From Heptranchias perlo (Eukaryota), in NCBI RefSeq assembly GCF_035084215.1, contig NC_090354.1:12152001-12216000 (forward strand): 64,000 nucleotides of DNA, in the 5' to 3' direction. Numbering within the stretch: the first letter of the stretch is position 1; each line of letters begins with the position of its first letter. Under the pieces are notes generated by a model, which worked only from the letters and a program-made list of their open reading frames with translations, was not told the origin of the DNA and searched no databases. Position numbers and translations under genes: made by a program. Shown piece after piece: positions 1 through 64,000 of this stretch.

Positions 1-385
1 TGAACACTGTGCAATCATCAGCAAACATCCTCACTTCCGACCTCATGATGGAGGGAAGGTCATTGATGAAGCAGCTGAAGATGGTTGGGCCTAGGACACT
101 GACCTGAGGAACTCCTGCAGCGATGTCCTGGGGCTGAGATGATTGGCCTCCAACAACCACTACCATCTTCCTTTGTGCTAGGTATGACTTCAGCCACTGG
201 AGAGTTTTCCCCCTGATTCCCATTGACTTCAATTTTACTAGGGCTCCTTGATGCCACACTCAGTCAAATGCTGCCTTGATGTCAAGGGCAGTCACTCTCA
301 CCTCACCTCTGGAATTCAGCTTTTTTGTCCATGTTTGGACCAAGGCTATAATGAGGTCTGGTTCCTGGTGGAACCCAAACTGAGA
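1..385 (-). mobile_element. Non-LTR retrotransposon (CR1/L2-clade) reverse transcriptase fragment
   Basis: The minus strand reads degenerate RT motifs (ALDIKAAFD..WH; QGSVLGP; MFADD-like at the window start). Appears to be the same family as 28630-30310. Confidence 0.7.
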
Positions 386-1559
386 TAACTACACCCAGAT
401 AATTGTGGATGATAAGGAATATGGAATTTCTGCGTGATCCCCAATCCATCAACCCAATCTTGCATATTATAACCATCATGGACCTGATCTTGTATGCACC
501 TGTGATGCGACAACATATTTGCAGCTTGGAAAATGACATGTGCCGTGCCAATCTACACCGGCCCCTAGCTGACAAAACCCAAGCTGTGGTCTGAACAATG
601 GAACATGTCTAGTGCCAACCCCACTGACCTATTTTGATGTCAGAAATATAATGCGTCCAATCCCTGTTCCTGTTACATAATAGCTATGCAGTAACCAAAG
701 GCGTCACGGCCCCTGAGGCATACAAGGATCAAGGGACATCCATTGAATACGAACGCCTCATGTTCCAAATCTCTATGTCAGGTTGGACAAGATACCTCAA
801 GTAATCGTAGAGCGAAAGAATGACCATTTGGTACAGATCATAAAGAATATGGATAAGACTGGGCAGGATTTAAATGAGCTATTGTCCGAAGGGGACGAAA
901 AACTATTCTACAACTCTAGTTGGTTTGACAGTGCTTGGTTCAAATGCCTTGTAAAAAGTTTGGTTGACTTATTACGATTTAATATTTGCTAAGTACAATT
1001 GCTATTTTGCACTTTGTAATTAGGACAATATTAAAAAATGTAGGAGAGTTAAATTACATGCGATTAATGGTTAGGAGTATTGATATTAGTACAATTAATG
1101 CGTGTTATATTAAAACTATGTTTAAACGTGTTATACAACAAAAACAAATGGTTCAAGTTGTAACTCACGTCGTTCTTGCTCAGCAGCAAAATTTCAAACG
1201 TTCTGCCAATTCATAGCAACGAGGGCAGCAAATGGGGACTGTAAACCAGTGAGATTCTGTTAAGGTGGCCAGTATGTTGTTGTACCGCTGTATATTTTGC
1301 AATTATGGGAAATTGCTGAGTCCTTGTGCCAGTGAAGTCATTGCTGTTATCGAGTGGGCGTGTTCGCTTTGTTATCGTGGCAGTGTCTGTGTGCGTGGGT
1401 CTGATAATAACCTAATGTCCTCATTCATGCCCGTTTCAGTTGTGCAGAAAGGGAATGTGTACGCAGCTAGTCTTTGTACGCAAGGTAGGACAAGGCAATG
1501 ATATTTCTGTGTGACAGCCAGGTGGCTTTGTGATTCAGATTGAAGCAAGGCTAGTTAGG

Positions 1560-2720
1560 TATAAATCTAGGTAGAGAAGCCAAGGTACACCACATCATAA
1601 GGATTATCACAGTCCACTTGGGTTGTTACTTACTCAAAGAAGTCGAGGAGTATAGTCAGGCAGGATCTTCCGCATCTGAATTCATGCTGATTGCTGTTAA
1701 CGAGGTTAATGTTATATGGATGATCCTATGACTTACTCCTGATAATCAACTACATTATTTTACATGGAATGGGTCTATAGTTCCCTGTGTCTGTTTTGTT
1801 ACCTTCTTTGAATAACACCACATTAACCTGTTTCCAGTCTACTGCTATCTTCCCAGTGTCCGTTATCTCCCTCATAATGATGGATAGTGCCTCACAAATC
1901 TCCCTGGTCTCTATTATCACTCTGGGATAAGTAATTATGTATCCCTGGGAATTTATTTGTTCTGAACCCAATTTAGCTTGTCAAATCTTCCATCTCATAT
2001 ATGGTGAAATAATTGATTATACTTGAGATATCTTTGAAGAGGTCAATACTTGTAGTCATTAAGAATATTTACCCTTTTCCGCTCATCCTCACTTTAAACT
2101 CATTTGCATCGGTTGTAATTTTCACATCTTCTCTGGCTGCCCTCTTACTGTTGTGGGACTGAGCTTTTTTACTGTTAAGCTTAGCCTCAGTTGCTGTGCC
2201 TTTTTCCAGGTTTCTCTTTGCCTCTTTGCACACCCTTTTAAAATGTTTCTGCATTTTCTTATAATCATCCAATTAGCCCTTTCCCTTTCTCTCTGCATGA
2301 TTTACACTGGTTATTTTTCATTTTTATCTCACTTCTAATTTGTTAATCCATTTAGGGTGATGTTTACTTCACTGGAGCTTGTTGGCCTTGAGAATATATT
2401 TATCTGGTATCTTCAGCATTTTACCTTTAAAGGTATTCCACTTGTCTTCTGCTTAAGTGTTGTTGAACAACCTCCCCCAATCTATTTTTTCCCGTTGTTT
2501 CTTTATTTCATTGAATTTAGCCCTTTTAAAGTTATTTGCCTGGCTTCTGATCTTAGGTATTTCTGACTCGCAGAACAGGTTAAATTTTATTATTCTGTCA
2601 TCACTGTCCCCCTGGGTGCTACGACTTCCATTTTTTGTACATTTTCTGGGTCATTCATGAATACCAAATCAAAATGAGCATTTCCTTTTCTGTCATCCTT
2701 GATACATTGGGTTGTCTCCT
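1560..2720 (-). mobile_element. Degraded CR1 LINE ORF2 fragment
   Basis: Minus-strand ORFs 1750..1971 (DWKQVNVVLFKEGNKTDTGNYRPI) and 2069..2272 match CR1 pre-RT motifs (WK.ANV.P.FKKG....GNYRP). Confidence 0.75.
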
Positions 2721-2784
2721 ACATCGACCGACTCTGACTCTAAACCACTTGAGCTTTCCTAGTTTATTAGGTTGATTGAAGTGT

Positions 2785-3212
2785 TAGCCTTGGCTCAGTG
2801 GTAGCACTTTTGCCTCTGAGTCAGAAGGTTTTGTGGTTCAGGTCCCACTCCAAAGACTTGAGCAGGTAATCTAGGCTGATACTCCAGTACTGGGAGTACT
2901 GCACTGTCTGAGGTGCTGTCCTTTGGATGAGCCCTCTCAGGTGGATGGAAAATATCCCACAGCACTATTTCGAAGAAGTGTGGAAGACCTGATGTCCTGG
3001 CTAATATTTATCCCTCAACCATCATCACTGAAACAGACTATTTGGTCACTATCTCATTGCTGTTTGTGGGACCTTGCTGTGCACAAATTGGCTGCCATGT
3101 TTCCAACATTACAACAGTGACTACTCTTCAAATGTACTTAATTCGCGGTAAAGCGCTTTGGGGCGCCCTGAGGTCGCGAAAGGCGCTATATAAATGCAAG
3201 TCTTTCTTCTTT
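2785..3212 (+). mobile_element. tRNA-derived Deu-domain SINE (SacSINE1-like)
   Basis: Box-A-like TGGCTCAGTGG head, Deu-like core AAATTGGCTGCC..ACATTACAACAGTGACT, 3' end GGCGCTATATAAATGCAAGTCTTTC. Related copies lie at about 11817, 17018, 47765 and 51690. Confidence 0.8.
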
Positions 3213-3419
3213 CTTTTACTTTAAAACAACTTCCCTCTTTTCACGCAACATGTGCATGGATGTCACATTATCATTGCACCCAATTGTTGGTTTAAAAAAT
3301 TGGTACATTTATGGGGAGTTCTCAAATTCCCAAACAAATTTCATAGTAGAAATCCTTAAAAACTGTTCTAAATGATCCCTCATTTCCGTTCCTATTTAAA
3401 ACAACCAAGAAGTTCCATT

Positions 3420-3703
3420 GACATCAATAATGCAAAGTTCAATTGAAGTCTATTGGGAAAGGGTTATTCTGCAGTTTTGTATACAGACTGAAAATCAAAT
3501 TGAGGAGTTGCGTTAACAGTTAATATCTTAGAATACAAAGAACGCGCTGGGAACTGAGCGTACGAGCGTCAAAGTCTTTGGAATCAATCAGCGGAAATGA
3601 TTTGGTTCAGATATAAAACATCTGCGTTTTAGTTACTCAAAGCTGAAACATAAAGTTAATTATAGGACGGCTGCTTCACACTTTTCCAGTTCTTCCGTTC
3701 ATC
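3420..3703 (+). promoter_or_regulatory. Putative AOC proximal promoter
   Basis: TATAAAA at 3612-3618, about 90 nt before the ATG. DR1/HNF4-like AATGCAAAGTTCA near 3429, HNF1-like GTTAACAGTTAAT near 3512, ONECUT-like ATCAAT near 3423 and 3583. Confidence 0.5.
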
Positions 3704-5273
3704 ATGAATTTGAAGGTTTTGTTCCTTCTGTTGGCTGTAGCATTGGTAGCGATTATAGCCCTGAACTGGGTACTACTGGCCGGGATATCGAGATCGGCAG
3801 GCTGTGAGAACCGCGGCTTACATAACGGGATGGAAGATATGTATCGGCAGAGCGATCAGAGCGGGGTGTTTGCAGATCTCAACTCTGGGGAACTGATGGA
3901 CGTTGCGCAGTACCTGAAACAGAAACTTGGGGTGAACCTAGTGAACTGCAGTAAAGCACTTCCATCCGATAATTTCATTTACATGATCGAATTGCAAGTC
4001 CCTCGTAAAAAGGATACCTTGATGTTTTTAGACCAGGATGCAGATCAACCATTGAGGGAAGCCAGAGCTGTGGTGATATTTGGGGCTCAAACTGACCCCA
4101 ATATAACTGAATACATCGTGGGACCTCTTCCTAGTCCAACCTACCATAAGGACATCACTTCTCAGAAATACCAGAACCTCAACTTTAACTCCAGACCATT
4201 AACAAACTTTGAATATGGTCAGATCATTTCAAGAATGGGATTGGACAAAGCATCTAGACTTCTTAATGAAAGTTTTGGCTCTGATGGGGGAAAGCTGACT
4301 TACCTGGATTCATCGCCTCGCGGCTTCAAATCAGGCGACAGAGAAACCTGGTTTCCCTTTGTTAGAACAATCAGTGGTTTATTTCTGCATCCTTTGGGGT
4401 TTGAAATACTGATAGATCACAGCAGCACAAATGTCTCAGAGTGGAGTGTGAAGAAAGTCCTTTACAATGGTCAGTACTTTGATAGTATTGATGAGCTGGT
4501 GGATCAGTATGATAGAGGGTTTGTGAAGAAGATAATACTGCATCGAAAGGAATCTGATCCCAACTATGCATCGCTGAAACCTCGTGAGAAGTCTAAAATA
4601 TTCGTCCCTTTGCAACATGAGCCACAAGGCAAAAGATACTTTATTCTATACAATCGTGTTGAGTATTTTGGTTGGAGTTTTGCATTTCGACATAGTGCTA
4701 TAAATGGTTTGCAATTGTTTGATATCAGATTCCAGAAGGAAAGGATCGTCTATGAATTAAGTATACAGGAGCTAAATTCTGTTTACGGAGGGAATACACC
4801 AGCTTTAATGAGGACGAAGTTTTTAGACAGCCATTATGGAATTGGAAAAAGTTCTAATGAGCTTGTGAGAGGTGTGGACTGTCCCTATACTGCAAGATTC
4901 GTGGACACCCTTCATTTAATTGACAGTGAAGAGCCCCGGCGGATAAGAAATTCCATTTGTATTTTTGAACAAAATCGAGAAATTCCCCTGAGACGTCACT
5001 ATTCAAGTTGGTATACTCTCCCCTCTTATGGAGGTTTAACCGACAGCGTGCTGGTCATAAGATCAATATCAAGCCTGGGGAACTATGATTATGTTTTTGA
5101 TTTCATATTCCATCACAATGGGGTGATTGAGACCAAGGTGCATCCAACAGGATATGCACTAACTTCGCTTTTTTCAGAGGAAGCACTAAAATATGGAACA
5201 AAGCTTGAAGAATTTATTTTGGGAAATATTCACACTCATTTCTTTCACTTTAAAGCTGATTTGGATGTGGCAG
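3704..5273 (+). CDS. AOC3: Copper amine oxidase (AOC3/AOC2-like, VAP-1/SSAO family), exon 1 of 4
   Basis: N-terminal hydrophobic anchor MNLKVLFLLLAVALVAIIALNWVLL; catalytic Asp in FLDSHYG (D375); TPQ motif NYDY (5081-5092, Y461); Cu ligands HTH. Donor G|GTAGG at 5274, phase 1. AOC3 versus AOC2 orthology is not resolved. Confidence 0.95.
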
Positions 5274-7089
5274 GTAGGTTGCAAACTAATTTCAAAAGTT
5301 TATGTCCATTTTAACTTTTTAGATCACTCAGCAAGGTATGATCATGTTTTTTCTTAATAATATGCTAGTGCCATTCTATTGATGATTAAAACCCCAGAGC
5401 CTGGATTTTTCTCCACTAACTGCTTGTTCCTTGGGTGGTTTTCAGGCAGAAAGGGGAAATGAGCTGGGGATCCATCACGCCAAATCCTCACCCTCTTTAG
5501 CAGCCACCCAATTTTCATTGATCATTTCTGACAGATATCAGAAGCGTTTGGACAGGTATATTCAAATGAGGCAGTAAGAATATTGGGATATCAGACGTCC
5601 CATTCTCCAACCTGAACCAACTCAGTTGCAGCCAGACGCCGTGTTGCCCATTCAAAACCGGTGTCCAGGCGGAAAAGGTGGAAGTGGATTATAAGGACCT
5701 AGGAGCCAAATGGCAAGGTTCTAACCTTATTTCTTTTCTGATTTGTGTGATTTTTTTTTGTTGTTGAAACAAAGTTGGATGGTTTAACAGTTGTCTGCCA
5801 TTTGCACCTCCCTCCAAAGAGAGGAAAATAGGCTTCCCAATGGAAATACCTTAGTATATTTTTTCTTTGGAGGAAGAGGAACAACAGAATCAGAGCTAGC
5901 TGCCAGTACTCCCACATTTGAACATATTAGGGTTGCCAACTTTGGTTGGGGGTGTTCCTGGAGGTTTGATCACATGATGTCCGCAAATGTTATCGCGGGC
6001 AGGGAAGATGGGAAACCGAGGGTAGGAAAGAGTGGAATCCAAAGATGGGAGAGGGATTTGAAGGGGGAGGTGGGGTGGGTGGGAACCAGAGGTGGGAGGA
6101 ACTTTGATTCCACCAGTAATTAATATTAACTCAATGAAATTGTACCAATAACTAATAGTAACACTGATAATACTCAAATGTCTCTCATAACCAACAATAA
6201 TACAATAACTCACTGATAATCCATATGTAACTGGTAATATATATGTAACTCAGTCAAAGCTGATCTGTACCTGGACTTCACAAGTCAAAACCTGCTGGCA
6301 CAGACCGACCTGAACCAACCGAGAGATTGCATAGATGGCAGCGGGCTCGGTGTTTGGGGCACTTCTCACAGGGCACATCGTCCTAAACTCAGCTCGGCAC
6401 CAACATTTCTAAATCACTCCCTAGGCCTGGAGTCAATAAAGGAGAGTTTTCATAAAATGATAGAAATTACAGCATAGGAGGAGGCCGTTCGGCCCCCAGT
6501 GCCTGTGCCAGCACTGCCAGTCCTGTAACCCCATTCCATCAGATCCTTTTACATTCCTCCTTTCAAATACTTTTCCCAATCCCTTTCAAATGATGTTCTG
6601 CCTCAATAGCCAATTGTGGTGAAGCACCCCATGATTTACTAGGCCTCAGTTCAAAAACCTTCCTTCTCCCTTCCTCCCCTTTGCTCTTCCAGTGAGAATC
6701 CTCGGTCTCCGTCCCCTTGTTCCCATTCACCCACCGTTTACTGTTTACCCACAGTAAAGTCCCCTCATTTCACTCACCCCTTTATTGGCTGTTCCTCTCT
6801 TAGCGTCACTTCCACTCACCACGTTGCTACTGCTGCTGCTCCCAGCTCTGCTTGAAATGCTGACGCTCACTCCATTCCCAGTCTCCCTCGCTCTCCCCTC
6901 ACTCGAGCCCCAATCTCCTGATGCATATTCCCCAGTTAGCCTCTCCCTCTGAATCCCTGTCACCTGACCCCCATTCCCCAGTCTTCCGCTTTCCCCTGCC
7001 TGAGCCCCTATCCCCCGCTCCCCATTCTCTTGTCTCCCTCTCTCCCCCAAGCCTCCATCCACTGACCCCCATTCCCCTGTCTCCCTCTC

Positions 7090-7840
7090 CATGAATCCCC
7101 ACTCCTTGACCCCTAGTCCCCATCCCCTGACCGTGTCCCCATGCTCTGACTCCTAGTCCCCATCCCCTGACCCCTAGTCTTCTAGTCTCACATCCTCTCG
7201 TTCGCTTGTCCCCCATTTCCTGGCCCCTAGTCTCCATGTTGCCCATTCCCTGACCCCTAGTCCCCATGTCCCCCATCCCCTAGTCCCCCATCCCCTGACC
7301 CGAGTCCCCTATTCCCCATCCCCTGATCTCAATTCCTCCATCTCCTGACCCCTACTCCTCATCCCCTGACCCCTAGGTCCCCATCTCCTGACCCCTTAGC
7401 TCCCCATCCCCGAGCCCCTAGCTCCCCATCCCCGACCCTCATTCGCTATCACCTGACCCCTAGTCCCTATCCCCGACTCCCAGTCCCCCCATCCCCTGAC
7501 TCCCAGTCCCCCATCCCCTGACTCCCATTCTCCCATCCCGAACCCCTAGTCCTCATCCGCTGACCCCCAGTCCTCATCTGCTGACCCCTAGTCCCCATCC
7601 CCTGACCTCTAGTCCCCATCCCCTGACCCCTAGTCCCCATCCCCTGACCCTGACCGCTACTCCCATTCCACTGACCCTTAGTCCACATCCTGTGACCCCT
7701 AGTCCCCATCCCATGACCCCTCACCCCATTCCCTGACCCCTAGTCCCATCCCCTGACCCCTAGTCCCATCCCCTGACCGCTAGCCCCATCCCCGACCCCC
7801 ACCCCCCATCCCCTGACCCTTGTCCCCCATCCCCTGACCA
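7090..7840. repeat. C-rich minisatellite, about 21-bp unit TCCCCATCCCCTGACCCCTAG
   Basis: Many imperfect tandem copies. Explains the low-complexity GMGTRGQ ORFs on the minus strand. Confidence 0.9.
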
Positions 7841-8435
7841 ACACTGAGCTGATTGTAAGTAAGTCCTCGGGTGGTTCGCCATGGAGCTTGGGGTGGGGCC
7901 ACTACTGTGGTGAGAAATTTAAAGGGCGAAGTTCTCCCTAAATTCCCCAGAAAAAGGAAATTGTCAATATCTTCTGCTTACTACATTATTTGGTATTCTG
8001 TACTTTAAAAGATAATTAAAATGTATGTAGGATTTTTAAATGAACAACATTTTGAAAAGCGAGAGACAAATAAGCAAAGTTTAAAAAGAAAAATAGGTTA
8101 AACTGACTCAACCATCCATTGTGATCAGAGTCACAGTGACACATACAAGTGTGAGGAACCAGTGTCAAAGGATGCTTTTGCACTGCAATTATTGATGTGA
8201 GACTAGAAACTGCAGTTCAGGTTATAGCCAGGCAGTTTATGTTGCTTGTACCTGGCTGAAACTTTATCTTGTTTAGAAGAAGGTTTTGCATGTGCCTGGA
8301 TATATCATGTGCAGAGCTCCTTCCCAACAGTTTGAAGTTTAAAAGTTTAGAGAACGGTGTGAGACGAATACCTGTGAGGAGTCTCATCCACTTTATTCTG
8401 GAGTCAGGTCAATCCCTCTTCCCAGATTTACACTC

Positions 8436-10109
8436 TGGGGGAAAAATTGGATAAGGGCCATTTTTGGGCACGAGTAGCGTGATGTTCTATTACCCCACGC
8501 CAAATGGCCCCTGCAGACAGGACGCAAGTTTTGGTCCACCCGAGGACATACCTGCAATCAGCGTTCCATTCCAGGCCTTGCACGTGGAATCAAAGCAATT
8601 CGCACTTTCCACCACCAGAGAGAACTCAATCTCTTAAAGGGAGAATTTTTCTTAGAAATCTCTTAAAGGTAGTTGGTACCTGTTATTTGCTGAAAATAAC
8701 AGTCTACTGTCTGCATGGAGTCGGAACGGAGATCAGACATCGCACACGTAAAACACAGATGCAGGTCCTATCCCTATGATTACACACTGGTGAGTTATGT
8801 TAAAACATTGAATAAAGGTTGCACACTACTAAATCCCACATCCTCCAATCTGCACGCCAGACCTCACCAATCTGCCGATCTGAGTTGGTATCAGGTCTGT
8901 GAGAGTGCGTGCACCAAGGTTCTCTGCTGATGCACTCGAGACCTTGGTACAAGAGGTGGACAGAAGGAGGGACATCCTATATCCGCGGGGGTGGGGAACA
9001 AGAGGCCCTCCAGACATATATCCAAAAGGCAGTGGGAGGCAGCAGGGGACAAAGTCAATGCCAGGCACACAGCATCATGAACATGGATGTAGTGCAGGAA
9101 GAAGTTCAATGCTTTGACACGAGTGGTCAAGTTGAGTGAGGTCAACTGTCAAGTGGCGTCTCCTACCAACTACACCACGCACTATCCCCCCCCACCCCCC
9201 CATCACCCACATACCAACCAACTCTTTCCATCAGTACTCAACTCTTACAACCAGATGCTTCCTCTCATCCTTACGTATTACCACTGTTTCAAGCCACCCA
9301 CCCACAATTCACAGGCCACACACACTAGCTATTCAACCATAACAGGCAGATTACCCAGACACACATCCCACTTTGTTGCAGGAGAGGCTGGCGCATATCA
9401 GGAGGCAGCAAGTGGCAGTGGCATTTAGCCCCTCGAGCCTGTTCCATCATTCAATGAGATGATGGTGGACCTGTGACCTAACTCCATATAACTGTCTTAG
9501 CCCCATATTCCTTAATACCCTTGGTTCACAGAAATCTATCAATCTCAGATTTAACATTCACAAGTGAGCATTAACTGCCTTCTGCAGAAGAACGTTCCAA
9601 ACGTCTCCCACTCTTTGCGAGTAGAAGCATTTCCTACCTTCACTCCTGCATGTCCTGGCTCTAAATGTTAGGCTATGTCCCCGCCTCCTAGTGTTCAAGT
9701 CCAGGAGACCTCCAAAAACAGTTACAAATATCTTGGCAGCCAGAAGCAATAATTCAGCCACTAACCTGTAAATCCTGCATGGTCCCTTTAAATAGCGCTG
9801 GTTGGGGTCTTCCAGGCACTCTATGACATGTTCAGATGGTCGGTACAGATGATAGAGTTGAGCGTTAAGTCCCAAAATGGTATCTATCACTTTAAATCAG
9901 GGTTGTGCACTGATTGAAGCCATTTTCTCCTTACTTTCCATGCTTCCAGAGTTCATTATCTGCGCCTGCGCTAACTCCTATACCAAGATGGCGTCCGGCT
10001 CACGTCACGCTGGAAACATGCGTGCGCATCCAAGACACCATCATGGATGTCAGAGAAGCTGTGTAACGCCGAAACAATGGGCGATACACGGTCCAATTTA
10101 GCGCCCCCT
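8436..10109 (+). mobile_element. Internally deleted PIF/Harbinger-type DNA transposon with a Myb/SANT-like ORF remnant; CR1 3' end nested at about 9405-9690
   Basis: Imperfect TIRs GGGGGAAAAATTGGA ... TCCAATTTAGCGCCCCC. ORF remnant RVRAPRFSADALETLVQEVDRRRDILY (8899-9117) resembles Harbinger Myb/SANT-like DNA-binding proteins. Confidence 0.6.
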
Positions 10110-11816
10110 AAGTTTAGCGTTGGTGAGAAGCAGAAATCATTTTGCACCAATGCTAACTTGTAGTGTAAATGCACCATAACACACCCATACCACAAGTCTG
10201 CCTGCTTGATTGTTGAATGAATACTGAATACCACAAGGCGGAGGCAATGTGGTAAGCGGCAAAGGACTATCATCAAAGATTAAGGATAGCGCTGGAGTAA
10301 TGAGAAATGAAAAGGGGAATAAGTGTAAATCCATTCATTTGAATAAACAATATTGGCAATGTACACCGATCCCTATTATGACTGTAGATATATAGCAAGG
10401 ATCACAAATGGTCACATGGGGAGTTGTGGAAAAGTCTACAGTTCACATACTGAGTACAAAATCACTGCATCGCTAGAGGTAAGGGACAAGATCAAGGAAG
10501 CTGCAGTTGGATAGATGCAGATCACAGTATTACTTAATCTGGCAAGAAGACAGAGATACAGATACCCTAAAGTCCACTCCTACCCACCCAGCCAATGGCA
10601 TCATCAGTTGAGCAACAACTATCCCAATCTGGTCTAGATTAACTTGCCACACACAATACTCCAGAAGTTGAGACCACCTCTGTAGGAATTGTCCTGGTAT
10701 AGTTGCGGATAAGCCTGTTTAGACTGGACCATCTGCCAGAGCTTGTGAATTTAGGTGCACCACAGTGGTAATTTTGCTTGACATGACATGAATGGGATAG
10801 TGTAAAATTGGAGGTTGATTAAGTGGTCTGTTGCAGGGCCAACCAGAATCTCATATGGGAGACTTAAGAGGCACTGGAAAGGATCTAGTTGAATGGAATT
10901 GCCAGTGATGGATTTGACCTATGTTGCTCAGTAAACTACATCCCATGGACAGTTCCAAAAATTGGGTGAGAGACTCCTCTAATACATATCAGAACCAAAG
11001 TACAGAATTAGTCATGTATTTTTTTAATCAAAAGTAAATATGACTTTGAACTTACCCTGCATGATGGAATCCAAGGTATGACATTCCTTTATCTGTTTTA
11101 ATGAAGCACCTCTGTTAAAATAGCAGAGAGGAATTTCATGTTAAGCATTGGTGTGCTACTGTTCCACAATGTAATTTCAAGGGCCTTATATTGAATGATA
11201 ATGTATTTGCCTTGATATTAAGATAGTGAGCTGTCATTTTGGGAGTTTTAAAATATTTTCTGCAATTAACACGGTGACATTTTGACTCGCCAGTGTAGCC
11301 TAGAAATTGCTGTAGCTAAGCAAAAGTTAACACTGTGTTCCAGATGGTTTTGAGAGTAGGCTTACTTGGCTGTTAACCCTTGATATTCCTAGCTATGAAG
11401 CTACTAAATTGGCTCTAAAGAGCTTTGGGTTGTGTAAGGCGCTATAAAAATGCAAGTCTTTCTTTCTTTTTATGTGTCATTCATGTGAGCTCTTGGCTCC
11501 ATACCACCCAGGCCAATGCAGTGGTCAAATGTGTTAAACAGCTGAACACCATCTAAATGATTACAGCAGTGATTGAAACTGCTTCATTTTTGGTTGGGAA
11601 AATAGGGCAGTGATTTGAGATGAGAAATTGGAGGAAAATGGATGCTTCTTCCCTACAAACTGTCCACTTTGACAATGCAGCCCTCTTACAGGAAGTGTGG
11701 GTAAGGAGGGTTGGAAGAGAGCCCTCCTCAAAAAATATTTGCTCAACAAGCCTGGCAGGCGATATTAGACAGGGACAATACTTTCTGCAGCACTCAGAGA
11801 CCTAGATACAGGCCAG

Positions 11817-12030
11817 AAAGAAAGAACTTGCATTTATATAGTGCCATTCATGACCTCAGGACTTCCCAAAGCATTTTACAGCGAATTAAGTACCTTTGAA
11901 GTGTAGTCACTGTTGTAATGTAGGAAACGCAGCACCCAATTTGCGTACAACAAGGTCCCACAAACAGCAATGTAATAATGACCAGATAATCTGATTTTTA
12001 GTGATGTTGGTTGAGGGATAAATATTGGTC
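11817..12030 (-). mobile_element. Deu-domain SINE, 3' part
   Basis: Reverse complement of the 3' half of 2785-3212 (AAAGAACTTGCATTTATATAGTGCC...GTCACTGTTGTAATGTAGGAAACG). Confidence 0.8.
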
Positions 12031-12099
12031 AGGGTACAGGTCAGAAAAATGGCAGATCTGAAGAAAGTTGTCAAGGTAAGGCTACAGAATAGTTTTCTA

Positions 12100-13233
12100 T
12101 CAAGATGGATACAGAATTGGCTAAGGGACAGGAAACAGAGAGTAGTGGTGAACAGTTGTTTTTCATACTGGAGGGAAGTATACAGTGATGTTCCCCAGGG
12201 GTTGTTACTGGGACCACTGCTTTTCTTGATATATATTAATGACTTGAACTTGGGTGTACAGGGCACAATTTCAAAATTTGCAGATGACACAAAACTTGGA
12301 AGGGTAGTAAACAGTGAGGAGGATTGTAATAGACTTCAAGAGGATATAGACAGGCCGGTGGCATGGGCAGACATGTGGCAGATGAAATTTAATGCAGAAA
12401 AATGCAAAGTGATACATTTCGGTAGGAAGAACGAGGAGAGGCAATATAAACTAGAGGGCACAATTGTAAAAGGGGTACAGGAACAGAGAGATCTGGGGGT
12501 ATATATACACAAATCGTTGAAGGTGACAGGGCAGGTTGAGAAAGTGGTTAAAAAAGCATACGGGATCCTGGGCTTTATAAATAGAGGCATAGAGTACAAA
12601 AGTATGGAAATCATGATAAACCTTTATAAAAGACTGGTTCGGCCACAACTGGAGTATTGTGTCCAGTTCTGGGCACCGCACTTTAGGAAAGATGTGAAGG
12701 TCTTAGAGAGGGTGCAGAAGAGATTTACTAGAATGATTCCAGGGATGAGGAACTTTAGTTATGTGGATAGACTGGAGAAGCTGGGGTTGTTCTCCTTGGA
12801 ACAGGGACGATTGCGAGGAGATTTGATAGAGGTATTCAAAATCATGAAGGGTCTCGACAGAGTAGATAGAGAGAAACTGTTCCCATTGGTGGAAGGGTCA
12901 AGAATCAGAGGACATACATTTAAGGTGATTGGCAAAAGAACCAAAGGTGATATGAGGAAAACCTTTTTTATACAGCAAGTGGTTAGGATCTGGAATGCAC
13001 TGCTGGGGGTGGGGGGGGTAGGGGGGGGGGGTGGGGGGGGTGGGGGGTGGTGGAGGCAGATTCAACGATGGCCTTCAAAAGGGAACTGGATAAGTACTTG
13101 AAAGGAAAAAACTTATAGGGCTACAGGGATAGGGTGGGGAGAGGGACTAGCTGGATTGCTCTTGCATAGAGCCGGTGCGGACTCGATGGGCCGAATGGCC
13201 TCCTTCCATGCTGTAACCTTTCTTTGATTCTAT
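12100..13233 (+). mobile_element. 5'-truncated CR1 LINE, RT C-terminus still in frame
   Basis: ORF 12025..13101 contains VPQG..LGPLLFLIYINDL, SKFADDTK and LVRPQLEYCVQFWAPH. Ends in a CR1-type TTCTATG tail. Poly-G expansion at 13005-13053. Confidence 0.93.
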
Positions 13234-13449
13234 GTCAAGGAATTGCGTTAAATATGCATGACATTGATCATTTGTAACTAATTTACTGCGGTCTCATCCA
13301 AAGCATTGGTACAAATTTATTCTGTGGTGTCCTACGAGGAGACAAAGGGCCTATTGAATGCTTTACAGCCATATCTGTTCTGCAACATGGCACGAATACA
13401 AACAGTAACTCAAAACTGAAACTTTTGTCCTACAGAAATCAAAAAGGGG

Positions 13450-14070
13450 CTTGAGGCAGCCATATGATGCATGCTCATTTACTGTCACACAGGATAACTG
13501 CAGGATGGGCACTGAATGCTCGCTACACTAACAACATCTCAAGAGTACTTCTCTGTTTGCAAGACAGGATGGCACATAACAAAAAGGGGCAGCCCCAAAT
13601 TGAAGGAGTACCCAGAAAATACAAGCCCTTGACTCCCTTTGAGGAGGCAACCCTGGACATAATTGGTCAAGAGAATAGGGGAAGGTGAAATCAAAGGCCT
13701 ACCCCAAAGTCTAGTACCATTCCCTTCTTGACATGTCTTGTCTCCTACTCATTCATTGATATACAAGCATATATTTTCCCACAAAAACATCAGCCACAGT
13801 ATATTACAATGCACGTTCTGTTTGAAGATGCCTTTTGGAGCCTGCATTAGGCCTGGAAAAACAGACAGTAGAGCACTACTAGTGTTCCTGAGAAAGCCCG
13901 CACCTCACAACACCCTGTGCCACCCTCACCAACTTTCACAAGCTTCAGAAGCTGGAAAATGTAGAGCTCGAGGAGTTAGCATCAGTAGCATACATGGGTG
14001 AGGAGGAGCAAGTGGTTGGGACAGATGAAGAGCAGGCACCTCCTGTCCGGAGGGTGGCATGATTCCTTTC
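13450..14070 (+). mobile_element. Harbinger-type Myb-protein gene remnant
   Basis: DRMAHNKKGQPQIEGVPRKYKPLTPFEEATLDIIG resembles the K.AHN...TGGG....LTP.EE motif of Harbinger Myb/SANT proteins. It is preceded by an acceptor-like pyrimidine tract. Confidence 0.45.
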
Positions 14071-14399
14071 TCAGTTTCAATGCCTGGGGATTCAGACCTC
14101 ACAGAGCTTACTTATAAAAGATAATTGTTTTCTGACCAAGGCATTACACTGACAGAAATTTCGAGGCTTTATATCAGGTAGCTGGCTCCTTGGTTTAGCA
14201 CCTTGTGCAAAGTTAGTATGAGTTGAAGTCTTCCTGGTGAGAATCTCACTCAGTCCTTTTCTACTCGAGTGGAAAACAGCACCTAATCAAACGAACCGAC
14301 ACAAAATTTCACAATAGTGCAGTTATACTATTCAATTTGCAAAGCTGTAAACCAGCATCAGTTTAGTATTTTGTACTGACTGTGAGACTCTTTGTAGTT

Positions 14400-16345
14400 C
14401 ATGTGGGAATTGATTGTACTGGATTGTAACTGAAGATGATCTCAATGAAGTTAACAAATAGCGACGATCTCTGAAAGGAACTTGTACTTCATGAGCATTA
14501 TAGGAATTGTGTATTACAATCCAGAGTTAAAGCCCATAAGACAGGCATGTTGAACTGAGAAATAAAATAGCTGCCTGAGTTGACAAGTTCACAGCCTGAC
14601 TGCATAACAAGAACAAACTGGTTGAAGTTCATAAAACTGCTTGCCAGTTGCGTCATGTAGCAGTAATAAATAATCCACTATTTAGCAAAGAAGCTGTAGT
14701 GTGTCTGCTGTGGAAGAAGAGACATCATTACATGGTTTCAGAAGCACTGAAAGGTGACACAACACATGATGCAAGCATTTGATGAGATGGCTATTCATGG
14801 ACTGCTGCCAGTTGAACATTTGCAACATTTGATTGAACATCCAACTCAAATCTGGAAGAGGTTCAAGCAAAGGCATGTCAGTTATGAATAAGCAGTAGAG
14901 CTGTTTAGTACAATCACATAGGTTATCAAAAGAAAATGCAGAATGTTCTGAACAAGTTTGAAAAATTTTCCAGCCAAGGAGAGATCCCACATATGAGATA
15001 CATTCAACTCAAGAAATCAAATCAGTGGGAAATTGATAGACTGCTAAGTTATACCGTGAAGAACTTACAGATTCTTGTGATATTGATGGACCAAAAAGTC
15101 ACTGATTTGTGATCAATTTGGGTTTGGATTCAGGGATAGTCGTGTGGGAGAGAGGCTGCTGAGAGGCCAAGAATTAAATCTGTGGATGAACCTCAGAGGT
15201 TCAAATGAAGCAGACTGGAAGCAATGAAGCTATCCGTACAGGTAGGTGAAAATTGAATTCCAAGAATAAACTGCTTGGTCAGAAACTCAGTGACTAGAAA
15301 GTCAAGCTGGTTAATGGTGAGATGATTGAGAGTTTTGTGGATAGAGACAAGTGTCCAGCATTTAGACAAACATAAGAAGTGTGGTTTAAAAATAATTTCA
15401 CTGCTAAATGTAAGACAATGAAACAGCAAAGGAAAAGAGCAACTGAGCCCATGGAAGCAGATGAATAAGATGTCAATTATAGTTACATGAGTGAGAAAGT
15501 GTAGGATTTGAGAAAAAATGCTCCAAAACAGTTGTCTGTGACATTGTGGGTCAATGGTAAGGATGACATCAAATTTTAGCTAGATTGTGGAGCTACCTGC
15601 AATATACTTCCCCTCAAAGAGAACTCAGATGCTATGGGAAGTACAGATAATCTCTTTCTCTAAAGGAGCAAAGCTGGGTTGAAAATGTATAATCATTCTG
15701 TCATTTATCCAGTAGCCATATCAGACTGGACTTCATTGGAGAAAGATTTACATACAATGTAGATAAAGTTGTCACACCCCTGTTGTGTGCAGAGACATGT
15801 CAGAACCTGAACTTCCTGTAGATGCTACTAGCTCATACACTACATCACGCTGTAAATACCTTAATGACTGGTTAGTTATAGAATCAGTGATATATTAGGC
15901 AATTAATAATGAGTATGATGATGTGTTTGAAGGCCTGAGATACCGTGTTGAAGTAAATCCATGTGCACTCTCCAAAAATTTCCTGATGTGTGGAGGGAGT
16001 TTCTGATGTCCTGGTAACAATAGAGCTGTAAGTGACATAGCCTATGAATCAAGTACATGTATAGTTCTGAAACTTAACAAGCTGAGAATCTGTACTGATC
16101 CGAAGGACTTACACAAGGCAATCGTGCTTGGTAAACATTACTGGCAATTCAAGAGATTACCATGAAACTTAGCGTTGCTAAGTTTTTCTTAAAGGTGCTA
16201 AAAATAGTTTCAAGCAGTTAAGCTTATACAAAAAGCATGATTTACTAGCCAGCTTCAACACCCCTTTTTGGAAAGTATTGGTGGGTGTGCATGTCATTTG
16301 ACATTGCATCAGCTCCTGACGAATATCAAAGATGAATGCATTTAA
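14400..16345 (+). mobile_element. Degraded Gypsy/Ty3 LTR retrotransposon (gag-PR-RT remnant)
   Basis: LTR-end/PBS-like ACA-TGGTTTCAGAAG near 14730; gag-like RDSRVGERLL near 15140; protease IKF*LDCGATCNIL near 15570; RT KLRICTDPKDLHKAI near 16080; FNTPF..IASAPDEYQR at 16255-16335. Multiple stops and frameshifts. Confidence 0.8.
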
Positions 16346-16389
16346 TACACTACAAGTGACTTTTTAAAACTTCAGCTAGTGAACACATA

Positions 16390-16634
16390 GCGGGTAATTT
16401 TAAACCCCAAGAACGGGTGGGTTGTGGGTAGGTGGGAGTTGAAAATAGTTGTTTTTTGGGTCACGACTGCAACCCGGCTGTCTTTTCCGGGTTTAACGTC
16501 GCATGGAAAGGTACAGGCTTCCCACTGGGAATGCAAAGTCCGAAAATTTTGCGGTTGCGACCCAAAAAAACCCAGCTATTTTCAACTCCCACCCGCCCCG
16601 AACCTACCCGTTCTTGGGGTTTAAAATCACCTGC
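16390..16634. mobile_element. MITE with about 80-bp terminal inverted repeats (Harbinger-like ends)
   Basis: GGTAATTTTAAACCCCAAGAACGGGT...GGGAGTTGAAAATAG pairs with CTATTTTCAACTCCC...ACCCGTTCTTGGGGTTTTAAAATCACC. Confidence 0.8.
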
Positions 16635-17017
16635 ATGAAGTCTAGTAGGTGCTTTGCATTGTGTAAATACCATTACAAAGATTTTGGTGTTCATTTCCCC
16701 TCAAATATTGTAACATTTCTTTAAAAAAAACTAATTAATACATAGTCCCAAAACCATTCAAGTTTAACATACAAATTGATTTCTTCAACATTGAAGGTGC
16801 ACTAAAATCTGACTTAACCCACAAGTATCAACGTGTCTAAGAATTTAGGAGAGTGGGACTGAGGCTCACTGACTGGTCAAATTCATGAACGCACATTTTC
16901 AGTGACAGAAGCAGTCACTCTGCCTACTGACAAACTACTCAGCTTCTTCGAACAGCTGCGAGAGCCTCAGGTCCCACTGCTGAATCACTGAAATGTCATA
17001 GAGTAAAAGAAAAACCA

Positions 17018-17850
17018 GAAAGACTTACATTTGTATAGCCGCTTATAACATCCCTCAGAAACCTCAAAACTCTTGAGGGGAGATTTTCCTGGTTCGGCAG
17101 CCAGGTGCACTGGATCAGCAAATGTCAGGAAGGCCTGAGGGCACATCTGTGAAGGAACCCACCCAATTTTCATCCGTTTAATGGAGGAAAATTGGGCATG
17201 TTCCTTTACAGGTGTGCACTTCAGCCCGCCCAATTTTCTGATATCCGCTGTGCCCAGGCAATGCAGTGCAGCTGGCCGCAGACACAAGACAGTGATCCCT
17301 TTGGGGTGCAGTGATACAAGTGCCATTTTGCACACAAACAGCAAATGAGATTAATGACTAATTAGTCAGCTTTTGATGGCGTTGACTAAAGGAGGAATGC
17401 TGGTGGGACATAAAGCGACTTCTTTGCTCTGCTTTAAATAGTGGAGCAGGAGCTTTGATGTCCACCTGTTCCGACACATCGGGGGTTGGCATAACATTTC
17501 ATTTTATGGTACAGCACCTCCAACAATGCGATAGCCCTCAGTATCGCACTGGAGTGTAGGCTTAAATTGTGGGCAAAATGCTTTGAGAATCTACGCCACC
17601 CTGCAGGGCCATCCTTGCAGCAGGCATCTCTTTAGAAAACTGCCCACGATTCTTTTCTTCAAAGAAATCAATGGATATCAAATCTCAGGTAACATAGCCA
17701 TGGTTTTCTGACAAGCTGTGCTCAAGGCCCTGCTGGTGATATAGGGTCTTGAGAAATGTCGCTCTGTATTCTGACCTCCTGAAGCAGCAGCCGAGCTTGA
17801 ACCCACAATCTTCTGATTCAAGAGGCCGAGTGTCCTGCCACTGAATCAAA
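17018..17850 (-). mobile_element. Deu-domain SINE interrupted by small insertions
   Basis: 3' tail at 17018-17075, Deu-like core at about 17320-17570, tRNA-like head (CTTGAACCCACAATCTTCTGATTCA...CCACTGA) at about 17790-17850. Confidence 0.55.
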
Positions 17851-18699
17851 TTTCTGTAAAGCTTTTAACTGCAGTGCATTGTTCCAAAAACCAAGCTGCT
17901 TGATTGAGTGATTACTTTTAAATTACTGTGTTGAACAGATTGTACAAACCGTGCCAGTCATGCAACACTCTGCAGGAAACAGCTGCATCTAATCTGGTTT
18001 GTAAATATGATAAGATGTGTAATCATAGAATCATACAGCACAGAAGGAAGCCCTCCAGCCCATTGTGCCTGTGAAAGAGCTATCCAATTAGTCCCACTCC
18101 CCCTCTCTTTCCCCATAGCCCTGCAAAGTGGGCAACAAAAGTAGCAGTCTTGATAAGGAGGCTGGAAATTACATAATAAGATTTTAGGATAATAGGATTT
18201 AATAATAAATAATAAATAAAATAATAGGATTTAATAATAAATAAGATTTAGAAAATAACCATCATCAATATATTGGGTGTCACTGCTGTTTGGGTGAAAG
18301 CTTGAAGACAAAACTATTTCAGGGTTTTACTACAGAATATGCCTTCGTATGAAGACAGCTACTAGAACTAATAACTATTAAAACTATTATAATGCTTCTT
18401 TTGCATGCTATGGAGCAATTTTGTCTTTGCAACAATGCAAAATGTGCAAAATAACGGCAACCAGTGTGAGTTTCAGCTTTTGCACTAGTTGTAATATAAA
18501 GGCGACTAAGGATTCAGAACAGAATGTGTTGTTCCAACGTCTTTTGTCAGCGGTATATTGATTTATATTCTGAATATTATGAATGCATATTTCAAAACCA
18601 GCTTTTGCTTGGAATAGCTGGAAGATGAGAATATCATCCAGTATTGTCATTTTACATTTTGGATGATCATAGTTTCCTATTTACTTTTTCTCCTTTTAG

Positions 18700-18988
18700 G
18701 AACAATTAACTCCTTTGAAACAAAAGACGTTGTGTATGAACTCAAATCAGTCCCATGGAAAAGTGATGAGAAGGTACATGTGCCCACAATGAAAAAGCAG
18801 ATATTAGACACAGAAAAGAAAGCATCTTTCAGAGCTGGAACAAAAATGCCCAGATATCTGAGTTTTGTAAATCTAGATCAGAAAAATCAATGGGGCCATC
18901 CTCGAGGATACAGGATTCAAGTGGTAAGCTTCAACCCTGACAGTGTACCAGAAGAAAGTCCAGAAGAAAAAGGCATCTCCTGGCAAAG
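18700..18988 (+). CDS. AOC3: Copper amine oxidase exon 2
   Basis: Acceptor ttttag|G; GTINSFETKD...NQWGHPRGYRIQ...ISWQR; donor AG|gtattt. 289 nt, phases fit exons 1 and 3. Confidence 0.93.
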
Positions 18989-20080
18989 GTATTTACCTCT
19001 TGGTCACTGAATATTATCCGACCGTCTGGCACTCTCGCCCTGCCAGGTTACGAAAATAATACAACTGATTTTAGATTCCTTGCAATGGTAAACTATGTTG
19101 GGGCCTGGTTATTTCATATTTTTGAGTCATTTATAATAAATACCCTGTTTTAGTTGCATCTACAATGCTATGATTTTGCACAGGGGAGATGTAGAAGTAT
19201 TAGTAAATGTGGTTAATTTATATATCCACACTTACACAAGATTCCATTTATTCAAGAGCTTTAGATTTCCCTTGATATCATCATTGGTTAGTGAATAGTG
19301 TTGTGTTTATCATGCTATAGGGAAGGACAAAAAAGCGAACTATCATGTGTATTAATTGATGCTCCATGACTTGCTCACGAAAAAATGTGTCACTCTGTCT
19401 TCCTGTAATTCCCTTTGCTTGACTGTCACTCACTAACTTTTTCTCTCTTGTTTTCTGTTTGCTTTCCACTTTCTGTCTTGTTTTACTCTCTCTGTATGCC
19501 TGTCACTCGCTTTCATATTTGTATCTCTGTATTAGTCTGACCTACTTCTAACTCTCTTTTCCTCTGTGTAAGTCTTGCCTTGTCTTTTCTCCTCTCTTCT
19601 TTGTACCTGTAACTTTTTCTGTGTGCTTCTCACACATTTTCTGTCTTCTTATATGTCTGTCTTTCTGTATTACTGACAATCTATATGCCTCTTTCATGCT
19701 TCCCCTTTTTATCTACAATACTGTTTTTTTCTGTATGGTTTTCATTCTTTCCTTTTCTTCTCATTTGTTAAGGGCAGACTCAGGCTACCAAACTTCTGCT
19801 AGCTTCAGAAACACTTCCCTCTAGGAACAAGTAGGTGGGGGATTTTGTCATCTTTTTTGCTTTTGTCCAAAGGTTAGAAGAGAGGCTGCAGACCACCAGT
19901 TCATAACATCTCCATCTGTGCTGGAATTTTGAGGCCTATATTCCTGCGCCTTACAGATGGAAAACTTTTAATAATACAGGTAGACCGGATACAAAGGAAA
20001 AAAAAATGTACACCACCATTTGAATCTGTGCATATTCTGGGAACAACGTGAGTTAATATATATCGTTTCATCCAATATAG

Positions 20081-20210
20081 GTACCAGTTGGCAGTGACAA
20101 AATACAAAGATGAAGAGCAGAAAAGCAGCAGCATCTACAATCAGAATAACCTCTGGACGCCTGCTGTTTATTTTGATGACTTTATTAATGATGAAAGCAT
20201 TAAAAATGAG
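20081..20210 (+). CDS. AOC3: Copper amine oxidase exon 3
   Basis: Acceptor aatatag|G; YQLAVTKYKDEEQKSSSIYNQNNLWTPAVYFDDFINDESIKNE; donor |gtttgt. 130 nt. Not in the ORF track. Confidence 0.93.
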
Positions 20211-20789
20211 GTTTGTTTTTATATATATACATATATGTGTATAAGCAACTTGTAGATATATTTGTCCTGGATCTGCAGAACATGGATTATAACCACAATT
20301 CCCCACAGAAAGTGAGGAGTGGTGGGTGAGCAATCTCAGGTCATTCTTGCACACCCGATGCTTGGTAGGGAATTGCACTGTGCAATGTGGTACTAAGCCA
20401 TACAGAGCAGAAGGTCTGTGTTGAATTAGCTGACCTCTGCCTGGGCAGCAGTTGAGGTACTATCATTGGCCTCAGCACCCCTGAGCTAAGGATGGCACAT
20501 TTTGTTAGGGCTCCATATTCCGATTAACTCTGCTGAAACATGGTTACGGACATTGGGTGATGCTAGGATTGGGTTAGGCCTTGATGCCATTATCTGCTCA
20601 CTAGCTTAGCCTCCTGCTCCTGAAGAATGATCCCCCTTGGGTGAGGTACTGGATGGTGACTAAGGAGCTGGACTTTGGCACAAGTCAGTATTTCAGGAAA
20701 GGAGAGGAGAAAATTAGTGGGAAATCTTTTTTTTAAATGACGAAAATGCCAATTGGTAACAATACTATTTTCTTCATATTTATAAACAG

Positions 20790-21065
20790 GACCTGGTAGC
20801 CTGGATTACAGCTGGCTTTCTCCACATTCCCCATGCAGAAGATGTCCCTAACACCGCCACAACCGGAAATGGCGTTGGCTTCTTTTTAAAACCAATTAAC
20901 TACTTTAACAATGACCCATCTGTTTACTCTCAAGACGCAGTCTACATAGATCCTTCCAAGGAAGCAGAAGGATGTGAGGACAATCCTATGGCATGTACAC
21001 CTGAACTTGCTTCCTGTATACCTAATCTCCCAGAATTTAACTATGGAAAAGACCGGGAATTTTAG
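20790..21065 (+). CDS. AOC3: Copper amine oxidase exon 4 (to stop)
   Basis: Acceptor aaacag|; [22 protein letters not shown] (third Cu His)...[14 protein letters not shown] at 21063-21065. Spliced CDS is 2265 nt = 754 aa. Confidence 0.94.
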
Positions 21066-21073
21066 CTGTTTAT

Positions 21074-22390
21074 AAGAATGTAAGAACATAAGAAATAGGA
21101 GCAGAAGTAGGCTGAACAGCCCCTCGAGCCTGCTCCACCATTCAGTAAGATCACTTAGATAAGGAGACCAAAACTGTACTCAGTACTCCAGGTGAGATCT
21201 CACCAAAGCCCTGTACAATTGTAATAAGACTTCCTTACTCTTGTACTCTAATTCCCTTGCAATAAAGGCCAACATGGCATTTGCTTTCCTAATTGCTTGC
21301 TGTACCTGCATGCTAATTTTTTGTGTTTCTTGTCCCAGGATACCCAAGTCTCTCTGAACACCAACATTTACTAGTTTCTCACCATTTAAAAAATATTCTG
21401 TTTTTCTATTCTTCCCACCAAAGTGAATAACCTCACATTTCCCCACATTATACTCCATCTGCCACCTTCTTGCCCACTCATTTAACCTGTCTTTATCCCT
21501 TTGCAGGCTCTTTGTGTCTTCCTCACAGCTTACTTTCCCACCTAGTATCGTCAGCAAACTTGGGTGCATCACACTCGGCCCCTTCATCTAAATCATTAAT
21601 ATAGATTGTACATAGCTGAGGCCCAAGCACCGATCCTTGCAGCACCCCACTAGTTAGAGCCTGGCAACCTGAAAATGACCCGTTTATCCCTACTTTCTCT
21701 TTTCTGTCCAATAACCAATCCTCTATCCATGCTATATGTTACCCCCAACCCCATGAGCCCTTATCTAAATTCTATCATATTATGATCACTCTTCCCCAGA
21801 GGAGCCTTTATTATAAGATTACTAATTAATCCTGTCTCATTACACAATACTAGATCTAAAATAGCCTGTTCCCTAGTTGGCTTCTCGACATATTGTTCTA
21901 GAAAACTGTCTTGGATACATTCCGTGAATCGTCCTCTACTTTTGCCAATTTGGTTTGCCCAGTCTATATGAAGATTAAAGTCCCCCATGATTATTGCATT
22001 ACCCTTGTTATATGCTCCTCTAATTTCATGATTTATACTCTGCCCAACACTATAGCTACTGTTAGGGGGTCTGTAAACTACTCTCACCAATGTTTTCTGC
22101 CCCTTGTTATTTCTTAGCTCCACTCATACCGATTCTACATTCCGATTTTCTGAGCTAAGATCCTTTCTCACTACTGTCTTTATCCCATCCTTTATTATCA
22201 GGGCTACCCATCCCCCCCGCCCTTTCCATTTTGCCCTTTTCTAAAAGTCAAATACCCTGGAATGTTTAGTTCCCAATCTTGGTCACCCTGCAACCACGTC
22301 TCAGTAATGGCTACTAGATCAAACCCATTTATCTCTATTTGTGCCATTAATTCATCTATCTTGTTACGAATGCTTTGTGCATTCAGATTC
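21074..22390 (-). mobile_element. CR1 LINE with internal deletions, immediately after the AOC stop codon
   Basis: Minus ORFs give an endonuclease part (VYRPPNS, MGDFN, LDLVL, SDHN; 21761..22123) and RT parts (21180..21711). The tail repeat TAAGAACATAAGAAATAGG lies at about 21080. Confidence 0.9.
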
Positions 22391-25300
22391 TGAGCAGACT
22401 AATTAATTTTTTTTGGTAAATGAATAAGTTAAATTCCATTTTTGTTACATGGGATTCTGGGACTTTTACAATGTTTTGAGAATTGCATTCCAAAATCATG
22501 GCTGTTTATAATTAGGCCCAATGGATTATAGTGACTGAATAAGTCAAATTTTGTTTTTATTACACGGGATTTTTGAATCTTTCCAGGATTTTTACTGATA
22601 TTTTGGGGATTGAATTCTATGATTCCATCCGTTTATTCTTCCTAATAAGGAGTTAAATCATAAGTGAGTTTCAGCCAGCTTCACAAACGATGATATTTAT
22701 CATATCTTACAGTTAGTTTGCCTTTCTATTTGTAAACATTTTTATAACTTTATTTTTAAATACATTTTTATGTTTTTATATTATAAACTTGCCAAAATGA
22801 AAGAAACTCCTTAACTCCTAGACTGAATGTATAATAGTATAATATTTCATGGTGTCACAAATTTAATTACTTTGGCATATGCCAATAATGCCATGTTGAT
22901 TATTCTATTTCTACTACACATTAGTGTGTTCACTTAAAGAAAATATATATAAAGCAATAAATAAAGGTATAAATGGAGTTATGACCCTCATCACCTGAGG
23001 TCACATGACATTATCAGTATTACTTTTGAGTCACAGAACCTCATCACTAGGGAGGTCCCATGTCTGATAGTGATCACTACTACAAAGTGAAAAGTGTTTT
23101 TGTTAGTACTGATAATACTGCAACAGGGAAGCAATCTCCTACAATAATGCCATCTTTAGGTTGAAAGTTCCTATTGATTAACAGGTCTACACTTGGCAGA
23201 CTGGACCCGTGGTTTTCTGTCCTACATCAGTTGTCACAATGGGAACCATACCATGAGCAGCCATTTCCTGGAGGAAAAATAATCTCTGAAAAACGGTGAC
23301 CTTGTAGATTGGATAGATTTCCATTGATGAGATAAGGTGATGCAGTCAGCATAAAAATGCTTTTCTTTTCCACGGTTGCATCTGTGGTAAATCAGGATCA
23401 ATTCCATGGGACCTTGTGTAATATCTTTGTACACAGATTTCTTCATTAATTTAGAAGATTTTCTTAAGAATCCGATGAAAAATAAAACACTGGTTAAAAG
23501 AAAAAGAGTGGCTATCTTGATTCAAATTTGATTGCCGATTTTCTGGTGGGCAGTTGTGATTATCTTAAAGAAGGCAGTCGTTCCAATGAAAGTAAAACAG
23601 AAATGATGTGCGGTTGCCTCCATTTTTTCTGTTGTTTTATGCAAAAATGTGTAACTTTTCTGTGGTTAGGAACTCTTTCCCATACATTATGCTATAAAAG
23701 GAAAAGTCTGAGATAAAGCAGAGTGTTTCCTGCTGTGGGTTATAGGTTAACAGTATTGATTCATCAAGGCTTTCTGGCTAGCAATTGTGAAATGCCTGGT
23801 TACGTAGGGTTAGAGAGTTGTGGCATACCTGTTGTCATGGTCACTATAAATTACTCAATCTTATAACGTGAATATAATTTACCATTCAGATAGATGTATG
23901 ATGTACAGATGAAATCGTTTTGACAGGGTTTTGAAACTGATACAACCATCTTATAAAAATTATGTGGGATCTGAATTTCAGCTGCCATCTTTGATATTCA
24001 GCGACGCACGGAGTTGTACAGTAACATCACTATGGTAACAACTTAGTGCAGCATCATTACATGTTCAGCATTCCCCCATATCCCCCCTGCCACGAACAAG
24101 AAGTTGATGGAGGGAAGCAAAGGTCATGCAATTACAACCAACTGCTAAGATACATGAATATATAATACCATCATCATTTGAGAACTGAATGGCGTGATTA
24201 ATGATAGCAATTCATAAGTTCACCTTTTTAAGTCGAATGACCATTCTTCATCTGGTAATGTGATTGTTATGAGGTAAATACATCATTATCCATCTGCGGA
24301 TTCAGAGCTGGTATTAACTCTTGATAGTGTAGCCACGACATGTCAACAATAATACAATATAAAACCTGACAGACATCGTAGTCTTGTCTTTCAGCTACAG
24401 ATGAATAGGATCCACATCACATTAAGCGGTTCAAAATTATATCATATATCAGATTGGTTGAGCACAACAGTCAGATCCTGCTTCATGAAGGCTTGAATCA
24501 CATAGAAAACCCGTCAGGATTCTGGCTTATGATCATTATCCAGTGATCCTGCTGGGAAATATGTGTGAGAAGTTGTTGGGTATGTCAAAAATAGCTCCTT
24601 GAGTGAAGCACTGGGAGACTCTACCCCAGTTTAAATCAGCAGAGGTGGGGAGAAAGTGTGGGGAAAAAAAATAACAATTTTAAAAGCAAATTCAATTCGA
24701 CAGCTTTGAGACACATTTTGAAAACAGTCACATTCGCTGGTACAGCAGCAATTATTCTCTTCAGGAGGTGGCACTGTTCCCTAACAATACCATAGTTCAA
24801 GTGTTTGTAATGACCATTACGGAGTAAAAAAAGAAGCTAGTTAATTGTTGGGTGGACTCCAGATGGCTCACTAACACAGGAATGATTTAAACCTGGAAAT
24901 TAAGATGAGCAACGTAATCGTATGAAGACTTAACATGCTAGCACCAAATTCCTCTCTGATATGTTAATGGAGATGTTAACCCCTTTATTTTAAATAGATT
25001 CATGGTTCCCTTAAAATAGCGGAGAGCAATTTGATAAAATTAGGCTAAGCCTTCGTATTATAACATCATTCATGGTAATTTCCAGATTTTATTCTCAATT
25101 AACAATTATATTTGTAACTACTAGTTAATAACAATCAATGTAACTTTCTGTATAATGAACTTGTAACAATATTACATCTCTTCTGTTTTCAATAAAAGAT
25201 ATGATTGACGAAGCAATGAGTTTGTTTATTTCTAGAAGATGTCAATCATCATTGAGGTACAAATAGCTTAATCCATGCGATCACACCCATCTAGTGACCT

Positions 25301-25797
25301 CATTATGGAGGCTAGAGTTCAGTTAGTTTTTATCCAGATAGTTTATCAGTGTTTCACTCAGTGTGGCAAATGACCATGAGGAACTTCTAAAGGCAAAGAA
25401 AGCAGTAAGCACCAGAGAAGTGTTAAGTTAATTGTTCCACGTGACATATTTTGGTTTATGAAGTAGAACCATACTCTATCCCAGCTATTTCAACATAGAC
25501 TTAATACAATACAAATACAATTAATGCAAAAAACCTTGACAGTTTCAGGCTCCCAGCACATGCCAGAAGTGCACACCAGGCAATTCTGCACTCACAGAAA
25601 GAGAATTTCTATCCTATAAGGGCTGGGCATGTGCAGTTTTCCAATATGCAGTCCCTGGGGACACCAAAGTGGAAAATCTCCTGAGTGATAACTCTTCAAT
25701 AGGAGTGATATATTTGAAGCAGACATTAGTTGCACATTTTAAGTGAGTAAAATAAAACTACTAAACAAAGGCAACATAAAGCTGTAAGAAAAAGAGA

Positions 25798-25990
25798 GAA
25801 ACTGCAAATTCTTAAAATCTGAAATAAAAACAGAAAATACTGAAAACACTCAGTGGGTTTATCCACATCAGTAAAAAGAAACGATAGGTTAATGCTTCAG
25901 GTGTACACCTTTCATCAGTTATGAACCCAAAATATTAACCAGCCTTTTTACGGATTCTGATCTGCTATGCAGCATTTTCAATTTCTATTT
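25798..25990. mobile_element. Old degenerate Penelope-derived fold-back (same family as 43314-43543)
   Basis: AATCTGAAATAAAAACAGAAAATACTG...GGTTAATGCTTCAGG...TTCATCAG, followed by a decayed mirror arm. Confidence 0.55.
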
Positions 25991-25997
25991 AATATAG

Positions 25998-26218
25998 TGA
26001 TGATGTGGAGATGCCGGTGATGGACTGGGGTGGACAAATGTAAGGAATCTTACAACACCAGGTTATAGTCCAACAGTTTTATTTGAAAATCACAAGCTTT
26101 TGGAGATTATCTCCTTTGTCAGGTGAGTGAGCTGACGAAGGAGATAATCTCCGAAAGCTTGTGATTTTCAAATAAAACTGTTGGACTATAACCTGGTGTT
26201 GTAAGATTCCTTACATTT
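25998..26218 (-). mobile_element. Penelope-derived palindromic element (pLTR fold-back plus tail)
   Basis: Inverted arms 26036-26122 and 26132-26218; about 36-nt unpaired tail 26000-26035; 12-bp TSD TATTTAATATAG at 25986 and 26218. Confidence 0.85.
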
Positions 26219-26456
26219 ATTTAATATAGAACATTGTACACAGACAACATTATTTACATTCAATCAATGTCGCGATTTCCCGTATTTATTTACTTCTAAT
26301 GACTCCTGGTTCAGAACAGCTAAGGTCAGGAAATTGGATGTGCCTCCCACCCCACCAATGAATTCCCATCCATTAAAATTAACGTGGCTGCTAAAGTGGA
26401 CAATTGTAAACAATTTTACAACACCAAGTTATAGTCCAACAATTTTATTTTTAATC

Positions 26457-26493
26457 CCACAAGCTTTCGGGGGCTTCCCCCTTCCTCAGGCGG
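26457..26493 (-). ncRNA. Minimal type I hammerhead ribozyme motif (mirror arm)
   Basis: Exact reverse complement of 27012-27048. Confidence 0.7.
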
Positions 26494-27011
26494 TGTGGAA
26501 ATGACATTTTCGAATCCTTCGCATTTTAAGATCACAGAACAATGCCTGGTGATTACTGCCCGTTGCCAAGGCAATCACAGTGAGCAGACAGAAAGGTGTC
26601 ACCTAAAAAGGCCACCGAATATGCAAACCCCCAAAAAAAAGAGAGAGAGAGAGATAAGGAAGACAGCATACTCCAAGGCGGCCTTCGAGACACACGACAA
26701 CGCAAAATCGTCGAGCAGAAATTGATAGCCAAGTTCCGCACCCATGAGGACGGCCTCAACCGGGATCTTGGGTTCATGTCACACTACACGTAACCCCACC
26801 AGCGAACAAATGTTATCTGTTTTTAATATAACGGGTCATTGACTGTCTTCCTTATCTCTCTCTCTTTTTTGGGGGGGTTTGTATATTCGGTGGCCTTTTT
26901 AGGTGACACCTTTCTGTCTGCTCACTGTGATTGCCTTGGCAATGGGCAGTAATCACCAGGCATTGTTCTGTGATCTTAAAATGCGAAGGATTCGAAAATG
27001 TCATTTCCACA

Positions 27012-27048
27012 CCGCCTGAGGAAGGGGGAAGCCCCCGAAAGCTTGTGG
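27012..27048 (+). ncRNA. Minimal type I hammerhead ribozyme motif
   Basis: CCGC-CTGAGGA-A-GGGGG-AAG-CCCCC-GAAA-GC-TT-GTGG: CUGANGA and GAAA cores, helix II, palindromic helix III (AAGCTT), helix I CCGC/GUGG. Confidence 0.75.
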
Positions 27049-27514
27049 GATTAAAAATAAAATTGTTGGACTATAACTTGGTGTTGTAAAATTGTTTACA
27101 ATTGTCAACCCCAGTCCATCACCAGCATCTCCACATCATGCTAAAGTGGAGGCAGAGGCGGTGCTGATGTGGTGTTATGAGGGGCGGGGGAGGGGCATTG
27201 TTTGCCACTTCACTACACCATCCAATAGGTCAGCGTTTCAGGATGCTTAGAAGGAGATGGAGACAAGCTTGAAGCCACAGCCATTCAACACTGTCAATAG
27301 CTGTGCCAGCACTTTGCTACCTGGTAACTACAACTGGTCTAGCAACAGATAACACAGCTCTGCTTCTGGCTCTCTGAAGACCCAGATGTTGTGATGACAG
27401 TACCCCGCAGTCCTTGCTGGGTCAATGCAACAGTGCCTGCACATATGAGGGCTGGTATCTTGGAAGGTTTGGCCATTGCTGGCTGCTGATCCTGGCATGT
27501 CATTTTAATACAGG

Positions 27515-28469
27515 TGTAAACAATTTTACAATACCAAGTTATAGTCCAACAATTTTATTTTAAAATCCACAAGCTTTCGGAGGCTTCCTCCTTCCTCAGG
27601 TGAATGTGGAACTGAAATCCTCGAACCTATTGCATTTATAAATCACAGAACAATGCCTGGTGATTACAGAGAGTCTTTTCAACTGCCCGTTGCCAAGGCA
27701 ACCAAAGTGTTCAGACAGATAGGTGTTACCTACAGGCCCACCGAATATACAAACGGCCAGAACTAAAAAAACAGATGATATGGAGATGCCAATTAAAAAA
27801 ACAGAGCTAGAGAGGTAGAAACATAGAAACATCCGGAAGGAAAAGACAGCAATTGACCCGTTATATTAAAAACAGATAACATTTGTTCGCTGGTGGGGTA
27901 ACGTGTAGCGTGACATGAACCCAAGATCCCGGTTGAGGCCGTCCTCATGGGTGCGGAACTTGGCTATCAATTTCTGCTCGACGATTTTGCGTTGTCGAGT
28001 GTCTCGAAGGCCGCCTTGGAGTACGCTTACCCGAAGGTCGGTGGCTGAATGTCCTTGACTGCTGAAGTGTTCCACGACTGGGAGGGAACCCTCGTGTCTG
28101 GCGATTGTTGCGCGGTGTCCGTTCATCCGTTGTCGCAGCGTCTGCATGGTCTCGCCAATGTACCATGCTCTGGGGCATCCTTTCCTGCAACGTATGAGGT
28201 AGACAACGTTGGCCGAGTCACAGGAGTATGAACCATGTACCTGGTGGGTGGTGTCCTCTCGTGTGATGGTGGTATCTGTGTCGATGATCTGGCATGTCTT
28301 GCAGAGGTTACCGTGGCAGGGTTGTGTGGTGTCGTGGACACTGTTCTCCTGAAAGCTGGGTAATTTGCTGCGAACGATGGTCTGTTTGAGGTTGGGTGGC
28401 TGTTTAAAGGCGAGTAGTGGAGGTGTGGGGATGGCCATAGCGAGGTGTTCGTCGTCATTGATGACATGA
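27515..28469 (-). mobile_element. Penelope-like retroelement 3' fragment with GIY-YIG endonuclease domain
   Basis: The part of ORF 27866..28738 inside the element reads C-x4-CxxC linker, NVVYLIRC...YIGET...LRQRMNGH...EHF...E..LI..F.T...GLN. pLTR at 27515-27865; 19-bp near-perfect TSD CATG(T/A)CATTTTAATACAGG at 27496 and 28470. Confidence 0.93.
27567..27603 (-). ncRNA. Minimal type I hammerhead ribozyme motif in the Penelope pLTR
   Basis: Minus strand reads TCAC-CTGAGGA-A-GGAGG-AAG-CCTCC-GAAA-GC-TT-GTGG. Confidence 0.75.
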
Positions 28470-28629
28470 CATGACATTTTAATACAGGGGTACTGAAAGC
28501 ATAACGTACTGTGGGCTGCTTCTGAGGCAGCATCCAGCATACAGTTAATCAGGCATTCACTTATTTCACATGTGCTATCCCAGCTACCATTGGAATAGGA
28601 AACACTGCATTTATCGGTCCTTGGGATGT

Positions 28630-30310
28630 GGACAATGTTGGCAAGGCCGAATTTATTGCTCATCCTTAGTTGCCTTGGGAAGGTTCTGGTGGGCCTTCTC
28701 CAGAACTGCTGCAGTCCTTGTGGTGCTGGTGCTCCCACGATGGTATTAGGCAGGGAATTTCAGAGTTTTGACCCAGTAACAGTGAAGGAACAACGATATC
28801 TGTCTAAGTCAGGATGGTGTGTGACTTGGGGGGTTAACGTGGAGGTGATGATGTTGCCACAGCTTTGCAGCTCTTGCTCTTTTTGGTAGTGGAGGTCGCA
28901 GACGAAGGAGGTGCTGCTGACGTAACCTTGGTGAGTTGCTACAGTGCATCCTTTGGATTGTACATACTGCAGTAGCAGCGCTCCGATGGTGGAGGGGGTG
29001 GATATTCAGTCCAATGTCAGGGGCACTGATCAAGTGAACAGCTTTGTCCTGGATGGTGTAGAGCTTCTTGAGTGTTATTGTGACTGCACCCACCCAGTCA
29101 AGTGGTGAATATTTCATCACTCACCTAACACGAGCCTTGTAGATGGTGACGAGGCTTTAACGGGAAGGAGATGAGCCACTTAGAATGAGTACAGCATAGA
29201 AGGAGGCCACTCGGCCCATCGAGCCCGTGCCAGCTCTTTGTAAGAGCAGTCCAGTTAGTCCCATTACCTGGCTCTTTCTCTGTAGCAAATTTTTTCCCTT
29301 TAAATATTTATCCAATTCCTTTTTGAAAGTCACAATTGAATCTGCTTCCACCTTCCTTTCAGGCAGCGCATTCCAAATCATAACTACTCGCTGCGTAAAA
29401 AAGTTTTTCCTCATGTCGCCTTTGGTCCTTTTGCCAATCACCTTAAACCTGTGTCCTCTGGTTCTCGACCCTTCCGCCAATGGGAACAGTTTCTCATAAT
29501 TTACTTTATCTAAACCCTTCATGATTTTGAACACTTCCATCAAATCTCCTCTTAATCTTCTCTGCTCTAAGGAGAACAACTCCAGCTTCTCCAGTCCATC
29601 CACGTAACTAAAGTCCCTCATCCCTGAGATCATTCTAGTAAATCTTTTCTGCACCCTCTTTAAGGCCCTCACATCCTTCCTAAAGTGCGGAGCCCAGAAC
29701 TGGACACAATTCTCTAGCTGTGGCCGCACCAGTGATTTATAAAGGTTCAAAACAACTTCCTGCTTTTGTACTCTATGCCTCTATTTATAAAGCCCAGGAT
29801 CCTGTATGTTTTTTTAACTGATTTCTTAACCTGTCCTGCCACCTTCAAAGATTTGTGCACAGGTCTCTCTGTTCCTGCACCCCCTTTAGGATTGTACCAT
29901 TTAGTTTATATTGCCTCTCCTCCTTCTTCCTGCCAAAATATATCACCGTGCTTCTCTGCGTTAAATTTTATCTGCCATGTGTCCGCCCATTCCACCAGCC
30001 TGTATATGTCCTCTTGAAGTCTATTACTATCCTCCTCACTGTTTACTAAACTTCCAAGTTTTGTGTCATTTGCAAATTTTGAAATTGTGCCCTGTACACC
30101 CAAGTCCAAATCATTAATATATATCAAAAAAAGCAGTCGTCCTAATATCGACTTATCACAGAGTATCCAGCTGGTCAATGGTGACCCCCAAGATACTGAT
30201 GGTGAGGGACTTGATGATGGTTGCGGCATTGAAGGTCAAGGGGAGATAGCTGGGCTTTCTCCTGTCCGAGATTGTCATTACATGGCACTAATGTGATACA
30301 AACGTTACCT
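28630..30310 (-). mobile_element. Older LINE RT fragment split by a younger CR1 (about 29193-30140)
   Basis: Outer parts: ORF 28809..29120 (YSPLDW..LKKL..IQDKA) and 30165-30310. Inner CR1 (ORFs 29157..29750 and 29906..30229) is closely similar to 12100-13233. Confidence 0.85.
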
Positions 30311-33300
30311 ACACTAATCCTCTGCCAAAGCCAGGGATGTTCAACTCTGTTTGTAGTGGTGAATATGAGAATAACGGTGGGTGGGCACAGAAAACCTTTG
30401 GTGTAGCCGAACCAGTCTGGCATCTCTTCATTGGTCCTCCTTTCTCTAAAAAGCTGAGATATAAGGGAATTCTCATTGATAAACCAATTGGTGGCATCAA
30501 CTGAGCTGCAAACCCATTGCCACAAAGGGTCATGAAAACCCAACTGGAAGAAAATATATGAGAAAATTTATGAAGAAATGGTCCTAAAACTGTTTATTTA
30601 ATCTTTTTACCTTGTTCTATAAATGAACTTCCGCCTGCATCTGATCTCCTAGAAGCCTGAGCTCTCACTATATATGGGCATAATCACAATCAGGTGTCAT
30701 ACTGGAAAATGACACAGAAGAAGATATAACATCATTCCTGCATCATTTGCATGTTTTCACAAAGCTCCCACCTGTTTCAGGTTTGTTGGGAGGGCCCCCA
30801 AGCCCACTGGAAATGCATGTCAAGCGCAAACAGGCAGAGGCTCCTGGTAGTGTGGGTCTCCGCGCCCCCCATTATTTCTGGTCCATTATGCCCGAGAAGT
30901 TGGGCGCATAGGGCGTACCCAACGTGAAGATCAGCCCCCTTATCTCATCATTAACAGCAGATTAAATAGCAGAAGGGATTGGCATTCACTGTAAACAATA
31001 CTATGGACCCTCTCTTTCTCTTGCCCTCGCCTCTGCCTTCTGTTTTCTCTCTTTCCGCTTTCTTCAGTTGATCTTTTGGTGTCTTTTTCTCCTTTTTTCT
31101 CTATGGCTTTTCTTTCTTTCTCAGTCTCTCTCCCTTTCCTCTCTTCCTTTTCCTTTGTCCTGGCCTAGATTTGTTGTTTTGAGCAGCCTTGTACTAGGTG
31201 ACTATCGTCCTCTGCGTAAATTCATGTGCAGATACAAAAGTCTAGGCAAAAAGAACAAAACGCACAGCAAACATGTTTGAACTATTTTTTTTTTAACTGG
31301 AGAATACTTGCGAACATAAGAACCTAAGAAATAGGAGCAGGAGTCAGCCTTATGGTCCCTCAAACCTGCTCCACCATTCAATAAGATCATGGCTGATCTT
31401 CTACTTCAACCCCATTTTCCTGACCTATCCCTATATCTCTTGAGTCCCTTAATGTCCAAAATGTAATTGAATTATTTAATTTGTTGATTAATTGATCAAA
31501 TAATTCAAGTGTAAAGCTTCATGCTGCTTTTTGATCTCCTTAGTTTTCATGGATGTTTTAAATTAAGAATACAAAATAATTTCTTTAGCTTTCATAGATA
31601 TTCAGTTGTACCTTTGCTGCTTGCTGTTTAAATATTTGCTAATGTGAAAGTAGGCACTGGTATTGAGATTATACCGTCCCATGTTTGTAAATGCATTTAA
31701 GGGGAAGCTAGATAAGTACATGAGGGAGGAAGGAATTGAAGTTTATGCTGATAGGGCTAGATGAAGAAGGGTGGGAGTAGGCTTGTGTGGAGCATAAACA
31801 CCGGCATAGACCAGTTGGACAGAATGGCCTGTTTCTGTGCTGTAACATCTATGCAATTCTATGTAACAGTTTTTAATGAAATCGCTCCGACTGTATTAAT
31901 GTCATATTGACCATTATACTTGTACTTGACCGATTTGATGTATTCCAAGGTTGGAGCTTTTAAATGCAGTACCAGCCCAGTGACATCGAGTTATACAACT
32001 CCTGTCCCATCACTAACAGTGACATTAATGTATTTGGAGAAATTTTACCCTTAAATGGAATAATCCTTACTAATTGGAAAAATCTTTACTGATAACTTCA
32101 GATGAGAACAATGTATTCAGGACAAAATGATAAATCTGATAAGGGTTTAAGTTCTAGGTTGAACATTTGGGATTCTTCATCATTTGAATTTGAGTTGCCT
32201 TTTGGGGGTTCTAAGGTTCCTGGATTTGTGACTGAAATCCCAGGTATTGTAACAAACTGTTAAATGGGGGTGTTCTTTATTGCAGTTGGGGTAAATCTAA
32301 ATGATTGTGTTAAAAACTGCTCAGCCATTTTCCTCAATTACAGACAATTCCAGTTAATTTTAGCCCTGAGTTCTGGTGTGGGCAAAGGCATCCTGAGTGT
32401 AATTGTTTTCTGCTGAAGGATAAGCAAATAAATTATTGCATGGCATTATTTATGTAGTGCTGATATGTTTATAATTACCTGTGTCTAAATATTTTGAAAA
32501 TTCTTACCCTGAAGTCTAGTTACTAGAGATAGTCACAAAGAAGTCTTAAGAGTGAAATCGCTGTGGATTTGAACTAATGGTTATATAATAAAGTCATATT
32601 GTGTCCCAATCTCTGCAATGTAAGTCTGGTTCCTGTTTTGCAAAGTTCCTGAATGTAATCCCCAATGTCACAATACATTAAGGCAGAGTAAGCAGCAACC
32701 TCTCTTCCTGAAATCGTAGCTTTTTAATTTTTGTTGTCAAATTCAAAGAGATTGTGGGAATCAGCAGTCAGTTCACAGACTAGTATCCTCCCAAAGGTCA
32801 GAAAATGATTGACTCCATAGGATTAACATCACCCAATCAAACAGAGTTGTTGTAGGACACCCATGTTACTAAACAGATGACCTCCTGTGCACTGACCTCC
32901 TGAATCACAGCCAAAAAATACAAACTTATTTAACCAAAGCAAATCCAAATTCAAAAGGATCCAAGTTAGGAACAATATAGGCGTTTGTAAGTTAACTTGG
33001 TTACAGTTTCAATCTGGCTCAAAGTCTTACCCAGAATCAAACTCTCTGATGTGGAGGTATGGTTCTGGACATATGCTACAGTTCAGATGTTTCCTTATAA
33101 AGTGCAGCGTACTTAAATGCATAACCGTCAACTGGAGATGGTACGCTAACATACAACAGGTTGGAAATAGGAGCATAGTAATGTTTGCAGCCATATATTT
33201 TCACAAGCATATTATGGGAGGAAGTGATAAATACTTCACTCATGTTTCAAGTCCATGACACTTCAGAAGTCACACTTTAAAATGTTGAACTTTGCTACAG

Positions 33301-35478
33301 ATGCAAAACAATCTTTTAAAAAAGCCAATCATTTCTTTTTTTTATCATCTCTGACCTTGTAGAGAACCCTGTTAACCTCTTATTGAGCTCAGGGTTCACA
33401 GCAATTAGACCTCATGGCTTTAAAGGGCACAGCTCGAACTAACATGTGCATTACATGGCATAATGTTCCTGTCCTCTGCACTGACACTACAGAGTGCACA
33501 TCAGGTAACTTTGCACCCTATTTACACCACACAGCCTGTGTTGATGCAAAGCTGATCTATAGCAAACTTAACTGCACAGTCGAAAGCATGAGAGAAGCAC
33601 CAGCATATGTCAATATTTTTATTGTAAAACTTTCATAACAAAATCAAACATTACAAGCTATACAATGATAAGAAACTTAATCGTCATCATTTATTTCAAA
33701 TACATTTTTATTCTTGTCATGTACTTCATATCTAGCCTTAAACAAAAACACAATCAATAAAAATAAATAAGAAACACTTCAAGATCTTGCCATGCTCCAA
33801 GGGTCTAAATTCAAGTATTTGAGAAATCACTGTCCAAATATTAATCCCGTGGAATACGACCCAGAGAGGTCACTGGACTGCACCCTTCTCTTTTAAATAG
33901 GCAAAGCTGCTCTCTAATTTCACAATCGTTGTGAATGAGAAGGGGTGGGAACCATTGCTATTTTCAGTTGTATGCTGCAGATGGGACAGATGCATCACTA
34001 CTGCCCCATTGCCTATTAGCTTCCCCCTTAGGAAGCTATGGACCAAGTACATGTAACTCTACTGCAGTCACCTTTCACATCTCTTGTGGGACAAAATGGA
34101 TGGACCACTAACACAATGTAGCTTATAGCCCCAATTATAGCCCCAGAGCAGGAATTGGGGGGGTGGGGTCCTAAGTGCATGGCGATCCGTCCAGGGGACG
34201 GGGTCAGGCTGCCATTGGAAACCCACGGAAACAGTCCCCAGTAAGATAAGTGAGGATGGGGGGGGAGGATTCAGTAAGGTTCACGATTGGGAGGGGGGAT
34301 GAAGCCCGGAGCAGGGGAGGCCCAAGGTATCCTTGTGGGGCGAAAAGGAGCAAGAGTGCTCCTCCTGGCCCACAAGGAACCTATAAAATGTTTTTAAAAA
34401 TGAACTAACCAGGGCATCCTGTGGCCAAGTCGCTGCCTGCTGCCAGCTTTCACTGTTGGGTATGAGACTGTACAGGCCTTAGTCGGGCCTACTGTTAAAA
34501 TAGCGTGCACGCCCCAATATCGTCATGAGGACGTGACTTCACCATTTAAATTAGGACCCCCACTCCTCTGAGGCAGGTGGCCTTCCCATGCCTGAATCCA
34601 GGTAAGTTAAGATGGGGGGGGTGTTGGCAGGAACACTTCGGGAGCCCCCCTCCTCCACTGCTATATTAAGCCCACCCCCGCAGCGTGCATTGTTCCCTCT
34701 GAGCAGGTGGGGTTAACATCAGGCCTATATTCACACATTATGGAGATATTGGGCAAATTACCCCCAAACTCCCATCATCTCTATCCCCTAATCCTAAATC
34801 CTCCATCCTTACTAACCACCAGCCAAGAGACGCTTAATAAAAAAAAATTATTACTGCCTCGGGTCTTAATCAGCTACCCAGCATTATGGTCAGTGAACCT
34901 CTGGTGAGTTAGTGTCGATTATGTACAGATAATACCACTGTGATCCACTTTAAAAGATATAGGCCACCGAGGAAATTAAAATGATCCAAAATGGGTACAG
35001 TTGGCCTCAAAACGAAATTTCAAATTGCCCGAATGGACCATTCCAGACTGCCACTTCCAGTTCACAGTTTACAGCAAATAGTAATAATTTAAAAACATTT
35101 CTACAGCATTCCTCTGTCACATTATTCAACAGAGGTGTTAACTCATTTAAAATAAATGTTCTAATGTCTCTGTGAAAGTAATGGACAGAGGACTATCATA
35201 CAAAAGAATTAAGCTTTTGTCCGTTGTTATTACCAACAATCATGTCTAGCTATCACATGGCGTTGACACATCACTGAAAACACTTTAGCCCGACTTCATT
35301 CTATCTGTGCTTTCTGCTAGGCCTCATAAAATTTATGATAAAAGTGAGCTTTGAGCAGAAAGCTGTGCAGCAGCTTTTGTTTAGTGTACATGAACCAGTT
35401 AAATGTAGACTGTTTTTGTTTAAATTCCTCTGACTATCTGATTATCTATTTCCTGAGATTATGTTTCACTTCAGAAAT

Positions 35479-35990
35479 CTATAGAAGCTTCTTTTCCTCT
35501 CGGTTTGTAATTTGTGACACACAGTACGGAACGAATGCCACTGCTGCCAGAGGCACTGCAGCACTTTTACAGAAAGACAATAAATAAAATAGGAGTTCTG
35601 TCTGCGTCGGGGGCTTCACCGAGTCAAACAGGTGCAGGACGACCAACGACGCCACAATACAACTTACTCTGAAGTTGAACTGCTGGCCCCTCTTTCCTTT
35701 GCAGCTTTCTGCATACATGGGGGAGTTGAGAGCTAATCCCAATCCAAACAAGGCTCCCAGGTTCCTGACCAGTCCAGCGAAGGGAGTGCTGTCGATGTGG
35801 ATCCACTCTGCTCGGGCGCACCATCTCTGGGCTTTCTCCATTGACCACAGCAGGTCCACTCCCAGCACTTTCAACAGCAGGTAAAAGCCCAGAGCGAAGG
35901 AAAACAGGAAGAGAGTGATCTTCAGATACTTCTTGAGGGTTGCGTTGTAGATTGCATTAATTCGACCAAACATTTCGGCCACAACCATTC
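35479..35990 (-). CDS. G6PC1: Glucose-6-phosphatase catalytic subunit, copy A, exon 5
   Basis: Acceptor at 35991-35992; GMVVAEMF...[13 protein letters not shown]...FCKSAAVP...EEKKLL*. C-terminal KKxx ER-retrieval motif. 512 nt. Confidence 0.95.
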
Positions 35991-36738
35991 CTGAACGCAA
36001 AATAGTACAAAAGTTAACTCTGAGGTGAATCAGTGAAGTTCCTCAAATCAGTACAAAGCCTCATGTTTATGAATTAATTCGAAAAGCTTGTGGAAGAAAG
36101 ACCTGTATTTATATATTATCTTCTCGCCAAGGCCACTATTTTTTGGTGACTGAATAAGTCAAATCCTGTTTTTATTACATTGGATTAAAACTTTTCGGTG
36201 ACTTTTATAGGCATTCAATTCTGTGGCCAAGAAATTCGACTTGTGCCCAAAACGGGTGCAAAGTTGGCGGAATCATGGCCCGAATCTAATTCGGCTTTAA
36301 ATACTGCCGTTGAACTACAGGCATCATATCGATGCCCCACTGCAGCTCATCACATGGGATGGGGGTGGGGGGGGGGGGGTGGAGAGGGGGAGGGGCAGGG
36401 TAAGGGAGTCGAGAAATTGGCAGCAGGTTGGATCTGGGGGGAGAGAGGCGATCCTTGGGGTGCCTCGAACATGCAGGCAGCAGGCTGGAGTTTTCAGGGG
36501 TCTTGTTTCAGGGACGAGCATTAGACGGTTGGATACAGAGAGGAGATGTATTCTATATTAATTCTAATCATAAAAATATAATCACACTAACTGTAAATAT
36601 CTAGTTATGTCTTTATTCAATACTTAAAATTAACAGTTATAGGTTGTACATAACATGGTATAATTAGCATTATTTATGATCTAGCACAATTTTATCTTTA
36701 ATTGAATTTTGCGATCTGTAAATTATGTTTTCACTGAC

Positions 36739-36854
36739 CTGAAATGACTCCCAGGAAGACCTGATGAGGGAAGTGAGTGGCTACAAATACTCTGGATACA
36801 CAGACACAGACCTGTATTACCCAGAATACCGTCCAAAGTACAGCACGCAGACAC
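36739..36854 (-). CDS. G6PC1: G6PC1 copy A exon 4
   Basis: CLRAVLWTVFWVIQVCVCVSRVFVATHFPHQVFLGVISG, with catalytic R170 and H176. 116 nt, AG/GT boundaries. Confidence 0.95.
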
Positions 36855-37874
36855 CTGTAACAGAAGGGGGAAACTTCAGAACAAAGCAACGGTGAGTGTT
36901 TAATTAAATCTATCGGTCCAATTTTAACTCTGGGCCAGTTTTGGGCGGGTGAGTACTGGTGTAAGTTAGAAACTCATCCACTGCTCCAGAAATGAGGCCT
37001 GGGGTATTTTAACTCCCAAGCCTCCTTTAAATCCCGTCAGTCAACTTCCCACATTTTCCGGCTGGGACCTCCGAGGCCAGGTAGGATCCTCATTTCAGAT
37101 GCTGACGGACCTGCTGTGTATTTCCAGCACTTTCTTTTTTATTTCTGAACTATAATTATTGTGGAGATAGGTCATGAAGGAATGACTGTTCCTGATTTTC
37201 CATCCTGTATTAGCCCAGCTAGCAACTAGAGAGACATTCCCACTGGATGCAGCTGAGGTCTAATATTGGTCAAAGGATGGGATTTAAACCTAAGATCCCA
37301 ATGTGGGATTCAAGCTTTGCACCACTGCTCAGGTAGAGGCCCCACCAACAGGAATCACAAAAAAAAAATCTCAAGTTACTCCCTGAAACAAAGTCTAGTA
37401 TTTCCTTAAGCAATGCATTATAGAATTACATAGAATCTATAGCACAGAAACAAGCCATTCGGCCCATCTGGTCAATGCCAGTGCTTATGCTGCACACAAG
37501 CCTCCTCCCACCCTACTTCATCTAGCCCGATCAGTATAGCCTTCTATTCCTTGCTCCCTCATGTACTTATCTAGCTTCCCCTTAAATGCATCTATACTAA
37601 TCGCTTCAACTATTCCTTGTGGTAGCGAGTTCCACATTCTAACATTTATATATATATCTCTTATATTTGTGGGCCTTCGTTTTAGACTCCCCCACAAGTG
37701 AAAACTTGTAACTATAGGTAATTGTGATTAAGCTGTACTGTGCATGTCGATCAGTACTCTCATTCAAATTCAGACAATCATGCTTATTTAGAAAGTAACT
37801 ATTTCTGCTCGGGGCTTTGTATAGCCAGAGATTGGAGATCTCAAGTATCAACAAATCCAGAATGTGAGACTCAC

Positions 37875-37980
37875 CGATTTTGGACGCAGTGCTGCTTATT
37901 CTGAAATGTGCAGGTCAGAAATGCTGTCACCATCACATACCAAACCCCAGCTGATCCCATGGCATGTCCCGAGGGGCTCC
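37875..37980 (-). CDS. G6PC1: G6PC1 copy A exon 3
   Basis: GSPSGHAMGSAGVWYVMVTAFLTCTFQNKQHCVQNR (H119). 106 nt, AG/GT boundaries. Confidence 0.95.
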
Positions 37981-38100
37981 CTGAAACGGACAAGGCTTGG
38001 CATCAACTTTACGTCATCAGGAACGCTGAAGAAAATCTAATCTTTGGTTTATTAAAATCTACAATTTCTATTATTTGGAAGTGTGCTGGTTTCTCAGTAC

Positions 38101-38210
38101 CTGGCCCTGTTTCACAGGTGATGGGGTATTGCTCTAACACAGGAACAGATGAGTTGCCATAATAGGACGTTTCATGAACCCACCAGTAAGGTCTCTGGCC
38201 AAATAATATC
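38101..38210 (-). CDS. G6PC1: G6PC1 copy A exon 2
   Basis: [36 protein letters not shown] (R83; N96 sequon NSS). 110 nt. Confidence 0.95.
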
Positions 38211-39079
38211 CTGCAAAAAAAAATGAAGAATAATTTTCAGAGGTGAGGTGGGGAGAAACGTTTTTTTTACACAGCGAGTTGTTATGATCTGGAATGCACT
38301 GCCTGAAAGGGTGGTGGAAGCAGATTTCAAAAGAGAAATGGATATGTATTTGAATTGGAAAAATTTGCAGGGCTCTGTGGAAGAGTAGGGGAGTTGGACT
38401 AATTGGATAGCTCGTTCAAAGAGCCTGCACAGGCTTGATGGGCCAACTGGCCTCCTTGTGTCCAGTAAGATTCTATGATTCTATGAACAGACTCACTGTC
38501 TGTAATAAAAAATAATTCCCTTCAATTTTTCACCTGAAGGTGGTACTAATACTGGTGTTTGGTTGCATTGTTGCCCAAATGGCCATTCTTCATGAATGAG
38601 CATGGGCAGCGAGGGTCAGCGGGTTATTCTATCGCGGAGTTTCACAGCTGAGCTGGCTCCTTGCCTCACCCCACATCCGCACATACACACTTTCAAGTAA
38701 ATGCTGTCTTTGGAATGCATACAAAAAAAGCATCTACCAGAAAGGGATATATTATAGAAAGGGCATTTTTAAGAGGGGGGGGGGGTCCAGATTATTTCCT
38801 GGCCCCACAAAAATAATATCAAATTTCCTTGGCTGGGCCCCCTCTCCACTATCGTGGTGTATGACGCACACTCCAATCATTTCCAACCTAATCTGACAAT
38901 CAGGGCCTATGACCCCAATTTGCATATCGAAATGGGCCTGCCACCTGAAACAGGCAAGCGTTTCGGGCCCCTTTCAAAATGGCACCGGCCGCATCATCGG
39001 GCTTAACGGACCCCATTTTGAGGCCGTTACCACCCTGTTGCCGCCGGGCAATACAAGTTAAAATGGACCCTCTAGGTTG

Positions 39080-39460
39080 AGACATCTCATGAAATTCTAA
39101 CAGGACTAGACAGACTAGATGCAGGGAGGATGTTCCCGATGGCAGGGGTGTCCAGAACCAGGGGTCACAGTCTCAGGATACGGGGTATGCCATTTAGAAG
39201 AGATGAGGAGAAATTTCTTCACTCAGAGGGTGCTGAACCTGTGGAATTCTCTACCACAGAAGGCAGTGGAGGCCAAGTCATTAGATGTATTCAAGAAGGA
39301 GATAGATATATTTCTTAATGCTAAAGAGATCAAGGGATATGGGGAAAAAGTGGGAACAGGGTACTGAGTTAGACGATCAGCCATGACCATTTTGAATGGA
39401 GGAGCAGGCCCGAAGGGCCGAATGGCCTACTCTTGCTCCTATTTTCTATGTTTCTATGAA
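39080..39460 (+). mobile_element. CR1 LINE 3' end
   Basis: SRTRGHSL..MRRNFFTQRVLNLWNSLP, then a TTTCTATG tail. Confidence 0.85.
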
Positions 39461-40322
39461 CTAGAACACACTGACTTGTCATTTCAGGATCAGACTTGAT
39501 GCCTGGTGCGACTTGCAATCTGAACTCCTGGTGTGCGGAAGAGACAGTGTTGATTGACTTTACACTTGATTCATGACTTCTGATATAGCTGCTTAGGAGT
39601 GGAGCTGTAAGGCATGTGACAGCTGTAACTGTCAGCACCCGTGGGTCGCACGGATCGAGAGAGGATCAGGAGTCAGAGGTGTGGCTGCTCTCTCTTCACA
39701 TCCCTGCGCATAAGTTCCAACTCAGAGGAAGCTGCCAGGAGAGAGTGGGGGGGGGTGGGAGATTGCTATTTCTAGTTCCGAGATCCTCAGCGCTATCTGT
39801 GTTCTCCGCATTTACCACAGTAGAATGACTGGACATCTAACATACCAAAGTGGCAATAACATTTTATTGTACGCCAATAAGGGTCCAAGAAACTTAAACA
39901 AATCAATATCAGATGATCAAAAAAAAGAAACATGCATCCTCCATAAGAGGAGTCAACACGCATTTGTGTATTTGGGGGGACACATATGATAGGAGAATGG
40001 GACATGGACACAGCTGAAGCTGAGGAGAGTTCCATGAGGAAACTGATATGGAAGGGTATGCCTTACTTTAAGCTGAGAATAGATAAGTCAGTTACAGAGA
40101 GGGAAAAAAACAGGCATTTTAACCAGTAACTCGGGCTTACAGCTGACAGGGAAAGTTGGAGGGACAATAATTACCAGGCAGTCAGCATTGTCAAGTGTGA
40201 CAATGCAATGCACACTGCTCCTCAGTCCTACCCACCCAATGTTGCAGGGCAATCAACGCCTAGAATTGAAAGCCCTTTAAGGCTCTTACGACATTCGACA
40301 GAGTTTCTCAGAAAATACTTAC

Positions 40323-40552
40323 CATTTAAAGATGAGGTTGAGCCAGTCTCCAATGACTGCCACCCAAATGAGTTTGACACCCACCACTTCACACAGGTGG
40401 AACCAGATGGGAAAGAAAACAAAAAAAGTGTTTCTCAGGTCCGCAGCAAAAGAGATAAAAGTGAACCAGCTCTGGGAGTCCTTGTAATTCAGCTGTAGAT
40501 ACTGCACCAGTTCTACCCCGGAGCTGTGGAGCAGGTCCATCCCAGCGTCCAT
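40323..40552 (-). CDS. G6PC1: G6PC1 copy A exon 1
   Basis: [13 protein letters not shown]...[18 protein letters not shown]...[12 protein letters not shown] (K76). 230 nt, donor GTAAGT. In-frame upstream ATG at 40561. Spliced total is 1074 nt = 357 aa. Confidence 0.95.
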
Positions 40553-40659
40553 TCTCTGCATGTTCAGAAACTGTCAAAGAGTCCAGCGAAGATGCCTGTC
40601 TCTCTTTGTTCTTCTCTTTGCCTCTTCTCAGTTTGTTGTCTGAAACTCTCTTCTATGGG

Positions 40660-40830
40660 TCAGTTATATACAACCACCAGCATAAACATGTGTGCAAAGA
40701 GTGATCTTTGGACTTGCAAACTTGACCCAAAGTCAGTGAACAATGTAACATTATTTCAAGCTGACGCAAGTGTGTTTAGAACATTCGCATTGAAAATGCC
40801 TTCGGTATCTGGCTTATTGATTCATCAAAT
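40660..40830 (-). promoter_or_regulatory. G6PC copy A promoter
   Basis: TATATAA 40664-40670; DR1/HNF4-type AGTCCAAAGATCA 40702-40714; CRE-like TGCGTCA 40762-40768; ONECUT-like AATCAATA 40815-40822. Same order as in the copy B promoter. Confidence 0.75.
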
Positions 40831-42559
40831 AATCTTTGGAATTGGACAATAAACAGCTGATTTTAGGTTTCTTCAGTTCAGCCAATTCAGTGCAATTGTT
40901 TTATTATATTTTTCTTTTCATCTTTATTAGACTTTGAAGTGACTAAAATCTCATTTTAATATTAACTACAAATGTGAAAGGCCCATACGGTTTGCAGTAG
41001 AGTATCTTGTAACTTCGTTATTAGCTTCTCTTGTGATCCTGGCCATAGCTCCATTGTTGCCAGAAGCAGCAGTTCAAACCTGAACCAGATAAATCAACGA
41101 GAAGAAGAATCGCTTTTTTGCGGTCACCACAGTTTCCAGTAACGAGGTTTCATTCTGCGGTGTTTACACTAGCCCTACAAATCTCAAAACTTAATCATTC
41201 TCCATTCTCTTCAGGTTTCACTGTGAGCAGGCACGTATTCTCTCTGGCTCTACATGGATTCTCAGTTTGGACATTTTTGGTTTTCTTTTTAATCCTGATC
41301 ATTTAATGTTTGATTTTGATTGAAGTGTATTTTTAAACAGCTCTATCTAAGATTAAAGATGCACATAACGGCCCCTCGGTGGCCTGACGTTCTCCCCCTC
41401 CAATTCTTTCTGGTCCGTTCCTGACTCAGGCAGGGTGAAGTCCCATAATTTCACAATGTGAGCCTAGATGGTGACACATACTTCCCAGCAAGTATCGTTA
41501 GATAATGACCAGGAATGGGAGCTTTGGCCAAATGTTCTCCTCCTTAGCTCAGGGATACTGAGACCAATAGTTACAAGCATTCTCCTGCCCCGATAAGAGA
41601 GCAGCTAAACACAGCCTGTCAAACCTGTGAACCCTTTAATCTGTAGGGCTGTGCATTTGCCAAATAAGCCATCATATGTCTCATATAAGAGATGTTTTTG
41701 TAATGAATTGGATAAGATGTCTATCTCATAACTATTAGAGATGTTTTACAGCTCTAATAACTCGAATTAACACTAAATAACAGGTTCCCCATTAGAAGTG
41801 AGTAGGATACATTTTCTATGGATGCTTATATAAGCTTGTGTTGGGGGTTAAATCTTGAAGATTTAGGAATAGGACTGTCCATGTGGCATGAAGAAGTGTT
41901 TAAATTTGGTGCTGCAATACTGACACTGTGCAGCAGGTGGCTCTTGACAGTCCATACAGATAGCCCCACAAATGAGGAACATGCAAAATAGGCAGGCTCA
42001 GCTGTGCAGTAAGGGTCTTCTGAAACTGCAGTGTTCCCACTCCTGATTACTGTTCAGTGGCCTCCTGCTGAAAGCAGTGTGTGTGGACAATAACCCTTAA
42101 TCTGCAAACTTGGAAATCAGGGGCACCCGGCTAAAAAAATCAGGGGCAAATGGTCAAAATCAGTGACACTTTCTTTAATTATGCAAAGCATTTTGAATAT
42201 TCAAATAATTTGACATTTTCTTTATCAGCAGATTAAAATATAAAATCTGTTGAAATGGGTGTTTTTAAAGTTGGGACCCAAAACAATTGAAATCGTCAAT
42301 CCTAACATTTTCTGGCTCAATTAAAAAAATAATAATACTTATATTCAGAGAGCTCCTTATGATGTGGAAATATCTCCAAGTGCCTCACACAATTAAGTAG
42401 TTTTCAAGTGTAGGGACTATGGGCAAACATAACAACATCCTTCAGGTAACCAACTAAACTGAGATGCTGTTTACCTGTGACTTCACCCCTCCCTAATTTT
42501 TCAACCTCCTCCAGGCCTACATCTCTGTCTGAATCCACCACCCTTCTAACAAAAGAATA

Positions 42560-43015
42560 TAAGAACATAAAAAATAGGAGCAGGGGTAGGCCATACAGCC
42601 TCTCAAGCCTGCTCTGCCATTCAATAAGATCATGACTGATCTTCAACCTCAACTCCACTTTCCCGCCCGATCCCCATATCCCTTGATTCCCCTAGAGTCC
42701 AAAAATCTATCTATCTCAGCCTTGAATATACTCAACGATTCAGCATCCACAGAGAATTCCAAAGATTCACAACCCTCTGAGTGAAGAAATTCCCCCTCAT
42801 CTCAGTTTTAAATGGCCAACCCTTTATCCTGAGACTATGCCCCCTAGTTCTAGACTCTCCAGCCAGGGAAACAACCTCTCAGCATCTACCCTACCTCTGA
42901 ATCTTGTCTGTTTCAATGAGATGACCTCTCATTCTTCTAAACTCCAGAGACTATAGGCCCATTCTACTCAATCTCTCCTCATAGGACAACCTTCTCATCC
43001 CAGGAATCAAACTAG
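42560..43015 (-). mobile_element. CR1 LINE 3' end
   Basis: Tail TAAGAACATAAAAAATAGGAGCAGG plus an antisense RT C-terminus. Confidence 0.8.
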
Positions 43016-43313
43016 TTCAAGATTGAACTTGAACTCAAGAACCTTTGGGCATCATTCAAGTGGACCACCTCAGGACTTTCTCCAGGGCTTGATATCCCCC
43101 TCTATTTGAGGGGACTTAAAACTAGGCACAATATTCTAAACATTGGTCTACTGTGAGTTAGGAACATACAAAAAGGACAGGGGATGACTAACTGATCCAC
43201 CCAGCCTGGTGCAGCCAACATGCTCCATCAATCCAACCAGTCACACAATCTCATAGGAGAGGCAAAATAAAAACATGGAAAAGAACCTTAGACCAATTTC
43301 GGAAAATAAACTC

Positions 43314-43543
43314 AAAATCAAAATAATGCAGATGCTGGAAGTCTGGAATAAAAGCAGATAATGCTGGAAATACTCAACAAGTCAGGCAGCATCTGTGGAG
43401 AAAGAAACAGAGTTAATGTTTCAGGTCGATGACCTTTCGTCAGACTGACGAAAGGTCATCGACCTGAAACGTTAACTCTGTTTCTTTCTCCACAGATGCT
43501 GCCTGACTTGCTGAGTGTTTCCAGCATTTTCTGTTTTTATTTA
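43314..43543. mobile_element. Near-perfect fold-back element of a second Penelope-type family, with hammerhead cores at its centre
   Basis: Arms about 43347-43443 and 43445-43541; 13-bp TSD GGAAAATAAACTC at 43301 and 43544. Core CTGACGA-A-AGGTC-ATC-GACCT-GAAA-CG-TT at 43445-43473. Confidence 0.85.
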
Positions 43544-43659
43544 GGAAAATAAACTCTTCTCCGACCCCAAATCAAACAAGCTCCAGGAGACTGAGAAGCT
43601 GATATCAAGAATTACAACTACCTTCTCCCCCCTTTCATAACTGAAGATATCCTCGACTC

Positions 43660-44880
43660 TCAGTAACTCATCAAACTCCCTTTTCAAGTGAATCCATTCT
43701 TAGTGCATTTTTTGCTCATTTATTCCAGCGGTCTGTGAAAATAAATACTTCCTAATATCTAACCTAACTCTACGTTTTTGTATTTTATACTGATGCCCCA
43801 CTTCTCCCAATCCTATCTACTAAAATATCCTATTCATCTGAACAGAATTTATTCCCACCATCATTTTAAAAACCTTAATTATATCACCTCAAAGTCTACA
43901 TTTCTCCAATGGAAAAAAAAACTGTTCCCTGAGACTATCCTGATAGTCAAGAACCCTCAGGTATCATTCAAGTGGATCTCCTCTGGACTTTCTCCAGAGT
44001 CTCGATATACTCCTCCATGTGAGGGGACCAAAACTGGGCACAATATTCTAAATATAGCCATACCAAGTCCTTGTATAAGGTAAGTATTGCATTTCTAGTT
44101 TTATATGGAACTGCCCTAGCAACACACCCTAACACTTTATTCACTTTCCCTCTGGCCTCGTGACATTGGTTGTCGACTTTTCAATGTTTTGTCAACTACA
44201 ACCTCCAGATCCCTTTCCTGTTCTGTCTTCTACAGTGGATAACCCTGTATGGTTTACACATGCCTGGAATTACCGTGGCCCAAATACACCACACTATATT
44301 TATTCACAGTGAAGGTTTGCCACATATGGGACCATTGCTTTAATGTAACCGGATCAGCCTGCAGTCTATTAAATTCACCTACATTCCTAACTACCACAAA
44401 CAACTTTGCATAATCAGCCATCTTAAGAATTATTCCCTCGATGCCTTCATCCAAAACATTGATAAATTTGGTGAAGACTAATGGTCCCCAACACAGGGCC
44501 TCACCAGTTACCAAACCCAATACAAAGCTACTTCCACCAATTGCCTACCATCAGCCTATGAGACTGTAGCCAATTTGCTATCCACAGTAAAATCTGCTCA
44601 TCAAGCCCACAGGATGAAACCTCACTGAACAGTCTTCTCTGCAGTGTTTTATTGAAGACCATCTTTGGAAATTGAGAGACACAACACCTACAGGGCCAGC
44701 TTTGTCAGCTCTTCAAAAAATTCGACCAAGTTAGTGAGACAGGACCTCCCTTTCAAAAAGCCTTGTTGGAATCTTCTAAAAATTGTCACACTTTCCACGT
44801 GGTTGTACAGTGCATCTCTAATAGTGTCTTCCAACAACTTATCCATAGTCAAACTAACTGACCTATAATTCCTAAGTTCT
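43660..44880 (-). mobile_element. Degraded CR1 RT fragment
   Basis: ORF 44254..44520 (GPLVFTKFINVLDEG...ADYAKL) and a YRSVSLT..VGKLLE-like motif near 44830-44870. Confidence 0.7.
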
Positions 44881-47047
44881 GACCTCAGGCCTTGATGAGC
44901 TGTTAAATATATTAGCCAGTGGCTCGTAACACAGCCCTTGTTTCTTTTGGTGCTCTAAGGGTGAATGGCATTAGGTAGAGCAGCCCAAGCGGAATTCCTG
45001 CTGTCAAGAGGGAGCTCACCAGTGCAAGGGCAGAAAATCCCAGTAGTGTTGCAGTGGGGACACTGCACATGCACCAAAAGATCCAGTGAGGGAACTTAAA
45101 GGGGCAGAAGCACCCAGACCATCTGAAAGAAGATTCCCATTTTAACTTTTTGGCCAAGGTAGGTCTCTGGGGTTGACTGCAGGGAGAGGAGGCTGCTACA
45201 AGACCCTCTCCCTGCATTTGGGGAACTCTGGGCAGTTACTGCAGCTCCCAGGGTCCAACACTGCCTTTGCCACGGTTGCCCCGGGAGGTGTTAGTTATTA
45301 GGGTGGAAGCTGCTAATTGCACGTGGCGGGCAGGGAATAGCGGGCAATGCCAATCCTGATGTGAGCAGGGAGTGGGGGGGGGGAAGGGAAATCCCAGTCA
45401 GGGTGGTGAAGTGACTGTAGATTTGATAGCCTCGTATTCCTGCCATTTCCGCCACAGTCCTGCCTGAATTCTGGCGAGATTGTGACGGTAAATCCTCCCC
45501 ACCCCCCCCCCATCACCTTTTACTTTGATACAAGATACAATAAGATACAATAGATAGAAAGATAAATAAATACTTGGACATGACAGACAGGCAAGGCATG
45601 GGTGTACATCTATGATTCCCCACTAGGTGAATTTACAATCTTAACCAATGCCAACGCAGGGAAGCATGAAGCAGAGAATAGTCAGCCTGTGAAAAATCTG
45701 TGGACCAGTGGTCCTAATCTACTGTCATGGGCCTTCTAGCAATTGACTACAGAGTGGGATTAACAGAGGCCTAGGAACCGATCTACAGCCTGTACTCTCA
45801 GCTGGGGCTGTACATAGTGCTAGGAAATTAAAGGAGGGAAAGAAATTAATAAAACAAAAATACCACAAAAAATAAAAATACATGAAAAGTAAAACAGCAT
45901 CATTGCTTCCAAAATATTTATTATAATAAAACCTTGAAAACAAAACAATTACTCAATGACATGCACAGTGAAAAAGAACAAAATGGTGGCAATTTGTTAA
46001 TCTAGCTAATTGGTCTTCTAAAACACTTAACAATTGTTTTCTCCATGATAAAAACCACCTATATAAAATAAATAATCATCCACCCACAGACAGAAAAAAT
46101 GCTTTATCCCATTGTAGATGTAGTGCATTTGAGATATGTACATTTTCAAATCCTTGTATTACAGCACAAGTTTTGAATAGTTGGATCCCTGTAGAGAAGA
46201 AGCTCTTTACCAGAATTATCCCGTAGTGAGTAAAGTGTTCCCTTATCCAATTACTCATGTCAAACAAGATGTGTAGAACATGAACTGGTATGCAAGCAGT
46301 ATATCCTTTTTTTCCCTCACTGACTCATGCCCCACAGCTCCACAGGGACCAATATGCCTCCATTACCTTACCCATCTGGCCCTTCTTTCATGTGTAAGCA
46401 TATAGATTGAGCGGCAGCAGGTTATTCGATCATGGGGTGAATCACCTGCTGAATACGATCCTATCCTCATCCACACATGCATACTCCAGCTGCTTCAACA
46501 TAGAATAGGGATTGTACGTGAGACCTGTCTGATCTGAACGGGTCTGTAACACACCATGTGCACAGTTTCTCACTGGGTTATCAGGGGAGCTGCAAGTGTT
46601 CCCTTTAAACAAATAGCTTTATTGATACGGAGCCTATTGAAGGCAAACATCGGAGTACAAAACGTAACCCTTTATGCTCTCATTTTACCACACAGTAATA
46701 TGCAGGGTGACTGATATCTAGAGGGTTGACTTAGATAATATGCAACTGAATACAGGCACAGGATTACAAAACAAACAGGACTAATTAAAAATGCAACTGC
46801 TGGTCTGTGATGTAAGCAGTTCTTTCTCAGGAAACATCCGATGCATGTAATTTTTCTGGATCATCTGGGTAGTCACATGTCTAACAAAACCATTCTTTTC
46901 AGTGGGATCTGCTAGCCCTGTACCTTTGTCAGATTTGTTGAATTCAGATTCTGGCCCAAAGTACAACTAACCAAAGTCAAACTGATTTGATTCTTAGAGT
47001 GACTTCACTAAAAGCCCTTAACGTACAAATATTTCAGTTCTAGAAAT

Positions 47048-47559
47048 CTATAGCACTTTTTTCTCTTGTTGGTTCATAACGTGTGATGCAGAGAATGGAA
47101 TGATTGCCACGGCTGCCAGAGGCACTGCGGTACTTTTACAGAAGGATAATAAATAAAATAGGAATTCCTTCTGTGTTGGGGGCTTCACCGAGTCAAACAG
47201 GTGCAGGACAATCAACGACGCCACAATGCAACTTAGTCTGAAGCTGAACTGCTGGCCCCTCTTTCCTTTGCAGCTTTCTACATACATGGGGGAGTTGAGA
47301 GCTAATCCCAATCCAAACAAGGCTCCCAGGTTCCTGACCAGTCCAGCGAAGGGAGTGCTGTCGATGTAGATCCACTCTGCTCGGGCGCACCATCTCTGGG
47401 CTTTCTCCATTGACCACAGCAGGTCCACTCCCAGCACTTTCAACAGCAGGTAAAAGCCCAGAGCGAAGGAAAACAGGAAGAGAGTGATCTTCAGATACTT
47501 CTTGAGGGTTGCGTTGTAGATTGCATTAATTCGACCAAACATTTCAGCCACAACCATTC
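47048..47559 (-). CDS. G6PC1: G6PC1 copy B exon 5
   Basis: GMVVAEMF...QQEKKVL*; KKxx motif. 512 nt, acceptor at 47560-47561. Confidence 0.95.
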
Positions 47560-48349
47560 CTGAACATAAAATAGTACAAAAGTTAACACTGAGATTGTAA
47601 AGACCAAGAAACCGTTGTGAAGTTTTGATATTGAACAAATATGGAACTCCTCTAGTCATTGACTTATAATTTATGACGAAGATTATTTGAGAAATGTATA
47701 GATTTAGTGAGTTGTGCTGAACCCAGTTGCTCGCAAATTAGCCAATGTCCTCTATCTTTAGCAGCAAAAATTGCATTGATATAGTGCCTTATCACGCTGG
47801 TCAGAAACATCTCAAAGCCATTTGCTACATTGAATTACTTTGAAGTACAGTGACTATTGTTACGTAGGCAGGCACTTTGCGCACAAGATCCCATAAACAA
47901 CAATGAGGTGAATGACCAGTTTATCCATTTTTGATGCTATTGACTCAACAATCTAATAAAACAAAGACTAGAGAAAAAAATATATCTGGTTTGGAATAGG
48001 ATTAAAGGTTAATTGGATCAGTGTAGTTAGAAATCATTAAACAGGCAAAATGGCTGCTCTGCTGCTGTGGTCAAGTAACAGATGACAAAAGTAACCTGTT
48101 GAAATAATGGAGATGTAAGAATAGACAAATATTCTGGAATATATGTTTTGATTCATTACTTTTAGTGGTCAGGGAAATTTTTTGCAGAACTTTCCATCAG
48201 GAGATTAAGTAAGTGGGGCAGAGTCCATGATAGGGCACATTGCTTGTTTTGGTCTGGGTCAAGAGTGGGCTTGATGGTTGAATGGCCATGTTTTATTATT
48301 GTAAACAATTTTACAACACCAAGTTATAGTCCAGCAATTTTATTTTAAA

Positions 48350-48388
48350 TTCACAAGCTTTCGGAGGCTACCTCCTTCGTCAGGTGAA
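48350..48388 (-). ncRNA. Minimal hammerhead ribozyme motif (sense to the G6PC copy B pre-mRNA)
   Basis: Exact reverse complement of 48660-48698. Confidence 0.75.
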
Positions 48389-48659
48389 CGATGTGAAATC
48401 TAAACTGGTCATTCACCTCATTGTTGTTTATGGGATCTTGTGCGCAAAGTGCCTGCCTACGTAACAATAGTCACTGTACTTCAAAGTAATTCAATGTAGC
48501 AAATGGCTTTGAGATGTTTCTGACCAGCGTGATAAGGCACTATATCAATGCAATTTTTGCTGCTAAAGATAGAGGACATTGGCTAATTTGCGAGCAACTG
48601 TGTTCAGCACAACTCACTAAACCTATACATTTCTCAATATATCTATACATTTCACATCG

Positions 48660-48698
48660 TTCACCTGACGAAGGAGGTAGCCTCCGAAAGCTTGTGAA
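48660..48698 (+). ncRNA. Minimal type I hammerhead ribozyme motif
   Basis: TTCAC-CTGACGA-A-GGAGG-TAG-CCTCC-GAAA-GC-TT-GTGAA: 5-bp helix I, intact core, predicted cleavage after CUU (48693). Confidence 0.8.
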
Positions 48699-49694
48699 TT
48701 TAAAATAAAATTGCTGGACTATAACTTGGTGTTGTAAAATTGTTTACAATTGTCAACCCCAGTCCATCACCGGCATCTCCACATCATGTTTTATTATGTT
48801 CTTATTTATAGTTAATGGATGCAACAATTGGAAGATTGAGTCGTGCTGAGGTAAACACTTTCTGTTACTGGCCTTATAACAGCATATGGAGTATTAACAG
48901 GAGCTCACTGAGCTGCCCCCACCCCCTGCCATTGTTTAGTAAGTTAAGGCAGTGGGTGGCTGGGCCATAAAAAACAGAGAAGGCCCAGATTCAAACCCCA
49001 ATCTGTGCTGAGTTAGCTGACCTCAGCTGGGATGTCAATAGGGCCACTTTACTTGGTTTCAGTGTTCCATGTGCGATAGGAGGAAATTGACCAGGGTTCC
49101 TGCTCCTGGTCATTATCCAACGACTCATGCTCGAGTGGTAGTGTATGGATGAGGACAGGATAGGGCTCAGTTGTGATGCAAACTGGCAGTCAAAGCTTAT
49201 TGTTAAGGCTCATAAGTTAAGAATGGTCATTTGGGCTAGGTACTGGTGGGTCTCCAGTGCCCATGGAACCCTGTCCCAGCAAGGAGTCAACACCTTCAGG
49301 AAAGGAGGAAGGGATAACATTGACAGTAAAAAAGAAAAGGAGAGGAAACAGTCTTATAAAGCCAGGCCCCATTCATTGAAGTAAGGCTCAAGAATAGTCC
49401 TTAGAACAGTAAGAAGTATATTACGAACATACGAAATTGACAGGCAGGAAAAGACCAGCTTGTCCATTAAGCCTGCCCCACACCATGATGGCCTCACATC
49501 TTCATGAAATCTTTCCAGGGACAATACTACAACACTTCTTTTTGTAAATAATATCTCAAATTATAAATTACAAATTTCCTTCATAGCTGGAACAGGATGT
49601 TGCACTGTTGTGTAAAAATCCTTCAATTCAGAATGAATAATTTGACGACTGCATAGAAATAGCACAAGAAATATTACACAAGTGCATTAACCAC

Positions 49695-50462
49695 AGCAAC
49701 GCAGAAAAGTGTAAAGTGATACATTTCGGTAGGAAGAACAAAGAGAGGCAATATAAACTAAAGGGTACAATTCTAAGAGGGATGCAGGAACAGAGAGATC
49801 TGGGGGCGCACAAACCGTTGAAGGTGGCAGGGTAGGTTGAGAAAGCGGTTAAGAAAGCATACGGGATCCTAGGCTTTATAAATAGAGCCATAAAGTACAA
49901 AAGCAAGGAGGTTATGATGAACCTTTATAAAACACTGGTTCGGCCACAACTGGAGTTTAGTGTCCAGTTCTGGGCACCGCACTTTCGGAAGAATGTGATG
50001 GTCTTAGAGAGGGTGCAGAAGAGATTTACTAGAATGATTCCAGAGTTGAGGGACTTCAGTTACATACATGGACTGGATAAGCTGGAATTGTTCTCCATAG
50101 GGCAGAGAAGGTTGAGAGATATTCAAAATCATGAAGGGCCTGGACAGAGTATATAGAGAGAAACTGTTCCCATTGACGGAGGGGTCATAGATTTAAGGTG
50201 ATTGGCAAAAGAACCAAAGGCAACATGAGAAACAACTTTTTTACACAGCGAGTGGTTGTGATCTGGAATGTACTGCCTGAGGGGGTGGTGGAGGCAGATT
50301 CAATCGTGGCTTTCAAAAGGGAATTGGATAAGTACTTGAAGGGAAAAAATTTGCAGGGCTACAGGGTGGGGAGCGGGACTAGCTGGATTACTCTTGCAGA
50401 GAGCCAAGACAGACTCGACAGGCCGAATGGCCTCCTTCCGTGCTGTAACCTTTCTATGATTT
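49695..50462 (+). mobile_element. CR1 LINE 3' fragment
   Basis: ORFs 49914..50156 and 50198..50530; closely similar to 12390-13233. Confidence 0.9.
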
Positions 50463-63104: not shown

Positions 63105-64000
63105 GTAAGTATTTTCTGAGAAGTTCCTTGGAGTGTTATTAAAGATCTCATTTAGAGCAATGGAATAGACTTTAATACATGACAGATTGCAGACTGGGAC
63201 TATTGTAAATATAATTGCTTTAAGTTCTAAGACCTGGGCACTTGTGACTGAGGACAAATAAATTCTTTTTTTTATTTCAATCTTAGTTTTAGAAAATGCT
63301 AAACGTTTATAACTTAAAATATTTTAATGGCATCTTTTTCTTTTGTCTTGGTCTGTCTATAGCCCACTTTACCCTGTGCTAAGGGGTAGGCAGACAACTG
63401 ACCTCTAGATAACTGGCGGTGTTGCTCTATATCTTGCTGCCAGGGGGTCAGGGGTGGGAATAGAGAACCAACTCTGACTTTCCTGAAGAAAGTGCTTGGC
63501 CTTTACGACCTCTGTGAGGCACCTTCCCTGATGGCACGCTAAGATTCAGAACATATTTTATGGAAATTTGCAGCTGCAGAAAAGAACTCATCAGTCCATA
63601 CACAGCATATTGGAGCTCTGTCACTCTGTCACTCTGCACCATCTGAGAATCAATTATATTTGTAAATATTGTAGTAAATATTCTTCCATTTTTAATTTAT
63701 GAAGATATTAAGATAAATTATAGATAATATTAAAATTATAAACCTTTCTTTGAACTTATATCTATACGTTTTTTTCTTGGTCTTTTCTCTGGTTCATAAA
63801 TCTTTTTAAGTCTAATATTTATGTCTTATTGTTCATTTTTTAACATTTGGACTTTTTTTGAGGAAACAAATTATTACTTGAGAGCAGCTTCAGGTGTTTA
63901 TGTGTCAGTTCACATTTCATGGTGTTTGGACAGCATCCAAAGCAGACAAGCTCAAAAGAATTCTAATCTGATCTTACTCCTGGTTGAGAAGAGTGTTTTG

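Follow-up and report, generated by a model that had tools for sequence, protein, structure and literature searches.

Penelope-like fold-back insertions with minimal hammerhead motifs in the shark Heptranchias perlo

Minimal type I hammerhead ribozymes have been described in Penelope-like elements (PLEs) of metazoans, where a nucleotide lying between residues 9 and 10.1 and a palindromic 15.2-16.2 are general traits (PMC4209133). The G-C-U-U form is listed for a turtle, Chrysemys picta, and a rotifer, Philodina roseola (PMC4209133 Fig. S3). The Poseidon protein of Anolis has two start sites of reverse transcription, and it cleaves and extends on both strands (PMC11167929). Non-LTR retrozymes have been reported from one chondrichthyan (bioRxiv 10.64898/2026.07.22.740005).

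We analyzed a stretch of 64,000 nucleotides from Heptranchias perlo (NC_090354.1, positions 12,152,001 to 12,216,000), here called the window. We consider it probable that insertions I1 to I4 are four TSD-bounded, truncated PLE insertions, whose pLTR minimal hammerheads would cleave weakly in the active element and be silent in the fold-backs.

Insertions and element identity

TSDs flank all five insertions examined, namely I1 to I4 and a fold-back of a second family (F43). They are 12-19 bp long, vary in sequence and have an AT content of 0.58-0.92. The insertions and their main parts are as follows.

25998..26217, minus strand: I1, a fold-back with a tailed arm to 26131 (minus) and a mirror arm at 26132-26217 (plus); TSD of 12 bp (25986-25997 / 26218-26229)
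26401..27138, plus strand: I2, with a mirror arm at 26401-26665 (minus) and a tailed arm at 26666-27138 (plus) that starts within the endonuclease 3′ end; TSD of 12 bp (26389-26400 / 27139-27150)
27515..28469, minus strand: I3, a single copy, 5′-truncated and untailed; TSD of 19 bp with one mismatch (27496-27514 / 28470-28488)
27869..28459, minus strand: 3′ fragment of the PLE ORF in I3 (P0001), with a CX4CxxC linker and a GIY-YIG endonuclease (EN), from protein comparison
43314..43543, minus strand: F43, with its own minimal hammerhead (cores at 43443, minus, and 43445, plus) and a tail at one end only; TSD of 13 bp (43301-43313 / 43544-43556)
48300..48784, plus strand: I4, intronic within a G6PC1-like gene, consisting of a mirror arm, captured host DNA and a tailed arm; TSD of 13 bp (48287-48299 / 48785-48797)
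48401..48644, no strand assigned: segment between the I4 arms, an inverted copy of nearby host DNA at 47680-47923 (235/237 identical)

F43 lies within the range covered by the first-pass annotation, but was overlooked there.

Assemblies are known to have difficulty with long inverted repeats (PMC8557442), and no compared contig spans the whole tested stretch. Nevertheless, it is extremely improbable that the palindromes arose as artefacts of the assembly or library, given their TSDs, one-sided tails and arm-specific substitutions, and the occurrence of the same architecture in two families.

The P0001 fragment is 94% identical to a Heptranchias protein, 85% to a Scyliorhinus protein and 81% to a Mustelus protein, and its longer relatives, including the 94%-identical P0002, contain RVT_1. 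Its Pfam GIY-YIG match (20 bits, E 8e-4) is under the curated cut-off of 22.6. Within the CCHH motif of this domain, C91, H115 and H131 are invariant in 11 proteins, and C95 is nearly so. The CX4CxxC linker occupies residues 48-56, and a CX2-5CxxC linker before the EN is a trait of Neptune and Nematis (PMC8557442). Based on these sequences, the element is likely Penelope-like and of the Neptune type. All copies in the window are truncated and the window contains no RT of the I1-I4 element, so the Neptune assignment rests on the linker, which alone also fits Nematis.

Hammerhead motifs, covariation and cleavage

A minimal-hammerhead pattern has seven matches in the window, versus none in each of 100 dinucleotide shuffles. 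A family-free descriptor yielded eight core-plus-helix-II matches, six of which passed a strict filter, and none in each of 60 shuffles. In these searches, every site listed in the first-pass annotation proved genuine, although five of its positions (27012, 26457, 27567, 48660 and 48350) are ends of helix I and not C3 of the core. The C3 positions are 26132, 27016 and 48665 on the plus strand and 26489, 27599 and 48383 on the minus strand, and a seventh, mutated core has its C3 at 26122 (minus). Recurrence of the motif was likewise recognized correctly, but the mirror copies are not independent: because mirror arms are near-identical, the seven cores correspond to the four insertions I1-I4.

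26088..26128, minus strand: hammerhead of the I1 tailed arm, with a broken core (G8>A, G12>A), from the pattern search
26132..26166, plus strand: hammerhead of the I1 mirror arm, with an intact core but no helix I 5′ strand, from the descriptor search
26455..26495, minus strand: I2 mirror hammerhead, from the descriptor and a covariance model
27010..27050, plus strand: I2 hammerhead, with predicted cleavage after CUU at 27044, from the descriptor, folding and the covariance model
27565..27605, minus strand: I3 hammerhead, from the descriptor and the covariance model
48349..48389, minus strand: I4 mirror hammerhead, from the descriptor and the covariance model
48659..48699, plus strand: I4 hammerhead, from the descriptor and the covariance model

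The CUGANGA ... GAAA ... NUH core is intact in six of the seven arms. The exception, the I1 tailed arm, has a helix I but carries the two core substitutions, both of them CpG-type changes. Its partner at 26132, reported earlier as a copy, does have an intact core, but lacks the 5′ strand of helix I. Neither arm of I1 therefore holds an intact ribozyme. Among the intact family copies in the window, only the I3 hammerhead has no mirror arm within its insertion.

Further details of the motif given in the first pass hold up. The extra A after the core corresponds to an unpaired nucleotide between 9 and 10.1, which, like G10.1-C11.1, is found in all seven arms and in the metagenome locus L001. The palindrome is AAGCUU in 7/7 arms, and there is no real helix III. 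The CUU triplet and the identification as a PLE pLTR minimal hammerhead match published metazoan PLE motifs (PMC4209133). Helix II consists of 5 bp with a 3-nt loop, and monomer folds of I2, I3 and I4 form helices I and II with the core open. In I2, I3 and L001, the hammerhead sits in the pLTR on the sense strand, downstream of the EN ORF.

Rfam searches at E-values up to 1 returned no hammerhead family; the three matches, two of which fall on the F43 hairpin, are miRNA models far under their gathering scores. Pattern scans had no matches in viral or metagenome contigs, and two matches in genome contigs, with no hammerhead beside them, were taken as chance. No relative turned up when viral contigs were scanned at the protein level. 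Among 18 metagenome loci, only L001 has the I1-I4 hammerhead subtype. A different minimal hammerhead occurs in seven others (L002-L006, L015 and L017), and one match in L012 looks spurious. Applied to the window and to 13 of the 20 loci, a covariance model (R1) detected no new copy, its eight strong matches being training sequences or their mirror arms. Absent variant rows were not counted as conservation, as the known variants 27026 and 27124 are also absent, and no expression or cleavage was deduced from depth along the element.

For pair counts we used one row per insertion (I1-I4) and the distant relative L001, the sole locus with the same hammerhead subtype, giving five related sequences, 11 pairs and 54 cells. 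As the first pass had claimed, helix II varies but stays paired: in this small, related sample it is 100% paired, and two of its five pairs changed on both sides. Helix I, for which covariation was also claimed, is 86.7% paired, with two of six pairs doubly changed and no helix I in the 26132 arm. The covariation score was 0.464 versus 0.211 when shuffled, and 0/500 shuffles scored as high, whereas four doubly changed pairs were attained by 52/500 shuffles. The tested structure was itself derived from these five related sequences. Therefore, the covariation is supportive, but is not statistical proof.

Self-cleavage by these genomic copies is doubtful. In modeled fold-back transcripts of I1, I2 and I4, the predicted pairing probability of helix II is 0.000, compared with 0.79-0.96 in single arms, and helix II would be unformed because the motif pairs with the mirror arm. 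In fold-back transcripts the motif is predicted to be buried in a perfect duplex. Host read-through of a fold-back would yield an extended RNA duplex with the ribozyme hidden inside. The fold-back copies also cannot form a dimer in cis, since their two copies lie on opposite strands. In RNA of the active element, the hammerhead would cleave only weakly, either in dimeric form or aided by protein. All seven arms read through the cleavage site, and the templates were therefore uncleaved.

The derivation of every arm from uncleaved RNA would also be expected if the motif were kept for structure or protein binding at the 5′ end of the RNA, with no cleavage in vivo. Published minimal hammerheads cleave poorly (PMC4209133), and in Anolis, catalytic mutants had no effect on insertion in vitro and RNA-seq reads never ended at the cut site (PMC11167929). 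However, the catalytic core is kept across the insertions and L001 (59% protein identity) while the helices vary, and the Anolis motif does cleave with protein and shows C3/G8 rescue (PMC11167929). We therefore regard a purely non-cleaving role as rather unlikely, and favor weak cleavage in the active element.

Tails, predicted start region and proposed integration

Three features of the regions flanking the core bear on integration.

27067..27118, plus strand: predicted structured domain downstream of the I2 hammerhead, from folds and comparison
27105..27138, plus strand: PLE tail of I2, which is present on one arm per fold-back only
27607..27640, minus strand: in I3, a TATA-like box placed 41 nt before C3, with Inr-like sites before it at distances of 14 and 8 nt from C3, from consensus matches only

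All four fold-backs have a 31-39-nt tail on just one end (offsets of 39, 34, 36 and 31 nt). Relative to the core, the tailed end lies at C3+120 to +125 and the untailed end at C3+84 to +89, directly after the hairpin of the downstream domain. This predicted domain, common to L001, is closed by an invariant 6-bp stem and contains a 6-bp hairpin in which two pairs are compensatory; a possible pseudoknot helix exhibits no double-sided change. Across the family, depth drops and loose ends occur near 27140.

The TATA- and Inr-like sites of I3 form a predicted pLTR start region. A TATA-like match lies at -39 from C3 in L001, but I2 has none, nor does the L002/L003 family within 70 nt. Arm 5′ ends relative to C3 are -16 and -16 (I4), -9 and 0 (I1), and about -1 and -1 (F43), such that short arms end near the TATA/Inr-like start. 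Three of nine arms (both of I2, and I3) reach far upstream of it. In both I2 and I4, the first ATG after the core, a candidate start codon, is situated at the tail end; a search for N-termini of full-length shark proteins returned the query alone.

The one-sided tail fits priming from both staggered nicks, and its offsets of 31-39 nt match the two RT start sites of Anolis Poseidon, which supports dual priming. In the integration we propose, the element's endonuclease would cut the target in staggered fashion, 12-19 bp apart, and each 3′-OH end would start reverse transcription with the element's uncleaved RNA as template, one of them at the tail end and the other just past the conserved hairpin. 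Synthesis of the two cDNAs would end, in many cases close to the site of pLTR transcription initiation immediately 5′ of the core, and they would then be joined head to head by microhomology repair. At the I4 junction, a templated patch of nearby host DNA would have been added once.

Instead of priming at a second nick, the mirror arm might come from self-priming or snap-back (e.g., on an antisense template), or from second-strand synthesis that folds back on the first cDNA. For head-to-head repeats in Adineta Penelope, self-priming with an antisense template was proposed, argued from junction palindromes (PMC3846280), and the centre of F43 is a short palindrome. Moreover, arms of one insertion are near-identical (differences at 2/87 positions in I1, 1/105 in I4 and 5/97 in F43) and have subfamily variants in common. 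However, it is not obvious why copying of the first cDNA should halt 31-39 nt short, at the very site where the single-arm I3 ends. In addition, the start of the I2 mirror arm lies about 175 nt into the tailed arm, and the I4 arms are set apart by 244 nt of host DNA. We judge this alternative possible, though less convincing than dual priming.

Another alternative is a non-autonomous, MITE-like or retrozyme-like family of fold-backs, mobilized as whole units, whose active ribozyme would process its own RNA. MITEs have symmetric terminal inverted repeats, a TSD of fixed length and a shared internal junction. Of the four insertions, three are short palindromes, and the family is very abundant, with a summed depth of ~4e4 to 2e5 times that of unique flank, a figure that gives the order of magnitude only. 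Yet the ends are asymmetric, the TSDs vary in length (12-19 bp) and sequence, and centre and arm length differ in every fold-back, which led us to reject a MITE. A non-LTR retrozyme was also rejected, as there are no head-to-tail tandem units with a hammerhead in each, and the ribozyme is predicted to be buried. A mobile unit is thus very unlikely, and integration by dual priming remains our preferred explanation.

T>C changes in one probable RNA run (X5, whose RNA status is guessed) are nearly absent from DNA, which suggests A-to-I editing. We tentatively raise a broader possibility: the fold-backs may be a genome-wide fossil record of two-ended integration (two fixed priming sites set by a conserved stem-loop, possibly a pseudoknot; one uncleaved RNA; run-off at the pLTR start) and, with perhaps 10^4-10^5 per genome, a source of A-to-I-edited dsRNA in host transcripts, an Alu-like role achieved by single insertions. 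Should the hint of editing hold, these palindromes may rank among the main sources of ADAR substrates for cartilaginous fishes.

Comparison with described elements

The finding is mostly ordinary: a common family of jumping genes with an already described ribozyme type. With this motif, a published class gains a further vertebrate lineage, which is of little weight alone. However, the short, young, TSD-bounded copies make the models of dual priming and start-site run-off testable by end counts across one assembly, and bear on the origin of the inverted pLTR and one-sided tail of PLEs.

The extra A, palindromic AGCU helix III and CUU triplet are already described (Cervera and De la Peña 2014, PMC4209133). 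Our motifs share with those minimal type I hammerheads the arrangement CUGANGA-H-helix II-GAAA-palindrome-UH, the G10.1-C11.1 pair, the extra nucleotide after A9, a helix I of 4-6 bp and the pLTR location, and have the G-C-U-U form seen in Chrysemys and Philodina. That study also gives a second motif on the opposite strand, as in the I1, I2 and I4 fold-backs. By contrast, no shark is among the 56 motifs listed in the supplement file searched, and the 5-bp helix II with its 3-nt loop differs from its motifs.

Like non-LTR retrozymes (bioRxiv 10.64898/2026.07.22.740005), the insertions are PLE-derived, non-coding and carry a type I hammerhead, but retrozymes are head-to-tail tandems with a ribozyme per unit, whereas I1-I4 are head-to-head or single copies.

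With Poseidon PAc of Anolis carolinensis (PMC11167929), they have in common two internal ends bracketing the tail, a predicted AC-rich stem-loop, an uncleaved RNA template and mostly AT-rich targets. PAc belongs to another clade than the present element, which has the CX4CxxC linker, and the PAc ORF starts at stem II, while our candidate start is the ATG at the tail end.

The architecture is that of EN+ PLE units (PMC3846280, PMC8557442), with an inverted truncated copy at the 5′ end, a tail at one end (30-40 bp in those units), a variable TSD, TATA plus Inr in the pLTR and host DNA captured between pLTRs. Unlike those units, most of the present ones are reduced to arms of ~100-140 nt that end near the core, and the DNA captured in I4 is a local inverted copy.

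Hammerhead motifs and their element

All hammerhead sites listed in the first-pass annotation are present in the window. A family-free descriptor found eight core-plus-helix-II motifs in the whole window, six of which passed a strict filter, versus zero in each of 60 shuffles. The family pattern matched seven times, versus zero in each of 100 shuffles. These seven cores belong to four insertions, namely the fold-backs I1, I2 and I4 (tailed arm plus mirror arm, head to head) and the single untailed arm I3. The cores of the proposed recurrent family are thus real, but its mirror arms are not separate copies: they barely differ from their partners (2/87 in I1; 11/266 in I2, seven of them at the junction edge; 1/105 in I4) and are therefore not independent evidence. 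I1 has no intact ribozyme on either arm: G8>A and G12>A alter the core of one, and helix I of the other is missing its 5′ strand. F43 (43314-43543), a fold-back of a second family, falls within the range originally assigned to the first. Older, decayed relics related to the F43 family occur at 25819-25919, with a degenerate hammerhead core, and at 37096-37144.

Pairing was counted with one row per insertion plus L001, a distant metagenome relative, which makes a small sample of related sequences. Helix II does vary yet stay paired, as had been proposed: it is fully paired, with two of five pairs changed on both sides. Helix I is 86.7% paired, with two of six pairs changed on both sides. The covariation score lies above 500 of 500 shuffles; however, 52 of 500 shuffles had at least as many doubly changed pairs, and the sample is small and related. 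An invariant 6-bp stem lies 3′ of the ribozyme, together with a hairpin that has two compensatory pairs (four sequences including L001; 30 of 500 shuffles were as high). The predicted fold of the I4 arm has a z of -2.3, and this downstream domain would likely serve as an RT-binding or initiation element.

Target-site duplications flank I1 (12 bp), I2 (12 bp), I3 (19 bp, one mismatch) and I4 (13 bp). In I3, and likewise in the long arm of I2, the sequence runs on into an ORF end. The I3 ORF fragment has a weak Pfam GIY-YIG match, CCHH residues and a CX4CxxC linker, the last being a Neptune/Nematis trait in the accessible text of PMC8557442. The best three of its 27 matches are shark proteins (94, 85 and 81% identity), which makes a shark the likely host. 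RVT_1 is present in several of the longer relatives. We conclude that these are genuine minimal hammerhead motifs belonging to a Penelope-like element (PLE), likely of Neptune type. Sequence of this element also occurs within shark gene models P0005, P0008, P0015, P0016 and P0023 (named cytochrome P450, NOXP20-like, XRCC5 and septin isoforms), reflecting either exonisation or annotation contamination. A different PLE family occurs in metagenome loci L002-L006, L015 and L017; its minimal hammerhead has a 6-bp helix II and a UAUA segment after GAAA, and L003 has two diverged copies of it.

Gene features of the window
3647-20900, + strand, copper amine oxidase gene, adjoining the G6PC1-like copies
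35479-40572, - strand, G6PC1-like copy, complete-looking
47048-56303, - strand, G6PC1-like copy, complete-looking
62859-63136, + strand, first exon of a third G6PC1-like copy, in opposite orientation

I1-I3 occupy the interval that separates the amine oxidase gene from a G6PC1-like gene; I4 is inside an intron of the second G6PC1-like copy. Exon motifs were used in this placement. The amine oxidase gene region also has a C-rich tandem array of 21-nt period (6950-7850). In DNA run X1, 29,753 contigs matched a 535-nt piece of I2, with depth collapsing past the tail end. The ratio of this depth to that of unique flank, about 4e4 to 2e5, is not a copy number.

Arm ends and fold-back formation

Counted from core position C3, tailed arms end at +120 to +125 and untailed arms at +84 to +89. 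All four fold-backs (I1, I2, I4 and F43) have one end of each kind, at offsets of 39, 34, 36 and 31 nt, and the single-arm I3 terminates at the untailed site. After a staggered cut, both 3′-OH ends would be primed and the two cDNAs joined head to head. In the available part of PMC11167929, the Anolis protein is shown to cleave both strands and to extend each of them, starting at two sites that bracket the tail. Neither start site is tied to a strand preference there, and the accessible text of PMC3846280 prefers self-priming as the source of the mirror arm; for these reasons, we favor dual priming with head-to-head joining by only a modest degree. Titles and abstracts in the open-access literature yielded no report of twin priming as a PLE mechanism. 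All seven arms cross the predicted cleavage triplet CUU, so their templates were uncleaved.

Within I4, the stretch 48401-48660 includes 244 nt of intronic host DNA copied in inverted orientation from ~365 nt away. Its entry involves a 5-nt microhomology and a short repeated patch, features that point to template jumping or to repair of the polymerase-theta type.

The 5′ ends lie 0-16 nt before C3 in six of nine arms, F43 included, and both I4 arms start at -16. A TATA-like box lies at -41 in I3 and at -39 in L001, and Inr-like sites fall between -14 and -4; no TATA match was found in I2. Arm cDNAs would run off at a transcription start in the pLTR, the hammerhead-bearing end, and we give even chances that this explains the short-arm 5′ ends. 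Positions 940-1090 of L001 (59% protein identity) retain both the TATA and an Inr-like site, along with a hammerhead of the same subtype and the motif downstream of it.

Fold-back transcripts

The predicted helix II pairing probability is 0.000 in I1, I2 and I4 transcripts of either strand, versus 0.79-0.96 for single arms, so the ribozyme is predicted to be silent. Hammerhead activity is probably absent in fold-back copies, and the two motif copies of one fold-back cannot form a cis dimer.

The RNA duplexes would be ADAR substrates. In X5, a probable RNA run of the same sample as X1, T>C occurs at 27043 (12.4% of depth, 24 contigs), 27044 (9.8%, 16), 27051 (4.1%, 14) and 27052 (5.1%, 23). At these four sites, the DNA run has 0.002-0.2% (1, 2, 2 and 7 contigs), an enrichment of 26- to 6,500-fold. 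Of the further sites checked, three with T>C and one with C>T are genomic (X5/DNA ratio 1-3). Sense-strand T>C is A>G on the antisense arm, the pattern expected of A-to-I editing. The same signal could come from a rare copy that is strongly expressed, and the X5 variants list no sense-arm A>G row, which is unexplained under editing. The signal comes from a single run with unstranded contigs whose RNA status is a guess. A-to-I editing of fold-back RNA is thus a tentative reading, to which we give slightly less than even chances. That dual priming, run-off and editing all hold together is rather unlikely.

Relation to known elements

Among open-access papers, we found no report of shark Penelope/Neptune retrotransposons. 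Penelope ribozymes of sharks did not turn up there either: one matching paper uses “shark” only as a ribozyme's name, and another is unrelated by its title. For editing of Penelope inverted repeats, the sole match was a human TE review. The searched supplement of PMC4209133 names no sharks. Retrozymes are reported in one chondrichthyan in the available text of a 2026 preprint (bioRxiv 10.64898/2026.07.22.740005).

In the accessible part of PMC4209133, general traits include an additional nucleotide following A9, G10.1-C11.1 and palindromic 15.2-16.2. That paper gives the G-C-U-U form for one turtle and one rotifer, and shows a truncated PLE whose opposite strand bears a mirror motif. A Schistosoma motif did not cleave there as a monomer and cleaved only at a low level as a dimer. 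For EN+ PLEs, the available portions of PMC3846280 and PMC8557442 already describe the inverted copy, one-sided tail, target-site duplication, TATA plus Inr, and host capture. The hammerheads of I1-I4 add a member to this already published class of PLE motifs.

Follow-up and report, generated by a model that had tools for sequence, protein, structure and literature searches.

How Penelope-like elements finish integration and form their inverted arms is an open question, and the later integration steps were left unvalidated by the 2024 in vitro study of a purified Penelope-like protein, at least in the available part of that paper (PMC11167929). A copy that bears on this question lies in a G6PC1-like gene of Heptranchias perlo, within a 64,000-nt stretch of contig NC_090354.1 (hereafter the window). 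Its two pLTR arms stand head to head and enclose an inverted copy of DNA from beside the insertion, so that it must be asked how host sequence came to lie between them. An initial annotation had called this arrangement a Penelope fold-back. The reading favoured here, with a probability of roughly 0.55, is that the arms are two cDNAs, each primed at one side of a single staggered cut, and that the spacer is a repair patch templated on local DNA in the same event. The features involved are the following.

27515-28474, minus strand: related one-armed copy linking a pLTR to a GIY-YIG endonuclease frame, used for family assignment; it has a 14-bp target-site duplication (TSD).
47051-47559, minus strand: last coding exon of the G6PC1-like host gene (phmmer against solved G6PC1 chains, E 2e-72, residues 188-356).
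47560-51060, minus strand: last intron of the G6PC1-like gene (GT...AG), with splice sites read from the sequence.
47680-47923, plus strand: donor segment, with core 47687-47923; 47680-47683 is the presumed landing word of a slip.
47760-47945, no strand assigned: decayed SINE-like repeat, partly within the donor, with 67-69% matches to three other copies in the window.
48287-48299, plus strand: left TSD copy, the last 2 nt of which also fit the arm.
48300-48400, minus strand (element sense): tail-less pLTR arm, with a hammerhead motif at 48350-48388.
48401-48637, minus strand: captured inverted copy of 47687-47923, with no microhomology found at its left joint.
48638-48648, minus strand: filler of 3 scrambled bases and an 8-nt re-copy of 47696-47703, which makes a direct repeat spaced by 20 nt.
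48649-48653, no strand assigned: 5-nt microhomology common to the arm end and donor 47691-47695.
48649-48787, plus strand (element sense): tail-bearing pLTR arm, with a hammerhead motif at 48660-48698 and the tail at 48751-48787.
48785-48797, plus strand: right TSD copy, the first 2-3 nt of which also fit the element end.

Donor and insertion both lie inside the last intron of the host gene. A loose end in run X5, which is guessed to be RNA, matches the end of the preceding exon of this gene copy, and on that basis the intron carrying the insertion is still spliced. The two-armed copy (48298-48787) contains no ORF and is a dead product with no sign of function. The host gene belongs to a G6PC cluster (35461-40780, 47029-56499 and 62859-63122) made up of two tandem minus-strand genes and the first exon of an inverted third copy. 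This exon is 99% identical to exon 1 of the left gene, and the tandem genes are 96% identical over the exon 2-3 block, including its short intron, and 89-92% identical in exons 4 and 5. As read from the sequence, this pattern suggests gene conversion or recent duplication. No homolog of the donor was found in the paralog's intron (best local score 11). Elsewhere in the window, a degenerate tandem-repeat array of about 1 kb occupies 6872-7839.

All 102 bases of the arm at 48298-48399 are complementary to those of the arm at 48649-48750; past this match, the right arm continues for 37 nt, which form the tail. A single TSD (48287-48299 and 48785-48797) encloses the whole unit, as previously annotated; it is exact, 10-13 bp long and 13 bp at most, and A or T occupies 11 of its 13 bases. 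The outer 2-3 bases of the TSD are also compatible with the element end and the inner 2 with the arm, which would have allowed a brief pairing of both target ends with the element RNA.

The spacer is identical to the reverse complement of 47687-47923 at 235 of 237 bases (BLAST E 2e-117). The differences fall at copy positions 48622 and 48601, or donor 47702 and 47723, respectively, and the match grows to 244 nt (47680-47923) if a 3-base scramble is allowed. The initial annotation had described about two mismatches, a passage from unique sequence into a SINE and a donor some 370 bp from the insertion, all of which are borne out. The donor enters the decayed SINE-like repeat at about 47760, contig depth across it goes from 38 at 47705-47765 to over 11,000 at 47827-47948, and the gap between donor and TSD measures 363 bp. 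The 12-mer at 48641-48652, reported as a re-copy of 47692-47703, occurs once per strand in 64 kb, and its other site is indeed that one. The microhomology between filler and arm is revised from 4 to 5 nt.

The filler can be read as a 20-nt back-slip between two AGAT(T) words. The right joint has 5 nt of microhomology and the slip has 4 nt, none being found at the left joint, and filler and spacer together place 248 nt between the arms. Base 48400 is of ambiguous origin. If the element sequence upstream of the arm continued with the spacer's letters, a microhomology would be hidden at the left joint and the argument from direction would be weaker.

The donor is taken as the original sequence because it is in place beside the exon in two related species, at about 88% identity (41 differences in 337 letters and 43 in 393). 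Among the differences listed for these relatives none falls at 47702 or 47723, though neighbouring ones from the same contigs appear, and the filler keeps the donor base at 47702. On these grounds, both substitutions appear to lie on the copy and not on the donor. In both relatives, the contig match breaks off at 48286, the contigs extend 117-119 letters past this point, and coverage picks up again near 48847, a pattern that yields no clean empty site.

Read depth in this species points the same way. The stretch shared by donor and spacer collapses to one contig of run X1 with a depth of 89, against 33-48 for its single-copy neighbours, and this roughly twofold depth fits two copies only, the donor and the spacer. 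Occurrence of the same spacer in copies elsewhere, a concern of the initial annotation, is not apparent, since donor and spacer account for the X1 depth. A contig of depth 35.7 spans 48571-48675 with no differences, carrying both private changes and the filler. It bridges the joint between spacer and filler with 67 and 38 letters on either side, and reaches 27 letters into the arm at the joint between filler and arm, short of the 31-letter bridging rule. None of the listed contig pieces bridges the left joints by 31 letters or spans the whole unit. Run X1, from which this partial read support comes, may be the source of the assembly itself.

With the donor ancestral in two relatives and the depth fitting two copies only, the capture is local, in agreement with the local origin first proposed; it is also real and young. 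The locus displays what is expected of a locally templated insertion: the donor is near the target, intact and older than the copy, and microhomology and slippage mark the switch. Arms and patch appear to be of equally recent origin, with 0 differences in 102 bases and 2 in 237, respectively. No empty allele occurs among the 15 joints listed of 289, and no spacer-less one was seen. The single TSD around arms and spacer and their similar youth support the view that the patch was made within the same insertion event. Copying during integration, one of the routes named in the initial annotation, is supported; the choice it left between local DNA and nascent RNA as template is beyond what one locus can settle.

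The family of the element was assigned through the one-armed copy at 27515-28474, to which the arms are 93% identical over 90 nt. The frame in this copy matches Pfam GIY-YIG at E 5.5e-4, below the curated cut-off, and its Atlas neighbours are GIY-YIG clusters. A C-terminal GIY-YIG with a CCHH motif beside the pLTR, a trait of EN+ Penelope-like elements, is found here and is absent from the copy at 48298-48787. Inverted pLTR arms with a 30-40 bp tail at one end are a defined EN+ feature in the accessible part of PMC8557442, and correspond to the 102-bp arms and 37-bp tail of the present copy. The short TSD at an AT-rich target is a further EN+ trait, and four other copies checked have TSDs of 12-14 bp. 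From its sequence, the pLTR is predicted to contain a hammerhead motif with core CUGANGA/GAAA, stems I and II and a palindrome in the position of helix III; the same layout is described for the minimal hammerhead of Penelope-like pLTRs (PMC4209133, available text). At the gathering score, Rfam matched no family in the 64-kb window, hammerhead included.

The copies examined are all 5'-truncated before the telomerase-like RT that lies upstream of the endonuclease in EN+ elements, and the family label is drawn from the linker motif. The related frame has a CX4CxxC linker before its endonuclease. A CX2-5CxxC zinc-finger linker is present in Neptune and absent in Penelope/Poseidon, according to the portion of PMC8557442 that was available, and the Neptune-type label follows from this distinction. 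The arms thus probably belong to a Penelope-like family that is Neptune-type by its endonuclease, the linker motif alone pointing to Neptune or Nematis. The name Penelope used in the initial annotation is accurate in the sense of Penelope-like, but not in the strict sense of Penelope/Poseidon, as those elements lack the linker that the related copy possesses.

The arm subfamily (48315-48802) is represented at at least 99% identity by 9,571 contigs in this species (run X1), compared with 11 and 8 in two relatives (X12 and X13). Both relatives share the tail region though the arm subfamily is scarce in them. These counts suggest a recent burst in this species, leaving a very abundant and young subfamily. 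One 24-nt arm motif had no matches in metagenome, viral and prokaryotic contigs. The window holds four two-armed elements with hammerhead cores, at 26000, 26396, 43315 and 48298, whose centres are 5 bases, the end of the element's own ORF, 1 base and the host patch, respectively; host DNA was therefore captured in one of the four. Between 25800 and 28474, four Penelope-like insertions are found within 2.7 kb, one old and decayed and three with TSDs of 12-14 bp. The window also contains older palindromic elements (16390-16634, 17138-17220 and 24889-25089), which are 66-80% self-complementary, lack a hammerhead core and are possibly MITEs.

Under the favoured reading, the element protein would cut both strands of the AT-rich site about 11-13 nt apart, and both target 3' ends would be extended on pLTR RNA, each after pairing over 2 nt, with a distance of 37 nt between the two starting positions. 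A purified Penelope-like protein is able to cleave and extend both target strands in vitro, and begins synthesis at two neighbouring positions on the RNA, which correspond to the tail ends (PMC11167929, available part). The anatomy described there is matched at this locus, where one cDNA would start at the tail end and the other 37 bases further in. Both cDNAs would then halt at nearly the same base. Having the same sequence, they could not anneal to each other and would have to be end-joined. Other copies of the family carry fillers of 1-13 nt at their arm-to-arm joints in 11 of the 12 cases listed of 188 in run X1, from which the arm joint can be regarded as normally an end-joining scar. What remains of the term fold-back is the head-to-head arrangement of the arms; the self-priming it implies is less likely than priming from both target ends.

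The position at which the arms end is the commonest of the 15 fold points listed of 289, with 11 contigs against 1-2 for each of the other 14. Arm ends of two hammerhead-bearing families (26000-26218, 43315-43541 and 48298-48787) cluster just upstream of or at the hammerhead start. Loose ends are also seen at 48387 and 48661, in 62 and 43 contigs of run X1 with low agreement. The clustering could mark the 5' end of the RNA or an RT stop. Both arms end in or beside an initiator-like word, and the copy at 27515 has a TATA-like box about 27 nt upstream, an arrangement that occurs 17 times in 127,910 positions. A cap origin is conceivable for the G at base 48400, but as no more than a lead: when best aligned with the closest relative, this G comes out as element-encoded, and the other relative has C there. 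Hammerhead cleavage was rejected as the cause of the joint, given that the predicted cut lies intact within the arms, whose ends are about 45 nt upstream of it.

The patch would begin with the end of the tail-arm cDNA pairing by 5 nt with the donor minus strand at 47691-47695. After the addition of 8 donor nt, ending in AGAT at 47703, the cDNA would slip back 20 nt to the AGAT at 47680-47683. Following this slip and the 3-base scramble, about 240 nt would be copied towards the cut, up to 47923, and the new end would be joined to the other cDNA without microhomology before the gaps are filled. The template in this scheme is the donor minus strand, removed on resection of the left break end. A flap or released fragment of this strand would be the simplest template, with a replication gap, or the strand displaced in an R-loop, as further candidates.

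The details of the right joint are consistent with such a start. An anchored match of at least 5 nt to the cDNA end occurs at 14 of the 6,946 strand positions scanned around the site, which makes a 5-nt overlap unlikely by chance. Choice of the landing site by best homology is not supported in view of its rank of 6th-8th among these 14 in duplex energy, two nearer sites (48105 and 48178) having been passed over. Landing was probably set by the availability of single-stranded template and not by a homology search. All copying errors, namely the slip and the two substitutions, are confined to the 44 nt next to the microhomology end, and the remaining 200 bases contain none; the two substitutions fall within 37 nt of one end with P about 0.05, calculated post hoc. 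This bunching of errors fits unstable initiation at the microhomology end, followed by processive copying. Priming of one end by microhomology and capture of the other by end joining is described for local templated insertions in yeast (PMC11724301, in part). Patches made by polymerase theta are typically up to about 30 nt, against some 240 nt here, which speaks against a firm assignment of the enzyme.

The strongest alternative keeps the two-ended insertion but has the RT jump from the element RNA to nascent G6PC intron RNA, of which it would copy about 240 nt. This is possible, though clearly less probable than a DNA template. Template switching between RNAs is described for L1 (PMC11702581, accessible sections). 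The polarity of the presumed template is that of the host pre-mRNA, the sense strand of the gene, and the intron appears spliced in run X5. However, polarity would agree by chance half of the time, and a DNA template of the same strand would suit no less well. The cDNA landed internally, by way of microhomology, and the copy begins 120-127 nt in from the 3' splice site; the end of an excised intron is accordingly rejected as the start of the template. The event would also have to take place in the germ line or in the early embryo; G6PC is active mainly in liver and kidney and is not known to be a germ-line gene. The start within the intron and the expression of the gene are the reasons for favouring DNA, but the mechanism rests on a single locus, which cannot decide the matter.

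Another alternative separates patch and insertion in time: the element would have inserted as a near-perfect palindrome whose centre later broke and was patched from a local template. A cut hairpin tip would leave both arms ending within 1 nt of the same element position, as they do here. Yet this position is the commonest listed fold point in the family, so the symmetry needs no second event, and spacer-less palindromes persist in the window at 26036-26218 and 43347-43541. The equally young look of arms and patch also speaks against a later break, which is regarded as improbable.

Slightly less probable still is the formation of the whole unit as one continuous strand. Either the tail-arm cDNA would have primed on itself after copying the donor, or the tail-less cDNA would have snapped back on the resected plus strand to copy leftwards from there. 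Self-priming has been proposed for inverted Penelope junctions (PMC3846280, available text), R2 cDNA is seen to snap back on itself or on target DNA close by (PMC11371274, in part), and resection of the left end would expose the plus strand. Self-copying, however, predicts a C on the element strand at 48400, where G is found (one base of evidence), and a separate cut would be needed to stop at the tail boundary with the TSD intact. A snap-back that began at the left arm would have 0 nt of pairing to start from, and the slip would have to follow a 240-bp anchor. Finally, an assembly or library artefact in the form of a fold-back chimera is very improbable: although none of the listed contigs spans the whole unit and run X1 may have supplied the assembly, two private substitutions and a unique joint lie on a contig at the depth of the single-copy flanks with no differences, the shared part has about double depth and the TSD is exact.

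Locally templated patches have published precedents in L1, in LINEs of zebrafish and in R2, and a rotifer provides a case of host DNA lying between Penelope repeats; the comparisons below draw on the accessible portions of the papers cited. In a set of about 3,600 L1 insertions, 22 had templated patches of less than 250 bp, with donors usually within 15 bp (bioRxiv 10.1101/2024.08.27.596794). Three L1 insertions that contain sequence from near the site are also described, as are pieces attributed to cleaved single-strand flaps (PMC11702581). As in these cases, a non-element segment of less than 250 bp was copied from near the target with the TSD kept. L1 inversion junctions, like the present joints, are closed by end joining with microhomology or are near-blunt. 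In contrast to the typical L1 donor, the donor here is 363 bp away, and while the twin-primed parts of L1 mostly abut in the RNA, both arms here represent the same 100 nt.

The zebrafish LINE ZfL2-2 provides a second parallel, with junction filler templated on flanking DNA and thought to stabilise the join (PMC4760211, PMC4245944); its filler is several nt long at the junction of element and host, whereas 248 nt lie between two element arms here. In R2 snap-back during PRINT, the 3' end of the cDNA similarly primes DNA-templated synthesis on itself or the nearby target before joining (PMC11371274), but these are engineered single-cDNA insertions at rDNA, without a second arm or tail. Local inverted insertions at yeast double-strand breaks share the microhomology-primed end, the end-joined other end and iterative slips (PMC11724301). 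Unlike the present copy, the yeast fold-backs are 2-150 bp long, adjoin the break and involve no retroelement cDNA.

In Adineta vaga, unrelated sequence is found between Penelope pLTRs inside a TSD, along with an inverted pLTR and tail, and the capture has been interpreted as transfer to new sites, mobilised in trans between direct pLTRs (PMC3846280); in the accessible text, no donor is followed to the vicinity of the new site and the junction is not resolved. Such transduction from a distant locus is rejected here, the donor being 363 bp away without a flanking pLTR and the depth fitting two copies only. In the literature consulted, which included few subscription papers, no paper was found to follow a Penelope inter-arm spacer back to sequence next to the insertion, or to apply twin priming to Penelope arms. 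The phenomenon is one known for LINEs, of which this copy is a young and well-preserved example in a Penelope-like element: the capture works like LINE templated insertion, with an unusually distant donor and a clear slippage scar.

Being young, the copy keeps every joint at base resolution and favours two-end priming followed by end joining in the unsettled completion of Penelope-like integration. As a tentative and somewhat doubtful generalisation, Penelope-like elements, left with two identical cDNA ends that cannot pair, would have to be bridged, and the RT or host repair would routinely find the bridge in nascent RNA or single-stranded DNA no more than a few kb from the cut. The abundance and youth of the family in this species make a census of spacers a cheap test of DNA against RNA templates, and such a census would also show how often these elements duplicate neighbouring sequence. 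If the generalisation is true, the spacers would be a fossil record of how the unsolved second-strand step of the element is completed, and in genomes crowded with these elements, local inverted duplications would arise from them steadily and would so far have gone uncounted.
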